This document shows positions 1 through 64,000 of a stretch of DNA of 64,000 nucleotides, in pieces. Under the pieces are notes generated by a model. The model saw nothing but the letters and a program-made list of their open reading frames with translations, made no database searches and had not been told where the DNA came from. Position numbers and translations under genes: made by a program. Numbering within the stretch: position 1 is the first letter of the stretch; the number at the start of each line of letters is the position of its first letter. This DNA comes from an uncultured Candidatus Micrarchaeota archaeon. GTDB lineage: Archaea > Micrarchaeota > Micrarchaeia > Micrarchaeales > Micrarchaeaceae. Location of the stretch: contig CAVUGN010000011.1 of assembly GCA_963741095.1 (NCBI GenBank), forward strand, positions 35,541-99,540. Direction: 5' to 3'.

Positions 1-1
1 A

Positions 2-652
2 AGTCAACGCAGATTGGAGGGGCAGCTCACCATCAAGGAGTACAATATACTAAGGGAATTGAACAGAAATGGTGTCGCAAAGTTCTCAGAAATGGACAAG
101 AAACACGGGCTGGGCGGGGAAGAAACCGCATACATCTACGAAAAGCTTATTGAGAGAGGTATACTCAAGAGGATGACAGTAAGTCTTCAGAAAATACCTT
201 TGCAATATAACGCAGTAATCATAATGGGTGTGGTTGACAACAATGGCTTCAGGCGGACTAGAGACAGGCTGCTGATGGATGTAATAGAGGAGAACGGTAC
301 GCCTATCAACAAGTATTCTGTAATGGGAAACATAGGAAACCCTGATGGCGTCATGTTTATAATGCCGATAACTCCGAACAACAGGCTCGATGTATTCGAA
401 AGTGAGTTCAAGGAGAGGATAAAAGGTGTGGCACTTAGAACTCTCATAGTCACTGACGTGCTCGTTGGTTCATTATGTTACAGGAAGTTTGACAACGCAA
501 AGTCTAGGCAATACCGGGCACTGCGGATGGAGGGCAATACAGAGCTATCATTAGCCGATGTAGACTACGATGAAACAGTTAGAAGGAAGCAAGTTATCAA
601 GAAAGGTGAGGATACAATAGAAGAACTACTCGCCAATAATGAAAATATATAA
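2..652 (+). CDS. Tandem-Lrp/AsnC regulator, copy 1 (C-terminal half, truncated by window edge)
   Basis: Open frame from window start; shares EYxxLRELNxxG..F.E.D.K and GSLCYRxFDNA motifs with the five full copies. Confidence 0.85.
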   Translation, partial: SQRRLEGQLTIKEYNILRELNRNGVAKFSEMDKKHGLGGEETAYIYEKLIERGILKRMTVSLQKIPLQYNAVIIMGVVDNNGFRRTRDRLLMDVIEENGTPINKYSVMGNIGNPDGVMFIMPITPNNRLDVFESEFKERIKGVALRTLIVTDVLVGSLCYRKFDNAKSRQYRALRMEGNTELSLADVDYDETVRRKQVIKKGEDTIEELLANNENI

Positions 653-708
653 TGCAGGAATAGAATGCAATAACTACTGATGTATCTTACAGAAATTAGC
701 TAATTAAA

Positions 709-729
709 CTACCCTCCTGGTCCTTCCAT
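709..729 (-). CDS. Gly-rich micropeptide 1, MEGPGG
   Basis: ATG GAA GGA CCA GGA GGG TAG just after CAGGTGA SD-like motif and conserved promoter block; same layout in six cassettes. Confidence 0.65.
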   Translation of the reverse strand: MEGPGG

Positions 730-926
730 ATCTTCACCTGTCCAAACATCTCTGAAAAGGCTTAAATAGCTTGTGTCCGTTTGAAATGGGCCAGCGCGAA
801 TGCTCGTATAAACAACATCGAACCACGTCGGGCGATGTTGTATAATTGTCTTCATCACGGTGCATAGATAAGTATTTATACTTATTCTACATAATATACT
901 TAATGTGATGAAGATGACAAACATGA
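727..926. repeat. ~200 bp direct repeat, near-identical to 5979-6178
   Basis: Direct comparison; contains inverted repeat ACAACATCG-N12-CGATGTTGT at 812-841. Confidence 0.9.
730..776 (-). promoter_or_regulatory. Conserved micropeptide promoter/SD block 1
   Basis: Minus strand ACACAAGCTATTTAAGCCTTTTCAGAGATGTTTGGACAGGTGA; TTTAAG TATA-like box 32-37 nt before ATG; present six times. Confidence 0.7.
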
Positions 927-1135
927 CACTGGCCCTGCCGGAAGCGCTCACTGAGATAATGAAACGGCACAAGGACATAAAATGGAGCGAGGTGGCCCGC
1001 GAGGCCATCTGGGACAAGGCGAGGAAGCTGGAGCTCATGGACAAGATCCTCTCCAAGAGCGAATTGACCGAAAAGGACGCGTTGGCGATAGGCGCGAAGA
1101 TAAACGAAGCCGTAGCTAAGAGGCATGGGTTATAA
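905..1135 (+). CDS. Putative antitoxin (RHH/CopG-like, VapB type)
   Basis: 76 aa, TNMTLALPE...IKWSEVAREAI ribbon-helix-helix pattern; directly upstream of a PIN gene. Confidence 0.7.
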   Translation: MMKMTNMTLALPEALTEIMKRHKDIKWSEVAREAIWDKARKLELMDKILSKSELTEKDALAIGAKINEAVAKRHGL

Positions 1136-1544
1136 CGTGATCCTGGTCGTGGACGCCAATGTGGTGATTGCCGCATTGGTAAAGAATGGCAAAGTGCGTG
1201 AGATCCTGCTTAGCGACAAGTTCAAGTTCGTCGCACCTGATTTCGTGAAAGAGGAGACTCTGAAATACCTCGATCTAATAAAACAAAAGTCGGGACTTGC
1301 GAAAGACGACCTGGACCTGCTCATAACCCTACTGTTCCAAGAGATAGAAACCATACCCAGAAGCGAGTATCAATCGCAACTTCCCAAAGCCGAAAGGATG
1401 ATAAAAAATGATGTAAAGGATGCACCATACGTTGCATGCTACCTGGCGCTGAAATGCGACGGGATCTGGACGAACGACTCGGACTATGATGGAAAACCAG
1501 AACTGAAAGTGTTCAAAACAGAATACCTTCTGAAATTATTGTAA
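1125..1544 (+). CDS. PIN-domain toxin (VapC-like); start may be GTG at 1137
   Basis: LVVDANVVIAAL, DVKDAPY, IWTNDSD acidic PIN motifs. Confidence 0.85.
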   Translation: MGYNVILVVDANVVIAALVKNGKVREILLSDKFKFVAPDFVKEETLKYLDLIKQKSGLAKDDLDLLITLLFQEIETIPRSEYQSQLPKAERMIKNDVKDAPYVACYLALKCDGIWTNDSDYDGKPELKVFKTEYLLKLL

Positions 1545-1565
1545 TCCACAACCTTTAGACTTGGG

Positions 1566-1639
1566 CATCGTCGAACCATGTTGAACCACGTCGAACGACG
1601 TCGTTTCCCAATTGCACTTTTACGACGAAGAACCGGCTC
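1566..1639. repeat. TCGA-rich intergenic repeat copy
   Basis: catcgtcgaacca...gtcgtttcccaattgcacttttacgacgaagaaccggctc, shared with 2437, 3014, 11211, 16847, 22688. Confidence 0.8.
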
Positions 1640-1650
1640 GCGTCGTGCTA

Positions 1651-1971
1651 CTAGATCTCCAAACCCTCTTTGAGAGCGGCACTGACCAAAGTGATACCTT
1701 TTGCCTCCCTCTCGAACTCATTTTTGGTGTAGCTTAAGAAATCCACGGGATAGTCTATCCCCTGCGATACGTGCCATTCCAAAAGGAGCTTGCTGATCAG
1801 CTTCTTTACGGGTTTCCTGATCACAACCAGAAGGTCCACATCGCTGTCCTTCTTTGCCTCGCCTCTTGCCGAAGAACCGAAGAGTATGATCCGCTCTATT
1901 CCGTACGGCTTGGCGACGCTCTCCTTGAAGCCTTTTATCGTTTTTATCAATTGAGGATTGACCTTACCCAT
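1651..1971 (-). CDS. Minimal nucleotidyltransferase (MNT) antitoxin
   Basis: LFGSSARGE..DSDVDLLVV motif, 106 aa, overlaps HEPN gene. Confidence 0.9.
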   Translation of the reverse strand: MGKVNPQLIKTIKGFKESVAKPYGIERIILFGSSARGEAKKDSDVDLLVVIRKPVKKLISKLLLEWHVSQGIDYPVDFLSYTKNEFEREAKGITLVSAALKEGLEI

Positions 1972-2306
1972 TCCAAAACACCTTCACACTTTTCAATCAC
2001 GTCCTTTGCTTCATCTTCCGAAACGGACCTTGTTACTGGATAGCGCGTATCCACGTAATACTCGGTAAGATCGGCACAATAATTAACTATCTCTGCAGTT
2101 GCCTTAATGCTTTGGGCGAGCTTCACGAGGTCATGCGTCCTGTCAAATCGGCTCAACTTCTCTATCTGTGCAGCTTTCAACGCCTTCTCCGCTACCTGCT
2201 GGGCATAAAAGGATGCGTCCTTGAGCCTCTCGCTTTCATAGAGAAGCTTTGCAGTCACGAGATTGTCCTCGGCTTCTTTTATCCACACTCGTGCATCATC
2301 TTTCAT
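1947..2306 (-). CDS. HEPN-domain protein (HEPN-MNT pair)
   Basis: WIKEAEDNL..A, FYAQQVAEKALKA, RTHDL, TRYP motifs; start set at MKDD. Confidence 0.9.
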   Translation of the reverse strand: MKDDARVWIKEAEDNLVTAKLLYESERLKDASFYAQQVAEKALKAAQIEKLSRFDRTHDLVKLAQSIKATAEIVNYCADLTEYYVDTRYPVTRSVSEDEAKDVIEKCEGVLEWVRSILN

Positions 2307-2436
2307 GTCCTCATAAGAATTTGCCTTAAAAACCTTAATAATGTTTGCAGTTGGGCCACATTCATCCAAAATATTTGAATATGTGTTTTTTTTAAGTGAG
2401 TCTTATTCCTTCGTAATGACTCCTAACTCGAAACAC

Positions 2437-2481
2437 AAACATCGTCGAACCACTTCGAACACCGTCGTTTCCCAATTGCAC
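2437..2481. repeat. TCGA-rich repeat, truncated copy
   Basis: aaacatcgtcgaaccacttcgaacaccgtcgtttcccaattgcac. Confidence 0.75.
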
Positions 2482-2531
2482 CGCCAAAGTACCACACCAT
2501 AAGAAATATAAAGCAGAAATGCACAATATTA

Positions 2532-2780
2532 GTGATAAAGATGGAAATGGAAGTGTACGGATTCAAAGCCAAGATAACCAAGGAAGGTAAGTATCTCATA
2601 GGCGAGATACCGGAGCTGCATGTAGCTGATCAGGCCAAGACCCTGAAGGAACTCGAGAGCGAACTCAAGGATGCGGTAAGCCTAGTTGTAAATCTTATCC
2701 TGGACAATCCAAAAGATGCAGCCAAGAACTTCGGTAACGGTGTCATAAGAAAGCTGAGCGTTCAGGTAATCCGCGCATAG
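2532..2780 (+). CDS. hicB: HicB-like antitoxin
   Basis: YLIGEIPELHVADQAKTLKEL...LKDAV matches HicB N-terminal fold; upstream of HicA-like gene. Confidence 0.75.
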   Translation: MIKMEMEVYGFKAKITKEGKYLIGEIPELHVADQAKTLKELESELKDAVSLVVNLILDNPKDAAKNFGNGVIRKLSVQVIRA

Positions 2781-2788
2781 GTGTATCC

Positions 2789-3010
2789 ATGTCGCGGTTA
2801 CGCCCGCTGAAAAGTCCTCTCCTCATAAAGGTGCTGCAGAAATACTACGGCTACAACGCACGCTCTGGAAGCGGCAGGCATATAGTTTTGCAGGACTCGG
2901 ATGGTCATACGACTGTGATCCAGCTTAACATGGAACTCGGCAAAGGCATCCTGAAGAAGATACTAAATCAAACTGATTTGAAGTGGAAAGAAATAGAGAA
3001 GTACCTCTAA
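2789..3010 (+). CDS. hicA: HicA-like toxin
   Basis: 73 aa; GSGRHIVL..TTVI..ELGKGILKKILNQ HicA pattern. Confidence 0.8.
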   Translation: MSRLRPLKSPLLIKVLQKYYGYNARSGSGRHIVLQDSDGHTTVIQLNMELGKGILKKILNQTDLKWKEIEKYL

Positions 3011-3013
3011 ATG

Positions 3014-3200
3014 ACATCGTCGAACCACGTCGACCAACGATGTTTCTCAATCACACTTTTACGTCGAAGGACCGGCTCCCCACCAGGAAAATTATCGACG
3101 ACAAAATTCGTCTTTTCGATGGATGTTGGAGATGTGGACTGTATTCAACAAAACTACATGTAAATCTGGTATAGTTCCAGGTATAGTCTTGAGTATAGCC
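3014..3200. repeat. TCGA-rich repeat, long copy
   Basis: Aligns with 11250-11430 and 16847-16976, including atcgacgacaaaattcg.cttttcga. Confidence 0.85.
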
Positions 3201-3204
3201 TATA

Positions 3205-3465
3205 TTATTTCCTATACTCATAATGGCTCACGGCCTTGCCGTACCTGCTACTTATGTTCTTTGAGATGTAATCAGCGACATCTAACGGCTCCTTGCCGTC
3301 CGTGAACCTGGCCTTGACCACGAATCCGCAGTCGCCTTCGGTCAGTAGGACCTCCTTGACGGACTCGAACATCATCAGCTTCTCTGCGATCCCGCCGGCG
3401 TCTGCGTTCTCTTTTGGCCTTACGAAATAGAGCCCGTACATCGCGCCTATTCTCTTTTTACCCAT
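3205..3465 (-). CDS. Stand-alone Lrp/AsnC ligand-binding (RAM) domain protein
   Basis: IAEKLMMFESVKEVLLTEGDCGFVVKARF fits the RAM pattern; no HTH. Confidence 0.65.
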   Translation of the reverse strand: MGKKRIGAMYGLYFVRPKENADAGGIAEKLMMFESVKEVLLTEGDCGFVVKARFTDGKEPLDVADYISKNISSRYGKAVSHYEYRK

Positions 3466-3480
3466 GTCAATCCACCATAA

Positions 3481-3624
3481 TCATAATCGGTCTATATCAA
3501 GCAACTTGACGAACACGCTGTGGCATCTGTCACACTCCTCGATCACGAACCTGCCGTTCACCACACGCTTGCATACCAGCCTTCCTGTTCTGCACCTACT
3601 GCATGCAACTCCCTCGCTGTTCAT
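3481..3624 (-). CDS. 47-aa zinc-ribbon protein (below ORF-track cutoff)
   Basis: MNSEGVACSRCRTGRLVCKRVVNGRFVIEECDRCHSVFVKLLDIDRL; two CxxC motifs; ATG overlaps upstream stop (ATGA). Confidence 0.7.
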   Translation of the reverse strand: MNSEGVACSRCRTGRLVCKRVVNGRFVIEECDRCHSVFVKLLDIDRL

Positions 3625-3890
3625 CCCTCGATCACCGTTCCGTAGTCGCCGTCCAGTCCTTTCGATATGTACGCGGTAGCGTCCTTGGGTTCAGCACCGA
3701 CGAAAAACTTCACCTTCGCCAGGAACACGCCCTTGTTTTCCATCAGGTTGACTGCCTTCACGCGCTTCAGTGCAAGCAGCCTGTCTGCAAGGCGCTCGCT
3801 GACACGGCTCTTTGGATTCCCGAAGTAGAACCGGTGCCAAACAGCATGGCTCGCGCTGACACTTGTTACTTTTCCACCCGTATTACACAC
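3621..3890 (-). CDS. Small protein, possibly degenerate RAM domain
   Basis: LADRLLALKRVKAVNLMENKGVFLAKVKF aligns with 3205-3465 and with the 8824/14550/20200 family. Confidence 0.55.
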   Translation of the reverse strand: MCNTGGKVTSVSASHAVWHRFYFGNPKSRVSERLADRLLALKRVKAVNLMENKGVFLAKVKFFVGAEPKDATAYISKGLDGDYGTVIEG

Positions 3891-3936
3891 CCACTTCTCT
3901 TGCTTTCTTTACCTCATTCTGACAAACATGAAGACA

Positions 3937-4134
3937 TCATCTGGATGCGGAAACAGCCCGCATTCCTAACTCGCCAAGCAGCATCACCGGCCTGCCGGTC
4001 CTTTCCAACTCGCAGGCGTTTATGTGCCACAGATATGCAACTGGATTCTCATGCTCCATTCCGCACATCCAGCACTGGTACATATTATCGTGCCCTCCAA
4101 AGAAGATATCCTTTATCCTTGTTCCCATGCCCAT
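3937..4134 (-). CDS. Small C2HC zinc-finger protein
   Basis: YQCWMCGMEHENPVAYLWHINAC; near-identical copies at 6184 and 14885. Confidence 0.75.
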   Translation of the reverse strand: MGMGTRIKDIFFGGHDNMYQCWMCGMEHENPVAYLWHINACELERTGRPVMLLGELGMRAVSASR

Positions 4135-4152
4135 TCTACCATCCTATCAATC

Positions 4153-4263
4153 ATAAGGGTAGGGGGTTGCACCGCGGAAGCATGGTGATAATGTGGAGGA
4201 CGAGCTTGCGCTAATCCATAGAAAATTCTTACTTCCACCCCTGTACAACCTACACACCCGTAT
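4153..4263 (-). ncRNA. Predicted rod-like leader RNA hairpin, copy A
   Basis: Nested pairings GGGTG/TACCC, GGTTGTAC/GTGCAACC, GTGGAAGTA/TGCTTCCGC, apical AGC-GCAA-GCT; AT-rich TATA-like box ~20-25 nt upstream. Confidence 0.65.
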
Positions 4264-4431
4264 AGTATCGCGTCATATCCGGTATTTATTAGATACAGAA
4301 GACAGGGCGGTAGTATTGATAAAGCGAAAACATTAAAACATATAAATTTATCATTAAGCGCTCAATCTTCAATTGTTATACATTAAGGATTTAACAAAAG
4401 GAATAAATATCCTCTTATTTGATATAACTAC

Positions 4432-5928
4432 ATGCAAGACGTTCCACCACAGATATCTGCTGCTTTCGAGAAAGTGAAGAAGACGTACCCGTTCTATGTC
4501 TCGCTGAAGAGGATATACGGAAAATATTACGTATACAAAGTGAAGGTCGTCTGGGACCGACTAACCAAAAAGACAAAAACAAATTCTGAGTACTTGGGCC
4601 GGATAACCAGCGATGGGAAATATAAAAAGAAGAGCATCACACCGAATGATTACCTGAGAAAGGCCGAGGCACTCATCGCTTCCAAAGGTGGGAAGATAAC
4701 GTGGGACGGAATTGAGAAAGTCCGGGGTGCAAACGAGCAGATTAAAGAGGAACAGATCGAGGAAACTGTTGCCGACGAATTGGAAACGAAGATACTGACT
4801 ATATTGAGTATGAACGGCCGCGCGTCGATACCTTTCATAAGCAAGATGGTTGGTCTTAGCAATGCTACAACAGATTATCACGTAAAGAAGATCGAAGAGA
4901 AATACGGCATCAGATATTTTCCAGAGATAGACGTAGACAAATTAGGTTATGCCAGCTTTATGATATCCATAAAATTTGAAGATGAGGTTCCGAGTGCAGA
5001 AGAGATTAAAAGAGAGCTTAGCAAATTTCCTGGAGTACAACTTGCAATGGTAACTCATGGTAGATATGACCTAATAATTCATTTTGTAACCGGGACCGAA
5101 TATATGCCAAATAGTTATGGATGGGCATCTCAGAATGAAATATATGACCTCCAAAATAATGCTTTTAGAGCAAACAAGGCAAAATGGTACGTGTCAACGT
5201 TTTACAGAACATATGGATGCGTACCGTTGAGAAACGAATTTTTTGATATGATGAAGAAAATAGTGTGGGAAAAAAGCAAAGAGAGCAGGAGACCTAAGCC
5301 AAATCAACTTCTTCCTAGGGAGTATTTCGTACTAAAAGAACTAAACTTAGATGGTAGGTGCGAATTCACAGAAATAGACAATAGATGCAATTTTGATAGG
5401 GGTAGATCAGATTACACCTATAAAAGATTAGTTGAAAATAAAACAATAAAACGCATCACGTTGACAATGCAGAAACCTCCGGTAAAGTATGTGGCAATAA
5501 TCTATATGGATTTTATAAAAAGAGATGAGTTTTCAAAGAGCAGAGTGAATCTTTTATTAGACATAATAGAGCGGCGAACACAAATAAACAAATACGCACT
5601 TGTTGGCGATGCGAGCATTCCATATGGTGGATTCTTCATACTGCCGATAACTCAAGATGGGCTACTAGAAAAAGTCACCGAGCAATTAAAGAGCATAAGC
5701 GGCACAAACGTATACGCTCTTGTTGCAAGCGAGATAGTCTTAGGTAGCCTTTGTTATAGATTATTTGATAACGCATACTCAAGCCAGCAACGCATGTTGG
5801 CTGATGAGTACAAGAAGCATCCAGTTGAAAAAGCGAATTATTTGGGCGTAGCAAAAACCAAAAAGAGTAGTATAAAATTAGATATAAGGGGATTGCCTAC
5901 TGACAAATCAACAGATGACGTTACATAA
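4432..5928 (+). CDS. Tandem-Lrp/AsnC regulator, copy 2
   Basis: N-terminal YYVY..WD..K..YLGRI domain; AsnC HTH (KILTILSMNGRASIPFISKMVGLS), RAM, second HTH-RAM. Confidence 0.85.
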   Translation: MQDVPPQISAAFEKVKKTYPFYVSLKRIYGKYYVYKVKVVWDRLTKKTKTNSEYLGRITSDGKYKKKSITPNDYLRKAEALIASKGGKITWDGIEKVRGANEQIKEEQIEETVADELETKILTILSMNGRASIPFISKMVGLSNATTDYHVKKIEEKYGIRYFPEIDVDKLGYASFMISIKFEDEVPSAEEIKRELSKFPGVQLAMVTHGRYDLIIHFVTGTEYMPNSYGWASQNEIYDLQNNAFRANKAKWYVSTFYRTYGCVPLRNEFFDMMKKIVWEKSKESRRPKPNQLLPREYFVLKELNLDGRCEFTEIDNRCNFDRGRSDYTYKRLVENKTIKRITLTMQKPPVKYVAIIYMDFIKRDEFSKSRVNLLLDIIERRTQINKYALVGDASIPYGGFFILPITQDGLLEKVTEQLKSISGTNVYALVASEIVLGSLCYRLFDNAYSSQQRMLADEYKKHPVEKANYLGVAKTKKSSIKLDIRGLPTDKSTDDVT

Positions 5929-5948
5929 GCAGAATGCACTTTAGCTTT

Positions 5949-5981
5949 TTATCCGTTACCTCCTGTTCCTCCTCCTTCCAT
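5949..5981 (-). CDS. Gly-rich micropeptide 2, MEGGGTGGNG
   Basis: ATG...TAA in frame behind conserved promoter and CAGGTGA. Confidence 0.65.
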   Translation of the reverse strand: MEGGGTGGNG

Positions 5982-6178
5982 ATTTTCACCTGTCCAAATA
6001 TCTCTGAAAAGGCTTAAATAGCTTGTGTCCGTTTGAAATGGGCCAGCGCGAATGCTCGTATAAACAACATCGAACCACGTCGGGCGATGTTGTATAATTG
6101 TCTTCATCACGGTGCATAGATAAGTATTTATACTTATTCTACATAATATACTTAATGTGATGAAGATGACAAACATGA
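5979..6178. repeat. Copy of 727-926, including micropeptide promoter block 2 (5982-6028) and the first codons of the antitoxin
   Basis: Near-identical; ends in 12-bp TGACAAACATGA. Confidence 0.9.
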
Positions 6179-6183
6179 AGACA

Positions 6184-6381
6184 TCATCTGGATGCGGAAA
6201 CAGCCCGCATTCCTAACTCGCCAAGCAGCATCACCGGCCTGCCGGTCCTTTCCAACTCGCAGGCGTTTATGTGCCACAGATATGCAACTGGATTCTCATG
6301 CTCCATTCCGCACATCCAGCACCGGTACGCATCGCCGCGCTCTCCCAAGAAAATATCTCTTATCCTTGTCCCTATGCCCAT
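6184..6381 (-). CDS. Small C2HC zinc-finger protein, copy 2
   Basis: YRCWMCGMEHENPVAYLWHINAC. Confidence 0.75.
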   Translation of the reverse strand: MGIGTRIRDIFLGERGDAYRCWMCGMEHENPVAYLWHINACELERTGRPVMLLGELGMRAVSASR

Positions 6382-6398
6382 TCTACCACTCTATCAAT

Positions 6399-6509
6399 CA
6401 TGAGGGTAGAGGATTGTACTGTGGAAGTGTGGTGAGACTCTGGACAGAGCCTGCGCTGAATCTAGAAAAATGCTTACTTCCACCCACATACATATCCTTC
6501 CCACCCATG
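6399..6509 (-). ncRNA. Predicted leader RNA hairpin, copy B
   Basis: GGGTGG/CTACCC, AGGAT/ATCCT, TGTAT/GTACA, GTGGAAGT/ACTTCCAC, AGC-GCAG-GCT; TTTATAAA upstream. Confidence 0.65.
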
Positions 6510-6702
6510 GTAGATGCTATGAAGAAGCTTTTATAAATAGGCTCTCAGAATTTTTAATTATATATATCAATACAGGTATGAAATTCCAATAAATCTCATA
6601 CTATTTAACCATATTAACCATATATAATAGATGGCAGATTAGTATAATGGTTAAATAGATAAATTAGAAAGTTATATATATTACCCATTATAAGGCATAT
6701 GT

Positions 6703-8082
6703 ATGGCAAAACTTCCTGAAAAGGTAGCAGAGACGCTAAATGCACTCAGAAAGGGGAGTAAGCATTCTTTAAGTGTCAAAATAATCCATGGCGGTTATTA
6801 CTTGTACGAAGAGGCCACAAAATGGAACAAGCAATTAAAGAAGCAGGATTTCTACTCCGTATATCTGGGTAAGATAGATGATGCAGGAATCTTAACACCG
6901 CCCCATCACAAGAAAGAGGTTACAAAAACAGAAACCCTTGAAGCGTATATCGCCAAACGGCAACATGATGAGGCGACAGGGAAAAATCTGCGCTTAAGCA
7001 GGATACAGGATTCGATAATCAAGATACTGAGTACTGATGCAAGGATTCCTGTGGAAGAGATAAGCACAATGATTGGGATCCCATATTCCACTGTTGCCTA
7101 TCAGATAAAAAAACTTGAGAAGGATCTTGACATAAAGTATACTCTAGACACTTATGCCGCTTACAATTTCGGATTTTATAGGTTCATAGTAACAGTAAAA
7201 TTCAGGGATAAAAAACCAACAACAGAAGAGATAAAGAAAAGTTTGGGCGATGACCCTCATATACAGTTAGTAATGCTTGGCAGGGGCGAATTTGACATTT
7301 TCATGTATCTTCTTTTTGATAATACTGTTAATGTAGAGGGTTGGATCTTTGACCTGAGGAAAAAGGAGGGTCTATCCAAGTACACGGCAGACTGGAATGT
7401 ATCCTATCTTTTGATAGGCCATGGTATAATACCCCTACGGGATAAGTTTTTTGAGTTGTTTGAAGATAGGATATGGCACAGGACAAAAGAGATGCCGAGG
7501 AAAGGCGCAGACCAGATATACTACCGAGAGTATGCAGTGCTTAAGGAGTTGACCAAGGATGGTCTGAAAAGATTCAAGGAAATAGACAAGGATTACAAGC
7601 TCAATTCTGGGAGTGCGCAATACACTTACCATGAACTGGTGGCCAAAGGCGCCATTCGCAGGGTAACCATATCCATGCAGAAAGCTCCGATAAAATACAA
7701 TGTGATAATACAGATGAAACAAGTGAACATGAAAAGATATATGAAAAGCAGAGAGAAGTATTTCTCATACCTTCTAGAAGACCGTGGGGTTCCAACCAAC
7801 AAAATATCCCTGCTTGGAGATATTGGAACGCCATACGGACAGGTAATTATAATGCCGGTATACGAAGACGGAGACCTTGATAGGATAGACGAGGACCTAA
7901 AGTCCATAGTCAAGGGAGTGGAGCTAAAGATTACCGTGGTTACCAATATTTTAATAGGATCCATATGCTACAACAAGATAGAAGAAAAGAGTACATTTAT
8001 GTACAACAAACTAACCAGCAAGCAAACCAACCAGATACAGAATAAGAGTCCATACGAAGAAGACGATGACAGCTCGTACTAA
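6703..8082 (+). CDS. Tandem-Lrp/AsnC regulator, copy 3
   Basis: Same architecture; IPLRDKFFE, WHRTKE and REYAVLKEL motifs. Confidence 0.85.
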   Translation: MAKLPEKVAETLNALRKGSKHSLSVKIIHGGYYLYEEATKWNKQLKKQDFYSVYLGKIDDAGILTPPHHKKEVTKTETLEAYIAKRQHDEATGKNLRLSRIQDSIIKILSTDARIPVEEISTMIGIPYSTVAYQIKKLEKDLDIKYTLDTYAAYNFGFYRFIVTVKFRDKKPTTEEIKKSLGDDPHIQLVMLGRGEFDIFMYLLFDNTVNVEGWIFDLRKKEGLSKYTADWNVSYLLIGHGIIPLRDKFFELFEDRIWHRTKEMPRKGADQIYYREYAVLKELTKDGLKRFKEIDKDYKLNSGSAQYTYHELVAKGAIRRVTISMQKAPIKYNVIIQMKQVNMKRYMKSREKYFSYLLEDRGVPTNKISLLGDIGTPYGQVIIMPVYEDGDLDRIDEDLKSIVKGVELKITVVTNILIGSICYNKIEEKSTFMYNKLTSKQTNQIQNKSPYEEDDDSSY

Positions 8083-8098
8083 GAATGTATTATACGCT

Positions 8099-8122
8099 TT
8101 ATGCTCCTCCTCCATCTCCCAT
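8099..8122 (-). CDS. Gly-rich micropeptide 3, MGDGGGA
   Basis: ATG GGA GAT GGA GGA GGA GCA TAA. Confidence 0.65.
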   Translation of the reverse strand: MGDGGGA

Positions 8123-8169
8123 AGTTTCACCTGTCCAAACATCTCTGAAAAGGCTTAAATAGCTTGTGT
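8123..8169 (-). promoter_or_regulatory. Micropeptide promoter/SD block 3
   Basis: Near-identical to 730-776. Confidence 0.7.
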
Positions 8170-8320
8170 ATCTGCAGAGAGGGCATTTCCGGATGTCGCA
8201 TGAAAGCACTAAATATCTGGACAGGCGCAATAAATACGGGCCGGATGGGCGGAACTGTTATCTATCTGCAAGTTCCACCCCCCATCCGACTTTGCGGTTT
8301 TTGGCGAGGCGGATGCGGGC

Positions 8321-8650
8321 GAGCGCGCCATGCCGAGGCGCTGAGCGCCGAGAACGGCGCCGAGCGTAACAGTGCGGGGTTGCTGCGGTTAAGCTTGAGT
8401 TACCTTTGTCCAGCTAAGGCAACGCTTAGCTGCTCAAGCTCATGATGCTGCTCAAGCTGGTGGTGTTGCTAATGCTGGTTATGCTGCTGTTGGTGTTGTT
8501 GCCGCTGTTGCTGCTGTTGCCGTTGCAGGTGTTTGTGCCGGATGCTGCCTGGCTTGCACTCGCCATCACGTTCGCTCCGCACTCGCTCGCGTGGGCTCGC
8601 GGGCAGCAGGCTCTCCGCTCGCTTCGCTCGCTCCGAGCCTGGGGCTTGCC
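8321..8650. repeat. GC-rich palindromes and (CTG/TTG)n low-complexity tract
   Basis: GGCGC-TGA-GCGCC hairpin (related copy 22665-22683), gctgctcaagct twice, repeated ctcgc units. Confidence 0.5.
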
Positions 8651-8823
8651 AGGCATATACACAATCAAAGATATGGAAAGCAGGCCGTAAACCGCTGACC
8701 TTGGGATGCTTTAGGTATAGCACCCTGCCGACTAGGGCAATCCTGGCTATACTCAACAAGACTATACATCGGTCAGATATAGTTTTGGGTATAGTTCCAT
8801 GGCAGTACGCACTCCCTTACTAT

Positions 8824-9114
8824 TCATCCTTCAACCATCGATACGAAGGCCCTGCCGATGCCTCGCGGTGCCCGGTCCTTTGCGTCCTTCAGCTCGCTCC
8901 TGTCCCTGTAGAACCTGACCTCTGCCACGCAGTCGCCGTTGCTGTCGTAGAGAGGGATGCGCTGCCTGCGCCATATGTCCATCAGCCTCTCCGCGAGGTC
9001 GCCTTTCCCGCCCTTCAGCTGCAGGAATACGGTCCTGCACAACCCTTTCTTGCCTTTTCCGCTCGCTTGCGCTAACCTATTCGTTGTCAATTTTCCACCC
9101 TTTTTTGCACCCAC
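8824..9114 (-). CDS. Conserved cassette small protein (RAM-like family)
   Basis: LCRTVFLQLKGGKGDLAERLMDIWRRQ; near-identical to 14550 and 20200. Confidence 0.7.
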   Translation of the reverse strand: MGAKKGGKLTTNRLAQASGKGKKGLCRTVFLQLKGGKGDLAERLMDIWRRQRIPLYDSNGDCVAEVRFYRDRSELKDAKDRAPRGIGRAFVSMVEG

Positions 9115-9128
9115 TTAACGTGACTTGA

Positions 9129-9317
9129 TTAACTCCTTGAATTCGCATCTATCATGACGCGCATGCTCCCGGCTGACAGTTCCATCATATCGGATATATA
9201 GCTGCCGACCTCGCTCTCCCTGCAGTACGCCTTGCCTTCCACGCTGTCCGTGTGCACCTGCACGAGAACGCTCCTGTCGTTTCCCAAGATATGCTTTATA
9301 CTTGCACTCACGCCCAT
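9129..9317 (-). CDS. Conserved 62-aa cassette protein
   Basis: VHTDSVEGKAYCRESEVG; homologue at 20509-20685; first gene after hairpin. Confidence 0.7.
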   Translation of the reverse strand: MGVSASIKHILGNDRSVLVQVHTDSVEGKAYCRESEVGSYISDMMELSAGSMRVMIDANSRS

Positions 9318-9339
9318 TCTACAACCTTATTGATCGTTA

Positions 9340-9442
9340 GGGCAGACGATTGTACTGCGGAAGCATGGTGTGATTATGGAGGGAGAGCCTGCGCTGACCC
9401 ATAGAAAATCGTTACTTCCACCCCTGTACATCCTTTCCACCC
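9340..9442 (-). ncRNA. Predicted leader RNA hairpin, copy C
   Basis: GGGTGGA/TCTGCCC, GTAC/GTAC, GTGGAAGTA/TGCTTCCGC, AGC-GCAG-GCT. Confidence 0.65.
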
Positions 9443-9614
9443 GCATAGTATTATGAATCGAGTTGTATATATATTTATACTGATATTTATTGTAGATGAG
9501 CAGATGATACTACGAATATGGCATTAATAATTTATCAATTAGTATGCTTCGACCAGTGGTATCGAGCTAGGTAGGATAATAAGATATTAATATTTATCTA
9601 TTATAATTATAAAT

Positions 9615-11027
9615 ATGCAAAGGATGCCTGACAGAGTAAGCGAGACATACGAAAGGCTAAAGAAAGAGATGGCATTTCCCGTGCGGCTACAGGTGAGCGG
9701 AGGGCGCTATTACATTTACAAGCAACTGACTGTATGGGACAAGGAAACGAAGAAAGGCAAATCTGTAGCCAAGTACCTGGGCAAGATACTTGATGACGGC
9801 ACTTTCGTGAGGAAGGCGAATCGCAATGCGGCCAAGGATCTTGATGTGGCCAAAGCGGTGATAATCTCGTGCGGCGGTACGGTAAAGCTGCCAGAAAAAA
9901 TCAAAGTGGGAGCAAAGCCGCCCATCATGGAAGAGGTGGATAGGAAAATTCTGATGAATCTTAGCATGAACTGTAGGATGCCGTTATCTGTAATTGCGAA
10001 AAGAGCAGGCATATCGACTACTTCTGCTGTCTATAAGAAAAGGAATCTAGAGAAAAAGTGCGGTATACGGTATCTTACGTCAATAACTGTGCGCTGGCTT
10101 GGATTTTCATATTACGTCGCATTCGTGAAATTCGAGAACGAAAAACCGAACGCGAAAGAGTTGAAAGAAACGATTGAAAGAGAACAAAGGATCCAGTTAG
10201 CATTGATTACCACGGGTAAATACGACTTGATGCTCTACATGGTTGCAGAAGACGACGACAAGCTGAATGAAGTTGTCACTACGTTGCATGGCAGCGAGAC
10301 GTTGAAAAAGTATACGAGTAGTTGGATGGTAACAACATATGTAGACAAATACGGCTACGTGCCATTGAGAGATGAATTTTTCGAACTGCTCAAGAGCAGA
10401 GTATGGCAAAGGACAAAAGAAACGCCTCGACCTTCGCGCGGCCAGCTCCTGAAGAGCGAATACGCAGTATTAAGGGAGCTGAACAGCAGCGGGGAAGCAA
10501 GCTTCTCGAAAATAGATAAAAAATACGATCTAAACAAAGGCAATGCGAGGTATACATACGAAAAGCTAAAGGAAAGGAGAAAGTACACGTATGAGGAGAT
10601 TGCTGACAAGAAAGTTCTTTTGAGGAATACACTTACTATGGACAATCTAGCAGTCAGATACAACACTATACTCATAATGGAGATACTCAACAGCAAGGAA
10701 TTCCTTGAGCGAAGGGAGGGTCTATTCAGGTATATAACTGAGGATACGGGTGGTATAGCTAACAGATTTTCCGCAATAGGTGATATAGTCACACCATATG
10801 GTATGATGTTTATTACGCCAATTTTCAAAGAGAATGAATTGGAAGATATAATTGAGGGGTTGAACGACAGGGTAAAAGGGGTTAAGTTGGACACGCTTTT
10901 GGTTACGGGAGTATTAGTGGGTAGCCTCTTCTACAGAAGATTTGACAATGCGCATGCCCAACAGTACGCACAATTGATAAGTGAATACAAAATCAGGCCA
11001 CAAGAAGAATTGATGGAATATGAGTAA
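9615..11027 (+). CDS. Tandem-Lrp/AsnC regulator, copy 4
   Basis: DRKILMNLSMNCRMPLSVIAKRAGIS HTH; YGYVPLRDEFF; GSLFYRRFDNA. Confidence 0.85.
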   Translation: MQRMPDRVSETYERLKKEMAFPVRLQVSGGRYYIYKQLTVWDKETKKGKSVAKYLGKILDDGTFVRKANRNAAKDLDVAKAVIISCGGTVKLPEKIKVGAKPPIMEEVDRKILMNLSMNCRMPLSVIAKRAGISTTSAVYKKRNLEKKCGIRYLTSITVRWLGFSYYVAFVKFENEKPNAKELKETIEREQRIQLALITTGKYDLMLYMVAEDDDKLNEVVTTLHGSETLKKYTSSWMVTTYVDKYGYVPLRDEFFELLKSRVWQRTKETPRPSRGQLLKSEYAVLRELNSSGEASFSKIDKKYDLNKGNARYTYEKLKERRKYTYEEIADKKVLLRNTLTMDNLAVRYNTILIMEILNSKEFLERREGLFRYITEDTGGIANRFSAIGDIVTPYGMMFITPIFKENELEDIIEGLNDRVKGVKLDTLLVTGVLVGSLFYRRFDNAHAQQYAQLISEYKIRPQEELMEYE

Positions 11028-11104
11028 TCTGTGCGCTTACTTCGTTATGAAGGTCAAAATAAGCTAGATAAATCAGTTATTTTACAGCAAGCAACAGCTA
11101 AAAT

Positions 11105-11134
11105 TCAGCCTCCTCCCGGTCCTCCACCATCCAT
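11105..11134 (-). CDS. Gly-rich micropeptide 4, MDGGGPGGG
   Basis: ATG GAT GGT GGA GGA CCG GGA GGA GGC TGA. Confidence 0.65.
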   Translation of the reverse strand: MDGGGPGGG

Positions 11135-11180
11135 GATCTCACTGTCAAAACATCTCTGAAAAAGCTTAAATAGCTTGTGT
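11135..11180 (-). promoter_or_regulatory. Micropeptide promoter/SD block 4
   Basis: ACACAAGCTATTTAAGCTTTTTCAGAGATGTTTTGACAGTGA. Confidence 0.7.
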
Positions 11181-11210
11181 TTCAGTCGGCAACGGGGAAG
11201 CGCCGATAAC

Positions 11211-11430
11211 GATGCATGGTTAACATCAGTCAGTAATGTATATCAAACAACATCGAACCACGACGACAAACATCGTTTCTCAATTGCACTTTTACGTCGA
11301 AGAACCGGCTCCCCACCAAAAATTTATCGACGACAAAATTCGCCTTTTCGACGGATGTTTGAGATGTGAACTATACTCAAAAACTATACCCCGGCCAGAT
11401 ACACTCTCAGATATAATATTAGGTATAGCA
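11211..11430. repeat. TCGA-rich repeat, long copy
   Basis: Aligns with 3014-3200 and 22688-22783. Confidence 0.85.
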
Positions 11431-11462
11431 CTGTGGTGTTCAGACATGACGTTGAGCCTTAC

Positions 11463-13406
11463 TCACTTAATGGTTTTTTTTAAGTTCTCGATGTACACGG
11501 GTTCGATTGGATCTGCCGGTTCAAATCCGAATATTTTGGAGTAGAAGTAAAGTTCCGTGTCTATGGAGCGTTTTATGCTTTCGGCCTTCCTGAAACTATG
11601 CCCCTCCTCATTAAATAGCAAATAAGCCGTACTCAGGCCCTTGTCACGGACTGCCTTGAACATCTTCTCGGTCCTGCCTGGTGGGACTACCTTGTCTTCA
11701 GTGCCCTGAAAGAATATCACCGGGCATGATAACTTATCCACGGAATTTATGGGGGACCTCTCTGCGTAGACATCGCGCATTTGCGGATATGGCCCAACAA
11801 GTCTTTCCAAATAACCGATTTCAAACTTATTCTTGTCATCGTTTTCAAGTGCTTCGAGATCGCTCATGCCGTAATAGCTTGCCCCCGCCTTGAAAAAGTT
11901 TCCGAAGGTAAGTGCACAGAGTGCGGTGTAGCCCCCCGCGCAGTTTCCACGGATGATAGCGCATTTTTCGTTTATCCTACCCTTTTCAGCAAGGTACTTG
12001 GCTCCGTTTATGCAATCCTCCATATCAACTATGCCCCACATCCCCTTTATCCTCTCGCGGTATGCTCGTCCATATCCCGTGCTTCCTCCGTAGTTCACAT
12101 CAAGCACCGCGAACCCCCTACTTGTCCAGTATTGCGTCTCAAATGACAGGACTGGTTTTGATATGCCTGTAGGACCAGCATGACTGAATACGATGAGTGG
12201 CGGTGACTCACCTACGGGAGAGACGTAATCCGCATTATGCTGTGGATAGAAGAATGCATGCGCCGTCGCCTTGCCAGAAGGGAACTCTATCGCCTCCGGA
12301 ATTGAGATATATCTTGGGTCAATACGAGCTTTTGCCGAACGACGCAGGACATTGAACTTCCCACTATCCAGATTCAGGCTCACGATTGAAGCTGGCTCTG
12401 TTGGGGATGCACCGAGGAATGCCACCATATCTGATGTGACACGCACATCGTTCATCGCAGTGTATGGTAGTTCCACGTTCTTAATCTTCTTACTCTCGGT
12501 GTCAAGTACCGCAAGGTGTGAGTACCCTCCTTTGTTGTAAACACAAACCACTTCCTTTGCGGATCTGAATCCGTACATCGACATATTGAGTTCGCGCTGC
12601 TGCTCCCCGAACTCTGCCTCCATCTTGCATAACTGCTCCGTCTTACCGTCGCGCAAACGGTACAGGTTCCACCATCCGGTTCTGTCGGATACAAAATAAA
12701 GGCTGCCGTCTGGAGACCATTTTGGCTGGAAGATTGACTCGGTTGCAGAGCCAGCAACGCATTTTGCATCGTTGATTGACCCGTCATTGCCCAGTGCTCC
12801 AACCCAGAGCTCGGACCCGTCCCAAGGCATATTCGGATTGTTCCACGCAATCCACGCAATATGTGAGCAGTCTTTGTCAAGGCATGGAGACGAATAGAAA
12901 TCGTTTCCAGACGCCAAGATCTTTTCGCTACCCATGTCGCCTGCGTCGAGACCCACTAGCGAATTGACTATGTTCTTTTCCTCAGTATGGTCCTCCCTGA
13001 CGCAGATTACCCTGTTGTGTTTCTTGTCAAGCACATAATCCGCATATCTCATCCTTGATTCTAACGTCATAGGTTTGGGTGGAGAATCACCACGAAGGAG
13101 ATAGACACGCTGGTCTTTGAAATTAGAGAAACATATCATGTCATCAGACGCCAGATAACTGCCCCCTCCGTGTTCATGCACTTTGGAACGAACATTGAAT
13201 TCCCTCCCAATACAATCAATTAGCGTTCCATCATCAGTTCTTTTCACGATTACACTTCTACCTTCTTCCACAGGCCGCCCCTCATTCCAGTAGATATCCC
13301 CATTGTTTATAGTTATCTCGGAAAGGCGTATTGCTGCCGATGCGATGACGGCGGAAGTTATCGGCGACTTCCACGAACCGAAAGGCGCTGTTTTGGTGCT
13401 GGACAT
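11463..13406 (-). CDS. S9 family (acylaminoacyl/dipeptidyl-type) peptidase with Cys at the nucleophile position
   Basis: TAPFGSWKSPIT start, VNYGGSTGYGRAY, GNCAGG, FQGTEDKVV, EEGHSF. Confidence 0.9.
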   Translation of the reverse strand: MSSTKTAPFGSWKSPITSAVIASAAIRLSEITINNGDIYWNEGRPVEEGRSVIVKRTDDGTLIDCIGREFNVRSKVHEHGGGSYLASDDMICFSNFKDQRVYLLRGDSPPKPMTLESRMRYADYVLDKKHNRVICVREDHTEEKNIVNSLVGLDAGDMGSEKILASGNDFYSSPCLDKDCSHIAWIAWNNPNMPWDGSELWVGALGNDGSINDAKCVAGSATESIFQPKWSPDGSLYFVSDRTGWWNLYRLRDGKTEQLCKMEAEFGEQQRELNMSMYGFRSAKEVVCVYNKGGYSHLAVLDTESKKIKNVELPYTAMNDVRVTSDMVAFLGASPTEPASIVSLNLDSGKFNVLRRSAKARIDPRYISIPEAIEFPSGKATAHAFFYPQHNADYVSPVGESPPLIVFSHAGPTGISKPVLSFETQYWTSRGFAVLDVNYGGSTGYGRAYRERIKGMWGIVDMEDCINGAKYLAEKGRINEKCAIIRGNCAGGYTALCALTFGNFFKAGASYYGMSDLEALENDDKNKFEIGYLERLVGPYPQMRDVYAERSPINSVDKLSCPVIFFQGTEDKVVPPGRTEKMFKAVRDKGLSTAYLLFNEEGHSFRKAESIKRSIDTELYFYSKIFGFEPADPIEPVYIENLKKTIK

Positions 13407-13418
13407 AATTGATCATCT

Positions 13419-14540
13419 CTAAATATGTGACGGCTGAATTCCCGGATATATTGAAAGTGGATTGCTCACGAATTCCATCCTCGCAAAGCGTTCAAGTATC
13501 TCTTTTATCGAAAGATATATCTCATTGTGGGTCTTCCCCCTCAGATCCCACCTGTAAGCAGTATTGTTGCAATCGTCTATATGCAGAACCATGTTTGAAG
13601 AAACCAGCGGGTTGAACATCCCCTTTTCGCACATCTTTCCGAAAATAGGGCATTCGCTAATGCAGTACTTTGGGTTGAAGAATGCTCCTCTAGAAGAGTT
13701 CAATAGCATGACCTTTACGCCACCCACATTCAGCGTGAGCTGGACAGACCCGAATCCCTCTTCGTTGGATACATCAACCTTTTCAATTTCGTAATCGTGC
13801 CTTATCATATTGAGAACTTCTTCGGAATTTATATAATTCCCTCTCCAGTATTCGATAGGCGAGAGACTCGAATATTTGCCAATACCTCCGTGTGCCCCGT
13901 TTGTGGCTATGTACTCATCCTGTATAAAGAGGTTGAACAGTTTCAACGAGAAACCAGACTTGGCCGCAAACTCGATCATACTGTTTACCTCGCCCATGGT
14001 CTGTTTTATTAGTACCATATTTATCCTAGTCTTTATGTCGCGTTCCGAGAGTTCCGATAGTAGCCTGCGGGTTTTGTCGTTAAGCACCTTGCAAATCCCC
14101 TCTTTTGGCTGGTTTGATGTAGAATCCAAGGAAAATTGTACGGATATCCGGTCCTTATGCCTCTCCAAAACATCCATATGTCGCTCGAGATTCTTTCCGT
14201 TAGTTATGACTACAAAATTAATTTCCGGATGAAGGTCCAATATCTTTTCAACCTCATTGAAAAGCCACTCTACGAGAGTCGGTTCGCCCCCACTGATCTT
14301 GAATTTGTCGAAGCCCAGATCGTAGGCCGCTGTAACAGTGGAGAAGAACTCTTCACCCGACATATTCGCCCCGATGCTCTTGTTCTGCCCAAAGGGGTAG
14401 CAATAGCCGCACTTGTTATTGCATTCCTTTATTACTGCAATGGAGAAATATAACCCTCCCGCGATTTTTCTTAATTCGTTGTTCTGCACTCTCGTGGCAG
14501 ATTCCGCTTTCGATGCTTGTTTCTCCATCTTTTCGCCCAT
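13419..14540 (-). CDS. Radical SAM protein (MoaA-like fold, function unknown)
   Basis: CNNKCGYC, SGGEP, ITNG, FSLDS; C-terminal Cys cluster. Confidence 0.85.
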   Translation of the reverse strand: MGEKMEKQASKAESATRVQNNELRKIAGGLYFSIAVIKECNNKCGYCYPFGQNKSIGANMSGEEFFSTVTAAYDLGFDKFKISGGEPTLVEWLFNEVEKILDLHPEINFVVITNGKNLERHMDVLERHKDRISVQFSLDSTSNQPKEGICKVLNDKTRRLLSELSERDIKTRINMVLIKQTMGEVNSMIEFAAKSGFSLKLFNLFIQDEYIATNGAHGGIGKYSSLSPIEYWRGNYINSEEVLNMIRHDYEIEKVDVSNEEGFGSVQLTLNVGGVKVMLLNSSRGAFFNPKYCISECPIFGKMCEKGMFNPLVSSNMVLHIDDCNNTAYRWDLRGKTHNEIYLSIKEILERFARMEFVSNPLSIYPGIQPSHI

Positions 14541-14549
14541 CAGATAAGC

Positions 14550-14828
14550 TCAACTTTCGCCCATCGATACGAATGCCCTGCCAATGCCCCGCGATGCCTG
14601 CTCTTTTATGTCCTTCAACTTATTTCTATCCCTGTAGAATCTGACCTCAGCCACGCAGTCGCCATTGCTGTCGTAAAGAGGGATGTGCTGCCTGCGCCAT
14701 ATGTCAATCAACCTCTCCGCAAGGTCGCCATTTCCGCCTTTTAATTGCAGGAACACGGTCCTGCACAATCCTTTTCTGCCGCTTCCGCCGGATCGCGCCA
14801 GCTTGTTAGTTGCCAATTTTCCACCCAT
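14550..14828 (-). CDS. Conserved cassette small protein (RAM-like family)
   Basis: Homologue of 8824-9114. Confidence 0.7.
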   Translation of the reverse strand: MGGKLATNKLARSGGSGRKGLCRTVFLQLKGGNGDLAERLIDIWRRQHIPLYDSNGDCVAEVRFYRDRNKLKDIKEQASRGIGRAFVSMGES

Positions 14829-14884
14829 TTGTTTACACCCACTTTTCCTGCTTTCTTTACCTCATTCTGTCAAACATGAAGATA

Positions 14885-15082
14885 TCATTTGGGTGCGGAA
14901 ACAGCCCGCATCCCTAAATCGTCAAGCAGCATAACTGGTCTGCCGGTCCTTTCCAATTCACATGCGTTTATGTGCCACAGATACGCGACTGGATTCTCAT
15001 GTTCCATGCCGCACATCCAGCACTGGTACACATCGCCGCTCCCTCCAAAGAAAATATCCCTTATCCTTGTTCCCATTCCCAT
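14885..15082 (-). CDS. Small C2HC zinc-finger protein, copy 3
   Basis: YQCWMCGMEHENPVAYLWHINAC; start set by homology. Confidence 0.75.
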   Translation of the reverse strand: MGMGTRIRDIFFGGSGDVYQCWMCGMEHENPVAYLWHINACELERTGRPVMLLDDLGMRAVSAPK

Positions 15083-15096
15083 TCTACCACTTATCA

Positions 15097-15213
15097 ATCA
15101 TAAGGGTAGGGGGTTGCACCGCGGAAGCATGGTGATAATGTGGAGGACGAGCTTGCGCTGATCCGTAGAAAATTCTTACTTCCACCCCTGTACAACCTAC
15201 ACACCCATATGAT
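15097..15213 (-). ncRNA. Predicted leader RNA hairpin, copy D
   Basis: Near-identical to copy A, with closing stem ATCATA/TATGAT; TTATATA upstream. Confidence 0.65.
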
Positions 15214-15378
15214 ATTATGAAGTCCAAAGTATATATAAGTAAACGAGCTCCTGCATTACACGATACTGCACTTCATAGAATTCTACACCGATTTACTCGC
15301 ATTTATCAATCAATATAACCCTTTATATTAACCTTATAATAGTAAAGCTTAAATATCATATAACCTTATAATATCATT

Positions 15379-16704
15379 ATGGATATGCCTGAAGCGGTGC
15401 GAAAGACTTTTGCAAGGCTAAAATTAGAGTATCCTTTTTACATTCTGCTTTCGATAATAAACAACAGGTTTTATGTTTATCATTCATCTTCTATTTGGGA
15501 CAAAGAAAAAAGAAAAGTGCGCAGTAACAAAGAATACCTAGGCCGCATAACCGAAGATGGTAAGTTCATAAAAAAGAGCGTTAAGGAAGGCATTGCACCG
15601 CAGATTAATACCCTAACCTCCATAAACAGCCTAGACAAGGTCGACGAAAAAATACTGACGCACCTAAGCATGAATTGCAGACTGCCGATATCAACGATAG
15701 CAGAACGGGTGGGATTAAGCGTACAGGCTACGGAGCGCAGAAAAGAGAATTTAGAGCGGAGATACGGAATTAGATACTTCACAAGCATAAACTACTTCAA
15801 GCTCGGTTACTCCACATACCTCGCATTTGTCTCTTTTAAGGACAAAAAGCCGGACATGGCTGTGCTGAAATCAGTATTAGAGAAATCACCACGAATACAG
15901 TTGGCCATGGCGGCGCAGGGTGCATACGACCTAGTTCTCTACATCCTGGCCGAGAATAGTGCAATTCTAAACGAAGTCATATTCGATATTCGGAAAGATG
16001 AACGAATTGGAGATTACGAATCTATCTGGAATGTTGTAGTATTCGATCAAGCATATGGGTGCGTGCCACTGCGAGACCTGTTCTTCGACCTTCTCGAGAA
16101 GAAGGTGTGGCATAGAACCAAAACAATACCTAAGCCGGCAAGCGATAGCCTGACATATAGAGAGTATGTACTACTTAGAGAATTGAATTCCGAAGGCAAC
16201 AAGCCTTTTGCTGAGATAGAAAAGATGCATGACATGGGTCACGGCGCTGCAAAGTACACGTTTGACAAGATCAAGGCTAAGGAATTAATATGGAGGCCAA
16301 CAATGACAATGGGCAATTATGGCGTAAAATACAATGCAATGATCTTCATCAGCATACTAAACAAGGCTGCATTTATCCGTGACCGGGAAAAGTTTCTTCG
16401 TTATATAATCAAGGACTACGATGCACCGTCGAACAGGTTCTCTCTCGAAGGCGATACTCTATCCCCAGATGGAGAAGTATTCCTAATGCCTGTTCTGCGG
16501 GACGGAGAACTGGAAATGGAATCTGGATGGCTAAGCGAACAGATAAACGGAATCAAACTAGAATCGCTGATCATCACAAAAATACTTCTAGGTGAGCTGT
16601 GTTATAGAAAATTAGATAACGCACATGCCCAGCAAACAAACATACTCGTAAGTGAATATAAAATGGAACCCCCTAAGGAAACCATAGATTATATCCTAGA
16701 ATAG
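15379..16704 (+). CDS. Tandem-Lrp/AsnC regulator, copy 5
   Basis: Same architecture and motifs. Confidence 0.85.
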   Translation: MDMPEAVRKTFARLKLEYPFYILLSIINNRFYVYHSSSIWDKEKRKVRSNKEYLGRITEDGKFIKKSVKEGIAPQINTLTSINSLDKVDEKILTHLSMNCRLPISTIAERVGLSVQATERRKENLERRYGIRYFTSINYFKLGYSTYLAFVSFKDKKPDMAVLKSVLEKSPRIQLAMAAQGAYDLVLYILAENSAILNEVIFDIRKDERIGDYESIWNVVVFDQAYGCVPLRDLFFDLLEKKVWHRTKTIPKPASDSLTYREYVLLRELNSEGNKPFAEIEKMHDMGHGAAKYTFDKIKAKELIWRPTMTMGNYGVKYNAMIFISILNKAAFIRDREKFLRYIIKDYDAPSNRFSLEGDTLSPDGEVFLMPVLRDGELEMESGWLSEQINGIKLESLIITKILLGELCYRKLDNAHAQQTNILVSEYKMEPPKETIDYILE

Positions 16705-16725
16705 ACTCAAGAATATAAAAACTGC

Positions 16726-16767
16726 TTAACCTCCGCCCCCTCCGCCTCCGCTTCCTCCTCCGTCCAT
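16726..16767 (-). CDS. Gly-rich micropeptide 5, MDGGGSGGGGGGG
   Basis: 13 codons plus TAA; Gly codons GGA, GGC, GGG and GGT are all used. Confidence 0.65.
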   Translation of the reverse strand: MDGGGSGGGGGGG

Positions 16768-16813
16768 AATATCACTGTTTAAACATCTCTAGAAAAGCTT
16801 AAATGGATTGTGT
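16768..16813 (-). promoter_or_regulatory. Micropeptide promoter/SD block 5 (most diverged)
   Basis: ACACAATCCATTTAAGCTTTTCTAGAGATGTTTAAACAGTGA. Confidence 0.65.
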
Positions 16814-16846
16814 CTGTTTGAACTTGGCTAGCGCACATGTTTGTGC

Positions 16847-16976
16847 AAACATCGTCGAACCACGTCGACCAACGTTGTTTCTCAATCACACTTTTACGAT
16901 GATTGACCGGCTCCCCAGAGAAAAATTTATCGACGACAAAATCCGCCTTTTCGACGAATGTTTGAGATTTGAACTC
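16847..16976. repeat. TCGA-rich repeat, long copy
   Basis: Aligns with 3014-3140. Confidence 0.85.
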
Positions 16977-17019
16977 AGAGTAGTAATCCTACACATCTTT
17001 GGGCGTGAACCCAAGGCAA

Positions 17020-17895
17020 TTACTTGTTTGTATTTACGAATTCCCAAAAGCTTCCTCCATTTGCCGATGTGTACCTTTTCATTGCCGGCAGCAGCATTTC
17101 TGCGTAGCTCTTCAGGTACGGCCTTGCTGCAACCATCCTTTCGCATGTTCTATCTACAGATATGGGTTCGCTCAATCCTAACTGTCCGGTCAATATACCC
17201 TCTGGGGCAAGATAGCTTACCAGGGCTTCTTCATACAGGTTGTGATCATGAGTGCCGATCAGCCCGGACTTGCGGGGCAGAAGTAAGTGCAGGAGCTCAT
17301 GCAGCGCAACGCACAGCAACTCCCTGCCCAGCCTCTCTGGATCTTTATGCGCAACATGGGACAGATAGCATCCAATCACTGCCGGATCTGCATTCAAGGC
17401 ATGCCCTCCAACCACCATATCGTTATCAAAGCCTTTTTTCTCCGCCAATATCAGCGTGATCTGTTCTGGCAGTTTCGCCTCCAACATCCTGCTAAAATTA
17501 TCGCGGATTTCACTTTCTTTCGAGTGGAAAATATCTGATGCAATCTTGCCTATCCCAGCCAAGACGCCACTGCTTTCTGCAGTGTCATTGCAGTATACGT
17601 TCGGCTGCAGCTTTGGCATGTCAATAGCATCTAACAGTATCCGAGTTGTCTTGTCAATAGACGGAAACCTTTTGAATGCTACCTGTTCATTTTTGCTATT
17701 GTATAACAGATTTGCAGCTTCTATTACATTCCGATAAGCATCGTAGAAGTCCAGGATTGATGAATAGCCCTTTACCACAGTCTGCAGATTGCCAGGAGTG
17801 AAGAATATGTCATATACTCCAAGTATCTTTTGAGCATTGGAGTTTGTGGTGATCGTTAATTTCACATATTCACCTTTGCTGCGCGACATTGACAC
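17020..17895 (-). CDS. HExxH protein, putative zinc metallopeptidase
   Basis: VALHELLH then EEALVSY about 20 aa later (gluzincin-like); last gene of the radical SAM operon. Confidence 0.55.
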   Translation of the reverse strand: MSMSRSKGEYVKLTITTNSNAQKILGVYDIFFTPGNLQTVVKGYSSILDFYDAYRNVIEAANLLYNSKNEQVAFKRFPSIDKTTRILLDAIDMPKLQPNVYCNDTAESSGVLAGIGKIASDIFHSKESEIRDNFSRMLEAKLPEQITLILAEKKGFDNDMVVGGHALNADPAVIGCYLSHVAHKDPERLGRELLCVALHELLHLLLPRKSGLIGTHDHNLYEEALVSYLAPEGILTGQLGLSEPISVDRTCERMVAARPYLKSYAEMLLPAMKRYTSANGGSFWEFVNTNK

Positions 17896-18839
17896 TGTTC
17901 TACTTCAATATCAAGTGACTTGAATCTTTCTATTGACCTTTTCCAAATAGTACTCCATGGCTCATTGTAGGCATTTCCTAAAACTACTTCCCTTAAATTA
18001 AGACACGGAGTGACATCTCCATTGACAAGCACGCCTGCTTGGATAACTCCGGCTGTGCAGGTCTTGAAATGGTATGAGTCAAGCAATGTCTCTTCCACTC
18101 TATCCGTGCATCTCTCTATCACTTCTACCACTTTAACGTTTTCTCTATCTAGTTGAGATCTCATATCCTCAACTCTGAGCATCAGATCATACATTTCATG
18201 CCTATCAACCACCAAGTCTTGGTATTTGTTGGGATCCACTGCAGGTTGCAGAGGCTCCAAGTTCAGCAGCTTCATCTGACTATATTTCTTCATCAAGACC
18301 TCCGTACTATTGAGCACATCATCCTGGTTTGCCTTAGTTATGACTATCCCGACTGTAAAGGGTATTTCATTTCTCTCAAGTATGTCAAGACCATCCAGAG
18401 TCTCAGCAGTCTTTCCTCGCGTCCTATCGTTTATTTCCGATCTTACACTATCTAAAGAGACTTGGATTGCGGCATCATTTCCTACGGCATTCTTTAATCT
18501 CATTAACTCTTCTTTTGTAAGCCTATTTATCAGCGTGCCATTGGTACTCACTTCCACTACAGTCTTGAACGTGTTCTTTGCGAGTTCAAACACATCAACT
18601 ATATCTCTTCTACTAAAGGGTTCTCCACCGATCAACAGTATCTCGAAGGGATTTGCCTCTTCCTTTGTTTTCTCAAAGAGATTTTTGAGTCTTTCGAGGG
18701 GTGGAGTGATATGAGTGAATGGCTGAGCATAACAGTAGGTGCAATTAAGATTGCACCCACTTACCACTTCAAACTCCACCCTGAAAGGCAAACTTGGCAA
18801 TATCTTCTGAGCCATCATGCACTCGCCTTGCTTCTGCAT
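17862..18839 (-). CDS. Radical SAM/SPASM-twitch maturase 2
   Basis: CNLNCTYC, GGEP, CTAG...NGDVTPC...LGNAYNEPWSTIW. Confidence 0.9.
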   Translation of the reverse strand: MQKQGECMMAQKILPSLPFRVEFEVVSGCNLNCTYCYAQPFTHITPPLERLKNLFEKTKEEANPFEILLIGGEPFSRRDIVDVFELAKNTFKTVVEVSTNGTLINRLTKEELMRLKNAVGNDAAIQVSLDSVRSEINDRTRGKTAETLDGLDILERNEIPFTVGIVITKANQDDVLNSTEVLMKKYSQMKLLNLEPLQPAVDPNKYQDLVVDRHEMYDLMLRVEDMRSQLDRENVKVVEVIERCTDRVEETLLDSYHFKTCTAGVIQAGVLVNGDVTPCLNLREVVLGNAYNEPWSTIWKRSIERFKSLDIEVEQCQCRAAKVNM

Positions 18840-19774
18840 TGCATTCCCTTTGGAAGAGTTTCGTATCTTTCAAGAGATCTTACCCATATATCATGCCACG
18901 ACTCCTTAAACACGTTTCCGATGTTTGCGTCTCTCATCAGTGCGCATGGGGATACATTTCCATTTGGGAACACTGTTGCTCTGAACACTCCAGCCAAACA
19001 CGTATCCATTTTGTATGTGTCGAGTACAGCAGGATCATTGCAGGCGCACTTGTCACCAGTTCCTGTGATTCGAACTGAACTACCCATGCGTGCTGCAGTA
19101 CCGCGAACTTGTACAATCAGAGCTGCCATCTCTTTTGCTCCGATGTCCAAGCTCTCATGATATCTCTCTTTATTTGAGAGGTTTGGCATCATTCGGTTCA
19201 AGTTAATCCCATGCAGGTGCTTGAACTCTGACATGAAGGCGACTTCGGTATCCATTATATCGTTGATATTCTCCTTGCTTACTACCGTTCCGATTGAGAA
19301 TGGAATTTGATGGTCATCCATCTTTTGCATCCCTCTGAAAACGGTGTCAGTCTTTCCTCTCAGCATATTGTTCAAAGAAGGCTTTGCGCTGTCTGCAGAT
19401 ATTTGGATAAAGGCATCATCTCCTGCTATTTTCTTTAGTCGTGCAAAGTCAGCTTCAGTCATTATGTCGAAGGCCGTTCCATTTGTGACTACTCCTACTC
19501 TCCTCCCAAAAAGGTTCCTCGACTCTTCAATCACGTCTAGTACGTCTTTGCGTGTGAATGGCTCGCCTCCGCAAAGGATTACCTCGAAGGGGTCTACTTC
19601 TTGCTTCGTCTTCTGAAGCATATATATCACGTCAACCAGAGGAGGCTCGTAATGTGAAAGGGGCTGGGCATAGCAATTTGGACATGCTAGATTGCACATT
19701 CCAGTCACCTCAATCTCTACTCTGAATGGAACTTGTGGCAGAATCATGTTTTTATTCTCCATATCAAACCCCAT
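18815..19774 (-). CDS. Radical SAM/SPASM-twitch maturase 1
   Basis: CNLACPNC, GGEP, CLAG...NGNVSPC...IGNVFKESWHDIW. Confidence 0.9.
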   Translation of the reverse strand: MGFDMENKNMILPQVPFRVEIEVTGMCNLACPNCYAQPLSHYEPPLVDVIYMLQKTKQEVDPFEVILCGGEPFTRKDVLDVIEESRNLFGRRVGVVTNGTAFDIMTEADFARLKKIAGDDAFIQISADSAKPSLNNMLRGKTDTVFRGMQKMDDHQIPFSIGTVVSKENINDIMDTEVAFMSEFKHLHGINLNRMMPNLSNKERYHESLDIGAKEMAALIVQVRGTAARMGSSVRITGTGDKCACNDPAVLDTYKMDTCLAGVFRATVFPNGNVSPCALMRDANIGNVFKESWHDIWVRSLERYETLPKGMQCRSKASA

Positions 19775-19785
19775 TTGGGTGGCAG

Positions 19786-20190
19786 TTAGACTGCCACCGT
19801 TTCCAGAAGATTCGGGTATTCTGCCCTAACATCTTCTACGTTCCTATCCAGTATGCTTTTCAGCAGACCGATAGTCTTTGCTGGAGCTGTGAAGATAGTG
19901 CTATCTTTCAGATTCATGATGAATCCGAAGAGTCCATCTTCTCTTACCTTGATACACTCAGACACCTTCATATCTGTTCCCCTTAGGAGTCCGGGTGTCA
20001 AAGGATTTATGCTGGAATTCATCCAATTGGAATGGCTCATCCAATTGCCATGACCATAGCCTCCAGCGTATGGCTTTTCTGCCCATTCTTGCTTTGCTCC
20101 AACTCTTGAGTACAGCTGTATGCCATACTCATTCTGCACTCTCGTGGCAGACTCCGCTTTTGATGCTTGTTTATCCATCTTTTCACCCAA
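19786..20190 (-). CDS. Putative RiPP precursor fused to a PqqD/RRE-like domain
   Basis: GHGNWMSHSNWMN repeat followed by KVSECIKVREDGLFGFIMNLKDSTIF (RRE-like beta strands); directly upstream of two SPASM enzymes. Confidence 0.5.
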   Translation of the reverse strand: MGEKMDKQASKAESATRVQNEYGIQLYSRVGAKQEWAEKPYAGGYGHGNWMSHSNWMNSSINPLTPGLLRGTDMKVSECIKVREDGLFGFIMNLKDSTIFTAPAKTIGLLKSILDRNVEDVRAEYPNLLETVAV

Positions 20191-20199
20191 TAGATAAGC

Positions 20200-20466
20200 T
20201 CAACTCTCGACCATCGATACGAATGCCCTGCTGATGCCGCGCGACGCGCGGTCCTTCTCGTTCTTCAGTTCGCTGTCGTCCCTGTAGAACCTGACCTCTG
20301 CCACGCAGTCGCCGTTGCTGTCGTAGAGAGGGATGCGCTGCCTGCGCCATATGTCCATCAGCCTCTCCGCGAGGTCGCCTTTCCCGCCCTTCAGCTGCAG
20401 GAATACGGTCCTGCACAACCCTTTCTTGCCTTTTCCGCTCGCTTGCGCTAGCTTGTTAGTTGTCAA
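20200..20466 (-). CDS. Conserved cassette small protein (RAM-like family)
   Basis: Near-identical to 8824-9114. Confidence 0.7.
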   Translation of the reverse strand: MTTNKLAQASGKGKKGLCRTVFLQLKGGKGDLAERLMDIWRRQRIPLYDSNGDCVAEVRFYRDDSELKNEKDRASRGISRAFVSMVES

Positions 20467-20508
20467 TTTCCCACCCAGTTTACTTTACACCCGCTTAACG
20501 TAATCTGA

Positions 20509-20685
20509 TTAACTCCTTGGATTCGCGTCTATCATGACGCTCATGCTCCCGGCTGACAGCTCCATCATATCGGATATGTAACCACCCACTTCGCTCTCCT
20601 TGCAATACGCCTTACCCTCCACACTGTTTGTGTGTACCCTCACGAGAACGTTCTTATCTAGCAATTTTCCTATTATGTTGTTCAT
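20509..20685 (-). CDS. Conserved 58-aa cassette protein
   Basis: Homologue of 9129-9317; GGTGA SD-like motif before ATG. Confidence 0.7.
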   Translation of the reverse strand: MNNIIGKLLDKNVLVRVHTNSVEGKAYCKESEVGGYISDMMELSAGSMSVMIDANPRS

Positions 20686-20710
20686 CTCACCACACCAATC
20701 ATAAATATAA

Positions 20711-20845
20711 TGGTGGGAGATTAGAGAGAAAGGCAGATATCGGACGTGGTAGAACTGAGGCCCGTTTGGGAAGAATTGTTGAAACAACGTGCATGCAAGA
20801 AGCCTGCACCCTCGTATTCAGAACCGACACTGTTATCACCCACCA
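20711..20845 (-). ncRNA. Predicted leader hairpin, divergent copy E
   Basis: Different sequence, same position; TGGTGGG/CCCACCA, TGTCGG/CCGATA, GAGG/CCTC; TATATATA upstream. Confidence 0.45.
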
Positions 20846-21030
20846 AGTCAATAATATGAATTTTGGACTATATATAGATGGCTTAGGGAGAAAGACATTC
20901 GCCATGCTCAAAGCGTTAATTAATACACCAATTTTTCGGTATAAGTTGCCAAAGTTAGTGTTACTGATAGGTATTCTTAACCATGCTACTAAGCGAAATC
21001 CTTAAATAGTATATATGTTGCAATTTACTT

Positions 21031-22485
21031 ATGCCTGATGTGCCGGCCAGCGTTGCGAGGGCGTACGAGAGCATAAAGGGAGAGTATCCGTACTTCGTAA
21101 GCCTGAAGAAGATCCACGGCAAATACTTTTATTTGTACAAGCAGAGCGTGCGGTGGGACAAGGAAGAGAAAAAACGGAAGACAGTTTCGAAGTACTTGGG
21201 CAAGATAACTCCTGATGGGCGTTTCATAAAGAAGATGCCTGGTCTGAGCAAGGATCTCGGTAGGGCAATGGCGGTAATAGAGTCTTATGGCGGCACCGTG
21301 GTCCTTCCCGAGAAAAGGGAAAGCGAACTGCAGGCTACGGCTTTAGAACAAGGCATCAGCGAAATCGACGACAGGTTGCTGACGGTACTTAGCATGAACG
21401 CAAGAGCAGACCTGTCGTACTTCGGGAAACAGATGGGCCTGACTGCATCGGCTACCTATTCAAGAGTAAGGCACCTCGAGCAGAAGTACGGGATAGGGTA
21501 CGTCCCCGAGATAGACATCAGGAAGCTTGGCTACCTTACTTACATGATATTCGTGAAGTTCGCGGAACAGCCGCCCAGCGCAGACTTGACGAAAGAAGCA
21601 CTGAAAAAAGAACCTATAATTCAGCTTGCCCTCCTGACACAAGGCAGGTATGACATAGTTATGTATGCCACGGTCGAGAATAGCGACGAGGCAAGGACAC
21701 AGATCTACGAGCTACAGGCGCGGGTGTTCCCGACTTATGAAGCGGAGTGGCATGTGGTGCCCTTCTACCCCACCTACGGCTTCGTGCCCCTGAGGCAGGA
21801 ATTCTTCGACCTGCTCGCGCAATCGGTATGGAAAAGGACGAAAGAGCAGCCGAGAAAGCGCAAGGGCCAGCTGACTCAGAAAGAGTACATTGTGCTCAGG
21901 GAGCTTAACGCCGATGGCGCAGCGAAGTTCTCCGAGATAGACAGAAAGCATGGGTTCGTCGGGGAGGGCGCGGCTTATACGTACCGCAAACTTATCGATA
22001 CGGGGTTACTGAAAAGGGTAACCATGACGATGCGGAGATTGCCCATGCAATACACGGCGATGTTACTTGCAGATATAACAAACAGGGCAAAGTACGCCAC
22101 GAGCAGGGAGAAGCTGCTGAAGGGGATAATCGAGAAAACTGCCACGCCAACCGATAGGTACGCCCTTGTCGGGGACAGGTGGACGCCTTTCGGCGTAGTA
22201 TTTGTGGTGCCGATATTCGGGGAAGTAGACCTAGAGAAAGCTGAGGGAGTAATAAAGAGCAGAATAGACGGCATCCAATTGGACAGGCTGATCGTGCTGG
22301 GCACATCAATAGGTTCAATGTGCTTTAGACGATTCGATAACAATTATTCCAACCAGCACAGGCTTCTGGTCGAGGAGTATAAGATGAAGGACTCGCTGAG
22401 AATGGATTACACGCTGACTGGAAAGGGGGGCATGTCTAGGATTTTAGGCGAAAACGAAGATAATCTTGCAGAAGAAGATAGCTAA
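21031..22485 (+). CDS. Tandem-Lrp/AsnC regulator, copy 6
   Basis: Same architecture; YGFVPLRQEFF, GSMCFRRFDN. Confidence 0.85.
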   Translation: MPDVPASVARAYESIKGEYPYFVSLKKIHGKYFYLYKQSVRWDKEEKKRKTVSKYLGKITPDGRFIKKMPGLSKDLGRAMAVIESYGGTVVLPEKRESELQATALEQGISEIDDRLLTVLSMNARADLSYFGKQMGLTASATYSRVRHLEQKYGIGYVPEIDIRKLGYLTYMIFVKFAEQPPSADLTKEALKKEPIIQLALLTQGRYDIVMYATVENSDEARTQIYELQARVFPTYEAEWHVVPFYPTYGFVPLRQEFFDLLAQSVWKRTKEQPRKRKGQLTQKEYIVLRELNADGAAKFSEIDRKHGFVGEGAAYTYRKLIDTGLLKRVTMTMRRLPMQYTAMLLADITNRAKYATSREKLLKGIIEKTATPTDRYALVGDRWTPFGVVFVVPIFGEVDLEKAEGVIKSRIDGIQLDRLIVLGTSIGSMCFRRFDNNYSNQHRLLVEEYKMKDSLRMDYTLTGKGGMSRILGENEDNLAEEDS

Positions 22486-22564
22486 ACACCATGAAAAATA
22501 CTGTGCAGAACATATATGATTACTACCATGAATGCGCTTTTCAGTCGCCATTAATCATAACGCT

Positions 22565-22588
22565 CTAACCGCTAGCTCCGCCATCCAT
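22565..22588 (-). CDS. Gly-rich micropeptide 6, MDGGASG
   Basis: ATG GAT GGC GGA GCT AGC GGT TAG. Confidence 0.65.
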   Translation of the reverse strand: MDGGASG

Positions 22589-22634
22589 AATCTCACTGTC
22601 CAAACCTCTCTGAAAAGGCTTAAATAGCTTGTGT
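22589..22634 (-). promoter_or_regulatory. Micropeptide promoter/SD block 6
   Basis: ACACAAGCTATTTAAGCCTTTTCAGAGAGGTTTGGACAGTGA. Confidence 0.7.
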
Positions 22635-22687
22635 TCTGATTGATGGCAGGCGAGCGCTCCATGCCTAGGCGCGGAGCGCCTAGAACA

Positions 22688-22840
22688 GTGCATGGCCAAC
22701 ATCAATCAGTAATGCATGTTGAACAGCGTCGAATCAACATCGTTTCCCAATCACACTTTTACGACGAAGAACCGGCTCCCCACTTGCATTTGTCGTCGGC
22801 ATACTTGGGATTCGAACACAGTGTTTTTGAATGAAATCTC
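22688..22840. repeat. TCGA-rich repeat copy (3' part degenerate)
   Basis: Aligns with 11211-11315. Confidence 0.75.
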
Positions 22841-22969
22841 TCCGAATCCAATTTAGTGAGGCTGCCGCAAATGTAGGCAGAATAACCTGCCCAAAAGCCT
22901 TATATAACTATTAATGCGCAATATCCACAAGGTGAAAAGGATGAAGGCTCAAATGGTGCGTACCTGCCA

Positions 22970-23287
22970 ATGGACAGGCACGGGTCGCTGCGCATCTCGC
23001 GCAATGCTATAACCAGCCTGAGGCATGTCCTTTCGAAAGCAGTAACTAAGAACCAGCTTCTGATCCTTCTAACAATTGACGGTACCGAGCAGAGCCTCAC
23101 CACTTTCCTAAGTAGGCTATCAACAACGAGCGGAGTTCCGCTGTCTACCTTGAAACTCAGCGTGCGGGTGCTGAGGGAATCAGGCTTGGTGATGCTGCAC
23201 CATTCTGGGGCCTGTAGTTACAACCATATTGAATTGTCAGAGGCTGGCCGGTTGGTCCTGGACGTAATTGTCTGTGATGATTATTGA
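22970..23287 (+). CDS. Winged-helix DNA-binding protein
   Basis: GVPLSTLKLSVRVLRESGLV...IELSEAGR wHTH pattern. Confidence 0.65.
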   Translation: MDRHGSLRISRNAITSLRHVLSKAVTKNQLLILLTIDGTEQSLTTFLSRLSTTSGVPLSTLKLSVRVLRESGLVMLHHSGACSYNHIELSEAGRLVLDVIVCDDY

Positions 23288-24048
23288 TTGGTGATGCAAT
23301 GGAAACAAAAAACAACAAAGAAGCGGGCATGTGCCACTTCCAGGTCGCTGCGAGCAGCCTCTCTGAAGATGCAATAAGGAGATTGGCAGAAACTGCAAGA
23401 AGTGGGTTTGGTAGCGCAATAACCTACGAGGATGCGAAGAACCATCTGCTTACTGGAGGGATATTGCATGTATTCGGGGGTTCTGACAGTGAAAATCTTG
23501 TCGGTTTTGCATCCTATAACCTTTACCACATCAAAGGTAACTCGATGGTTGACATCTCAGATATCCGTGATTGCTCAGTAGCCAAAGGAAAAAAGATCCT
23601 CTATGTCAATGGCATGGTAGTAAAAGAAGCGTACCAGGGCCATGGATTGCTATCCGCATCACTCAAATCGGTCATCAACGATACGCGGCCAACTCATCTA
23701 ATCCTGCGCACGCAGAATCCGGTGTCATACCATATACTAAGCAAGCTGGGCACTACCTATCCTTCGTTCGAGGCTCCCGTTGAGGAGGCGGTGGAGATGG
23801 CTGCGATGCTGGCATCAAAACTAAAGATGACTAGATACGCATCGCACGAATTCGTGGAGCGCGGCACGTACGGAACGTCCCTTTACGGCAAACCCCCCGA
23901 ATCAAAAGACAAATACGCGAACAGGCTTTTCACCGAGAAGCTAAACATCGACATTCGGCGGTGGCGATTCTGTTATTGTTGTGACGGAACTCGGACGCAG
24001 GCAAGCGTCGCTGGCGTTCGGAGAACCAGAAGCAGCTCGGCTGCTTAG
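23284..24048 (+). CDS. GNAT-family acetyltransferase, probable frameshift near 23955
   Basis: YVNGMVVKEAYQGHGL acyl-CoA motif; LRTQNP; an alternative frame gives GDSVIVV ending at 24058. Confidence 0.7.
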   Translation: MIGDAMETKNNKEAGMCHFQVAASSLSEDAIRRLAETARSGFGSAITYEDAKNHLLTGGILHVFGGSDSENLVGFASYNLYHIKGNSMVDISDIRDCSVAKGKKILYVNGMVVKEAYQGHGLLSASLKSVINDTRPTHLILRTQNPVSYHILSKLGTTYPSFEAPVEEAVEMAAMLASKLKMTRYASHEFVERGTYGTSLYGKPPESKDKYANRLFTEKLNIDIRRWRFCYCCDGTRTQASVAGVRRTRSSSAA

Positions 24049-24070
24049 ACTGGAATAAGAATACGCAAAG

Positions 24071-24844
24071 GTGATGCATGTGAAAGTAAAAGTTATTGGA
24101 AGCGGAAAAACTACTCTCGGAATAGTGGGATGCGTGCACGGCGACGAACTTATAGGAAAGAAGATGATAGACCGTCTCATAAAGGTCAAACCTCCAGAGA
24201 ACTTGAGACTCAAGCTGGTAGTGGCCAACGAAGCCGCAATGAAGAAAAATTTCAGGTTCGTCGAATCGGATCTGAACCGGAGTTTCAAAGGCGACCAACA
24301 TGGCACAATGGAAGAGAGACTTGCCTACAAAATAAACCAGGAACTTTCGGACTGCGACTACGTAATAGACTTGCATTCAACCCATGCAGAAATGGAATCC
24401 ATTGTGATAACGACTACGGGTACATTCAGTCGACCTGGCGTGAAACGCCTCATAAACTGCGTGCCGATCAGAAAGATCGTCATCATGAACAAGGCTATAG
24501 GTGGTGGCAGATCGCTGATAGATGCGGTGCGGGCGGGAGTGTCGATAGAGCTCAACAAGGACGTATCGTTCGCAAAGGTGTTTGACCTAATCAGCGAGTC
24601 GATAAAAAATCTCTCATCAGATAAGGCTTCAAAAGTGCGAAGAGAAACATTCAAGGCTGTAAGATTTGTCGATGGGCCGGCAGAACCTGCGAGGCTGCGC
24701 AACTTTGTTTTGGTAAACAAGGACGAGCCGTTCATGATGCGGTACAGTAAACCAGTGCTTGCAAGATACGACTTCTACCCTATTTTCGTAGGGGAGATTG
24801 GGTACAAAGACAAAGTCTGCATTGCCACAAAGAAGGTTGGTTGA
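24071..24844 (+). CDS. Succinylglutamate desuccinylase/aspartoacylase family (M14-like) deacylase
   Basis: VHGDE, DLNRSF, IDLHST motifs. Confidence 0.85.
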   Translation: MMHVKVKVIGSGKTTLGIVGCVHGDELIGKKMIDRLIKVKPPENLRLKLVVANEAAMKKNFRFVESDLNRSFKGDQHGTMEERLAYKINQELSDCDYVIDLHSTHAEMESIVITTTGTFSRPGVKRLINCVPIRKIVIMNKAIGGGRSLIDAVRAGVSIELNKDVSFAKVFDLISESIKNLSSDKASKVRRETFKAVRFVDGPAEPARLRNFVLVNKDEPFMMRYSKPVLARYDFYPIFVGEIGYKDKVCIATKKVG

Positions 24845-24924
24845 CGGCGCCGTACAGCGGAGCGGCGCAGGGATTGTCTTACAAATGCACCCTAACTCCG
24901 GATAATTGGTGCATAAATACCACC

Positions 24925-24952
24925 AAACATCATCGTTCCTCAATCACACTTA
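24925..24952. repeat. Terminal partial copy of the island repeat
   Basis: catcgttcctcaatcacactt resembles catcgtttcccaatcacactt at ~22738; lies just before ubiX. Confidence 0.55.
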
Positions 24953-25001
24953 CTTATCGAGGCGGTATGGGTATAAAAATCTCCTCTACCCTAACTAATC
25001 T

Positions 25002-25559
25002 GTGAAGATTATAGTTGCGCTTACTGGCGCTTCGGGGATTGCCTATGGGCTCAGACTAGCAGAAGCTCTGAAAACAGAGAAACTCAGCATAATCGTCAGC
25101 GAGAATGCCAAAAAAGTCATGGGATACGAAATCGGGGATGCTGGGAAAACCTTGAAGGAATTGGAGAAATACGGCAATCTCTACAACGAGAACGAGATAG
25201 ACGCCCCGCCCGCTTCCGGTTCATCCTCGTTCGATGCTATGGTGGTATGCCCGTGCTCGATGAAAACGCTCTCCGCGATCGCGAATGGCTACTCATACAA
25301 CCTGATAACGCGCAGTGCGGACGTCATGCTAAAGGAGAGAAGGAAGCTCGTGCTCGTTCCCAGGGAAACACCCGTCAGCGCGATACATCTCGAGAACATG
25401 CTCAAGCTCTCGAGGCTGGGCGTCATCATGCTGCCGGCCTCTCCCGGCCTTTACAACAAGCCAAAGAGCATTGACGATATCGTTAATTTCATCGTTGGCA
25501 AGATTCTCGATTCGTTGCGGGTCGAAAACAGCCTCTACAAGAGGTGGGATGCGAAATGA
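25002..25559 (+). CDS. ubiX: Flavin prenyltransferase
   Basis: ALTGASG, ASGS, PCSMKTL, PRETP. Confidence 0.95.
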   Translation: MKIIVALTGASGIAYGLRLAEALKTEKLSIIVSENAKKVMGYEIGDAGKTLKELEKYGNLYNENEIDAPPASGSSSFDAMVVCPCSMKTLSAIANGYSYNLITRSADVMLKERRKLVLVPRETPVSAIHLENMLKLSRLGVIMLPASPGLYNKPKSIDDIVNFIVGKILDSLRVENSLYKRWDAK

Positions 25560-25607
25560 GTCCTGATACTGGAATTGTGCCAACAAAGCCAATCCAGAGG
25601 TGTTTCC

Positions 25608-26912
25608 ATGAACCTTAGAAACTTTATAGAAAAATTGGATGCAGAGAACAAGCTGGTGAGGATAAAGAAGGAAGTATCCACGGATTTCGAGATTGCCAAC
25701 CTGCTCGCTGCACTTGACGGAAGGGTGGTGCTTTTCGAGAAGGTGAAGGGCTCCGAATTTCCCGTCATCGGAAATCTGGTCTCTTCGAGGGATCTGGTCG
25801 CTTCCGCCCTTGGAATGCAGAAGGAGCAGCTGCTGGAAAAAATGGCATACGCGATAAACAATAGGAAAGAACCTGAAGTGATAAGCAGCGGTCCTTGCCA
25901 AGAGGTCGTGGAAGAGCCCGACTTGAACAAATTACCCATTCTAAGGTACATGCCGAAGGACGGCGGCAAGTACATTGCCTCTGCGGTCTGCATGATAAAG
26001 GATCCAGAAACCGGAAGAAGGAACTCCTGCTTCCACAGGCTAATGATGCTTGACAAGAACCACTTTGCCGCAAGGATAGTCGAGAACCGCGGAACAGATA
26101 CCGCCTTGAAGAAGGCAGGAGAACTAGACGTCGCGATATGCATAGGCAACTCGGTTCCTGTCCTGCTGGCTGGGGCGACCTCTTTGCCGATCGGCGTGGA
26201 CGAGCTCGGGATGGCAAACGCGATGGACGAGACAAAGCTTGTCAAATGCAAAAGCATCGACATGGAGGTACCTGTAGACACGGAGTTCGTGCTCGAAGGA
26301 AGGATAACAAAAATGACCGCTAAAGAAGGTCCGTTCCTCGACCTGACGGAGACGTACGACAAGGTCAGGGAGCAGCCCGTGATAGAAGTCAAGAAAATCA
26401 CCCGCAGGAAGGACGCGATATTCCACGCTCTGCTTCCGGGCATGGGCGAGCACAAGATACTGATGGGGATGCCAAGGGAGCCTACAATCTTCAATGAAGT
26501 CAACAAGGTCTGCAGCTGCAAGAACGTGCTTGTGACCCCTGGCGGTGCATCATGGCTCCATGCAGTTGTGCAAATAACAAAGAGTAATGACGACGACGGC
26601 AGGAAGGCCCTCGAGGCCGCATTCAAGGGCCACAGCTCCATGAAACATTGCGTGGTGGTCGATGACGACATAAACATCTACGATCCGAACGAGGTCGAAT
26701 GGGCAATCGCCACGAGATTCCAGGCCGACAAGAACCTTGTCGTGACCCCGAACCAGCCGGGCTCGTCGCTCGATCCCTCGGGAGACCTGACGGAAGGCAA
26801 GAAGGCGGTTACATGCAAGGCTGGCTTCGATGCGACGATTCCGCGCGAAAAGAAGGACAAGAGCTTCAAGAAAGAGCGATACGGATCAGTGGACCCAAAA
26901 AGCTATTTGTGA
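25608..26912 (+). CDS. UbiD-family decarboxylase (probable anhydromevalonate phosphate decarboxylase)
   Basis: EGPF, VDDDINI.DP.EVEWAIATRFQ, SSLDPS; context with ubiX and aconitase X. Confidence 0.9.
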   Translation: MNLRNFIEKLDAENKLVRIKKEVSTDFEIANLLAALDGRVVLFEKVKGSEFPVIGNLVSSRDLVASALGMQKEQLLEKMAYAINNRKEPEVISSGPCQEVVEEPDLNKLPILRYMPKDGGKYIASAVCMIKDPETGRRNSCFHRLMMLDKNHFAARIVENRGTDTALKKAGELDVAICIGNSVPVLLAGATSLPIGVDELGMANAMDETKLVKCKSIDMEVPVDTEFVLEGRITKMTAKEGPFLDLTETYDKVREQPVIEVKKITRRKDAIFHALLPGMGEHKILMGMPREPTIFNEVNKVCSCKNVLVTPGGASWLHAVVQITKSNDDDGRKALEAAFKGHSSMKHCVVVDDDINIYDPNEVEWAIATRFQADKNLVVTPNQPGSSLDPSGDLTEGKKAVTCKAGFDATIPREKKDKSFKKERYGSVDPKSYL

Positions 26913-26916
26913 TAAT

Positions 26917-28113
26917 GTGTTTCTTACAAAAGAGGAGGAACTGATGCTTTCGGGCGAGCGGGGCGAAGGAGTGCAGAAAGCAATGGAGATAGTCGTCGCC
27001 CTGGGCAAAATCTACGGTGCAGAGAAACTGGTCGAAGTCAAAAGTGTGCAAGTCTCGGGTGTCAGCTACAAGAACCTTGGCGATGCTGGCATAGAATTCC
27101 TCGAAGAGTGGGCGGACAAGGGCGGCAGGGTCACGGTGAACACGACGCTGAATCCCGCCGGAATGGACCTGGAGAACTGGAAGAAGCTGGGCTTCAAGGA
27201 AGAGTTCGCAAAGAAGCAGTTGAAGGTAATCGACGCTTTCAAGAAGATGGGGATCTCGCCTGTGTGCACGTGCACCCCCTACCTGATCGGCAACGTGCCG
27301 AAGTTCGGCGAGCACATAGCGTGGGGCGAGTCTTCAGCTGTCGCGTTCGCAAATTCCGTACTGGGCGCAAGGACGAACAGGGAAGGCGGTCCCTCCGCGC
27401 TTGCAGCCGCGATTTCGGGAAAGACCGCATGCTACGGATTCCATTTGGACGATGAACGCAAGGCGGACTTTGCTTTCGATGTGGGCTGCAAAGTCGACGG
27501 CTTCTCGGATTTCGGCGCGCTCGGGAACATCATCGGGAAGATCGTGAAGAACAAGGTCCCTTATGTGACTGGGATTGCCGGATCCAGCCAGGACGATCTG
27601 AAGGTTTTCGGAGCCTCGATGGCCGCCAGCGGTGCGGTCGCATTGTTCCACATCAACGGAGTCACGCCCGAAGCCAGGGCGAAGAACATGCTCAACGATT
27701 CTGCAGAGAAGATAAGCATCGAGAGCCTTGAAGAAGGTTATTCCTCACTGAACTCCAAAGGTAACGAGATAGACTTCGTCAGCATAGGCTGCCCCCATGC
27801 GTCAGTAGAAGAATTGAACAAGATAGCGGGGCTTGTAAGGGGCAAAAAGATCAAGGCGGAGCTGTGGATAACCACTTCGAAGTATGTTAGCGAGCGAGCG
27901 AAGGATGCCGTGAAGACCATAGAGCAGAGCGGCGGGAAGGTCCTGAACGACACCTGCCTGGTCGTGGCTCCGGTCGAGGATTTCGGCTTCAAGAACCTTG
28001 CAACGAATTCGGGCAAGGCTGCTTTCTATGCGCCGACGCACTCCAAGCTTAACGTGAGATTCGGGACAATGGAACAGTGCATAGACGCCGCGATAAAGGG
28101 GAGATGGGAATGA
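26917..28113 (+). CDS. Aconitase X large subunit (probable phosphomevalonate dehydratase)
   Basis: TTLNPAG, CTCTPY, WGESSA, GARTNREG, GCPH, DTC, TNSGK. Confidence 0.9.
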   Translation: MFLTKEEELMLSGERGEGVQKAMEIVVALGKIYGAEKLVEVKSVQVSGVSYKNLGDAGIEFLEEWADKGGRVTVNTTLNPAGMDLENWKKLGFKEEFAKKQLKVIDAFKKMGISPVCTCTPYLIGNVPKFGEHIAWGESSAVAFANSVLGARTNREGGPSALAAAISGKTACYGFHLDDERKADFAFDVGCKVDGFSDFGALGNIIGKIVKNKVPYVTGIAGSSQDDLKVFGASMAASGAVALFHINGVTPEARAKNMLNDSAEKISIESLEEGYSSLNSKGNEIDFVSIGCPHASVEELNKIAGLVRGKKIKAELWITTSKYVSERAKDAVKTIEQSGGKVLNDTCLVVAPVEDFGFKNLATNSGKAAFYAPTHSKLNVRFGTMEQCIDAAIKGRWE

Positions 28114-28493
28114 TATTGAAAGGGAGGGTCATAAAGTACGGCAAAGTCGGGGGCGAGGCAATGGTCTCGGACAAGCCGATAGGATTCCTCGGCGGAGTCG
28201 ACCCCGACACCGGCATGTTCATCGAGAAAGGGCACCCTCTTGAGGGGAAGAACATCAAGGGCAAGATACTGGTGTTCCCCACCGGCAAGGGTTCCACCGT
28301 GGGCTCCTATGTCCTGTACAGGATGAAGAAGAATGGAGTGGCGCCGCTGGCCATAATAAACGAGGAATGCGAGACCATAGTCGCAGTCGGCGCGATAATA
28401 TCAGATATCCCCTGCGTTGACCGGATCGACATTAAACAGATCAAGAACGGAAGCAGGATCGGCATTGACGGGGAAAAAATCACAGTCGATTGA
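28110..28493 (+). CDS. Aconitase X small (swivel) subunit
   Basis: FLGGVDPDTG, GKGSTVGS. Confidence 0.9.
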   Translation: MILKGRVIKYGKVGGEAMVSDKPIGFLGGVDPDTGMFIEKGHPLEGKNIKGKILVFPTGKGSTVGSYVLYRMKKNGVAPLAIINEECETIVAVGAIISDIPCVDRIDIKQIKNGSRIGIDGEKITVD

Positions 28494-28551
28494 CAAGCAG
28501 GCATGAAACATTCCCGAACCATGCAAGCATCGCGGTTTCTGTTTCCCATTC

Positions 28552-29535
28552 TCATGGCTGGTACGTTACAAACAGGTTTCGGGTGCTGTCCTCAATCACC
28601 GCATGTTTTTCCAGAATCGCGGTTATCTTTACCCCGTCCCCGGCCAGTTCGTGCCCGCACCTCAATATGGCGTTTGTCATTGCCTGGTTCTCCGAGTTGG
28701 CTTCGCCGAACACCACATCCATCTTTTTGAGAGCAGTATCGGAGAGCACCCTAAGCATTTTGGAGGAATATCCTTTGCCGCGGTATTCCGGATTGATGTA
28801 AAAATCCGTCATTTCAGCCATCCGCAGCAGAACCCCGTTCACAAGGGGTATCTCCCTAACTTCGGTAACGCCGATTCCGGTTATCCTATCGCCCTCCTTA
28901 ATCACGGATACTATGTTCATTGTGTTCGATAAGACTCCAATTGCCGCATCCCTGGAATATCCGAAGCCCTTCAAAAGCATATCCGCCAAAGGCACCGTTT
29001 CCATAACCCTGTCTTGCGAGAACAAAGATTGGCTGTCCACGATCTCTATCACCTGGCTCCCCGCAGTTCCCTTTCGTAAAGTGGGGCGTTTTGCCTCCGC
29101 TATCGCATTCTTGGTTCTTGCTAGCTCCTCCGGAGTGGCGCGCCTGGAGGGTTCATTATAACCGATGTACACAATCTGCAGCTGGTCCATCCCGTTCTTG
29201 AGCGGTATTACTGCCTCTATCTTTGCCCCGCCGTCCCCAACGGCCACTGCGAGCTCTTCGGACAGGCTCTCTGCCACTATCGACCTTATGCTAAGGCGAG
29301 TTGTACCTGTTCTACTCAGTTCCGAAATTCCGGTAAGCACTATGCCCGTCAATACGCGCAGCTGTTGCCTGTCCTCCACAGGGGTTATCCTGTCCACCGC
29401 GCTCGTCTGGGCTCCCACAAAGCCCTTTAGCCTATCCGCAGAAACCCTGGTTACGGTGCCAATCGGACCGAAGCTATTATTGCAGCAGGTTTCCGGTTGG
29501 AACACCGGGCCACTCCCAGTTATGCTTTTGATCAT
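28552..29535 (-). CDS. GNAT-domain protein
   Basis: AEMTDFYINPEYRGKGYS. Confidence 0.65.
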   Translation of the reverse strand: MIKSITGSGPVFQPETCCNNSFGPIGTVTRVSADRLKGFVGAQTSAVDRITPVEDRQQLRVLTGIVLTGISELSRTGTTRLSIRSIVAESLSEELAVAVGDGGAKIEAVIPLKNGMDQLQIVYIGYNEPSRRATPEELARTKNAIAEAKRPTLRKGTAGSQVIEIVDSQSLFSQDRVMETVPLADMLLKGFGYSRDAAIGVLSNTMNIVSVIKEGDRITGIGVTEVREIPLVNGVLLRMAEMTDFYINPEYRGKGYSSKMLRVLSDTALKKMDVVFGEANSENQAMTNAILRCGHELAGDGVKITAILEKHAVIEDSTRNLFVTYQP

Positions 29536-29714
29536 AACACTCCCCCTGGTATCACCTTATTTCATACTCCTATTTAGAGCTTTTCTATATCTCCAGCGCA
29601 TCACAAAGTTTAAGTATTATAACGGAACACATAGGTTCGTCATACTGCCAAGAGCTATTGGGATGGGGATCCCATAAAGAATAATTTTTGCTCTTTGCGG
29701 CATGAAACAAACGG

Positions 29715-31178
29715 GTGTTATCCTTGGTATCGATAGAAAAACTTGACACGTTATCAAAAATAAGGAGCGAAGGGATCAATCCATACCCTTACAGTTACAA
29801 TCAGACGCATCATGCCACGGAAATAATCAAAAACTTCGAATCTCTGGTGAACACACGGGTGAGCGTTGCAGGAAGGGTGATGAAACTAAGAGGGATGGGT
29901 GGCATAAAATTTGCAGACGTGCTGGACGGGAGCGGAAAGATACAGGTACTGTTCAAAGCGGACACCACATCGGCCGAAGGGGCAAAAGCCCTGAAATTTG
30001 TCAGCCTTGGAGACGTGATCGGGGTTGTGGGAAACGTGACCAAAACCCAGAGAGGAGAGATAAGCGTAGAGGCAAAAGAGGTGGAGATCCTCTCCAAATG
30101 CCTCAAGGCACTGCCGGACAAGTTCCATGGCCTTGGGGACGTCGAACTTCGATACCGTAACAGGCATCTGGACCTCATGGTAAACCCCGAAGTCAGGAAA
30201 ACATTGGCCATAAGGGCCCAGGTGCTGAAGCACATAAGGGACACGCTGGACTCTCGGGGCTATCTGGAGGTGGAGACTCCGGTGCTGCAGCCGATATACG
30301 GGGGGGCGGAAGCGAAGCCCTTCATAACGCATCACAACACGCTGGACGCCAACATGTACCTGAGAGTGTCCTGCGAACTTTACCTGAAAAAGCTCATAGT
30401 CGGCGGAATAGAAAAAGTCTACGAAGTGTCCAAAGACTTTAGAAATGAGGCCATAGACTCGACGCACAATCCCGAGTTCACGCAGGTGGAATTCTACGAG
30501 GCCTACGGGGACTACAACACCTACATGGCGCTGTCTGAAAAACTGCTTTCCGAACTGGCCAAGAAGGTGCACGGCGATTACAAGTTTACATACCAGGGCA
30601 AGACGCTGGATTTTACGCCGCCTTTCAACAGGGTGTACTGGGTCCAGGAGCTCAAAGAAAAGTACGGGCTCGACATCCTCAACCTTACAGACGAAAAGGC
30701 AGTGGAACTCGCAAGGAAGGAAAACCTTGATGTCGCGATAATGAACGCCTATCACGTTGCGGATGCCCTGTTCGACAAGTACATAAAATCGGGTCTGTTA
30801 CAGCCGTCTTTTGTGCTTGATTATCCGGCTTACATGTGCCCGCTAACGAAAGACAAGAGAGGCAATCCGGCGCTGAGCGAAAGATTTGAATTCTTCGTTG
30901 CCAATCTTGAACTGGGGAACTGCTATTCCGAGCTCACAGACCCCATAGAGCAGAGGGCAAAATTCGAGCATCAGGAGGCGGAGCACGCAAAGGGCGATTC
31001 GGAGGCGCCGCCCAGCGACGAATCATTCCTGGAAGCGATGGAGTTCGGAATGCCACCGACTGCAGGAATGGGGCTTGCGGTGGACCGGCTCTCCATGATC
31101 ATGTCGGACAACACCTCAATAAAGGAGGTATTGGCATTCCCTTCTATGCGGCCTTCAAGCATTAACATAAGAAAATGA
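29715..31178 (+). CDS. lysS: Lysyl-tRNA synthetase, class II
   Basis: OB fold, YLEVETP, GGAEAKPF, FRNE, HNPEF, GMPPTAG. Confidence 0.97.
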   Translation: MLSLVSIEKLDTLSKIRSEGINPYPYSYNQTHHATEIIKNFESLVNTRVSVAGRVMKLRGMGGIKFADVLDGSGKIQVLFKADTTSAEGAKALKFVSLGDVIGVVGNVTKTQRGEISVEAKEVEILSKCLKALPDKFHGLGDVELRYRNRHLDLMVNPEVRKTLAIRAQVLKHIRDTLDSRGYLEVETPVLQPIYGGAEAKPFITHHNTLDANMYLRVSCELYLKKLIVGGIEKVYEVSKDFRNEAIDSTHNPEFTQVEFYEAYGDYNTYMALSEKLLSELAKKVHGDYKFTYQGKTLDFTPPFNRVYWVQELKEKYGLDILNLTDEKAVELARKENLDVAIMNAYHVADALFDKYIKSGLLQPSFVLDYPAYMCPLTKDKRGNPALSERFEFFVANLELGNCYSELTDPIEQRAKFEHQEAEHAKGDSEAPPSDESFLEAMEFGMPPTAGMGLAVDRLSMIMSDNTSIKEVLAFPSMRPSSINIRK

Positions 31179-31222
31179 GTTTTAGGACGTCTCAAGTTTA
31201 ACACAAAAATTGCAACGGGTTT

Positions 31223-31534
31223 ATGAGCACTAAAACCGTAGCACCGAAAAGCTACGATACCAAGGGCTGGTCGTCCGAAGAGATGAAACTGGATACGATG
31301 GCGGGCTCACACTGGGCTCCTACACGAGAGCGCGTCGCAAGAAATCCCCTAACTAGGCTGGAAACACTGAAGTGGATGTTGGAGAATGGCGAGCGCGACT
31401 ACTACACCAAGTCTGAAATGATCAAGCGGCTAACGGACCCAGAAACAATACACAAACTAGAGCATGACACGGACCCCAAAATCAAGGAGGAGGCGTGGCA
31501 GAAGGCATGCCTCCTGGGCCTCAAAAGGGAATGA
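31223..31534 (+). CDS. Hypothetical helical protein
   Basis: 103-aa ORF; RERVARNP resembles LRV/HEAT-like repeats. Confidence 0.55.
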   Translation: MSTKTVAPKSYDTKGWSSEEMKLDTMAGSHWAPTRERVARNPLTRLETLKWMLENGERDYYTKSEMIKRLTDPETIHKLEHDTDPKIKEEAWQKACLLGLKRE

Positions 31535-31622
31535 TGGCCAATCAATGCGCCGCGATTGTCCAGTCAATCAACTTGAAGTTGCAACGCTTTTAAATGTTGA
31601 GGAGAAACCTACTATGTAGGGA

Positions 31623-32348
31623 ATGCCGATGGACAAGCAGGAGATAGTTTTCCTAAATTCAGTCTTCTTCGTGATGGGATTCACAATAGTCTTCTCGTTG
31701 CTCGGCATAATCTTCCAGACCGTGCTGCTTCATGCCTCGTTCATGATCATGAACGTCCTGCGGATAGCCGGCGGGGTCATAATAATCGGATTCGGGGCGC
31801 TGATGATAATATCAGTAAAGTACATCATACCCTTCTTCTCCACCGAGCATAAACTGCGCACAAGAAGGCTCGGCAACAGCTACCTCTCTTCGTTCGTCTT
31901 CGGCTTCGCCTTCGCGCTCGGATGGACCCCGTGCGTCGGGGCGATACTCGGCGCGATATACGTCCTTGCGGCCACCTCGCCGGGCATAAGCTTCCTTCTG
32001 CTGCTCGCATACTCCATCGGCCTCGGAATACCCTTCCTGGTATTCGGCGCGTTCATATCAAAACTTTCGAGCTTCACGAAAAGGATAAGCGGATTTTTGA
32101 AATACTTCAACGTGATAAGCGGCCTGCTTCTGATAACATTGGGGCTGATGGTCGTGACCGGATACATAGGAATGCTCGCGATCTTCCTGCTCGGCACCAA
32201 CGCGCCGATGTCCGTCGGCAACAGCCTCAACTTCCTGATAGCCCTGTTCGCGGGGGTGCTGACCTTCCTGTCGCCCTGCATACTGCCGCTGCTGCCCGCC
32301 TATCTCTCTTACATGGTGGGAACCGCATCTAACGAGGCGAGAAGATGA
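31623..32348 (+). CDS. ccdA: CcdA-type thiol-disulfide membrane transporter, circularly permuted
   Basis: GWTPCVG central and FLSPCILPLLPAYL at the C-terminus. Confidence 0.85.
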   Translation: MPMDKQEIVFLNSVFFVMGFTIVFSLLGIIFQTVLLHASFMIMNVLRIAGGVIIIGFGALMIISVKYIIPFFSTEHKLRTRRLGNSYLSSFVFGFAFALGWTPCVGAILGAIYVLAATSPGISFLLLLAYSIGLGIPFLVFGAFISKLSSFTKRISGFLKYFNVISGLLLITLGLMVVTGYIGMLAIFLLGTNAPMSVGNSLNFLIALFAGVLTFLSPCILPLLPAYLSYMVGTASNEARR

Positions 32349-33439
32349 GCGAGAAAAAGCAAATAAAATCCAAGATGAAATTCAACATCTACATTCTCGT
32401 GTTCGGGATAATAGCCGTAATCATAGCCGTTGCGGCCCTCTCAACCCTTGTGTTCAACAAGACTCTTGTGGCGAAGAGCGTTTCGGTGGCGAACCTAACG
32501 AACTACGGCCCAGCGCCGAACCTTGTTGGAACAACCGCGTGGATAAACTCGCCGCCGCTCAGCATAACCAATCTGAAGGGCAAGGTGATCCTTATAGACT
32601 TCTGGACCTACTCGTGCATAAACTGCATAAGATCCATACCCCACATCAACGCCTGGGAGAGCGCGTACGGCAACAACGGCCTTGTCATAATAGGCGTCCA
32701 CACGCCGGAGTTCCAGTTCGAGCACAACTACAGCAACGTCTATGCGGCCGTGCAGAAGTTCGATATCAAATACCCCGTGGCGTTGGACAACGACTATTCT
32801 ACATGGGATGCCTACGGGAACCAGTACTGGCCCGCAGAGTACCTGATAGACAAGAACGGCAATGTGCGGTATGTCTCCTTCGGCGAAGGCGACTATAACC
32901 AGACGGAGCTGGTAATCCGCGCACTGCTCAGGGATGCGAATTACACCATCCAGCCGAACCTCACCAGCGTTCCTCTCGGCGTCAACTTCTCGTTGATAGG
33001 CACTCCAGAGATTTATCTTGGCTACAGTACCGAAAGGGCTCCGATAGGCAATCCGGGAGGCTTCTCCTCAGGGACCGCAAGCAATTACTCCTTCACCGGG
33101 AAGATGCAGAACAACACCGTGTACTTCTCCGGCACGTGGTACAGCGCACCAGATGGAATGATCGCAGTGAACAATTCGAAGATGTTCCTCGTCTATGATG
33201 CCAGGAACGTGTACATCGTTGCAAGCGGCAACGAAAGCAACATAACCGTCAGGCTTGACGGAAAGAACCTCATGGCTCCGTATCTCGGAAGCGACGACAG
33301 GCTTGTGGGCAACGAAGCCATGGCAACCATAAACCAGTCGCGGCTCTACAACATAGTCTCCGCTCCGTCTTACGGCTGGCACGAGGTCGAGATAGACGCG
33401 AACAAGGGATTCAAGGTGTACACGTTTACCTTCGGGTAA
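32345..33439 (+). CDS. Membrane-anchored thioredoxin-like protein (DipZ C-terminal type)
   Basis: DFWTYSCINC, GVHTPEF, NQYWPA. Confidence 0.85.
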   Translation: MSEKKQIKSKMKFNIYILVFGIIAVIIAVAALSTLVFNKTLVAKSVSVANLTNYGPAPNLVGTTAWINSPPLSITNLKGKVILIDFWTYSCINCIRSIPHINAWESAYGNNGLVIIGVHTPEFQFEHNYSNVYAAVQKFDIKYPVALDNDYSTWDAYGNQYWPAEYLIDKNGNVRYVSFGEGDYNQTELVIRALLRDANYTIQPNLTSVPLGVNFSLIGTPEIYLGYSTERAPIGNPGGFSSGTASNYSFTGKMQNNTVYFSGTWYSAPDGMIAVNNSKMFLVYDARNVYIVASGNESNITVRLDGKNLMAPYLGSDDRLVGNEAMATINQSRLYNIVSAPSYGWHEVEIDANKGFKVYTFTFG

Positions 33440-33445
33440 ACCCGC

Positions 33446-34630
33446 TCATTTCGAATCGTACTTCTTGGAGACTGTCTTGTAGGCGTCCCTGAACGGCTTT
33501 CCCTCCTTCACGAGCTTGTAGGCGTTCTCCGTGGCATAGAGCTCATCTGTCATCGCGGCCTTGCACCTCTCCTTATCGACTTTCAGCTTTTTGAACAGCA
33601 AGCTCATCACGGAGATGCTCTTCTCTGTTATGTAGAAGCCTTTCATGACCGGCTCCTTCGTGCTGCCAAAATCTGCGTTATACCCCGAAATAAGATTTCC
33701 TATTATCCCCTTCACCATGAATTCGTAAGAATTCACAACGTGGTAATTAGCCCGAACTATCTCCAACACGTCTGGATTCTTCTTCTGTGGCATTATGGAG
33801 CTGCCTGTCGTGAGCTCCTTCGGTATCACGAAATAGCCGAACTCGGGCATGCTGAATGTTATCAGATCCTGCGACATCTTGTTCAGGTCGAACATTATCT
33901 GCGAGAGCGCGTGGATCATCGTCGCCTCGAACTTGCCGCGGCTGTTCTGAACGTATATGGGGTTGTTCTGTATCTTCGAGAAGCCAAGTTCCTTTGCGAC
34001 ATACGCGCGGTCAACATGGATTGGCAGGCCGTATCCTGCCCCGGTTCCAAGCGGAGACTGGTCGTTCAGCTTGTCCGCAAGGTCCAGCAGCCTCATGTCG
34101 TCATCGAGGGCATCGACGAACGCCCCGCTCCACATCTTTATCGAGGACGGCATCGCCTTCCGCGTGTGGGTGTATCCTGGAATCTCCACGCTGCCGTACC
34201 TGCTGCCGAAAGCTTTCAGCGATATCATCAGTTCCTTTACTAGCGCCTTCGACTTCTTCAGTTCATCTTTGTAATAGAGGCGCAGCGCCGCCTGGACCTG
34301 ATCGTTCCTTGACCGCGCGGTGTGTATTTTCTTGCCTGGAGTGCCCAGCTTCTTGGTGAGATAATTCTCTATGGCCGTGTGGCAGTCCTCCTGCTCCTTC
34401 GTTATTGCGAACTTGCCCTTCTTGTCGAGCTCTATTATCTCGTCGAGCCCCTTAACTAGGGCGTCGACCTCCTTTTTGTTGAGTATTCCGATCCTGCCGA
34501 GCATCTTCGCGTGTGCTATCGATGCCGCGCAGTCGTATTTCACGAGCGCACCATCGAGGATGTAGCCGTTTCCGGCTACATAGTCCTCTATCTCCTTGTC
34601 TATCCCATACCCCTTTTCCCACAATTTCAT
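33446..34630 (-). CDS. argH: Argininosuccinate lyase
   Basis: HTARSRNDQ, PGYTH, GSSIMPQKKNPD. Confidence 0.95.
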   Translation of the reverse strand: MKLWEKGYGIDKEIEDYVAGNGYILDGALVKYDCAASIAHAKMLGRIGILNKKEVDALVKGLDEIIELDKKGKFAITKEQEDCHTAIENYLTKKLGTPGKKIHTARSRNDQVQAALRLYYKDELKKSKALVKELMISLKAFGSRYGSVEIPGYTHTRKAMPSSIKMWSGAFVDALDDDMRLLDLADKLNDQSPLGTGAGYGLPIHVDRAYVAKELGFSKIQNNPIYVQNSRGKFEATMIHALSQIMFDLNKMSQDLITFSMPEFGYFVIPKELTTGSSIMPQKKNPDVLEIVRANYHVVNSYEFMVKGIIGNLISGYNADFGSTKEPVMKGFYITEKSISVMSLLFKKLKVDKERCKAAMTDELYATENAYKLVKEGKPFRDAYKTVSKKYDSK

Positions 34631-34634
34631 TTCA

Positions 34635-35942
34635 TTACCCAAGCTCCACAAAGGCCTTTTTGCCCTTGATGCCGCCCTTGTGCAATTTCTCCTGTTTCAT
34701 ATCTAACTGTTTCGCCAGCCGCATCTGCAGTGAGTACGCCTCTATGAACCCCGGGCTGCTGTTCACATTGAAATCATAGCCCTGGGCGTTGTTGAACGAC
34801 GAGAAGCCCAGCCCGTACGGCGACTTCATCGCCACCACCGTTGCGCTGCCCTTGAAGAGGCGCACGGTGACCTCGCCGCTGACCTTCGCGTTCACCTTAT
34901 CGTTGAAGGCGTTTATCGCATCCATTGCCGGGTCGTACCACAGCGATCCGTAGCAGAGATAGCCCCACTTCACGTCCATCATCGACTTCAGTTCATTCAA
35001 CGTTTTGGTGCTGACGTATTTTTCCAACGCTTTGTGCGCCTCGATCATCACGTGCGCGGCTGGCATTTCATAAACGCCACGGCTCTTCACTCCTATTATC
35101 CGGTCCTCAAGAAGATGAACGACTCCGACGCCGTGCTTGCCGGCCATACCGTTCAACGCCATTATCAACTTCGAAAGCTTCATCCTCTTCCCGTTCAGTT
35201 CTACGGGCACGCCCTTCTCGAACTTGAGCTTGACCAGGCTCTCCTGCTCCGGCGCGTTCTTCACAGACGTGTAAGTTGTGAGGAACTTCTCTATCTTCGG
35301 TATCTGGTCCGGTTCCTCTATCTCCCCTCCCTCCCATGTCATGCCCCACATGTTGTCATCGACCGAGTACGGGAAGTCTTTCTTGACCGGCACGGGTATG
35401 CCGTACTTCTCGGCGTAGGCTATCTCTTCGTTGCGATCCATGCCCCACTCTCGGACGGGCGCTATTATCTTCATGCCGGGGTCATGCGCCAGTATGTAGC
35501 TCTCTATTCTGACCTGGTCGTTGCCCTTGCCGGTGCACCCGTGCGCCACCGCATCAGCCCCCTCATGCTTCGCTATCTCGGCCGTCTTCTTGCCAAGAAG
35601 TGCTCGCCCCATCGGCGTCGAGAGATGATAATCGCCCTGGTAGTGCGCATTGGCCTTTATACCCTTCGCAAGTATCTCATCGGCAAACTCGTCCTTCACA
35701 TCGAGCGCTATCGCCTTCACCGCGCCGAACTTAAGGGCCTTCTGCCGTATCTTTTCTATGTCATCGTGCTGCTGCCCAAGATCAAAGGTAAGCGTGACGA
35801 CCTCCGCTTTGTAAGTGTCCTGTATCCATTTCAGTATCACCGAAGTGTCCAAGCCTCCTGAATATAGCAGGAGCACCTTCTTCACCTCGCCCATCTTGCC
35901 CTCATACGAGGACACCTTTATGTAGTCAGTTTTTTCCTCCAT
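34635..35942 (-). CDS. argG: Argininosuccinate synthase
   Basis: YSGGLDTS, HGCTGKGNDQVR. Confidence 0.97.
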   Translation of the reverse strand: MEEKTDYIKVSSYEGKMGEVKKVLLLYSGGLDTSVILKWIQDTYKAEVVTLTFDLGQQHDDIEKIRQKALKFGAVKAIALDVKDEFADEILAKGIKANAHYQGDYHLSTPMGRALLGKKTAEIAKHEGADAVAHGCTGKGNDQVRIESYILAHDPGMKIIAPVREWGMDRNEEIAYAEKYGIPVPVKKDFPYSVDDNMWGMTWEGGEIEEPDQIPKIEKFLTTYTSVKNAPEQESLVKLKFEKGVPVELNGKRMKLSKLIMALNGMAGKHGVGVVHLLEDRIIGVKSRGVYEMPAAHVMIEAHKALEKYVSTKTLNELKSMMDVKWGYLCYGSLWYDPAMDAINAFNDKVNAKVSGEVTVRLFKGSATVVAMKSPYGLGFSSFNNAQGYDFNVNSSPGFIEAYSLQMRLAKQLDMKQEKLHKGGIKGKKAFVELG

Positions 35943-35971
35943 TTCATTTCACCATCGTCAAAGCAAGACTC

Positions 35972-36628
35972 TCACAACGCCTTTGGTATGAACTTCCGTA
36001 TCTGGATTGCGCCTTCCATCTTCAAGTCCTTCACGCCATTCTCCTTGTACGCCCCTATTATCTTCTGCAGTATCTTTGCGGTCAGCAGCGCATCCCCCAG
36101 TGCCGTATGCCTCTTCAGGCCTGACGAATCTATCCGGAAATGATCTTTCAGAAAATCTGTCGAAAAAGTTTCCTCTGATTTCGGGTTCAGGAACGCAAAA
36201 AGGACCTTCGTGTCCATCGTTTTCGGCGAGAATTCTATGCCATCATTCTTGCAAAGGTTCTCAATGATCGGAAAATCAAACTCGAAACCGCACTGCGCTA
36301 TCCAGATGTAATCCTTGTATTCGTGCAGCATCTTGGTTATGACCTCTTTGAACTGTGGCGCATTGGAAACGTCCTTGTTGCTTATCCCAGTCAGCTTCTC
36401 TATCTCTTTGGGGATGGCCTTAGGAGACTTTATGAAAGAAGAAAATGCCTCACGGGGCAGAATTTTGCCATCCACGAGCGGCACGCAGGCGAACTGCGTG
36501 ATATGATCGTTCGTCGTGCTCAATCCGGTCGCCTCTACGTCAAACACAAGAAAGCTCTGCTTAGCGATATCATTGATGCTGACGCTGCTTATCTCGTACG
36601 TTGCCGTGTTGCTCTTGCTGATGTGCAT
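35972..36628 (-). CDS. DEDDh 3'-5' exonuclease (DnaQ/PolC-like)
   Basis: FDVEATG, FDF, HTALGDA. Confidence 0.9.
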   Translation of the reverse strand: MHISKSNTATYEISSVSINDIAKQSFLVFDVEATGLSTTNDHITQFACVPLVDGKILPREAFSSFIKSPKAIPKEIEKLTGISNKDVSNAPQFKEVITKMLHEYKDYIWIAQCGFEFDFPIIENLCKNDGIEFSPKTMDTKVLFAFLNPKSEETFSTDFLKDHFRIDSSGLKRHTALGDALLTAKILQKIIGAYKENGVKDLKMEGAIQIRKFIPKAL

Positions 36629-36779
36629 ACCTTCACCCCAAGGTAAACGGTCGGCGAATGATTCCGCCGAACTCCCTTTGTGATTAGCAATGATATGCAA
36701 GAAACTCTTATTATGGCTTTATCCACAATTGACACAAATGTTTATATATTTGTAACAAATGAAACAATACTGTGTTTGC

Positions 36780-37373
36780 ATGAAAGTTTCAGAAGGGGTG
36801 CGCATGTACCTGAAGGGCAAGCCGTACATGCTCGAGGCGATAGACAGCGGCGTTGTCAACTACAGCGCGCTTGCGCGGCTCATCCAGGACAAGATCGGCG
36901 CGAAGAGCTACGGTGCGGTAAAAGCCGCGGTGATAAGGCATGCGGAAAGCCTCAACGCGGCGAAGAGCAGCATAGAAGAGCGAGCTCTCTCCGTCCTGAA
37001 GGACAACCGAATGATGCTGCTTGACAAGGTGCACGTCATCGTGTCCAGCAAGAAGCTTAAGATAGAGAACGAGGCGGAGGTGAAGATAGACTTCTACTAC
37101 GTCTACCTCACGAGGGGGAAGGAGCCCCGGGCGCTTACCAAGGAGGAACGGTACAGCATCGTCGAACGCCATGACAACTGCTCCGCGATAATCATATACT
37201 CGAAGAGCAACATAGAGAGCACATCGGGCGTCGTCGCGTTCATCACCTCGTTGCTGGCGGAGTACAACATAAACGTGGTCGAGCTTCTCTCCTGTTACAC
37301 GGAGACGATACTGGTCGTCAACAAAAGCGACGCGATGGTGAGCTACAAGCTGCTGTCGGACATGATGTCCTGA
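36780..37373 (+). CDS. ACT-domain regulatory protein
   Basis: GVVNYSALAR N-terminus; C-terminal LAEYNINVVELLSCYTE. Confidence 0.75.
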   Translation: MKVSEGVRMYLKGKPYMLEAIDSGVVNYSALARLIQDKIGAKSYGAVKAAVIRHAESLNAAKSSIEERALSVLKDNRMMLLDKVHVIVSSKKLKIENEAEVKIDFYYVYLTRGKEPRALTKEERYSIVERHDNCSAIIIYSKSNIESTSGVVAFITSLLAEYNINVVELLSCYTETILVVNKSDAMVSYKLLSDMMS

Positions 37374-37414
37374 CACGCCTAATCAGGCATAAATAAGTTT
37401 CTTGCCAAGCTCGT

Positions 37415-38353
37415 ATGCTAGTGCATTCGATGGAAGGGATAGTCTGCAAGGGCCTGTCGAAGACTTACGACGGGAAGAACTATGCGCTGAAGAACGTCAG
37501 CCTGGACTTTCCTGACAAAGGGATAATAGCGGTTATAGGCCGCAACGGCGCCGGGAAGACAACACTCATACGAATACTCGCGACCGAATTGATGCCGAGC
37601 AAGGGCGCCGCCTCGATAAACGGAGTGGATGTCGTCAAGGATCCCAACAAGATACGCGACATGATTGCGATAGTGCCCCAGGAAGCGAGGGCGATACCGT
37701 GGCTGACCTCCCACCAGACTATCCTGTGCTATCTGCTCTACCGCGGCTTCGGTTACGGCGAAGCGAAGAAGCGCGTCAAGGAGTCACTGAAGAGATTGGG
37801 ATTGTCGCAGTACGAGAACAAGCTGAACCGCCTGCTTTCGGGTGGCACGAAGCGAAAAGTCCTGGTTGCCACTGTCCTTGCATCGGAGGCGAAGGTAATA
37901 TTTTTAGACGAGCCCACGACCGGGCTAGATCCGATATCGCGCATGGACCTGTGGAACCTGCTCAACGTGCTGAAGAAGGAATACCTGATATTCCTGACAA
38001 CCCATTATCTCGAAGAGGCCGAACGTCTTGCGGACAAGATCGGCATCATGGAAGAGGGAAAACTCCTTGCTATGGGCTCGATGGACGAGCTCAGGAAGAA
38101 GGTGGGCCAGCAGTACAGCATACGAGTGCTGCAGGAGGCTAAGCCGAAGGCGTTCGAGGGCATGAAGACCATAAAGTTCGATGGCGGCCACCAGATCATG
38201 ACGAGCGAGAAGAAGGCATTCGAGACATCCAACAGGCTGATACACGAGAAAGTCAGGTTCTCGACAAATCCGGTCTCGCTTGAAGATATATTCTATTACA
38301 TCGCGAAGAGGTCATTGCAGGAAGAAGAGTCTGGAGGTGATGAAGAATGGTGA
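37415..38353 (+). CDS. ABC transporter ATP-binding protein
   Basis: GRNGAGKT, LSGG, FLDEPT, TTH. Confidence 0.95.
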   Translation: MLVHSMEGIVCKGLSKTYDGKNYALKNVSLDFPDKGIIAVIGRNGAGKTTLIRILATELMPSKGAASINGVDVVKDPNKIRDMIAIVPQEARAIPWLTSHQTILCYLLYRGFGYGEAKKRVKESLKRLGLSQYENKLNRLLSGGTKRKVLVATVLASEAKVIFLDEPTTGLDPISRMDLWNLLNVLKKEYLIFLTTHYLEEAERLADKIGIMEEGKLLAMGSMDELRKKVGQQYSIRVLQEAKPKAFEGMKTIKFDGGHQIMTSEKKAFETSNRLIHEKVRFSTNPVSLEDIFYYIAKRSLQEEESGGDEEW

Positions 38354-39093
38354 AGCGAAGCAGGATGAGCCAGATACTCGCATCGGTGCTAATCAACGCG
38401 ATATACGCGATGGAGAACTACCCGATAATGCTGGTCAACACGTTGCTCGCGCCCTTCTCGATACTGATTATAATAGTCTTGGTCAGCCACGGGGGGCTCA
38501 TAAAAGTCGGGATAGAGGGAGCCCTGATAATGACCACGATATCGGCGGGCATAGGCCTGCAGGGAGACCTGTCTCACCTGAAGAACGACATGAAGCTGCA
38601 GGACATGATAGTCAGCTCGCCCACGAGCTCGTTCACCTATGTGGCTGGCATGGGGGTATCGGAGATGGTCTTCGCGGCACCGGTGGTTGTGCTGCTTTCG
38701 GTGCTGGCCGCCATATACATACAGCCCACGCTGGTCCAGACCGCCATACTGGTCGCGGTCATGGCCCTGACCTTTGTCTTCTCTATAGTGCTCGGCTTCA
38801 TACTCTCGACTCTTACATCGGACGTGGTGCAGAGCTGGGGATTCTCCGGCATAGTCTCAGTGGTGCTCAGCACCCTGCCGCCCGTCTATTATCCGCTCAG
38901 CTATATTCCATTACCGTTCAGGTACCTCGCCTACATCTCGCCGACGACCTATGCCGCGGAGATAGCGCAGAGCGCGATAGGCTACACCATCATATCGCCG
39001 CTCAACCTTGCGGTGGACTGGCTGATACTGGTGGCAGTGTGCGTTGCCCTGATAATCCTTGCTTACAAGAAGGCGCGCTGGCGCGAACCGTGA
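38347..39093 (+). CDS. ABC-2 type permease
   Basis: Six hydrophobic segments; PVYYP, SPTTYA. Confidence 0.85.
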   Translation: MVKRSRMSQILASVLINAIYAMENYPIMLVNTLLAPFSILIIIVLVSHGGLIKVGIEGALIMTTISAGIGLQGDLSHLKNDMKLQDMIVSSPTSSFTYVAGMGVSEMVFAAPVVVLLSVLAAIYIQPTLVQTAILVAVMALTFVFSIVLGFILSTLTSDVVQSWGFSGIVSVVLSTLPPVYYPLSYIPLPFRYLAYISPTTYAAEIAQSAIGYTIISPLNLAVDWLILVAVCVALIILAYKKARWREP

Positions 39094-39120
39094 TTCTTTC
39101 AATCCGGCAAAGCCAATGAT

Positions 39121-39729
39121 GTGCTTATTTATACGTTTATTCTAATCATTTTACAAAAGGTGCATCAGTTGGCAATCCTATTGGCCGCCATAATCCTAAT
39201 CTGCATAGTGCTGGCAGGGCTCATCGTCCTCATATACGACAACCTTATACGGCTCAGGAACAACGTCAACAAGGCATGGTCCAACATAGACGTGCTGCTC
39301 CAGAAGAGGCACGACCTCATAGGCAACCTGGTCAACACTGTTAAGGGATACGTGCGCTACGAGAAGACCGTGCTTGTGGAGCTGACGAGGATGAGGGCCG
39401 CGTGGGCGAGCGTGCAGAACGACGGGCTTGACGGAAAGATGGCTGCATCGAACCAGATATCCGGCACTCTCAAGACGCTCTTCGCGGATGTCGAAGGCTA
39501 CCCCGACCTGAAAGCGGATACGACCTTTACGAACCTGCAGCAGCAGCTCATAGAGACCGAGAACGCGATAGCGGACGGCCGCGAGTTCTACAACGACACC
39601 GTCAACGAGTACAACATAAACATCAAGATAATCCCGTACAACTTCCTCTCCGGGCTCCTGGGCTACAAGCCCATGTCCCTCTTCAAGGCGCCGGAGGGCT
39701 CGAAGGAGCCGGTCAAGGTCGACGTTTGA
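39121..39729 (+). CDS. lemA: LemA family protein
   Basis: WSNIDVLLQKRHDLI, YPDLKA, FYND. Confidence 0.9.
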   Translation: MLIYTFILIILQKVHQLAILLAAIILICIVLAGLIVLIYDNLIRLRNNVNKAWSNIDVLLQKRHDLIGNLVNTVKGYVRYEKTVLVELTRMRAAWASVQNDGLDGKMAASNQISGTLKTLFADVEGYPDLKADTTFTNLQQQLIETENAIADGREFYNDTVNEYNINIKIIPYNFLSGLLGYKPMSLFKAPEGSKEPVKVDV

Positions 39730-39741
39730 GGGTGCCTTTGG

Positions 39742-40737
39742 GTGTACAATCCGTCGAACAGGAGCGGCCTTATAAAGACAAGATGCTCTTATCTCCCTTC
39801 TGATACGCCGAACAAGCGCGGGGAGAGCATATTCGGCAGGATACCTATAATAGCGGCCACATTCGGTTTCTCGCTTATGTTATTGCTTGGCTGGGCGTCT
39901 ACGGGCAAGAACGGCGCGCCAGCTATGATAGAGTACATCTGGACGTACGTCGCCTGCGACCTGGTGATTTTTGGCATCCTGCTCATAGCGGAAGGCTGGA
40001 TCGAGTTCCGGCTCTCGCAGACGATAGGGGACATACCGACCACCAAGATAGACAGCGCAGCGGTGGGGTTGGGCGAGATAAACGCGGAGTTCGTGCCGGA
40101 GAAGGCGGACGCCCTCACAAGCCCCATGACCGCGAAGAAATGCGTTTACTATCGGATAACGCTGGAAAAGTATATCCACGCGGGCAGGTTCAGCAACTGG
40201 GAGACGTGCAGCAAAATCGAGAAAGGAGTGCCCACCCTGCTGACAGACGGCACGGGCTATCTTGCATTGCCCCTGTATGATGCTGATATAAATGAAAAGG
40301 TCAATTCCTATTACCCCAAGAACGCAAAAGAACGGATAGTAACGACGTCGATGCCCGAAGGCGTATCGCTTATGTCCCTCTTTCAAGGGGATCCAACCAA
40401 CACGAGCATAACCGGACTGGGTCTTACATTCGGCAATAAGATGGCGCTCGACCCCACGCTTGGCGGATTCAGTGGTTCTAGCGAGCTGAGGGTGTCTGAG
40501 ATTGCGCTTCCTGTGAATGCTGATTATTTCGTGATGGGCAGGGTCGCAAACACCGCTGGCACGCTTGACGGCAAGCCGATAAAGATCATGGACTATGACC
40601 ACAGCACTAAGCTGCTGAGCGTCAGGAGCGAGAGCCAGGCTGGCATAGAGTCGATGGACAAGCGCCTTGCATATTTTGCGCTCGTCGTGGGCGCGGCCGC
40701 ACTGATCTCTGGCCTCGAATTCCTCCTTGCCGCCTAA
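39742..40737 (+). CDS. Membrane protein, GIDE-like domain
   Basis: TM segments; DIPTTKIDS, LTSPMT..CVYY, LTDGTG; follows lemA. Confidence 0.6.
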   Translation: MYNPSNRSGLIKTRCSYLPSDTPNKRGESIFGRIPIIAATFGFSLMLLLGWASTGKNGAPAMIEYIWTYVACDLVIFGILLIAEGWIEFRLSQTIGDIPTTKIDSAAVGLGEINAEFVPEKADALTSPMTAKKCVYYRITLEKYIHAGRFSNWETCSKIEKGVPTLLTDGTGYLALPLYDADINEKVNSYYPKNAKERIVTTSMPEGVSLMSLFQGDPTNTSITGLGLTFGNKMALDPTLGGFSGSSELRVSEIALPVNADYFVMGRVANTAGTLDGKPIKIMDYDHSTKLLSVRSESQAGIESMDKRLAYFALVVGAAALISGLEFLLAA

Positions 40738-40772
40738 ACGAAACAATCAGCAAGTCTTAATAAATCAGCCCG

Positions 40773-40907
40773 ACGAACTCCTCCGCGCTCAACGGCTACA
40801 ACGGCACGGCAAACGCGTCGCTGTCGAACTCGACGCTGAACGGCAACGTGACGATGGACCAGAACTACAGCGTTCTGAGCGGCGCCAACATAATTGCGCC
40901 TCCTTGA
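40773..40907 (+). pseudogene. 5'-truncated paralogue of 42633-42893
   Basis: TNSSALNGYNGT..NSTLNGNVTMDQNYSVLS; in-frame stop upstream and no start codon. Confidence 0.7.
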
Positions 40908-41020
40908 CCCGATTTTGCTTGACTACTGCTTCCTCTCCAGCCTGTTAAAGAATTCAGACTCGTCTAAGCGAAACATAAGAAAAGCGTTAATAAACAGCTC
41001 TGTAATGTAATGCCGATACG

Positions 41021-42628
41021 ATGAGCTACAATAGCAAAGTTGTTTTCATATCCGCATTGCTTCTGTTTCTGCTATCAGCAAACGCCGTTTCGGCGCAGTC
41101 GGCAAGCGCCAACCAGACGCTGCTCCAATCGGCGTTCGTCAACGCAAGGTGCAAGACTAACTTCACGACTGCTTACATCGGCAAAGTGGCTGCAACCGTG
41201 CCCTCCCTTAGTTCATTGGGCCAATACTCCACCTCGTTGCAAGGCGACACCGCACGGCTTTCAATTCTCGCCTCTGCAGGCAACGTCACTGCTTACAGGA
41301 GTTACGTCAGCGGTACATTTGATCCGGACCTCGACAGGATAGCTAAGAACTTCAGCTCCTCAATCAGGGCAGCGAACCTCTCCGCTAACGTTATTGCTGA
41401 ACTAAGGTTCAACTACAACACCACTCTCGCAAGCTACAAGACGTGCAACATGGAGTCGGCGAAGGAATACGCGCTGCAGAAGCTGAACATGTTCAACAAC
41501 AGCATCAGAAATTACCAAGAACAGGCAAGCGACCTGTCCTCGAAGGGATTGAACGTGAGCAGCCTGAACCTGTTGCTGCAGAACGCGCAGTCGCAGATAG
41601 TCAGTCCGTTCGAGAATGCGGTAAATACTGCTACAAACACCTCCCAGATATACGCTGCAATCAACACCTACTGCCTCTTCGACGGGTGCAAGAACGGAAC
41701 CAGCTTCCATCTTGCGGCACACTTCAGCCTTCAGTCGCTCACCCTGCAATTGAATTATCTAGAGACCGACAAGAACCTGTCTGGTTCTTCGCTCGCGTCC
41801 GCGAATCTGGACCTTAACAACGCATCATCGATACTGCAGACCGTCGGGATAAAGTCATACGCCAACGGGCAGGGCGACAACATATTCGACAACCTGAGCG
41901 CTGCATCGAAGGCGATGCAGCAGGCCAGGAAGCAGAACTCGTTCGACAGGCTCAAGAGCATGGCGGAGAAGGAGATAACCAACGACCAGAGGCTCATCGC
42001 CGCCTACCAAGTCGGCCTGTCAAAGCTGCCTTCTGGCGTGGACACCGCTCAAATGAACCTGACGATATCGCAGGCGAAGACGCAGATAATCGCGCCGCTG
42101 CAGGCAGCGCTCAACGCCTCGACCAACACGATGCAGCTCTATGCCGCCTTCCAGAGCTACTGCCTGGACAACAACTGCAAGAACGGCACGAACTTCCACC
42201 TCGCGGCGAAGCTCAAGCTCGAAGGGTCGCAGGCCTATCTCGCTTACCTCGAATTGAAGGCGAACGCATCCACCTATGTCATGGTCAATCAGACCGCGCT
42301 AGCGGCCGCGAAGAGCGACCTGAGCAGCGCTTCGTCTTTGATAAACTCGACGGGTTCCGTTCAGTTCAGCCAGAGCCAGTCATCGCAGCTCTCTGCGTAC
42401 CTCAGCGACTTCACGATAGCACTCAGGAGCGCGTTCACTGTCAACAAAAGCAAGGTTGCAGCAGTCACCAACGCTACAGCCAGAGTGATTGGCCGTAGGG
42501 CGAACTCCACTACAACGACAAGGCGCACCACTACCATACCGGAGAAGAGCGCGATCGGCCCAGGTGGTGGCAACATCCCCTCAGTGACGCCCGCGGGGAT
42601 AGGCGTCAACGTTTCGGCCCACACGTGA
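41021..42628 (+). CDS. Secreted/surface protein with internal duplication
   Basis: Signal peptide; two YCL..CKNGT.FHLAA repeats; many N-x-S/T sequons. Confidence 0.75.
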   Translation: MSYNSKVVFISALLLFLLSANAVSAQSASANQTLLQSAFVNARCKTNFTTAYIGKVAATVPSLSSLGQYSTSLQGDTARLSILASAGNVTAYRSYVSGTFDPDLDRIAKNFSSSIRAANLSANVIAELRFNYNTTLASYKTCNMESAKEYALQKLNMFNNSIRNYQEQASDLSSKGLNVSSLNLLLQNAQSQIVSPFENAVNTATNTSQIYAAINTYCLFDGCKNGTSFHLAAHFSLQSLTLQLNYLETDKNLSGSSLASANLDLNNASSILQTVGIKSYANGQGDNIFDNLSAASKAMQQARKQNSFDRLKSMAEKEITNDQRLIAAYQVGLSKLPSGVDTAQMNLTISQAKTQIIAPLQAALNASTNTMQLYAAFQSYCLDNNCKNGTNFHLAAKLKLEGSQAYLAYLELKANASTYVMVNQTALAAAKSDLSSASSLINSTGSVQFSQSQSSQLSAYLSDFTIALRSAFTVNKSKVAAVTNATARVIGRRANSTTTTRRTTTIPEKSAIGPGGGNIPSVTPAGIGVNVSAHT

Positions 42629-42632
42629 TAAC

Positions 42633-42893
42633 ATGACCAACACAAAAACCGCATTGATCATACTGGCTCTGGTCGTCATAGCAGCGATAGCGTTCGTAGC
42701 CTACAAAGCTTATGTGCCGAGCGCCGCTCCGGCGAACAGCCAAAACGTGACCCTCACGAATTCCTCGGAGCTCAACTCCTACAACGGCACTAACTCGAAT
42801 TCGTCGCTCTTGAACTCCACGCTCAACGGCAATGTCAGCCAGGACCAGAACTACAGCGTGCTGAGCAACGCGAACGTGCCATCTTCACCGTGA
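42633..42893 (+). CDS. Small membrane-anchored Asn/Ser-rich protein
   Basis: N-terminal TM helix, multiple sequons. Confidence 0.65.
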   Translation: MTNTKTALIILALVVIAAIAFVAYKAYVPSAAPANSQNVTLTNSSELNSYNGTNSNSSLLNSTLNGNVSQDQNYSVLSNANVPSSP

Positions 42894-42917
42894 AATCAAA
42901 ATCAGAAACGGCAGACA

Positions 42918-43562
42918 CTACTCCTTTCTCTCCAGCCCGTTCAAGAATTCAGACTCATTCTTAACCGCTTCTTCCGCCAGATGCACGGCGTAATTGATCT
43001 TGCTCAGCAGAGAAACTGCTCCCCCAAGGCCTGCGAGATAGCATTCGTTAGCGGACTGCAGGTCCTCGACATACATGCCGCTCATGGCCTTCACTGCGCC
43101 GGACAGCTTGTCCAGCAGAGACAGCCTCAGGGATTTTCCCGGCGCTTCGCCAGGCCGCACCGGCTCGGAACCCAGTATCTCCCTGAAAGAGTAGTCACAT
43201 TTCCCTCCGGGCAGCTTCATATCGTTGTACACGAGCTCTCCGGTGCCTTCCGTGCTGCCGACCTCCTTCTGCATCGTCAAATAAGCGTCGGCGAGCGAGA
43301 ACCCGTGGCCGGAAAGCACCAGGACATAACCCGGAGCCTCAATCAATTTCGGCTCGGGGCGATAAACATATCTCTCGTACCCACCCTTCTCATAATATGC
43401 ATAGTTTCCGAACTGCAGTGCAAACCTCATCTCATGGGTCCGCGATCCCGCCTTTGTCTCGCTGTACAGTATCCTGAGCGTGTTGTGTCCGAAAACGCTA
43501 GCGTCAATGCCCTTTGCCAATTCGACCTGCGCGCCGTTCGACACCGTTTTCTGCTGCGCCAT
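42918..43562 (-). CDS. Hypothetical protein
   Basis: 214-aa ORF with an upstream TATA-like box. Confidence 0.6.
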   Translation of the reverse strand: MAQQKTVSNGAQVELAKGIDASVFGHNTLRILYSETKAGSRTHEMRFALQFGNYAYYEKGGYERYVYRPEPKLIEAPGYVLVLSGHGFSLADAYLTMQKEVGSTEGTGELVYNDMKLPGGKCDYSFREILGSEPVRPGEAPGKSLRLSLLDKLSGAVKAMSGMYVEDLQSANECYLAGLGGAVSLLSKINYAVHLAEEAVKNESEFLNGLERKE

Positions 43563-43717
43563 TTCAGCACCGAATAACTGAACTTTATATAATATTTAAG
43601 CGTTCTGAATCGCCTCGTTGCAATCGGCGCAACATGCTGCAAGGAATCTTCGAGCATCAACTCGGCAACGGCAAGGCATATATATCTCGTAAAACCCGAA
43701 TAGTAACGCTAGTTTGC

Positions 43718-44722
43718 ATGCCATCAAAGAGCACAGGCAGGGCAGAGACTCCGATCATGAGCGACAGCGCGCGCCATGGCATCATATCTAAGATAGGGGA
43801 GAAGGACGCTGTGATATTCGACATGCGCTTCGACGCGAAAACGATGGGCATCTATTTCGAGCCGAAGGCCGCAATGCCCACCAGGCAATACGAGTCGAAC
43901 CCGAACGTCATAAACCTGAACAAGATACGGGAGAGCCTTTACAAGAGCGGCGAGGCGACGTTCGAGAACATAATCTGCGGAGGCGGCTCATCGATGATAT
44001 TAGAGCTGCCGGACGGCGTGCAGTACTTCATCTCCACATACAGGGACGCGAAGGCGCCGAGATTCCCGAGCATGCTCGACGATACCGGCGGGATAGTGAA
44101 CACGCTTAATCCTTTGCAATCCTCCATAAGGGAAGTCGCAGAGGAGATCATAATAGTCGACCGCAACTCTGCGGTGATACCGCAGTTCCCCGGCGGATGG
44201 TCAGAATACAACAAGCTGATAAGCGACACCGTACCAATGTTCTCGAGGCAGTTCGGCATAACCGACACGCACCTTGTCCGCGGCAGTACTGTCCAGATGC
44301 GGGAACCGCTGTATTTCGAAAGCAAGAAGGACATGCCGATGGGCATCGCGTTGATCGAGCTGGTCATCGGCGAACCGTTGATTGCCGCGGTCCTTATAAT
44401 CCCTCCATTGATACTCAAGCAGGATTCAATCGGATCCTTCAGGGAGACCCTTGCGATAGAGACCAAAGGGGCCGCGCCCGAACGGGACGTGGTCCTGGTA
44501 AAGATAACCGAGTCCCATCCCGAACGGCCTGATGTCATAGTGTACAACAAAGGCGAACGGACCGAAGAGCACGTGACATTCAACAATTACACCGAAAAAA
44601 GGTTCAACGGCGTGCTTGCAGTGGCGCCTAGCCTTTCTGCGACGTTCAGGTTCATCGGATTGGGGGAGCACCCTGTCGGCCTGATGCACACGCATCCCAC
44701 CCTGCCGGAGCTGCGCTCGTGA
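43718..44722 (+). CDS. Hypothetical protein with Nudix-like box
   Basis: GG.......SSIREVAEE; start uncertain. Confidence 0.5.
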   Translation: MPSKSTGRAETPIMSDSARHGIISKIGEKDAVIFDMRFDAKTMGIYFEPKAAMPTRQYESNPNVINLNKIRESLYKSGEATFENIICGGGSSMILELPDGVQYFISTYRDAKAPRFPSMLDDTGGIVNTLNPLQSSIREVAEEIIIVDRNSAVIPQFPGGWSEYNKLISDTVPMFSRQFGITDTHLVRGSTVQMREPLYFESKKDMPMGIALIELVIGEPLIAAVLIIPPLILKQDSIGSFRETLAIETKGAAPERDVVLVKITESHPERPDVIVYNKGERTEEHVTFNNYTEKRFNGVLAVAPSLSATFRFIGLGEHPVGLMHTHPTLPELRS

Positions 44723-44726
44723 TCAA

Positions 44727-45446
44727 ATGCAGGACAGGCTAATTCTGTTTGACATCGATGGGACGCTGCTCACCATGTGGCCGGTGCACGAAAAGGTCTA
44801 CGAATCTGCGATAAATGAGATATACGGCGTGCCAAACGTCAATTTCCGCAGCTTCTACAGGCCCGGCGACACGAACAGGGAGGTCGTGAAGATGAACCTG
44901 GAGCACCTGGGCTACGATGCGGAATTCATAAGGAAGGGGATGGACAGGATACCCGAGGCGATGGTCCGGTACTATGGAAAATACACCAGACCTGAGGACA
45001 TCACGGTACTGCCCGGCGTTTTGGCGCTTCTCGGCGCGCTGAAAGAAAAAAAGATCCCTATGGGCGTGATGACCGGCAACAGGCAGCAGACCGCGCAAAT
45101 ACTGCTCGAGAACGCAAAGCTTGCAAATTATTTTCCGATAATATCAAGCGCGGACGAGGGCGATTCGAGGGAATCAAGGCTGCTCTACGCGATAAGGCGC
45201 TCGGAATCCATTTTTGGCATGAAGCTCAATATGAAAAATGTCTTTTATATCGATGATTCAGACCACAGCATGCCTGCGGCGAGGAAGCTCGGCATAATAT
45301 CGGTGGCCGTGGCGACCGGGGAGGTTCCGTACGCGCGGCTGAAAGCCGCGAATCCGGACTACGCGTTCACGAGCCTTAGGGAGACCTCGGCAATCATGCA
45401 GATGCTTGAATCAGGCAAGGGCCAGACTAAAAGCTGGAGTGTATAA
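44727..45446 (+). CDS. HAD-superfamily hydrolase
   Basis: LFDIDGTL, MTGN, IDDS. Confidence 0.9.
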   Translation: MQDRLILFDIDGTLLTMWPVHEKVYESAINEIYGVPNVNFRSFYRPGDTNREVVKMNLEHLGYDAEFIRKGMDRIPEAMVRYYGKYTRPEDITVLPGVLALLGALKEKKIPMGVMTGNRQQTAQILLENAKLANYFPIISSADEGDSRESRLLYAIRRSESIFGMKLNMKNVFYIDDSDHSMPAARKLGIISVAVATGEVPYARLKAANPDYAFTSLRETSAIMQMLESGKGQTKSWSV

Positions 45447-45454
45447 CTTCATTG

Positions 45455-45991
45455 TCAATTGATCGAGGAGCCGAATTCCTTCCTGATCTTATTGACTTTC
45501 GGCCTGATCACCATCATGCAGTACGGCTGGTTCGGGTTCTTGTCGAAATATTTCTTGTGGTAATCCTCGGCGACGTAGAACTTGTCAAGCTTCTTGACTT
45601 CGGTGACGATGGGCTTGTCATAATTTTTCTGCGCGTTCTTCAAAAATGAATCGACGATTTTTTTCTGGTCCTCGGTGCTGTAGAGCACCATCGACCTGTA
45701 CTGCGTGCCGGTGTCTGCTCCCTGCCTGTTCAGCGACGTCGGATCGTGCATCGAGACGAAGACCTCGAGAAGCCTGTTCAGCGATACCTTTTCAGGGTCG
45801 TAGTCTATCTTCAGGACCTCTGCATGGCCGGTGCTACCCGTGCAGACCTGCTCGTAAGTCGGATTTGCCGTGGTGCCGCCGGCGTATCCCGGCGTGGTGC
45901 CGATTACGCCCTTCAGCATGTCGAACACGGCTTCTGTGCACCAGAAGCAGCCTCCCCCGAACACTATCGACTCATTTTTCATGCTCATCAT
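45455..45991 (-). CDS. msrA: Peptide-methionine (S)-S-oxide reductase
   Basis: GGGCFWC, GHAE, GTQYRS, AEDYH. Confidence 0.97.
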   Translation of the reverse strand: MMSMKNESIVFGGGCFWCTEAVFDMLKGVIGTTPGYAGGTTANPTYEQVCTGSTGHAEVLKIDYDPEKVSLNRLLEVFVSMHDPTSLNRQGADTGTQYRSMVLYSTEDQKKIVDSFLKNAQKNYDKPIVTEVKKLDKFYVAEDYHKKYFDKNPNQPYCMMVIRPKVNKIRKEFGSSIN

Positions 45992-46361
45992 TTTTCCCGC
46001 TTTTCTTCGGGATGAACACCATCGATATCGAGTTTATGCAGTGCCTGACGTTCTTCTTCGTGAAGCCCTCGCCCTTGAAAATGTGGCCCAGGTGCGCACC
46101 GCACCTTGCGCACTCCGCTTCTGTCCTTATGCCGTCGGGGTCGGGAACCCTTTTCACCGCTCCCTTTATCTCGTCGTCGAAGCTGGGCCATCCGCACCTT
46201 GCGTCGAACTTGTCCTCCGACCGGTACAAGGGCGCTCCGCACCTCTTGCAGACATAAGTTCCCGGCTTGAAGTTGCTGTCGTACTCGCCGGTGAACGGCG
46301 CCTCGGTGCCCTTGTGCACTATGACGTCCTCTTCCTCCGGAGTGAGCTTCCTCAGTTTCAT
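45972..46361 (-). CDS. msrB: Peptide-methionine (R)-S-oxide reductase
   Basis: GTEAPF, CGWPSF, HLGH, RHCINS. Confidence 0.97.
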   Translation of the reverse strand: MKLRKLTPEEEDVIVHKGTEAPFTGEYDSNFKPGTYVCKRCGAPLYRSEDKFDARCGWPSFDDEIKGAVKRVPDPDGIRTEAECARCGAHLGHIFKGEGFTKKNVRHCINSISMVFIPKKSGKNDEHEK

Positions 46362-46561
46362 TCAAGTCAGCTTTATCAGTTTACTTTAGTCGCTCCCATC
46401 AAAATTCTAAATATCTTGCTGTGCGCCAGATGTTTGCATATGCTATTTATACTTTACTATTGAGTATCTCTTCTAATTCAAGTCAGGTGGAGACAGACAG
46501 CAATTTCAGCAAAACATAGAACCCGTAGTATCCAAAAACGCAAGCACGAGGGTGACCATTC

Positions 46562-47215
46562 TTGAACACAAAGCCGACTGACGCGCCCAGAACCAATGTT
46601 GAAAAGCCGGGGTTCGCACAGACCAACACCATGGAGGTCGAGGCGGTCAAGAGGATAATCAGGGAGAGCTGGCAGCCGGACGTGAAGGACACCAGCACGA
46701 TGGACATACTGAACAAGCACGTTGAATACATGGCCAGGGAGCTGAAGCTCCCCGATTATGAAGTTGCCTGCATGCCGAACGTGGCGCTGCACTCCAAGCA
46801 CATGACCAAGAGCGAGCTGCGCGCCTACACGAAGCTGATAGAGGCGTTGGCGATCGGCTATAAGTCGAAATTCGGATTGGACATAACAAACCTTCTGATA
46901 GCGGGGGTGGCGCTTCTCTCTAAGGACCTGAAGACCGCGAGGAAGCACTACAACAACCTGCTCTCCGACCTGTACTACAATCTCAAGTCCTACGACGACC
47001 GCATCGAAAAGGAGAACGGCAAGATAACGCGACTTGCGTCGAGGCTGCAGGACAAGGAATCGCGCATGTTCCTATTCAGGATGCTTAACAAGAGGGAGAT
47101 AGCCGCGCTCAGGAGCAGGATATACACGCGCACCAAGAAGATGAACCGCCTCGCGAGCAGGAAGGTGAAGTACGACTCGCTCGCAACCAAGCTGAAGAGC
47201 GTCGTGAACAGCTAA
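46562..47215 (+). CDS. Hypothetical protein with basic coiled-coil C-terminus
   Basis: 217-aa ORF, host-like codon pattern. Confidence 0.6.
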   Translation: MNTKPTDAPRTNVEKPGFAQTNTMEVEAVKRIIRESWQPDVKDTSTMDILNKHVEYMARELKLPDYEVACMPNVALHSKHMTKSELRAYTKLIEALAIGYKSKFGLDITNLLIAGVALLSKDLKTARKHYNNLLSDLYYNLKSYDDRIEKENGKITRLASRLQDKESRMFLFRMLNKREIAALRSRIYTRTKKMNRLASRKVKYDSLATKLKSVVNS

Positions 47216-47712
47216 TCCTCAAAGCTCGAATAGTACAGTATACCCTGTATCGTCTTTCCGTCTATTATCCTGCCATCGCGTATCATGGCCAGAGCCTGTT
47301 TCAGCGTGAACTCCTTCACGGCCATCACCTCATCATTATCCAATTCCTGCAGGCCTTTGCTCAGGCCGCTTGCGATGTAGAAATGCATTTTCTCGGTCGA
47401 ATAACCCACGGTGGGCAGGGATGTGAACAGGTACCTCATCTTTTTTGCAGTGAATCCCGTCTCCTCCTTCAACTCGCGCTTTGCGCATTCCATGTCGCTT
47501 TCGCCTCTCTTTCTCCCGCCTGCCGGCAGTTCATACAACCATCTTTCTACCACTGGCCTGTACTGCCTTACCAGCACTATATTTCCTTTGTCGATCGGCA
47601 GTATGGTTATCCCTCCGCTGGTGATCACCGCCTCAACGGTCATCGTCAAGCCGTTGGGCAGCTTCTTCGCACTTCTATCCACGCCCAGCCTCCTGCCTTT
47701 GTACACGATCAA
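47212..47712 (-). CDS. Nudix hydrolase (ADP-ribose pyrophosphatase-like)
   Basis: RQYR, ELPAG...AKRELKEETG. Confidence 0.9.
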   Translation of the reverse strand: MIVYKGRRLGVDRSAKKLPNGLTMTVEAVITSGGITILPIDKGNIVLVRQYRPVVERWLYELPAGGRKRGESDMECAKRELKEETGFTAKKMRYLFTSLPTVGYSTEKMHFYIASGLSKGLQELDNDEVMAVKEFTLKQALAMIRDGRIIDGKTIQGILYYSSFED

Positions 47713-48689
47713 TCGAACACCCTCACTTTCACCGTCTTTGCAGACCGCCTCTTTTCCTCCTCCATCGCCCTTTTGTAGTTTGGCTCCGCCTCGCTCAGCC
47801 TGCGGACGGTTCCTGCATCGAGAAACTTCGGATCAACGCACCTCATCTTGCTCCTGAGCCTTATGTCCCCATCCTCGCCCTCCACGAATTTCAGCTTTCC
47901 AAGCCCCATGTTTATGTTGTAGGCTATCCTGCCCTCCCTGGACTCCCTGAACTTACCGATCAGGTACGTTTCGTCCTTGTAGAGGTCCTGCATCGTTATC
48001 ACCTTCTTCTCCAACGCCTCCTTCAACGCCATGCCTATGAAATGGTACCTCAGCATCGCCTCGCTCCCTGACCAGTAGTTCCTCTGGCACATCCCGTAGT
48101 ATCTCGCGAACTCGTCCGCGGCCCTCTCCGTGCCGAATACTATCTCGTCCTTGTAGGCAACCAGGCTGTTCACGCATTCATCGGTGTCCATGCCCAAGAA
48201 GTAGTGGCTGTCGCGGAGCGCGTAGTCGACCCTGTCCGCGCACAGGTCAGGCATCTCCCTCTCGAGCAGGCGGTAATCTCCATTCTCCTCAAGGCCGCTT
48301 ATCCTGTCTACGTCATAGCCATGCTTCGATAATATTCCGGCTATCTCCGAATTCTTTATGTAATCGCTCAGCGCGTTGTCCTGGTAACTCCCTTTTGAGG
48401 GATCGCCCACCGCCCAGTCGATCACGTGCGAGAACGCGGTGTGCGAAACATCGTGGATCAGGCCGGCTATCTGCTCCTCGAGGCCTGCGTTCAGCTTCCT
48501 CAGCAGCAGCATCACGCCGATGCTATGCTCGTACCTCGAGTAGGTCTCGAACGTTATCGCGGTCTCCTTCTTCGGGAAGCCGTGCTGCGACACCTTCTTC
48601 AGCCTCTGCAGCGGATAGGAATCGATCAGCTCCAGCAGAACGTCCTCCTTCACGTCGAAATCTCCGTAAAGTAGGTCCTTTATGATCAT
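47709..48689 (-). CDS. HD-domain phosphohydrolase
   Basis: QRL, SRYEHSIG, HDVSHTAFSH, DRVDY. Confidence 0.9.
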   Translation of the reverse strand: MIIKDLLYGDFDVKEDVLLELIDSYPLQRLKKVSQHGFPKKETAITFETYSRYEHSIGVMLLLRKLNAGLEEQIAGLIHDVSHTAFSHVIDWAVGDPSKGSYQDNALSDYIKNSEIAGILSKHGYDVDRISGLEENGDYRLLEREMPDLCADRVDYALRDSHYFLGMDTDECVNSLVAYKDEIVFGTERAADEFARYYGMCQRNYWSGSEAMLRYHFIGMALKEALEKKVITMQDLYKDETYLIGKFRESREGRIAYNINMGLGKLKFVEGEDGDIRLRSKMRCVDPKFLDAGTVRRLSEAEPNYKRAMEEEKRRSAKTVKVRVFD

Positions 48690-48746
48690 GTTCCAACCCC
48701 AAGAGTAGATGCGACCTTAAAAGATAAAAAACAGATGCCTCTGCGT

Positions 48747-49916
48747 TCAGCGCATCGATGAGATGGACCTGAGCGATCCGACAACCTTCGGCAGGACTTC
48801 GACGAAATGGTCCACCTCCTCGTCGGTGTTGAACCGGCCTAAAGTTATCCGCAAAGCGCCGCGGGCTTCTATGACATTCAATCCCATCGCCACAAGGACG
48901 TGCGAAGGGGTGGCTGCTCCCTGGTTCGAGGAGCAGGCGGATCCCGTAGAAACGGCAATGCCCTGCTCATCAAGCTCGAGCATGATCTTTATCGCCTCTC
49001 CCTCAAGGCCGTGGAAGCCGAAGTTGACGTTGTTCGGCAGCCTCTCTGTCCTGTGGCCGTTCAGGTACGCGTTAGGTATCTCCTCGGTGACCTTGTCTAT
49101 TATCCTGTCCCTCAGGCGCGTCAGCCTCTTGGTCTCAGAATCGAACTCGGCGTAGCACAACTCGACAGCCTTCGCAAAGCCGACTATGCCTGCAACATTC
49201 TCGGTCGAAGACCTCATGCCGAACTCGTGGCCGCCGCCGTGCTGCCATGGGATTATGTCTACCCCCCTGCGAATGAACAGCGCACCCACGCCTTTTGGCC
49301 CGTATATCTTGTGCGCGTTTATAGTCATCAAGTCTATGTTCTGCTTCTTCACGTCTATGGGCACCTTGCCGAACGACTGGCAGGCGTCGGTGTGGAAATA
49401 GACTCCATGCTTCCTGCATATCCTGCCTATCTCCTCTATCGGCTCTATGGTTCCGACCTCGTTGTTTGCGTGCATTATTGAAACGAGAACAGTATCCTTC
49501 CTGATCGCAGACTCCAATACCTTCGGATCCACAAGGCCTTCATTATCAACCGGCAAGTAAGTTACGCTGAACCCCTCCGATTCCAACCACTTGGCGGAAT
49601 TCATCACGCAGTCGTGCTCTATTGAGGACACGATGATGTGCATGCCCTTGCTCCTGTTCGCAAATGCGACGCCCTTGAGGGCGAAGTTGTTCGACTCAGT
49701 GCCGCCGGAAGTGAATATCACCTCTTCCGGCATCGCGCCGATGTAGGAACCTATTTTCTCCCTCGCTCTGCCTATGGCCTCCTTTGCCTCCCTTCCATAG
49801 GCGTGCATGCTTGACGGGTTGCCGAAATGCTCGGTGAAGTAAGGCAGCATCGCCTCGACTACGCGCGGATCAGTCTTTGTGCTTGCCCCGTTGTCGAGAT
49901 ATATCTTGCCTACCAT
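48747..49916 (-). CDS. iscS: Cysteine desulfurase (IscS/NifS)
   Basis: GNPSS, FTSGGTE, AHKIYGPKG, STGSAC. Confidence 0.92.
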   Translation of the reverse strand: MVGKIYLDNGASTKTDPRVVEAMLPYFTEHFGNPSSMHAYGREAKEAIGRAREKIGSYIGAMPEEVIFTSGGTESNNFALKGVAFANRSKGMHIIVSSIEHDCVMNSAKWLESEGFSVTYLPVDNEGLVDPKVLESAIRKDTVLVSIMHANNEVGTIEPIEEIGRICRKHGVYFHTDACQSFGKVPIDVKKQNIDLMTINAHKIYGPKGVGALFIRRGVDIIPWQHGGGHEFGMRSSTENVAGIVGFAKAVELCYAEFDSETKRLTRLRDRIIDKVTEEIPNAYLNGHRTERLPNNVNFGFHGLEGEAIKIMLELDEQGIAVSTGSACSSNQGAATPSHVLVAMGLNVIEARGALRITLGRFNTDEEVDHFVEVLPKVVGSLRSISSMR

Positions 49917-49937
49917 TGTCTCACTTCTTCCTGCCGA

Positions 49938-50804
49938 TCAAACGAGCTTGAAATAGGTCGTCACTATCGTCAGGACACCCAATATTATTGCAAGGACCGC
50001 GATTATTTTTATGCTCCGCTCCTTGTTCATGCCCTTGGTCATCCTGGGCCCGACCTGCGATCCCAGCATGGATCCGACGCAGAGGAATATCGGCAGAGTG
50101 AAGTTGGTTATCGTATTGGAGAAAAGGTAAAGGGCGAATGCTGTGAAATTTATCACGAACACCGACAGCAGCGCCACCCCGATCGCGTTCTTCAGCGGAT
50201 GCCCCGAGACCACGAGGCCAGTCGTTGCGACCGGACCGTAGCCCCCTCCGGAGATCGCCTTGTTGAAGCCGCTCACGAAGCTTATCACGTTTATCTTGTT
50301 CCAGGAAAATTTCATCTTGTAATTCAAAATCAGCAGTATGCCCATCGAGATGACTAGCAGGCCCACGTAGGTGTTCACGTACAGCTTAGTTATGTGTATC
50401 GCGAGCGCCGTGGCGAGTATGGTGCCTATCACTCCGAAGACCACGAGCCTGAGCGCGACCTTCGCGTCGTTGCCCTTTATGTCCCACAGATTGACGTTCT
50501 TGTACTTGTGGTGGAGTATGAACCCCAGAGCGGCAGCGATGCCCTGCGCCACGAGTATCGAAGGCACTGCGACTTTCGAGGAGTAGCCTATGATCAGCAG
50601 TATCGGCGTGCCAAGCGTGCCAAATCCCATTCCTATGGCTGTGTCCATGTACGCCAGAAGGAACCCCAGCACCGCTATCGCCACTATGCCGGGCGTGATC
50701 GGCTGCTTCAGCACAAGGCCGTAAACCAGCACAAGCGCCACCACCACGACAAGGACTGCCAGCGAATATTTTTTGTTTCCCATTTCCATCCGATCATCAT
50801 TCAT
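49938..50804 (-). CDS. TauE/SafE family sulfite exporter
   Basis: GMGFG and SGGGYGP repeats in a multi-TM protein. Confidence 0.8.
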   Translation of the reverse strand: MNDDRMEMGNKKYSLAVLVVVVALVLVYGLVLKQPITPGIVAIAVLGFLLAYMDTAIGMGFGTLGTPILLIIGYSSKVAVPSILVAQGIAAALGFILHHKYKNVNLWDIKGNDAKVALRLVVFGVIGTILATALAIHITKLYVNTYVGLLVISMGILLILNYKMKFSWNKINVISFVSGFNKAISGGGYGPVATTGLVVSGHPLKNAIGVALLSVFVINFTAFALYLFSNTITNFTLPIFLCVGSMLGSQVGPRMTKGMNKERSIKIIAVLAIILGVLTIVTTYFKLV

Positions 50805-50893
50805 GTATTTTAATGTTATAACATTTAATTATATGTAAAAGAATATAAACCTTGCGGTAAGCCTCAATCCGCAGATGAAGGATCCGAAATGAT

Positions 50894-51109
50894 TCAGAGA
50901 TAGCCGAGTGCCCTGAGCTTTGACATTATCTCGTCGTTGCCCATCTTGCCCTTGCCCTGCTTGTCGGTCTCTATCTTGATGACTATTTCGCGCATCATGT
51001 AGGTGACGTAATCGGACACCGAAGAGAAGCCGGTGTCTTTTATTATGCCGCCTATCTTGTCGAATAGGGCAGAAGGAATCGTTATGGTAGTGTACTTTCT
51101 TTTCACCAT
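50894..51109 (-). CDS. CopG/RHH regulator
   Basis: YTTITIP, GFSSVSDYV, LRALGY. Confidence 0.8.
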   Translation of the reverse strand: MVKRKYTTITIPSALFDKIGGIIKDTGFSSVSDYVTYMMREIVIKIETDKQGKGKMGNDEIMSKLRALGYL

Positions 51110-51303
51110 GGTAACACCCGTATTGTATATACATTAAATAACAAGCTTCAATAAGCTATCGTTAGACATCAGGCATGGCGCATGGCTGCGGCGATAAAGC
51201 GGCCGGAATCCGCACAGAATGCCAAAAGAAACGTTTATTAAAAGAGAGTTCCTATAATTCAATTGCGCCAATAATTCGGTGCTGTGGAATCTTCGGTAGT
51301 GAG

Positions 51304-52494
51304 ATGCAAGAATCGCCAAAATACATTGTGATATTCACGATCATATTAGCCTTGGCACTGCTGCCAGGACTATCGAATGCTTCCTCTACTTGTAACATAA
51401 CCAGCAACACCTGCAGCATCGGCAATGTCACTATAAACAGCATAACCGTCAATTCGACCGGCAAGGTCGGCAAGCCGATATACCTCGTGATGGCCTTCGC
51501 GCCGGGGTGCACGCACTGCGAGGCGCTCAACAATTACCTGAAGAACCTCAGCGTAACATACGACCTGAGAATCACTTACATAAACGCCATCGCAAACCAG
51601 ACCACGCTAACGCAATTCCTCAGCCACTACAACGTGTCCAAGGACAGCTGGGACACCGTGCCCATATTATTTGTCAATAATACCTACTGCGTAGGCGATA
51701 CGCCATGCGAGGCGTTCATGTCCGCAAACATAGCCACGTTCGCAAAGAACGGTACACCCCAACCAACTGGTTCCGGCACCCTGTCGGGCATCACCATCGC
51801 CGAGCTGACCGGTCTGGCGCTTGTGGATTCTGTTAATCCATGTGCATTCGCGGTTTTGATATTCCTGCTTTCGACGCTGTTCCTCCGGAACCCGAACGAA
51901 CGCCACAAGATACTCCTTGGCGGCATGGCCTTCGCGCTCGGAATATTTGCCTTCTACATAACCGTCGGAGTTCTCCTATTGTTGGGAATAAAGTCCGTGC
52001 TTGCCCTAGCCAATCTCAAGAGCATCTACATCTACGGCGCATTCGGCGTGCTCACCATAATACTCGGAATACTCAACATCAAGGACTACGTCGCGCCAAG
52101 AAGCCTGGGCTTCTCCATGGAGGTTCCGACCCGCTGGAGGCCCAAGATGTTCGGAACCATGGACAAGATACTGTTCAGGTTCGCCTCGATACCCGCCGCG
52201 TTCATCGCCGGCGTCCTTGTGACCGCCTTCCTGCTGCCCTGCATAACCGGGCCCTATTTCGTGGCCGGCAGCCTGTTGAAGGACCTGCCATTGACCACCG
52301 CGGTCGCATGGCTCGCCTACTACAACTTCCTGTTCATATTCCCGATGCTGGTGATAACTGCTCTTGTCTACGCGAGCTTCACCAGCGTAGAGAAAGCACA
52401 TGCATTCAGGGAGAAGAACATACCGAAGCTGCATCTCATAGCCGGACTCATGCTGCTGGCCGTGGGCATCGTGATACTCCTGCAGGTTCTGTAG
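51304..52494 (+). CDS. Thioredoxin-like domain fused to a CcdA-like membrane domain
   Basis: CTHC; DSVNPC; LPCITGPY. Confidence 0.75.
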   Translation: MQESPKYIVIFTIILALALLPGLSNASSTCNITSNTCSIGNVTINSITVNSTGKVGKPIYLVMAFAPGCTHCEALNNYLKNLSVTYDLRITYINAIANQTTLTQFLSHYNVSKDSWDTVPILFVNNTYCVGDTPCEAFMSANIATFAKNGTPQPTGSGTLSGITIAELTGLALVDSVNPCAFAVLIFLLSTLFLRNPNERHKILLGGMAFALGIFAFYITVGVLLLLGIKSVLALANLKSIYIYGAFGVLTIILGILNIKDYVAPRSLGFSMEVPTRWRPKMFGTMDKILFRFASIPAAFIAGVLVTAFLLPCITGPYFVAGSLLKDLPLTTAVAWLAYYNFLFIFPMLVITALVYASFTSVEKAHAFREKNIPKLHLIAGLMLLAVGIVILLQVL

Positions 52495-52587
52495 TCCACA
52501 AGCCACGCCGGCAGCTAAGCTTTTTTATACCTATTTCTGCAATATCCTTCTTCAAGGCGCGCAAGGCAACTCGCAGAAGTGCATTGG

Positions 52588-52764
52588 ATGGAAGAGAAGA
52601 AGATAGACCGAATAATAAGATTGCTGCCCGGAAGGAACTGCGGAGCGTGCGGCTTCGGTTCCTGCAGGGGCCTTGCAAGAGCGGTCACCGACAACCCTGA
52701 AGCGGTCTACAACTGCGTGACCCTGGGCCCTGAGGAAAAGGATCAGATCCTGAACATGAAGTGA
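52588..52764 (+). CDS. Small Fe-S binding protein
   Basis: LPGRNCGACGFGSC...C motif. Confidence 0.75.
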   Translation: MEEKKIDRIIRLLPGRNCGACGFGSCRGLARAVTDNPEAVYNCVTLGPEEKDQILNMK

Positions 52765-53235
52765 TCATGCCTTCTTTTGCGGGAAGCTGATCTTCAGATC
52801 GATTATCCTGTTGTTCTTGTCGAAGACGAAGCTGGCGTCGAATCTCCTTTTGTCCAGCATCAACTGCAGCCAGTACCTGTCGTCGTCCCACATCTTATCA
52901 TAAGGTATCTTGTCAATGCCGAACCATTTCAGCCTGCCCTCGCTCGAATCCCTCATCCTTCCCGAGAAGCTCTTGCTTGAAAAAAGGTAGACGACCCAGT
53001 CGGGGCTCTTTCCTCCGGCAAAAAAGAAGCTGAGCTTGCCGTGCTCGAAGAGATTTTTAACATCAAGTCCGGTCTCCTCCTTCACCTCTCGTATCCCGCA
53101 CTCCCTCGGCGTTTCGCCCCTCTCCATCTTGCCTCCCGGGCAGTTCCAGTAGCCCCTGCTCACTCCCTGGTTGGCGAGCTTGAGCAACAACTTTTTGCCC
53201 TTTATGATGTGGCAGTTGGCAGCGTAAATGGTCAT
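52765..53235 (-). CDS. Nudix hydrolase (8-oxo-dGTPase-like)
   Basis: GGKMERGETP..REVKEETG, MWDDD. Confidence 0.88.
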   Translation of the reverse strand: MTIYAANCHIIKGKKLLLKLANQGVSRGYWNCPGGKMERGETPRECGIREVKEETGLDVKNLFEHGKLSFFFAGGKSPDWVVYLFSSKSFSGRMRDSSEGRLKWFGIDKIPYDKMWDDDRYWLQLMLDKRRFDASFVFDKNNRIIDLKISFPQKKA

Positions 53236-53247
53236 GAAATCATCTCT

Positions 53248-54042
53248 TTAAACAATCTTCTTGAGCGAGTCCAGCCTGCACGTAAGATCCCAGGTCATCG
53301 GCGTTACCGAGACGTGGCGCCTCTTGTAAACGCACGCAATGTCGCTGTCCTCCTCCAGGCGCTCCTCGTCAACCTTCCTGTTGACCTTCAGCTTGTACGG
53401 GTCGGAGAGAATCCTCCGTTCTGGAGGCTCGAAGACCCAATAGTTCTGGCTGCTCTGCCTGGTCATCTCAAGCTTTGTCCTGGTCGTTGCACCTTCGGGT
53501 ATATTCAGGTTGAGCAGCGCAAGCCTCTTCGGAAGCCTCTCCGAAAGCATGTAGCGCACGGATTTGGCTATGAAATATTTTGCCACGGCCCAGTCCAATG
53601 CGGAGAACTCCTCGGACTTGTGCATCGAGATCGGTGCGTACATGGAGACCGCCAATCCAGGAATCCCGTAAGTGTTCGCTTCCAGGCAGGCGCCTATCGT
53701 GCCGCTCGAGAAGATCGTCAAGCCGAGGTTCTCCCCGTAGTTTATCCCGCTTATGCAAAGATCCGGCTTGCGCTTGCAGAGGCTCAGCACCGCATGCGCC
53801 ACCGCAATTGCCGGAGAGCCGAACACGCCGTAGGCGGGCACTGCGATACCCTCAACGTGCATCACACTCTTCTTTATCTCCCCGTTACGCGGATGCATCG
53901 GGTAAGAACCGCCCATTGCAGTCTGCTGGGTCTGCGGCGCGGCGCACACCACATCCCCAAATTCCGTCGCAGCCTCGACCGCGGCCCGCAGTCCGGGCGA
54001 GTTGATCCCGTCATCGTTCGTTACCAGTATCAATCGTTTCAT
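53248..54042 (-). CDS. surE: 5'/3'-nucleotidase SurE
   Basis: ILVTNDDG, SGINYGENLG, SGT. Confidence 0.93.
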   Translation of the reverse strand: MKRLILVTNDDGINSPGLRAAVEAATEFGDVVCAAPQTQQTAMGGSYPMHPRNGEIKKSVMHVEGIAVPAYGVFGSPAIAVAHAVLSLCKRKPDLCISGINYGENLGLTIFSSGTIGACLEANTYGIPGLAVSMYAPISMHKSEEFSALDWAVAKYFIAKSVRYMLSERLPKRLALLNLNIPEGATTRTKLEMTRQSSQNYWVFEPPERRILSDPYKLKVNRKVDEERLEEDSDIACVYKRRHVSVTPMTWDLTCRLDSLKKIV

Positions 54043-54178
54043 TCAATGCACTCCACTCCTTTCAGCCTAATTATAAATGTTTTGGGGTTCTTCTGCAAAA
54101 TCTTTGCGCGCAGAAGCTTTTTATTGTTGCACTTAAATCTTATATCGCCGGCTGCAGCGCGCAGCCGCCTGTGGTGCG

Positions 54179-55828
54179 GTGGACCCGATAAGCGTTATGG
54201 AAAGGCACAGAAAGGGGATAATCGCTGTGCTGCTGATGCTCATAATCATCGGCGCCCTTTACTACTCGTTCAAGCGTTTCGAGGGCCCGAGCCAGTACGG
54301 CAACGACCCGAGCTACGTCTACATCGGAGCAGCCGTCTCGAACGGCAGCTTCCATCTCAACTCTACCAACACATTCTCATTGCGGATTACGGAAGCGTTC
54401 GCCATGGGCATGTTCTACCGGCTTTTCGGGATAAACAGCCTGAGCTCTTCGCTCTGGAGCATAACCGCCTACATCGGCCTCATCATCGTGACGTTCCTTT
54501 TCGTCAGGATGTTCTACGACAACAGGGCCGCGCTAATCAGCGCTTTGGTAGTGGGCGTCTTTCCGCTGGTCACGAAGTTCGCGGTCAACGCCGGCAACGA
54601 CCTGCCCCTCGCCTTCATAGGATCGCTTGCGGTGCTCTTCTTCCTCTACGGCGAGCGTCTGGAGAGCAAGGCATTCTATTTCGGAAGCGGAATACTGCTG
54701 GTTGCGGCGTGGCTCACGAGCTACGAGTCCGGGATAATAATAGCGTTCGTGCTGCTCTACGGGTTGATCGAGATAATCAGGAAGAAGGCGAGCCTTGACC
54801 AGACCGGCATCTTCTTCGTGTACGGGATAGCGCTCGCATTCCTTATCGTCATCCTGTTCAGCACCCTAAACGCTAATGCGCCATTCATAACGATTGCGGA
54901 AAACCTGAAGCAGTACGGCAACATCGGGACTGCGGCCAAGGGGCTTTTCACGGTTGCGGCAAGCAACCAGAATTCCATGTACTACATAGACGCGATGTTC
55001 CCCTACCACGTGATTCAGGCCATCGGCCAGGTAGGCGTCCTAGGGACAATGGGCAACCTGTTCACCGCAGTCGTTTCGCCGCAGCAGTTCACTGAGTTCG
55101 GCTTCTACATCTATCTGGCGCTGCCAATCCTGCTGATACTGCTTCTGTTAAGGGAGAAGCGCGCCTTCTTCGCCATCTTCTGGTTCTCGGTGCTCTTCCT
55201 CGCGCTCGAATTCGGCCCGATGCACCTCAGCATAAGCACCAACCCCATCAGGATAATCTACGTCCCCGCTTACCGGCTGACCAGACTGATGCTCGTCCTG
55301 GCAGTTCCGCTCGCAGCCATCATCGGCATAGGGCTTGCGAAGCTGCTCGAGTTCAAGAACGAGTACCTGCTGCTTCTGGGCGCGATTGTAGTCGTCCTGG
55401 TCCTTGCGGCGCTGTTCGTGTCCAACTACAACAGCAGCAACTATTGGTACTACTGGCAGCAGTACCCGCAGAAGATCATGATTCAGGCAGCGACGTTCAT
55501 AAGGACAGTTCCCGTGACTTCGAATGTCTACCTGGAGGGAACGTACAACAACGCGCCCATAAACTACAGCGCAGGCGAGATGGAGTTCTATCTGGGCAAT
55601 CCGCTTGGAAGCAGGGTCAATTCCTCGATAACAGACATCACGAGCTGCAGCGCCTTCGCGACGAACAGCTACGTCATATGGTCTGGAGGGGCACACTGCG
55701 CCAACTGGCAAGGCCGCTTCAGCATAACGACACCAGAGAGCATACCCGCGTTCATAGTGCAGGATGAAAACCAGTATCTGTTCTACAGGCCGACAAACAT
55801 CTATTATGTTGAACCCTCAAGTCCATAG
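54179..55828 (+). CDS. GT-C fold (ArnT/PMT-like) membrane glycosyltransferase
   Basis: Multi-TM protein; luminal D..Y after TM1; periplasmic C-terminal domain. Confidence 0.65.
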   Translation: MDPISVMERHRKGIIAVLLMLIIIGALYYSFKRFEGPSQYGNDPSYVYIGAAVSNGSFHLNSTNTFSLRITEAFAMGMFYRLFGINSLSSSLWSITAYIGLIIVTFLFVRMFYDNRAALISALVVGVFPLVTKFAVNAGNDLPLAFIGSLAVLFFLYGERLESKAFYFGSGILLVAAWLTSYESGIIIAFVLLYGLIEIIRKKASLDQTGIFFVYGIALAFLIVILFSTLNANAPFITIAENLKQYGNIGTAAKGLFTVAASNQNSMYYIDAMFPYHVIQAIGQVGVLGTMGNLFTAVVSPQQFTEFGFYIYLALPILLILLLLREKRAFFAIFWFSVLFLALEFGPMHLSISTNPIRIIYVPAYRLTRLMLVLAVPLAAIIGIGLAKLLEFKNEYLLLLGAIVVVLVLAALFVSNYNSSNYWYYWQQYPQKIMIQAATFIRTVPVTSNVYLEGTYNNAPINYSAGEMEFYLGNPLGSRVNSSITDITSCSAFATNSYVIWSGGAHCANWQGRFSITTPESIPAFIVQDENQYLFYRPTNIYYVEPSSP

Positions 55829-55946
55829 ATTCATAGCGCCTTCCGGAAATTCAGGATAATCCGACTCATTCCTCCGACGGACAAGAAAAAGCACTGGCTT
55901 CTCCTGGCGGAAAAGGCATGGCGATGAATTGGGCTCTTTGGGGCGC

Positions 55947-56477
55947 CTAATCGAAATCACCCGTTGGGGGTGGCTTGTCTTTAGGCGGTGATCTTTTTTT
56001 ACTGGCAGTTCTACGGGCACCTTTTTTAACTTCATCCGACTTTTTGGTGAGGTGCTCCATCATAGCCCAGCTCACCATCGAATCAACCACGCTAAGAGTA
56101 GTTTGCACCCCTAGCAGCGCCGCCGCTTCCAGGTAGCGGGCCTCTCCCAGGAAGAAGCCTATGCAGGTGCTCATCGGTATCATCACGTTGCTCAGGACTA
56201 CGGTCGTTATCTTATGCAGGTAATACCTCCTCGACTGCTTGGCCTTCATCTCCTCGATCTCCGCGGACTGCAGCTCCTCCTTTATAATCCCATAACTTTT
56301 TTCGTTTGAATGCATCTCCTTCCTCAGCAAGCGCAGCTCATCCCTGAGCTGTTCATTATCCTTCCTAAGGGAATCCAGCCCGTCAATTATGCTTCTATAG
56401 CTTCTTCCCAAGGCTTCGTTGCTGGTGGTTTTGCCCGTCTCCTCCCTGCCCTTATCCGAAAAAGAAATGCGAATCAT
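55947..56477 (-). CDS. Hypothetical coiled-coil membrane protein
   Basis: Coiled coil followed by two hydrophobic segments; start set at MIRIS. Confidence 0.5.
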   Translation of the reverse strand: MIRISFSDKGREETGKTTSNEALGRSYRSIIDGLDSLRKDNEQLRDELRLLRKEMHSNEKSYGIIKEELQSAEIEEMKAKQSRRYYLHKITTVVLSNVMIPMSTCIGFFLGEARYLEAAALLGVQTTLSVVDSMVSWAMMEHLTKKSDEVKKGARRTASKKRSPPKDKPPPTGDFD

Positions 56478-56514
56478 GTTGCCACCATTCTCCAGCCGCC
56501 GTGCGCATCCGGGA

Positions 56515-57675
56515 TCAATCGATGCCGGCACCCTCCTTGGCCGGCGCGCGGTCGTAGCTGATCGAGGTCTTGGCAAACGCAGTGCCCTTCTCTTGCGCCA
56601 CGACTGCCGGCCGTATGTACGATACGTGGCTGTCTGTTATCATCGCGTTTTCGTACTCCAGCTGTATGCGGAAAGCGCCCGCGGGGCCGGTCAGCCCCTT
56701 CCTCACGCAATACTCGTTGTCGCCGTCCTGGAAGCTGCCCGGCTGGAAGACCATCACTCCATGGTCCTTGCCCTGGTAATAAGTGTGGTAGTGGCCCAGC
56801 AGGAGCACGTGCGGCACGTCTTCAAGGTCCTCCCTCTCCAGGCCGCGGAAATAGTCGCGCAGGTAGGTCTGGCTCGGATAGGATGTTGCATAGGCCCTGC
56901 CCCCTGCCCCGTGGAGCAGCCTGATCTTTATCCCGTGGTACACAACGTCCGCCATGAAATCACCTAAGTTCTTGAAGTTGTCCGCCTTCTTCTCAAGGAT
57001 TGCGAGCGGCTTGACCCCGTTCTGCTGCGTGAAGGAGTAGTCGTGGTTACCCGCGATGCCCCAGAACTCCAGTGTCGGATGCTTGGAGAAGGCCTCTGCA
57101 GCCATGTCTGCCTGCTCGTTCACTCCCCATCTGGTCAGGTTGACCTCATGTCCCTTGTATATCTTCACGCCGTCCAGCAGGTCGCCGCTTATGTACACCC
57201 TGGTTATCCCATTCTGCTCCAGGCCCTTCATAGACTCGTGGAAGGACTTTGGCAGATGGAACACGCTTGCGAAATGGAGGTCGCTAACGTATCCGAAATC
57301 CATGGTCCTATGCTTTTTGTCAGGTCCGCTTATGTAGTAGACGTTGTGTGCATCGGGGAGCTGGTTTATGTAATAAAACACATCTCCGGTGCTCTTCGAC
57401 TGTGTTGCAATCACCTGTATCTCCTTTTTCCGGAGCATCTTTATGTACGCTTCAAGATCATCCTTCGGCATCTTGAGCTTGGCCGACAGCTCGTCCAGCG
57501 TGGATTTGTGGTTCTTTAGGCGGGATATGAACTTTCGTTCGAACTCCTCCTCTTTTCGAAGCCCCATACCCGACTTTTCATTCTTTGCATCGCTTCTACC
57601 ACCAATCGGCGCGGATGCTGTCTCTTTCACTTCTATGCGTGTCTTCTCGTGCTGACTCGTGGTCGTGTTTCTCAT
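56515..57675 (-). CDS. Calcineurin-like metallophosphoesterase with N-terminal HTH
   Basis: SDLH, GDLLDG, GNHD, HG, GHYH. Confidence 0.85.
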   Translation of the reverse strand: MRNTTTSQHEKTRIEVKETASAPIGGRSDAKNEKSGMGLRKEEEFERKFISRLKNHKSTLDELSAKLKMPKDDLEAYIKMLRKKEIQVIATQSKSTGDVFYYINQLPDAHNVYYISGPDKKHRTMDFGYVSDLHFASVFHLPKSFHESMKGLEQNGITRVYISGDLLDGVKIYKGHEVNLTRWGVNEQADMAAEAFSKHPTLEFWGIAGNHDYSFTQQNGVKPLAILEKKADNFKNLGDFMADVVYHGIKIRLLHGAGGRAYATSYPSQTYLRDYFRGLEREDLEDVPHVLLLGHYHTYYQGKDHGVMVFQPGSFQDGDNEYCVRKGLTGPAGAFRIQLEYENAMITDSHVSYIRPAVVAQEKGTAFAKTSISYDRAPAKEGAGID

Positions 57676-58081
57676 TTTTTCACCCAAACAGAATTTGTGG
57701 TCCGCACGGGCAGCGCTGACGCTGGCCCGTTTATCCGGTCGACAAAAAAGATGCATGACTTTAGATTTGGTCCGTCAACGTGCTTGCACGCCAAACAGCA
57801 GTATTTTGCTTTGACTTGGTCGCCCCCTCCACTTCTCATTAATGAAAGGAAATAGTAGGCAACGCTTTAAAATGTGCCGCAGCAGAAATTTTTGTCCAGC
57901 AAGGCATTTAGATTTTCGGTGCGATATAATCATAGTTCATTTGTCCTGCAGCGATAACGGGATTTGGCAAAGGCATTTATGCCTTGGCTGCGACAATGAA
58001 TATGTTCTTTTCTATCCCTGCGTAACGCAAATGCACGGCAATGACGTCGATTTTTCACGCATCCAAAGCCCGCCTTCAGAG

Positions 58082-59089
58082 TCACTCAATCTTCAGCTGC
58101 TTCACTATGACTCCGGCTTCCTTGAGCAGTTGCACCGCAACTTCGCCCAACGGATAGTCCGCGTTGTAGACAACCTCAACGATGCCGCTGTTGATTATCA
58201 TCTTGGTGCACCACAAGCATGGCGAGAACGTCGTGTAGATCGTAGAGCCCTTTATGCTTATGCCATGGTAGGCCGCTTGGACTATCGCGTTCTCCTCTCC
58301 ATGGGAACAGAAGCACTCGTCCAGCTTCGTTCCGGTGTTCGTGTAATTGTTGCACCTAGGGCATCCTCCTTCGTCGCAGTTCTTTATGCCCCTCGGCGTG
58401 CCGTTGTAGCCGGTTGAAACAATCCTCTTGTCCCTGACTATTATGGCGCCTATGTGCCGCTTCATGCAGCTGCTCCTTGTCGATACGACCTTGGCTATGC
58501 TCATGAAGTACTCGTCCCATCCGGGCTTTGTCGGCTTGAACTTCTTCGAGAACTCTCCCAGCAGGTTGTCTATCTTCTCGTAGAAGCCCATCAGGTCAGA
58601 ATCGTTGATTATCGTTTTGTCGGCCAGTTTGGCCGTTTCCATAAGCTGGTGCTTGGTCTTGTCAGTGTTCTTAGTCACTGTCTTCTCAAGTTTCAGGAAC
58701 GCATCGTAAGTGTTAGGATCATTCTCCCTGCCCCTGGCCTTCATCCTCTCGAACCTGATCTGCGGAGGCGCGGTTACGTGAACAAGGAAGAACCCCTTCA
58801 GCTTCCTGAGCTCCTCCACTTCCGCGGGGTTCATTATCGAGTCTACAACATAATTCCTGTCATTTTTGATCTTTGGAATGCTCTTCTTCGCGAGAACTCC
58901 GGCTCCGAACTCCTTCCTGAGCGCATTCCCCTTCTCGATGAGCGCGTCTCTCGTGACCTCCCTTCCTTCGGCGGCGATCTCCTCCCTTATCACGTCCGAC
59001 AGGGACAGGAAATAGAAGCCCTTCTTTGCCAGGTAATCGGCAAAAGTGCCCTTTCCGGCGCAATGCTCGCCCGTAAGTCCTATGATCAT
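58082..59089 (-). CDS. P-loop kinase-like domain fused to dCMP deaminase
   Basis: GLTGEHCAGKGT; WDEYFM, TGYNG, HGEEN, PCLWC. Confidence 0.9.
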   Translation of the reverse strand: MIIGLTGEHCAGKGTFADYLAKKGFYFLSLSDVIREEIAAEGREVTRDALIEKGNALRKEFGAGVLAKKSIPKIKNDRNYVVDSIMNPAEVEELRKLKGFFLVHVTAPPQIRFERMKARGRENDPNTYDAFLKLEKTVTKNTDKTKHQLMETAKLADKTIINDSDLMGFYEKIDNLLGEFSKKFKPTKPGWDEYFMSIAKVVSTRSSCMKRHIGAIIVRDKRIVSTGYNGTPRGIKNCDEGGCPRCNNYTNTGTKLDECFCSHGEENAIVQAAYHGISIKGSTIYTTFSPCLWCTKMIINSGIVEVVYNADYPLGEVAVQLLKEAGVIVKQLKIE

Positions 59090-59204
59090 GTAACCCCCGC
59101 GTAATCCTTCTCTAATAAAAGCTTTAAGCGTGAGCGTTCGATGTCGAAGAACAAAAATTATAAATATCACCAAAAGACAGGATAAGTGGCTGTAAAGTGA
59201 TCAA

Positions 59205-59792
59205 ATGTTCGCGGACATGAGCGCTACATCCGGTCCAAAGGATCCCGGTGCCAGGGAATCAGCGGTTTCGGGCGCGAAGCCGCTCATCGAAGGCGTTCCA
59301 TTCAATGCAATGCCGTACATGATTGCGCGGGTCCGCTGCAAGGACACTAAGGGCAACGGCATCCGCAGGCTGAGCTTCGAGATCGATCTTGCGTATCATC
59401 GGACAAAGGACTACAAGCCGTACTTCCTGGTCGAGGTGTACGAGAATGAGAAGGCGAGACTGCACTTCGGCCTTAAAGAGTATCGCGAATACAACTACTA
59501 CTTCAAGAACGTTGCGGATGGGGTCACGCACCACGGCAGCGGCCTCAGCAACAGGCCCATCAATCCGACGAGACCGCTCAAGACGCTATCGGAAGCGGCA
59601 GATGCAATAAAATGGCAATTCAACTACGAACTGCCGGGTCGCAGCACCCCTGAAAGCAGCGCGGATTCCGATGCCCTAATCAGGAACCTGAAGGCGCTTT
59701 CGGGAATAATGGCCCTCTCCAAGGCCGGCAGCGGATCAAAGGCCGGATTGCCGGGCACCAGCGGGAATTTGCTGCGCGCAACAGAGTCCTGA
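59205..59792 (+). CDS. Hypothetical protein
   Basis: 195-aa ORF with upstream TATA-like box. Confidence 0.5.
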   Translation: MFADMSATSGPKDPGARESAVSGAKPLIEGVPFNAMPYMIARVRCKDTKGNGIRRLSFEIDLAYHRTKDYKPYFLVEVYENEKARLHFGLKEYREYNYYFKNVADGVTHHGSGLSNRPINPTRPLKTLSEAADAIKWQFNYELPGRSTPESSADSDALIRNLKALSGIMALSKAGSGSKAGLPGTSGNLLRATES

Positions 59793-59929
59793 AGCTCAAA
59801 TACCCGGGCAAATCGGGGCCGCAAAAGGACGCACCAAAAGGTCTTTAAATCTGAATTACAGTAATAATAGCACGGAGAAGAAGGCAGAAAAGTCTAATTC
59901 TACGTAAAACAAACAAGAAAGTGAATAGA

Positions 59930-60220
59930 ATGTATCAAAACGAAGGAGGAAGAGAAGGAGGCTCCTATGGTGGGGGCTATGGAGGAAGTGGCGGCTACGG
60001 CGGACGCAGAAGCTCGTACTCGGGCTCTTCGGAACCAAAGCCTGTCAAGGTCGGCGATGAAATTGAGGTCAAGATCGAGGCTGTTGCGTCAAAGGGTGAC
60101 GGCATAGCCAAGAAGGACGGCTTCGTAATATTCATCAAGGGCGCGAAGGAAGGCGACACCGTCAAGATAAGAGTGACGGAAGTCAAGGAAAGGTTTGCGG
60201 TAGGAGAGATAATCTCCTAA
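59930..60220 (+). CDS. Single TRAM-domain RNA-binding protein
   Basis: PVKVGDE..V.IE....KGDGIAK..GFVIF; Gly/Tyr-rich N-terminus. Confidence 0.9.
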   Translation: MYQNEGGREGGSYGGGYGGSGGYGGRRSSYSGSSEPKPVKVGDEIEVKIEAVASKGDGIAKKDGFVIFIKGAKEGDTVKIRVTEVKERFAVGEIIS

Positions 60221-60228
60221 TCGCTCAT

Positions 60229-60254
60229 CTTTTTTTCTATTTTTTTATTTTTTC
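60229..60254 (+). terminator. Oligo-T archaeal terminator
   Basis: Consecutive T tracts directly after the TRAM stop codon. Confidence 0.6.
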
Positions 60255-60389
60255 TTCAGGGGTAGAGCGTGAGCAATCTACAACAGAAAAAGGAATTAAG
60301 AATGAAAAACAGGCGCCGACACGCCCGAAGGAATGCCGACGGCTAATTTGCAAAATAAGAGACGGCATCTTGCGATGCCGCAAACGGAA

Positions 60390-60581
60390 TTACACCTTCT
60401 TTACGCTCTTTGCAGCAGGTCCGCGTTCGCCCTGAACGACCTCGTACTCGACCTTATCGCCGACTGCGAGCGTTGCGCCTCCCTCGATTGAGGTGTTGTG
60501 TACATACACATCCTTTCCGTCCTCGCCCGTGATGAATCCGAATCCACGTGCGGCATTGAACATCTTTACAGTTCCCTTCAT
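60390..60581 (-). CDS. cspA: Cold-shock protein
   Basis: MKGTVKMFN..RGFGFI, DVYVH, GPAA. Confidence 0.92.
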   Translation of the reverse strand: MKGTVKMFNAARGFGFITGEDGKDVYVHNTSIEGGATLAVGDKVEYEVVQGERGPAAKSVKKV

Positions 60582-60722
60582 TGTATCACTTTTAATATTG
60601 TTTTGAAGCCATGGTTTATAAGGTTTTGCCTCACCCATGCCTTCGGGCATTCGGTGCCATTTGTCGATAGCATATAATAATTCTGCAAGAAAAGCAACTA
60701 TGCACAAGCCAAGAATGATTCC

Positions 60723-61412
60723 ATGAAATTCCAGCTCATGCTAGCGCCGATGGAAAGGATAACGGACTGCGCGTTCCGGACGCTGTGCCACAAGAACGGC
60801 GCAGACCTCACCTTCACGGAGATAGCGCGTGTCTCCAACCTCTCCAGGCTCAAGAAGGGCGAGCTCGAACGGATAAGGATCACGGATTCGACCCCCACGC
60901 AGATTCAGCTTGCCGGCGCGCGTGTCGGCGAGTACGAGAAATTTCTGCTCAACTTCAAGCCGGTCGAAGGATTCAAAGGCTTCAACCTGAACCTCGGTTG
61001 CTCATCGCCGGATTTCATAAGGCAGGGCATCGGCGCCGCGATGATAAAAAGAGTTTCAAGAGTGAACGAAATAGCAAAGCTGATAAACAAGCAGGGCTAT
61101 GACTGTTCGGTGAAGCTCCGGCTCGGCCTGGACGAGTACGAGAAGGGCAGGGGCGTCTACCTCAACCTGATCCGCGACGTCGAAGCCTCGTTCTTCATAG
61201 TGCACGCGAGGACCGCCAGGCAGACTCTCAACGATCCGGCCGATTTCTCCGTGTACGCGAGATGCGTCGATACCGGCAAAAAGATAGTGGCAAACGGCGA
61301 CATAAAGACGAAGGAGCAGGTTATCAAGCTCAAGAGGCTGGGCCTTTTCGGGGCGATGATCGGGCGCCCGGCAATAAAGAATCCCAACATCTTCCATGAA
61401 TTAACCGTCTGA
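60723..61412 (+). CDS. dus: tRNA-dihydrouridine synthase family
   Basis: LAPM, NLNLGC, SVKLRLG, VHAR, ANGDI, MIGR. Confidence 0.9.
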   Translation: MKFQLMLAPMERITDCAFRTLCHKNGADLTFTEIARVSNLSRLKKGELERIRITDSTPTQIQLAGARVGEYEKFLLNFKPVEGFKGFNLNLGCSSPDFIRQGIGAAMIKRVSRVNEIAKLINKQGYDCSVKLRLGLDEYEKGRGVYLNLIRDVEASFFIVHARTARQTLNDPADFSVYARCVDTGKKIVANGDIKTKEQVIKLKRLGLFGAMIGRPAIKNPNIFHELTV

Positions 61413-61417
61413 GCGTA

Positions 61418-62224
61418 TCAAAGGTACAAGCACAAATAATCATTGATGACCTTGTAGATCTCGGTGACTCCGCGCCCTCTGAGCATCCCCTCTATCTTGC
61501 GCACGGTATCACCAGTTGCTATCTGGTCATCTACTATCAGCATCGGCTTATTCCTGTTCTGGTCTATGAGCTCGAGATCCTGCGGTGCTACATAAATCTT
61601 ACCTTCCATGCTGCTGCCGTCGCGGAAGACCGAATAGTGGTTCTTGTGGTAGTACGCATCAACGGAATATCCTGCAAGCGCGAAGCCCGACGACTTTCCA
61701 TTCCTCCGGAGTAGCGCGCTGACCTCAGCGGCCAGATAGAACCCGCTGTTCATTACTGGCACAACGAAATAGCCCTCGCTCCTGTCCATCATGGATGACA
61801 TGAACCCCAATGTCCCTATCTTATTACCAGGATAGCAAAGGCACTTCTGCTCCGAACCGACCACCAGCGGTTTGCCGTTGATGAACTCCTTGAAGGATGG
61901 CGCTTTTGGATCAACGATGCACAATCTGCCGTTCATCTCCAATTCGCTCAGTCGAAGATCCCCATAAGTGTCGAACATCGACCTCAATATGCCATAGTTC
62001 TGCGAGACGAATCCCTTAACCTGGGGATCGAAAAGATCCCTCCATGTCTGCCTCAAAGAGTCGTCCATCGATGCGATAACTCCTTGGGACAAATAGCCTT
62101 TCCCAAGAGCTGCATTGTAATCCTCATGCAGGTACGAACCTGCCGGCTCGGTCCCTGAAATTACTTTCGACTGCCTTTCAACCGCAGTCTGCAAATTCTT
62201 TGGAGCCGAGAACATCGATCGCAC
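61418..62224 (-). CDS. Phosphoribosyltransferase-like protein
   Basis: LIVDDQIATGDT PRPP-binding motif. Confidence 0.65.
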   Translation of the reverse strand: MRSMFSAPKNLQTAVERQSKVISGTEPAGSYLHEDYNAALGKGYLSQGVIASMDDSLRQTWRDLFDPQVKGFVSQNYGILRSMFDTYGDLRLSELEMNGRLCIVDPKAPSFKEFINGKPLVVGSEQKCLCYPGNKIGTLGFMSSMMDRSEGYFVVPVMNSGFYLAAEVSALLRRNGKSSGFALAGYSVDAYYHKNHYSVFRDGSSMEGKIYVAPQDLELIDQNRNKPMLIVDDQIATGDTVRKIEGMLRGRGVTEIYKVINDYLCLYL

Positions 62225-62375
62225 CGACCATCCTTACGAGCATCCAGATATTTAGCGATTCTCTTCAGCAACGTCTTTAGACGTAACTTCGGATGCCTGC
62301 AAAATCAATCGTCAATAGACGAAGCCGAGGGCACGGCATAAATATCTCCTCGAAAAGAATAGGTGTTGTGAATTC

Positions 62376-63035
62376 ATGTTAGAAATAAGTAAAAACCAAG
62401 CCGATCAAACATCCGCCAAATCTGCTTCGGTGGAAAAGGTAGCGTATGAGTTGTTCCAGGGGGCAACGGACATCAACATCAGAAAAGAGGACAGGGCTGC
62501 GTTTGCAGAACTTTATCTGAAAAAACTTCCTGATTTCCTCAGAGACGGCGGGATATCCTATCTATTCAAGGCGGAGCGCTTTGACGGAATAAAAATGAAA
62601 AGCATATCGGATAGGGCATCGAGGATTGCCGACTCGATACTCCAGTGGGTCGAGCGCGGGGACTTGGACAGTATAGCAACATCAAAGTCTCCAGAACTCA
62701 AGCTGAACAAGGAAGAGCTGGCCCTGATCGACTCATCCATCATGAGGGCGCTTTCCGCGAAACTCATGAAGGTGGCACTGCAGAACTTCAACGATCCTGC
62801 CTATCGTCAGAAGGGCGGTCGTATGGAAGAGGACCTGCACTTCATCTCCGAAATGCGATCCAAGACCATGCCTTCCAGAAAGGCGCAAGCCAATTCCAAA
62901 TTCGGACCTTTGGCTGAGAACATGATCCTGAGCGCGCTGCATAACAAGAAGGAGGGCGGCTTCTCGACCGCGTTCAAAATATACTCTGCATGCGGAGTCA
63001 ATGCGTTTGAGTTTTTAATATGGAACGCGCAGTAA
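62376..63035 (+). CDS. Hypothetical protein
   Basis: 219-aa ORF. Confidence 0.55.
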   Translation: MLEISKNQADQTSAKSASVEKVAYELFQGATDINIRKEDRAAFAELYLKKLPDFLRDGGISYLFKAERFDGIKMKSISDRASRIADSILQWVERGDLDSIATSKSPELKLNKEELALIDSSIMRALSAKLMKVALQNFNDPAYRQKGGRMEEDLHFISEMRSKTMPSRKAQANSKFGPLAENMILSALHNKKEGGFSTAFKIYSACGVNAFEFLIWNAQ

Positions 63036-63219
63036 CTCTTCACCGGCACTGATGGCATAAACCAGTAAAACGCATCGTGCGCATTCGGCATGAGCGGATT
63101 CTGGCCACAGAATCTTGCAAAGGCATAAATACCGCATCTAGAAAATATTAAATCGGGGTATGATTACGCGCCGCACTTCAGAAAGGCGGCGAGGCAGTTC
63201 CATTTCGGTCTTCAGCTGG

Positions 63220-64000
63220 GTGAATACAACGGAAAACCTTAAAGAGAAGTGTGGAGTTTTCGGTGCTTATTCTTATTCCGGAGCGAATGTCACTTCAATC
63301 ATAATCAAGGGCCTGATGGACTCGCAGAACAGGGGGCAGGAATCTTTTGGCATTGCCGTGAACGGCCAAGTGTACAAGAAAGTCGGTCTTGTATACTATG
63401 GCTACAGGGAAGACAGGGAGAAGATAGACCGGATCGTAGGGTATTCGGGAATAGGCCATGTGAGATACTCGACAATCGGCAGCTCCGAGAGCCCTGCGAA
63501 TTTCCACCCAATGGAGATAAGCTCTTCGTCAGAGAAAATCTGGATAGCGCACAACGGCACCATATCAAACACCGCAGAGATGCGCGAGTTGCTGCGGAAC
63601 GAGGGCATCAAAGTCCGGGAATCAGCAACCGATACGGAACTGTCCGGGCATCTGCTTGCAAGATTCTTCTCGGAAAAGGGGGACTGGGTATCGACATTCA
63701 AACGTTTTGACGAAATCAAGAACGGATCCTATTGCTTTACCATACAGACCGAGAACGGCGACGTAATTGCGGCGAGGGACAGCCGCGGATACAAGCCGCT
63801 CTCCTACGGCCACGACAAGGAGTCCGATACCTACCTGGTGGCCTCGGAGAGCTATGCCCTCAACCATGCCAGTGACATAAAAGACGTGCAGCCCGGCCAG
63901 CTGATAATGTTCAACAAGAACGGCGTCGAATCGCACAGGTTCGCGCCAGTGAAGGAAAGCGCGCTCTGCCTGGTCGAGATGACCTACTTCGCTCGCCCGG
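63220..64000 (+). CDS. purF: Amidophosphoribosyltransferase, 5' part (runs off window; absent from ORF track)
   Basis: Propeptide LKEK then CGVFG, QNRGQES, GHVRYST, AHNG, SDTE; start GTG 63220 or ATG 63160. Confidence 0.9.
   Translation, partial: MNTTENLKEKCGVFGAYSYSGANVTSIIIKGLMDSQNRGQESFGIAVNGQVYKKVGLVYYGYREDREKIDRIVGYSGIGHVRYSTIGSSESPANFHPMEISSSSEKIWIAHNGTISNTAEMRELLRNEGIKVRESATDTELSGHLLARFFSEKGDWVSTFKRFDEIKNGSYCFTIQTENGDVIAARDSRGYKPLSYGHDKESDTYLVASESYALNHASDIKDVQPGQLIMFNKNGVESHRFAPVKESALCLVEMTYFARP

Follow-up and report, generated by a model that had tools for sequence, protein, structure and literature searches.

In RRNPP and arbitrium systems, signaling peptides start out as long propeptides that carry an export signal; they are trimmed to 5–8 aa and re-imported through Opp. 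In prgQ/prgX, the genes for peptide and regulator converge and give overlapping RNAs; the prgQ product is a processed propeptide, and its receptor differs in fold from Lrp. Leader peptides likewise come from very small ORFs that are translated and have a high content of one amino acid. Lrp/AsnC proteins usually work by ligand-controlled oligomerization, and their known ligands are free amino acids. We know of no Lrp/AsnC member paired with a genetically encoded peptide, and found none in the literature searched. In the LCP/SIP systems of Firmicutes, as the cited account presents them, an ultrasmall ORF with its own promoter gives the mature peptide directly, without leader or processing; LCPs are described there as having a proven function, as highly hydrophobic peptides of 8–10 aa known only in Firmicutes, and as encoded divergently from the receptor gene (PMC10518010).

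Here we analyze a 64,000-nt stretch of archaeal DNA (the window) together with the rest of its 1.08-Mb genome and related genomes. We document a pairing of regulator genes with facing micro-ORFs, its conservation, a fixed promoter/SD geometry and a coding-type sequence pattern, which suggest a peptide–regulator system without earlier description; no published description of this pairing was found in the literature searched. One partner would be a transcription factor of ~450 aa, the other one or more facing micro-genes of about 5–20 codons, each with its own TATA box, SD and ATG.

Regulators and Micro-ORFs in the Window and the Genome

A sequence-only reading of this DNA had listed six convergent micro-ORFs, one per regulator. 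All six translate where it placed them, on the minus strand, at gaps of 56, 20, 16, 77, 21, and 79 nt from the regulator stop (ORF list and coordinates). The features are as follows (micro-ORFs by translation; promoter/5′-UTR blocks by pattern search and alignment unless stated otherwise):

2..652, plus: regulator paralogue 0, C-terminal 216 aa in the window (full gene 473 aa, start upstream at G000:C11:34771)
709..729, minus: micro-ORF 0, MEGPGG
730..776, minus: promoter/5′-UTR block 0 (BRE/TATA TTTAAG, CAGAGA element, SD AGGTGA)
3205..3465, minus: stand-alone RAM-domain protein, 86 aa, divergent from regulator 1 (PF01037 weak, E 0.038)
3621..3890, minus: second RAM-like small protein, 89 aa (BLASTP similarity to the RAM-like family; own Pfam match absent)
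3937..4134, minus: C2H2-like Zn-finger micro-protein, 65 aa, divergent from regulator 1
4432..5928, plus: regulator paralogue 1, 498 aa
5949..5981, minus: micro-ORF 1, MEGGGTGGNG
5982..6028, minus: promoter/5′-UTR block 1
6184..6381, minus: Zn-finger micro-protein, 65 aa, divergent from regulator 2
6703..8082, plus: regulator paralogue 2, 459 aa
8099..8122, minus: micro-ORF 2, MGDGGGA (L015 orthologue, MGGTGGGA)
8123..8169, minus: promoter/5′-UTR block 2
9615..11027, plus: regulator paralogue 3, 470 aa
11105..11134, minus: micro-ORF 3, MDGGGPGGG
11135..11180, minus: promoter/5′-UTR block 3
14885..15082, minus: Zn-finger micro-protein, 65 aa, divergent from regulator 4
15379..16704, plus: regulator paralogue 4, 441 aa, the modeled copy (N-domain 1–65, Lrp unit 1 87–227, Lrp unit 2 260–404)
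16726..16767, minus: micro-ORF 4, MDGGGSGGGGGGG
16768..16813, minus: promoter/5′-UTR block 4, most diverged of the window copies (degenerate pattern and alignment)
21031..22485, plus: regulator paralogue 5, 484 aa
22565..22588, minus: micro-ORF 5, MDGGASG
22589..22634, minus: promoter/5′-UTR block 5

Across the genome there are 12 paralogous regulators, and at least one convergent micro-ORF, separately promoted, Gly-rich and 5–13 codons long, is present at 12/12. Among the 12,701 ATG micro-ORFs of 4–22 codons in this genome only 24 are Gly-rich, and 17 of these 24 sit just 3′ of a regulator paralogue; the pairing is therefore far above chance. The pairing that the sequence-only reading had seen in the window is strict in this genome, and it is conserved across one order.

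The shared 46–47-nt block of that reading lies at all six places given for it in the window, pattern search and alignment agreeing. A 32-nt pattern with at most three mismatches found five of the six copies, compared with 0 expected (100 shuffles), a degenerate pattern recovered the sixth, and the aligned copies hardly differ between ACACAA and ATGG. Genome-wide the block has 15 occurrences, exclusively at such micro-ORF sites; its order is TATA box, AGGTGA, 4 nt (not the 3 nt first reported), ATG. Because the genome's own 16S 3′ end reads ...GATCACCTT, AGGTGA is a matching SD and GGAGG is not; a comparable motif precedes the first ATG in just 74/422 long ORFs. The blocks are near-identical among paralogues whereas the HTH helices of the regulators diverge, which argues against a private operator through which each regulator would control its own micro-ORF.

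Regulator Structure and Neighborhood

The regulator, of ~450 aa, has a ~65-aa N-terminal alpha+beta domain, for which PDB fold comparison gave no match, and two fused Lrp/AsnC (HTH+RAM) units. An AF2 model of paralogue 4 (pLDDT 90.6) has the fused double-Lrp protein NirDL as its best PDB fold match (E 1.7e-11, 344 columns, 15% identity). At the level of the predicted structure this confirms the Lrp/RAM fold, and with it the tandem-Lrp architecture initially read from the sequence. HTH_AsnC motifs are recognizable in the 12 divergent paralogues. Genes upstream of the regulators vary and include the Zn-finger micro-protein, stand-alone RAM proteins, a repeated ~90-aa ORF and radical-SAM operons. 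Stand-alone RAM proteins adjoin 15/40 loci, and homologs of the 86-aa protein in L012, L033, and L017 match PF01037 at E 1e-5 to 2e-6. The proposal that each regulator controls a divergent cargo operon is weakened by this heterogeneity.

Coding Pattern and Conservation in Relatives

The G share at micro-ORF codon positions 1, 2, and 3 is 62%, 52%, and 10%, and in 41/43 micro-ORFs an in-frame stop comes no more than 5 nt after the last Gly codon, compared with 1/30 and 1/34 for the two remaining frames. Each of the three stop codons and of the four Gly codons is in use, as the sequence-only reading stated. Gly codon usage is nevertheless far from even: GGA makes up 51/81 Gly codons in the micro-ORFs of this genome compared with 22% in the regulators, and 89/133 inner Gly codons in those of relatives (regulators, 22–29%), while a 5′-end effect alone yields just 30% GGA. 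Inner Gly codons in this genome are mainly GGA and the last is mostly GGC or GGT. Moreover, GAA exceeds GAG by 22:5, NCC codons are nearly absent, and the bias towards A at the third position (A3) is strong.

In further genomes of this order, a scan for TATA+SD+ATG ORFs of 4–25 codons found a convergent micro-ORF at 26/60 loci, none on the regulator's strand (0/60) and a mean of 0.3/60 (maximum 3) in 200 shuffles; in a second, fresh set of loci the counts were 9/15 convergent and 0/15. Under the rules applied, ~40–55% of relatives' loci are without a micro-ORF, and some carry an ORF of ~56–60 aa in its place. The regulator family is limited to two families of one order (45/55 genomes, including the unpublished G054, and 23/36), and at the same cut-off (E ≤ 1e-30) it was found in 0/109 genomes from 23 further families of that phylum. 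The gene pair is lineage-specific and occurs in one order of small-genome archaea, probably Micrarchaeia (DPANN).

Some loci carry tandem arrays with one SD per ORF (seven ORFs in L037, four in L118, 5–6 at G000:C5:99300-99732). Window micro-ORF 2 and its L015 orthologue have 21/24 bases in common and differ by one 3-nt indel, which is in frame, while their promoters have diverged. Trp is found in the peptides of one regulator clade only, and some short peptides, not rich in Gly, turn up repeatedly in different genomes (MNGSY, in two of them; MNGGY, MDGAY, and MSDCY). On the regulator tree, peptide class changes 9 times compared with a shuffle mean of 12.6 (19/1000 shuffles as low); this clade signal is weak and confounded, being expected from linkage alone.

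Three-base periodicity, the stop after the last Gly codon, the in-frame indel, arrays with an SD for each ORF and the non-Gly forms argue for a translated peptide, a pattern that fits selection on the product. The GGA and A3 bias points to a further constraint on RNA or decoding, so selection on a peptide, as first proposed, would be part of the explanation. Whole-codon length variation, also cited for it, is real but carries no weight because any ATG-to-stop ORF has it by definition.

Alternative Explanations

The micro-ORFs could belong to a cis-acting device of convergent or antisense transcription, in which a short RNA from the promoter runs into the regulator 3′ end, the peptide is a by-product, and translation, perhaps sensitive to Gly-tRNA(UCC) supply, merely sets RNA stability or reach. 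This would suit a layout that is always convergent and close (5–127 nt beyond the regulator stop, median 29 nt), with T runs of five or more in the spacer at 10/38 loci on the micro-ORF strand and 3/38 on the regulator strand, and also the single promoter type serving all copies, the GGA and A3 bias, the difference between inner and last Gly codons, and ORF arrays that could keep a long RNA ribosome-covered. A by-product would not, however, be expected to hold its composition across the order (Gly 43%; hydrophobic and basic residues depleted); clade-specific residues are kept (Trp, a ...GGGA end), the orthologue indel is in frame, 5-mers ending in Tyr recur, and the genome encodes the two Gly tRNAs (GCC and UCC). 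We regard such a device as rather unlikely, though still a serious contender. A non-coding purine-rich element (two-tier G-quadruplex, polypurine tract or protein-binding site) with an incidental frame would account for the GGA excess and for the four or more GG runs read in every window copy, but hardly for the strict periodicity, a stop directly after the last Gly codon in frame only, or array ORFs that each have, at constant spacing from ATG, an SD matching the anti-SD of this genome. Many members are also not G-rich (e.g., MDGTR, MSDCY, MKGEH, MTGPDWTN, MNGSY), and Rfam gave 0 matches in the window, which makes this the most improbable reading.

A different peptide fate, as a modification substrate or precursor (radical-SAM/SPASM, S9 peptidase) or an exported cell–cell or symbiont–host signal, is suggested by three radical-SAM genes (two with SPASM domains) and a prolyl-oligopeptidase-family (S9) gene between the window cassettes, and by arrays of similar, non-identical peptides that resemble multi-core precursors. 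Radical-SAM operons, however, adjoin just 2/6 window regulators and the other paralogues have different neighbors, leaving the regulator as the invariant partner; the peptides have no leader or signal sequence, and the 94%-complete genome yielded no Opp-type binding protein (PF00496) and no ThiF-like enzyme above cut-off. We consider this fate improbable. The missing Opp-type protein is in line with the earlier suggestion that the peptide may have an intracellular role.

Proposed Mechanism

The best explanation, to which we tentatively give a probability of roughly 40%, is translation of the micro-ORFs into a peptide that serves as an intracellular effector of the neighboring regulator, under common promoter control and reciprocal convergent coupling. 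The small, flexible, acidic or polar, Gly-rich peptides would bind an enlarged ligand site of the fused double-RAM body and alter how the regulator oligomerizes or binds DNA. The near-identical block would place all micro-genes of one genome under common control, and the convergent layout, mostly without a terminator, may cause mutual interference of the two transcription units, by which regulator and peptide levels would be reciprocally coupled.

In weighing an effector role we counted for it the large ligand bound by the best double-Lrp match and the frequency of stand-alone RAM neighbors. Counted against it were the strict 3′-end convergent position, superfluous for a diffusible ligand and hinting at a cis role, as well as the codon skew, the loci without a micro-ORF, the identical blocks beside divergent HTH helices, and the weak tree signal.

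Comparison with Known Systems

Leader-peptide attenuation would have no target here other than the regulator antisense, the micro-ORF being without a structural gene behind it on the same strand. prgQ/prgX has the same convergent gene order, but a processed propeptide and a different receptor fold. Classical RRNPP and arbitrium systems also join a regulator to an adjacent short peptide gene, with many paralogous pairs per genome possible; they employ a propeptide and Opp, whereas the present loci have no propeptide, a search for an Opp-type binding protein found none, and the receptor fold is another. Lrp/AsnC feast/famine proteins, including stand-alone RAM "demi" forms, have the HTH_AsnC and RAM fold and RAM partners encoded nearby; unlike them, the regulators here have two Lrp units in one chain and an extra N-terminal domain without a PDB fold match. 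The best structural match, the siroheme decarboxylase NirDL/AhbAB (PDB 4ch7, 4czd), has a fused or heterodimeric double Lrp-fold body and demonstrates that this architecture can accommodate a ligand much bulkier than an amino acid. Its role is enzymatic, in haem d1/haem b synthesis, whereas here 12 divergent paralogues with HTH_AsnC motifs occur in a 1-Mb genome, and a catalytic role for the regulator is not indicated. LCP/SIP systems with RopB-type receptors, as far as the cited account describes them, differ in their Rgg/RRNPP-type receptor (here Lrp/RAM), in hydrophobic peptides of 8–10 aa from Firmicutes (here 5–20 aa, Gly-rich, acidic, archaeal, and putative), and in peptide genes divergent from the receptor (here always convergent at the regulator 3′ end). 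They nevertheless have in common with the present loci a tiny leaderless ORF with its own promoter and a system-specific sequence, adjoining the gene of a cytoplasmic transcription factor.

Micro-ORFs and Their Shared Promoter Block

Six plus-strand genes in the window encode regulators of 441–498 aa, the first gene being truncated at the window edge, and 16–79 nt past the stop of each lies a minus-strand micro-ORF with the coordinates and translation proposed for it in the sequence-only reading:

709–729, minus strand, micro-ORF of copy 0, MEGPGG
5949–5981, minus strand, micro-ORF of copy 1, MEGGGTGGNG
8099–8122, minus strand, micro-ORF of copy 2, MGDGGGA
11105–11134, minus strand, micro-ORF of copy 3, MDGGGPGGG
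16726–16767, minus strand, micro-ORF of copy 4
22565–22588, minus strand, micro-ORF of copy 5, MDGGASG

Alignment of the window copies agreed with that reading in two further respects: a near-invariant block precedes each start codon, running from ACACAA to ATGG, and sequence 3′ of the micro-ORF stop is not conserved. Two other points needed amendment. The ATG follows the CAG(G)TGA motif by 4 nt instead of the 3 nt reported, and variation in length by whole codons, which had been taken as a sign of selection on a peptide, holds by definition for any ORF. A 32-nt block pattern allowing up to 3 mismatches found five of the window copies, against 0 expected from 100 shuffles, and a degenerate pattern recovered the sixth.

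The genome carrying the window (G000; 1.08 Mb, 94% complete, with an archaeal 16S gene) encodes 12 full-length regulator paralogues, each with one or more convergent micro-ORFs just 3′ of its stop. With a looser pattern the block occurs 15 times in this genome, each time directly before a micro-ORF and never elsewhere; a block-controlled regulon extending beyond the micro-ORFs was rejected on this count (15/15). Only 24 of the 12,701 genomic ATG micro-ORFs of 4–22 codons are Gly-rich, and 17 of these 24 lie at regulator-end sites. Some loci hold several in tandem, for example MGDGGSSG with MGDGGWTG at one locus, three micro-ORFs at C5:60317–60476 and five or six at C5:99300–99732 (C5 being another contig), and more than 20 micro-genes, each having a complete promoter and a ribosome-binding site, are present in this one 1-Mb genome. 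The block is kept among paralogues within a genome and differs between genomes (15 copies in G000 and 3 in each of two others, G006 and G011), while a YCAGAGA element about 6 nt past the TATA box is common to several genera. Because the HTH helices differ between paralogues, control of the block by a single shared factor is more likely than control by each adjoining regulator. Among the matches listed from four DNA-contig runs against window positions 1–20000, there was no difference at the micro-ORFs. The window gave no Rfam match at the gathering threshold, and a tRNA scan of it found none.

A second, partly conserved element resembling CGTGGTTCGATGTTGTT lies 60–90 nt upstream of the micro-ORF TATA in five of the six window copies, and in some copies belongs to an inverted repeat:

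about 780–840, minus strand, CGTGGTTCGATGTTGTT-like element
about 6030–6090, minus strand, CGTGGTTCGATGTTGTT-like element
about 11200–11260, minus strand, CGTGGTTCGATGTTGTT-like element
about 16830–16890, minus strand, CGTGGTTCGATGTTGTT-like element
about 22640–22700, minus strand, CGTGGTTCGATGTTGTT-like element

The Adjoining Regulators Are Double-Lrp Proteins

The regulators had been described as tandem Lrp proteins, and an AF2 model (28-row alignment, pLDDT 90.6) contains two HTH+RAM units, at residues 87–227 and 260–404, preceded by a helix and four strands (residues 1–65) and a disordered linker. An AsnC-type winged HTH is present in five of five full-length window paralogues (PF13404 and/or PF13412). 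Pfam places HTH_AsnC or HTH_24 near residue 100 and matched RAM weakly in one window copy, the NCBIfam LysM, AsnC and LrpA models match residues 83–211, and the PDB sequence matches are all Lrp/FFRP proteins at residues 84–210 (1ri7, E 5.6e-8, residues 84–201). The RAM fold (beta-alpha-beta-beta-alpha-beta) was recovered by Foldseek in more than 30 Lrp structures, with TM-scores by target of 0.63–0.79. The best PDB fold match was the fused double-Lrp enzyme NirDL (4ch7; E 1.7e-11, 344 columns, 15% identity), and numerous single Lrp proteins ranked after it; this match and the two HTH+RAM units together make the tandem Lrp label correct. The N-terminal domain modelled alone (pLDDT 89.4) had no PDB fold match (best E 0.098) and no Pfam match. 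Paralogues are 31–43% identical to one another. Domain-specific divergence was rejected, as identity is flat (0.33–0.43) over HTH and RAM, recognition helices included. PADLOC, run on a regulator and seven neighbors, returned nothing specific, the two radical-SAM proteins showing only generic viperin-core similarity.

Conservation in Relatives

Homologues of the regulator come from Candidatus Micrarchaeaceae or Micrarchaeia archaea, where they carry the name "Lrp/AsnC family transcriptional regulator," which makes the organism itself probably a Micrarchaeon. Among 201 sampled genomes of the phylum, at a cut-off of E ≤ 1e-30, the family is confined to two families of one order (45/55 and 23/36 genomes) and had no member in 109 genomes of 23 other families; one positive in these tallies is an unpublished genome (G054), which supplied no locus to the other counts. 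Scans of genome and metagenome contigs returned generic bacterial Lrp genes and no close orthologues.

For 62 homologues, drawn from over 30 genomes, the 300–400 nt past the stop contain a convergent-strand micro-ORF with at least two Gly residues and at least 30% Gly at 26 loci, and none on the regulator strand (0/62). The expectation that homologues would have such ORFs downstream on the opposite strand also held under a stricter rule (TATA box 24–50 nt upstream, SD of GGTG/GTGA type, ATG, 4–25 codons), with 26/60 convergent loci vs. 0/60 on the same strand and, over 200 shuffles, 0.3 of 60 on average (at most 3). Fifteen later loci, one with just 60 nt of flank, gave 9/15 vs. 0/15 by an SD-only rule. 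Loci without a Gly-rich ORF often carry other SD-led mini-ORFs (MTGPDWTN, MKGPNGT, MDGTR, MKGEH, MDSHRAAP), and Tyr-ending five-codon forms recur (MNGSY in two genomes, MNGGY, MDGAY, MSDCY, MVGGY). At four loci the micro-ORF position is occupied by an ORF of 55–64 aa, in one of them (L032) as three tandem copies:

L028:1211–1393, convergent protein of 55–64 aa
L036:1231–1425, convergent protein of 55–64 aa
L040:1336–1503, convergent protein of 55–64 aa
L032:524–694, convergent protein of 55–64 aa
L032:871–1041, convergent protein of 55–64 aa
L032:1218–1397, convergent protein of 55–64 aa

These proteins have conserved CP and DD[YF] motifs. They yielded no family, fold or confident model, Pfam searches with those of 56–60 aa gave no match, and the L028 protein scored under 0.9 throughout against a protein atlas.

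Neighboring Genes

The cassettes, each a regulator with its convergent micro-ORF, lie among the following genes:

1125–1544, plus strand, PIN_2-domain gene
1564–3012, variable stretch
1947–2369, minus strand, HEPN-domain gene
3205–3465, minus strand, stand-alone RAM-domain protein
3621–3890, minus strand, stand-alone RAM-like protein
3937–4134, minus strand, 65-aa Zn-finger micro-protein
6184–6381, minus strand, 65-aa Zn-finger micro-protein
8824–9114, minus strand, ORF of about 90 aa
11463–14540, minus strand, radical-SAM operon
14550–14828, minus strand, ORF of about 90 aa
14885–15082, minus strand, 65-aa Zn-finger micro-protein
17862–19774, minus strand, radical-SAM operon
20200–20466, minus strand, ORF of about 90 aa
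G000:C11:34268–34465, 65-aa Zn-finger micro-protein outside the window
L012:3285–3566, L033:665–994, L017:823–1143 and others, stand-alone RAM-domain proteins at further loci

Stand-alone RAM-domain proteins of 80–110 aa (PF01037, up to E 1.7e-6) are encoded upstream of the regulator, in divergent orientation, at 15 of 40 loci and are possible hetero-oligomer partners. Four window cassettes have in common about 400 nt of upstream sequence (76–93% identity) encoding a C2H2-like Zn-finger micro-protein of 65 aa; its four copies are 79–100% identical in amino acid sequence, carry the motif CWMCG...H...H/C and are each divergent from a regulator, and a relative (L025) supplied one homologue. On the promoter side, copies 0 and 1 have 212 nt in common at 98% identity. 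The divergent regulator-peptide cores therefore sit between conserved flanks. Other neighbors are variable and include PIN, HEPN, S9 peptidase and three radical-SAM genes. One soil-run contig joins position 1563 to 3013, omitting 1449 nt, and this stretch is therefore variable in the population. G+C content is 40–50% in the cassette region (1–23000) vs. 50–55% in 24000–64000, consistent with a variable or acquired island.

Evidence on Translation and Selection

The 16S rRNA of the organism ends in ...GATCACCTT, without the usual CCUCC, and AGGTGA is therefore the cognate SD, while GGAGG is not SD-like here; a role for GGAGG as an internal SD or ribosome sponge was rejected, CCUCC being absent from the 16S 3′ end. 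The 16S gene itself (G000:C1:98605–100598) spans 1994 nt vs. a 1478-position model and probably carries an insertion. By manual count, TATA-to-ATG spacing is about 30–35 nt in G000 and several genera, a distance that would fit a transcript start about 10 nt before the ATG.

As far as sequence can indicate, the micro-ORFs are likely to be translated. G occupies codon positions 1, 2, and 3 at 62, 52, and 10%, and a stop falls in frame within 5 nt of the last Gly codon in 41 of 43 micro-ORFs (1/30 and 1/34 in the other frames), a count that is partly a consequence of ORF selection. Arrays repeat the whole SD-ATG-peptide-stop unit, with 7 units at one excised locus (L037) and 4 at another (L118). 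On the regulator tree, window copy 2 and an orthologue (L015) pair as sisters with 100% support; their micro-ORFs (MGDGGGA and MGGTGGGA) have 21 of 24 bases in common plus one 3-nt insertion, and the promoter stretch from TATA to SD has diverged. Trp is confined to one regulator clade (MSEGGWS, MAANWGG, MGDGGWTG). Peptide composition is held across the order, with Gly at 43% followed by Asp, Ser, Glu, Pro, Ala, Thr, and Asn, and with Leu, Ile, Val, and Lys 4–6 times rarer than in the regulators.

Codon choice is skewed as well. Of the 81 Gly codons in G000 micro-ORFs, 51 are GGA, as are 89 of the 133 inner ones in relatives; the GGA share is 22% (G000) and 29% (relatives) in the regulators, and 21% across 422 long ORFs. 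There are 22 GAA to 5 GAG codons, Pro is encoded by CCA at 14 of 25 positions, and codons of the form NCC hardly occur. A 5′-end codon effect was rejected as a complete explanation of the GGA excess, since 81 SD-led genes reach 30% over their first 12 codons vs. 63% observed, and so was a missing tRNA-Gly, both tRNA-Gly being present. The 13 last Gly codons counted in G000 include 10 that are GGC or GGT and a single GGA, a pattern absent in relatives. Selection is therefore not purely on the peptide; it acts on the RNA too, perhaps keeping the G-rich message unpaired, or on the choice of decoding tRNA.

Possible Functions of the Micro-ORFs

The sequences establish the pairing and its conservation, the promoter/SD geometry and the coding pattern, whereas translation, binding and function are inferences. 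The reading that we rank first, with a probability of roughly 40%, is that the peptide would be an intracellular effector of the adjoining double-Lrp protein, combined with convergent interference. From the regulator stop to the proximal micro-ORF the spacer has a median of 29 nt (range 5–127, 38 loci), and T5+ runs occur in it at 10/38 loci on the micro-ORF strand and 3/38 on the regulator strand; the short spacer and few such runs suggest that the two convergent transcription units probably overlap. A purely cis-acting, translation-coupled antisense device is to our minds rather unlikely, and would constitute a new translation-coupled convergent switch in archaea. The second residue of the peptides carries a weak tree signal (9 changes, where shuffling gives 12.6 on average and a value this low in 19 of 1000 runs); linkage alone would yield such a signal.

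A non-coding purine-rich element seems to us very improbable. Another fate of the peptide, e.g., modification or export, is improbable, if less so. One of the minus-strand operons combines a radical-SAM gene with an S9 prolyl-oligopeptidase-family gene and the other has two radical-SAM/SPASM genes; these operons look like peptide-modification clusters, and their genes matched no specific NCBIfam model above cut-off. A repeated ORF family of about 90 aa, near six G000 regulator loci (also on contigs C5 and C10) and without a Pfam or PADLOC match, could encode a precursor or recognition protein, as two radical-SAM operons have a member of it as their first gene.

Within the effector reading, we regard as tentative and somewhat doubtful the stronger proposal that each micropeptide would be the private encoded effector of its own double-Lrp, giving up to twelve orthogonal channels per 1-Mb symbiont genome. 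If so, RAM-domain regulators would have their first class of peptide effector and Archaea the first signaling or specificity code of ribosomal peptides seen there, and the conserved flanks would permit cassette swaps between strains. Genes of 5–13 codons, invisible to annotation pipelines and here conserved across an order of DPANN archaea, would if real count as some of the smallest independent genes known. About 1% of the genes of this host-dependent symbiont belong to the family, which, whichever reading proves right, is probably central to the self-regulation of these cells. Depending on experiment, the system could prove to be a new class; Micrarchaeon co-cultures are described (PMC8975820).

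Comparison With Known Systems

Literature searches directed at this system or at archaeal peptide signaling turned up no account of the system. Lrp/RAM proteins are the commonest archaeal regulators and have until now been known to sense free amino acids; in the Lrp/AsnC (FFRP) family the amino-acid effector binds at RAM-RAM interfaces, with dimer-to-octamer assembly. Peptides acting on the adjoining regulators would thus be a new ligand class for these proteins. The siroheme decarboxylases NirDL/AhbAB have a fused or paired double Lrp-fold like that of the regulator. They occur, however, in a haem-pathway context in one or two copies per genome, whereas here there are 12 paralogues per genome with micro-ORFs, RAM proteins, a Zn-finger micro-protein, PIN/HEPN and radical-SAM genes as neighbors.

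Leader-peptide attenuation places a structural gene and terminator/antiterminator hairpins downstream of the peptide, whereas here there is just the antisense of the regulator 3′ end. Microcin-C-like heptapeptide systems have an adenylating MccB enzyme (ThiF/E1-like) beside the peptide gene, unlike these cassettes; PF00899 gave one sub-threshold match (17.8 bits) elsewhere in the genome, and the lack of a ThiF-like enzyme above cut-off speaks against microcin-C-like chemistry. In radical-SAM RiPP clusters the precursor is consistently beside its maturase, whereas radical-SAM/SPASM genes adjoin only 2 of the 6 window cassettes and the other paralogues have different neighbors.

In RRNPP/LCP systems the peptide binds its receptor and alters its DNA binding. 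There, as here (12/12; relatives 26/60 and 9/15), a short peptide gene adjoins the receptor gene, but the receptors are of TPR type (Rap/Rgg/NprR/PlcR/PrgX) rather than of double Lrp/AsnC fold, and the regulator had no TPR or Rgg match in Pfam, NCBIfam or PDB. The 94%-complete genome contains no match to the Opp-type binding protein PF00496 (control positive in 11/14 reference genomes), which speaks against re-import loops. To our knowledge, leaderless peptide-receptor logic has so far been described in Firmicutes alone, and peptides acting on the adjoining regulators would extend it to Archaea. The nearest known system is indeed the leaderless communication peptide/RopB class of Firmicutes, in which, as described in PMC10518010, a 24-bp ORF yields a mature hydrophobic peptide of 8 aa and adjoins an Rgg-type receptor gene. 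The logic of a leaderless micro-gene is common to both, while receptor fold, peptide chemistry, gene orientation and domain of life differ.

Follow-up and report, generated by a model that had tools for sequence, protein, structure and literature searches.

Several 5′-terminal stem-loops of bacterial mRNAs act as stabilisers, including those of the ompA 5′ UTR in E. coli and of the aprE and ermC leaders in B. subtilis. In a second group of leaders, structure in the 5′ UTR serves autoregulation by protein binding, as with archaeal L7Ae, which binds a K-turn in its own 5′ UTR, and with the ribosomal-protein leaders. To our knowledge, few cis-acting structured RNAs are known from archaea.

The present analysis concerns rod-like hairpins in a 64,000-nucleotide stretch of a Micrarchaeota genome (hereafter the window), which we read, with a probability of about 0.6, as a hitherto undescribed family of structured cis-acting mRNA 5′ leaders in Micrarchaeota (DPANN), which would work as handles on their transcripts. 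The rod resembles the ompA, aprE and ermC stem-loops in that the hairpin lies within 0–2 nt of the (here predicted) 5′ end, the Shine-Dalgarno sequence (SD) stands outside and downstream of it, and shape takes precedence over sequence; it differs from them in being archaeal, in its length (104–171 nt), several helices and conserved internal loops, and in belonging to a paralogous family tied to one gene module, and protection from decay is here only proposed. With the L7Ae and ribosomal-protein leaders it shares the placement of a structured 5′ UTR directly before the gene of a small nucleic-acid-binding protein (here C2H2-like), but inspection by eye found no tandem GA and no K-turn signature (the 3′ strand is 14% G), micro-proteins other than the zinc-finger type are led as well, and protein binding is putative. 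Riboswitches and the orphan candidate structured RNA motifs of comparative genomics, as presented in the accessible parts of PMC2864571 and PMC7266159, are likewise covarying cis elements of 5′ UTRs; the rod, which is absent from Rfam, differs from these in having no SD or terminator expression platform, a hypervariable apex and many paralogues per genome. Full-text searches of the literature found neither this RNA nor any cis-acting structured RNA described for DPANN archaea, and the accessible part of PMC8975820 contains no mention of Lrp, zinc finger or radical SAM and a single irrelevant "Utr".

Rod leaders of the window and their neighbouring genes

Four mutually homologous rod copies of about 104 nt each (A–D, type I) lie on the minus strand of the window, and a fifth element (E, type II) occupies the corresponding position in a further unit. 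The features are as follows, with the E-values of the covariance models R1 and R2 where these apply.

4157..4260, minus strand: type I rod, copy A (match with flanks 4145-4271; R1 E 5.7e-37, R2 E 3e-35)
6404..6507, minus strand: type I rod, copy B (match with flanks 6392-6518; R1 E 9.9e-28)
9340..9443, minus strand: type I rod, copy C (match with flanks 9328-9454; R1 E 2.7e-34)
15104..15207, minus strand: type I rod, copy D (match with flanks 15092-15218; R1 E 2.9e-38; z −3.39)
20712..20844, minus strand: type II rod leader, element E, closed by GGUGGG/CCCACC (z about −2.6 to −2.81)
4283..4291, minus strand: TATA-like box of unit A, read from sequence
6530-6537, 9466-9473, 15230-15237 and 20869-20876, minus strand: TATA-like boxes of units B, C, D and E, read from sequence
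4135..4156, minus strand: single-stranded linker (UUAUGAUUGAUA box) and GGUGG-type SD of unit A, from alignments
3937..4134, minus strand: predicted 65-aa micro-protein with a single C2HC (C2H2-like) zinc finger, first gene after rod A; its profile matches classical C2H2 fingers in PDB
6184-6381 and 14885-15082, minus strand: paralogues of the 65-aa zinc-finger micro-protein
9129..9317, minus strand: 62-aa type-2 micro-protein, first gene after rod C, with the N-terminus of the zinc-finger type and without the zinc finger
20509-20685, minus strand: paralogue of the type-2 micro-protein, after rod E
4432..5928, plus strand: divergent regulator with an Lrp/AsnC HTH (Pfam HTH_AsnC-type/HTH_24; NCBIfam LysM/LrpA-like below family cut-offs)
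6703-8082, 9615-11027, 15379-16704 and 21031-22485, plus strand: paralogues of the regulator

A preliminary description of this DNA had reported four long minus-strand hairpins with an AGC-GCAR-GCT cap, and these were recovered by three routes: copies A–D form one repeat family (D3, 62–80% identity), R1 finds all four on the minus strand (E 3e-38 to 1e-27), and in single-sequence folding each closes into one long hairpin (MFE −36.6 to −43.2 kcal/mol; z −1.5 to −3.4) whose cap reads AGC-GCAA/GCAG-GCU. Each rod is closed by GGGUG at its start pairing with CACCC about 100 nt downstream, and these two are its most sequence-conserved parts; across genera, internal-loop bases are also conserved (A..AUUUUYC on the 5′ side, UC.CCA on the 3′ side), and in the apical half both length and sequence are hypervariable, the inserts there measuring 20–60 nt. 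The same description held that differences between the copies preserve pairing. All the changes that it quoted are present, and that from GGUU/AACC to GGAU/AUCC is truly two-sided, but the change in copy B is not compensatory, since two U-G pairs (columns 37/99 and 43/93) become U-A through alteration of the 3′ strand alone. Copy B, the most diverged type I rod in the window, folds on the plus strand as well as on the minus strand or better, because Watson-Crick pairs stand where the other copies have G-U. Within the 1.08-Mb genome there are eight type I copies, 77–97% identical to copy A by BLAST.

The fifth element had been described as different in sequence but alike in position and complementarity, and it does fold, yet neither R1 nor R2 matches it and BLAST finds it no relative in the genome, so that a diverged type I copy was rejected. 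Through the box TGTTTTCAACCATTCTTACCACAC it aligns with three further genomic copies, giving a type II of four copies, and on this sequence evidence we class it as an analogue from a second leader class and not as a homologue of A–D. Type II rods are longer (124–171 nt, against about 104 nt for type I), and the interiors of the two types differ; the start, the closure and the position are common to both.

The distance from the end of the TATA-like box to the first G of GGGUG is 23 nt in units A–D and 24 nt in E, in agreement with the 20–25 nt first reported; among 34 leaders of the family, an A/T-rich 8-mer stands 23–25 nt upstream of the rod in 26 and 15–32 nt upstream in all 34. This spacing suggests that the rod RNA is transcribed from a start site about 23 nt after the TATA box, at or 1 nt before GGGUG. 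The sequencing runs that match positions 3100-9700 of the window number 20, from 12 studies, and all are of DNA. On the 3′ side, a conserved single-stranded box (YUAUGAUYA) is followed by a GGUG-type SD, which is the SD of this organism (16S 3′ end GAUCACCUUAA), and then by the start codon of the micro-protein; the order of linker box and SD seen in unit A is repeated after rods B, C and D. The SD lies outside the stem, as had been noted, with 12–25 nt between the end of the rod and the SD. A uORF in the linker was rejected, as several copies have ACG, AAG or TCG in place of the ATG of UUAUGAUU and the reading frames do not agree, and inspection by eye found no consistent covariation between the linker and either the 5′ flank or the P4 strand with which it might pair.

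The rod has a fixed position between the gene of a double Lrp/AsnC regulator and that of a micro-protein: it adjoins all twelve Lrp/AsnC-type regulator paralogues in the genome, and a regulator gene adjoins 16 of 22 leaders from other genomes. The zinc-finger micro-protein has the spacing Y-x-C-x2-C-x12-H-x3-(H/C), with Y19, C21, C24, L35 and H37 invariant in 24 sequences, and its profile matches PRDM9, Zif268 and other C2H2 fingers (E 2e-19 for whole sequences, with single fingers reaching only i-E 0.2–0.5); a search of the single zinc-finger protein against Pfam gave no match at E ≤ 1. Spacing and profile similarity thus place the product predicted from the first ORF after rod A among the C2H2-type zinc fingers. 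In genome G191, homologues of the type-2 micro-protein stand after the leader. Further along, some units encode radical SAM/SPASM enzymes and an S9 peptidase, and the operons led by rods vary in content within the genome. Small proteins of about 90 aa show weak similarity to the RAM domain.

Relatives, covariation and strand bias

The RNA family was defined by the covariance models R1 and R2 and comprises 34 leader sequences. The R1 search placed 17 at the leader position among the 24 matches listed, and the R2 search gave 25 matches in 8 of the 151 genomes of the order, source genome included; all 25 (8 in the source genome and 17 foreign) stand directly upstream of a small micro-protein ORF. 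One match outside the order, in genome G259 (E 0.009), has neither a TATA box nor a micro-protein gene and was treated as chance.

When all 25 diverged leaders were aligned by sequence only (MAFFT), RNAalifold returned no consensus fold and 0 pairs; global sequence-only alignment fails at this level of divergence, and the figures for covariation of single pairs therefore depend on alignments that were fitted to the model structure and lean towards it. In such model-fitted alignments, 92.0% of the cells of 19 leaders are paired, against 71.3% after shuffling (0 of 500 shuffles as high) and 39–54% when slid, with two-sided change in 22 of 27 pairs. For all 34 leaders, again model-fitted, the corresponding values are 86.7%, 63.8% (0 of 500 as high) and 42–51%, with two-sided change in 25 of the 27 pairs and a score of 0.514 against 0.185 shuffled and at most 0.107 slid. 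Within ten subfamilies, the hairpins were recovered from sequence-only MAFFT alignments, with 28 two-sided pairs in total and 71 of 1298 cells unpaired. An arm-swap test, which uses no alignment, gave −32.6 kcal/mol for the native and −24.8 kcal/mol for the swapped arms of 14 representatives, and none of 20,000 permutations did as well. Two-sided changes across genera are seen in the model-fitted alignments, and co-variation of the arms in the alignment-free swap. The statistical support comes from other genomes and not from the source genome, where only 1 of the 27 pairs shows two-sided change. Together with the fixed place beside regulator and micro-protein, these changes support the earlier proposal that the RNA is a structured leader and part of the system; the processed sRNA and the binding by the regulator that were also suggested are conjecture.

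The pairing is biased towards the sense strand. G-U cells number 70 and A-C cells 16, 1×1 A-C mismatches number 4 in the sense fold and 22 in the antisense fold, and the sense strand is the more stable in 23 of 33 leaders. In fixed windows the mean z is −1.55 for sense and −0.69 for antisense, with sense the more stable in only 25 of 45, and fold energies are only moderately better than those of shuffled sequences.

Several known kinds of element were ruled out. The covariance search of Rfam release 15 gave 0 matches at the gathering score in the 64-kb window and 0 at E ≤ 1 in 3900-21100, in line with the initial impression that the RNA belongs to no known family. The rod is not an intrinsic terminator or attenuator: it is followed by CCCUUAUGAUUG, with no T-run, and no leader coincides with any of the 21 terminator-like sites located in 3000-21200. 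Nor is it coding, as an N-terminal extension or leader peptide would be, for in the window copies an in-frame stop precedes the ATG, and elsewhere there is no codon periodicity (in leaders with an open frame, variable columns by codon position number 15/16/18, 11/10/13 and 8/10/8). An RNA thermometer or SD-sequestering leader was excluded by the position of the SD outside the rod and by a probability of its being unpaired that hardly depends on the rod (mean over 29 leaders 0.51 with the rod, 0.53 without it and 0.27 without the 5′ arm alone), and a MITE or other mobile inverted repeat by context, since the 8 home and 17 foreign copies all have a TATA box on one side and a micro-protein gene on the other.

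Possible modes of action

The rod probably has a regulatory role. On the reading that we prefer, the first ~104 nt (type I) or 124–171 nt (type II) of the transcript would close into an imperfect rod and act, in cis and at the level of the RNA, as a 5′-terminal handle that sets how long the operon mRNA lives and how it is translated. It may block decay that depends on the 5′ end, it may be the docking site of a module protein (the zinc-finger micro-protein or the double-Lrp regulator), and the conserved linker may control access to the nearby SD. Against the stabiliser mechanism stands the length of the rod, which greatly exceeds what a protective 5′ hairpin would require. A more specific version, in which the micro-protein (C2HC or type-2) or the double Lrp/AsnC regulator binds the rod of its own unit and the 12 units are self-contained feedback switches, is speculative and in our estimate rather unlikely; if true, it would give an Lrp-type module a role at the level of RNA and perhaps make it the chief regulatory network in a reduced DPANN genome.

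The conservation of GGGUG and CACCC, in an organism with a GGUG-type SD, would also suit a translational switch in which the C-rich 3′ arm is an anti-SD and the GGGUG-rich 5′ arm an anti-anti-SD, so that occupation of the 5′ arm masks the SD. Removal of the 5′ arm does make the SD less accessible, its unpaired probability dropping by more than 0.1 in 18 of 29 leaders and rising by more than 0.1 in one. Shuffled 3′ arms, however, mask the SD equally (0.22, against 0.20 for the native arms, in 21 leaders), so that masking reflects C-richness rather than an evolved register, and the local CACC/GGUG hairpin would span only about 4 bp; we consider such a switch unlikely. That the rod controls the operon as a small-molecule riboswitch is suggested by its 5′ UTR position, its covariation, the internal-loop bases kept across genera and the enzyme genes of some units. 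Given an apex that varies in length and sequence, a structure that includes neither SD nor terminator, twelve paralogous copies leading operons of unlike content in a 1-Mb genome, and a second class with another interior in the same place, it is probably not one, and we hold this reading to be very improbable.

Action at the level of DNA, with the inverted repeat or a cruciform as operator of the octamer-forming Lrp-type regulator and the RNA hairpin as a by-product, would account for the adjoining regulator gene, for the box TTCATAATATCATA 5′ of the rod being partly the reverse complement of the box TATGATTGATA 3′ of it, and for copy B and several others folding equally on both strands. A double-stranded DNA site would not favour the observed bias in G-U cells and A-C mismatches, and a DNA site recognised by a protein shows the reverse of the pattern seen here, in which pairing is kept while the sequence turns over; this leaves an operator quite improbable. 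We give the same low standing to a stable trans-acting small RNA, cut from the 5′ UTR or ended after the rod: the compact closed rod, the several copies per genome and the conserved single-stranded box directly 3′, a candidate processing site, agree with it, but there is no T-run or terminator 3′ of the rod, target complementarity was not found, and the rod always comes with a downstream SD and ORF (25 of 25). Least probable of all is a functionless hairpin inherited with a duplicated promoter-gene cassette; the home copies, close to copy A and with almost no compensatory change, look as they would after recent duplication or gene conversion, but across genera the sequence has largely turned over with the pairing kept, and two classes with unlike interiors keep the same start, closure and position.

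The module in a reduced genome

Under the preferred reading of a cis-acting 5′ leader, the locus is of interest because a genome of 1.08 Mb keeps 12 copies of one module, made up of a large Lrp-type regulator, a rod leader and a micro-protein, and because several genera keep this triad while the rod sequence turns over. An alignable RNA family opens the question of post-transcriptional regulation in minimal genomes, and it comes with candidate partners in the zinc-finger micro-protein, the small proteins with weak RAM-domain similarity and the regulator. The presence of radical SAM/SPASM enzymes and an S9 peptidase in some operons raises the possibility that the module governs a pathway of peptide modification. 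Searches of metagenomes and of species genomes for the zinc-finger protein brought only 9 and 2 loci, respectively, 5 of which duplicate genomes already included.

Units and leaders in the window

Five units of common design occupied positions ~3,000-22,500, each pairing a plus-strand regulator gene (441-498 aa, with an Lrp/AsnC-type HTH and sub-threshold LysM/LrpA-like matches in NCBIfam) with a divergent operon on the minus strand. A TATA-like box stood 23 nt (24 nt in unit E) upstream of a G-rich sequence, and in individual folds the first ~104 nt of each operon formed one long imperfect hairpin, hereafter the rod, followed on its 3' side by a single-stranded stretch UUAUGAUUGAUA, a GGUGG-type SD, and a micro-protein gene beginning with ATG.

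4157-4260, minus strand, type I rod, copy A
6404-6507, minus strand, type I rod, copy B
9340-9443, minus strand, type I rod, copy C
15104-15207, minus strand, type I rod, copy D
20712-20844, minus strand, type II rod, element E

The micro-protein of units A, B, and D (65 aa) had the spacing Y-x-C-x2-C-x12-H-x3-C, and its 24-sequence profile matched classical C2H2 fingers in the PDB; that of units C and E (58-62 aa, type-2) was similar at the N-terminus and had no finger. Further downstream, the operons encoded ~90-aa proteins, one with weak similarity to the RAM (Lrp/AsnC ligand-binding) domain that fell below threshold (E 0.006-0.04), and radical SAM or SPASM enzymes came next in units D and E. 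The minus-strand interval 11463-14540 of unit D held a radical SAM enzyme and an S9 peptidase, and 17020-20190 of unit E held two radical SAM/SPASM enzymes with 134-aa and 291-aa proteins, neither of which returned a family match. The N-terminus MGEKMxKQASKAESATRVQN was common to the unit D radical SAM enzyme and the unit E 134-aa protein, and the gene content of both units resembles that of a peptide-modification cluster.

The homology of the four type I elements, proposed in the preliminary description, was borne out by a repeat family (D3) and by alignments, and the proposed cap, AGC-GCAA/GCAG-GCU, was present in all four. Their folds ranged from -36.6 to -43.2 kcal/mol (z -1.5 to -3.4); on the plus strand the fold was lost in copies A and C (z +0.05 and +1.07) and was better in copy B (z -3.9), because U-A stands there where the other copies have U-G. 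Both differences that had been cited as preserving pairing exist, the first being a one-sided change of G-U to A-U and only the second a truly two-sided swap of U-A to A-U. BLAST and R1, a covariance model made from the copies, found eight copies in the 1.08-Mb genome, with just these four in the window. Within-genome covariation was thin, with a two-sided change in one of 27 pairs, and the window alone would not prove the structure. The eight copies were followed by a finger protein in four cases and a full type-2 protein in two, the other two being those at C5:58559 and on contig C10. At the latter (C10:14764-14890) the ORF downstream ends 18 codons after the conserved ATG, and this unit may have decayed.

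Element E matched neither R1 nor R2 (a second covariance model, made from 19 leaders) and had no BLAST relative. Twelve regulator paralogues were present in the genome, neighboured by a type I rod in eight cases, by element E in one, and by leaders alignable to element E in three:

C1:~74345-74515, plus strand, type II rod leader
C5:~97563-97732, minus strand, type II rod leader
C5:~202547-202670, minus strand, type II rod leader

These four leaders shared the box TGTTTTCAACCATTCTTACCACAC, the upstream box TTCATAATATCATA, and a GGUGG/CCACC closure, and folded with z -2.8 to -5.6 (the three listed here, -3.7 to -5.6). Given these alignable relatives, the common box, the closure, and the fold, element E represents a second rod class in the window; the earlier placement of a fifth element at the same position holds, as a member of a separate class. 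That every divergent operon is so led extends to the whole genome, where a rod leader was found at 12 of 12 units. In two of the three further type II loci, a ~30-aa hydrophobic peptide comes next and then a protein of ~88 aa that resembles the ~86-aa protein of weak RAM-domain similarity encoded in the window.

Distribution and conservation of the fold

The host order comprises small archaeal genomes (0.5-1.2 Mb), and the zinc-finger micro-protein was found in 43 of 248 of them, a tally that counts this genome and one flagged as unpublished, which contributed to no other result. Many of these genes were preceded, in individual folds, by the same architecture in a different sequence; R1 matched 17 such upstream regions at the expected place, and R2 reached further subfamilies. 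Whole-genome searches with R2 covered 151 genomes of the order and gave 25 matches, spread over 8 genomes including this one; all 25 had a small ORF directly 3', which after the 17 foreign matches encoded a zinc-finger or type-2 protein. A phylum-wide sample yielded matches in 5 of 151 genomes, just one of them outside the order, and this match was rejected as marginal and lacking the leader's genomic context; the family is so far restricted to one order of Micrarchaeota. A regulator-like gene adjoined the leader in 16 of 22 foreign loci, divergent in its full-length form and upstream on the same strand in a shorter form, and five of the six loci without it have <500 nt of upstream flank.

When 34 leaders were aligned by fitting to the model, 86.7% of the 802 cells held standard pairs. 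The share fell to 63.8% with partners shuffled between sequences (none of 500 shuffles reached the observed value) and to 42-51% with partners slid by 1-3 columns; two-sided changes occurred in 25 of 27 pairs, and the covariation score was 0.514 versus 0.185 (shuffled) and ≤0.107 (slid). A 19-sequence alignment agreed. Since model-fitted alignments are biased towards the model's own structure, and since RNAalifold, the check suggested in the preliminary description, found no consensus at all when 25 leaders were aligned with MAFFT from sequence alone, two model-free checks were added. MAFFT alignments within ten subfamilies each gave a long hairpin; taken together, they contained 28 two-sided pairs, and 71 of their 1298 cells were unpaired. 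In an alignment-free arm swap among 14 subfamily representatives, native halves averaged -32.6 kcal/mol versus -24.8 for halves mixed between leaders, and not one of 20,000 permutations gave a mean as low as the native one. The two arms of each lineage therefore fit each other more closely than the G-rich/C-rich composition common to all leaders (5' half 33% G, 3' half 41% C) would explain. Sequence conservation lay in GGGUG on the 5' side and in CACCC, with which it pairs, as well as in parts of one internal loop and in the YUAUGAUYA linker; the helices between covaried freely and the apex was hypervariable. The rods form a genuine, conserved leader RNA family of two classes that had not been described before, and an Rfam search of the window matched no family, as the first reading of the sequence had anticipated.

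Strand, transcription, and rival readings

Paired positions held 70 G-U versus 16 A-C cells (47 to 16 among 14 foreign sequences), single-sequence folds had 4 single A-C mismatches in the sense and 22 in the antisense orientation, and the sense strand was more stable in 23 of 33 elements, or in 25 of 45 with fixed windows (mean z -1.55 versus -0.69 antisense); this bias moderately supports a sense RNA. The leader region is very likely transcribed. Of the 34 leaders, 26 have a TATA-like box 23-25 nt upstream of their first paired base, and every one has such a box at a distance of 15-32 nt; the C-rich 3' arm contains no TATA-like sequence that could serve a start 3' of the rod. No terminator-like site within 3000-21200 coincided with a leader. 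A coding role was rejected: window copies have an in-frame stop ahead of the micro-protein ATG, and the three subfamilies in which the leader stays open throughout in the frame of the zinc-finger ORF (loci L028, L058-L060; L024, L051, L057; L071, L073, L074) showed no codon periodicity of substitutions. A MITE-like repeat was likewise rejected because the rod was never seen outside its own context.

The 16S rRNA 3' end of this organism (C1:98605-100598, locus L080) is GAUCACCUUAA, without CCUCC, and the SD is therefore GGUG-type. The SSU match there, at 1,994 nt, exceeds the 1,478 positions of its model and so points to an insertion or intron. An SD switch hidden in the rod would draw on the drop in SD accessibility from 0.51 to 0.27 when the 5' arm was removed in silico, but shuffled 3' arms masked the SD alike (0.22 versus 0.20), and the drop therefore does not specifically support an evolved switch. 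The intact rod leaves the SD free, its shape is kept rather than its sequence, and it always accompanies a gene for a small nucleic-acid-binding-type protein and an Lrp-type regulator gene. Over the rival readings of an SD switch, a riboswitch, a DNA operator, a processed sRNA, and a neutral hairpin, we favour a rod that would start at the very 5' end of the transcript and act in cis as a 5'-terminal handle on the operon mRNA, governing how stable it is and how it is translated, probably by way of one of the module's proteins.

Other elements near the units

Immediately 3' of each regulator gene lay a conserved minus-strand cassette in which about 24 nt separate a TATA-like box (CTATTTAAGCC) from a GGTGA SD, followed by a tiny Gly-rich ORF (MEGGGTGGNG, MGDGGGA, MDGGGPGG.., MDGGASG, MEGPGG); transcripts from this cassette would enter the regulator gene's 3' end in antisense. 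Also conserved is an intergenic block, up to ~280 nt long (repeat families D5, D10, D12, and D17), with small hairpin-plus-T-run sites; it may be a terminator region common to the units or a further non-coding RNA.

705-776, 5949-6028, 8090-8169, 11109-11180, 16742-16813, 22555-22634, minus strand, cassette 3' of regulators
1572-1653, 2436-2481, 3011-3151, 11199-11383, 16846-16986, 22675-22792, conserved intergenic block

Two overlapping minus-strand genes just downstream of unit A (1651-2369) encode a HEPN protein (Pfam E 1.9e-27) and a nucleotidyltransferase of minimal type (NTP_transf_2 E 7e-15; MntA-like match below cut-off), and together appear to form a type VII toxin-antitoxin-like module.
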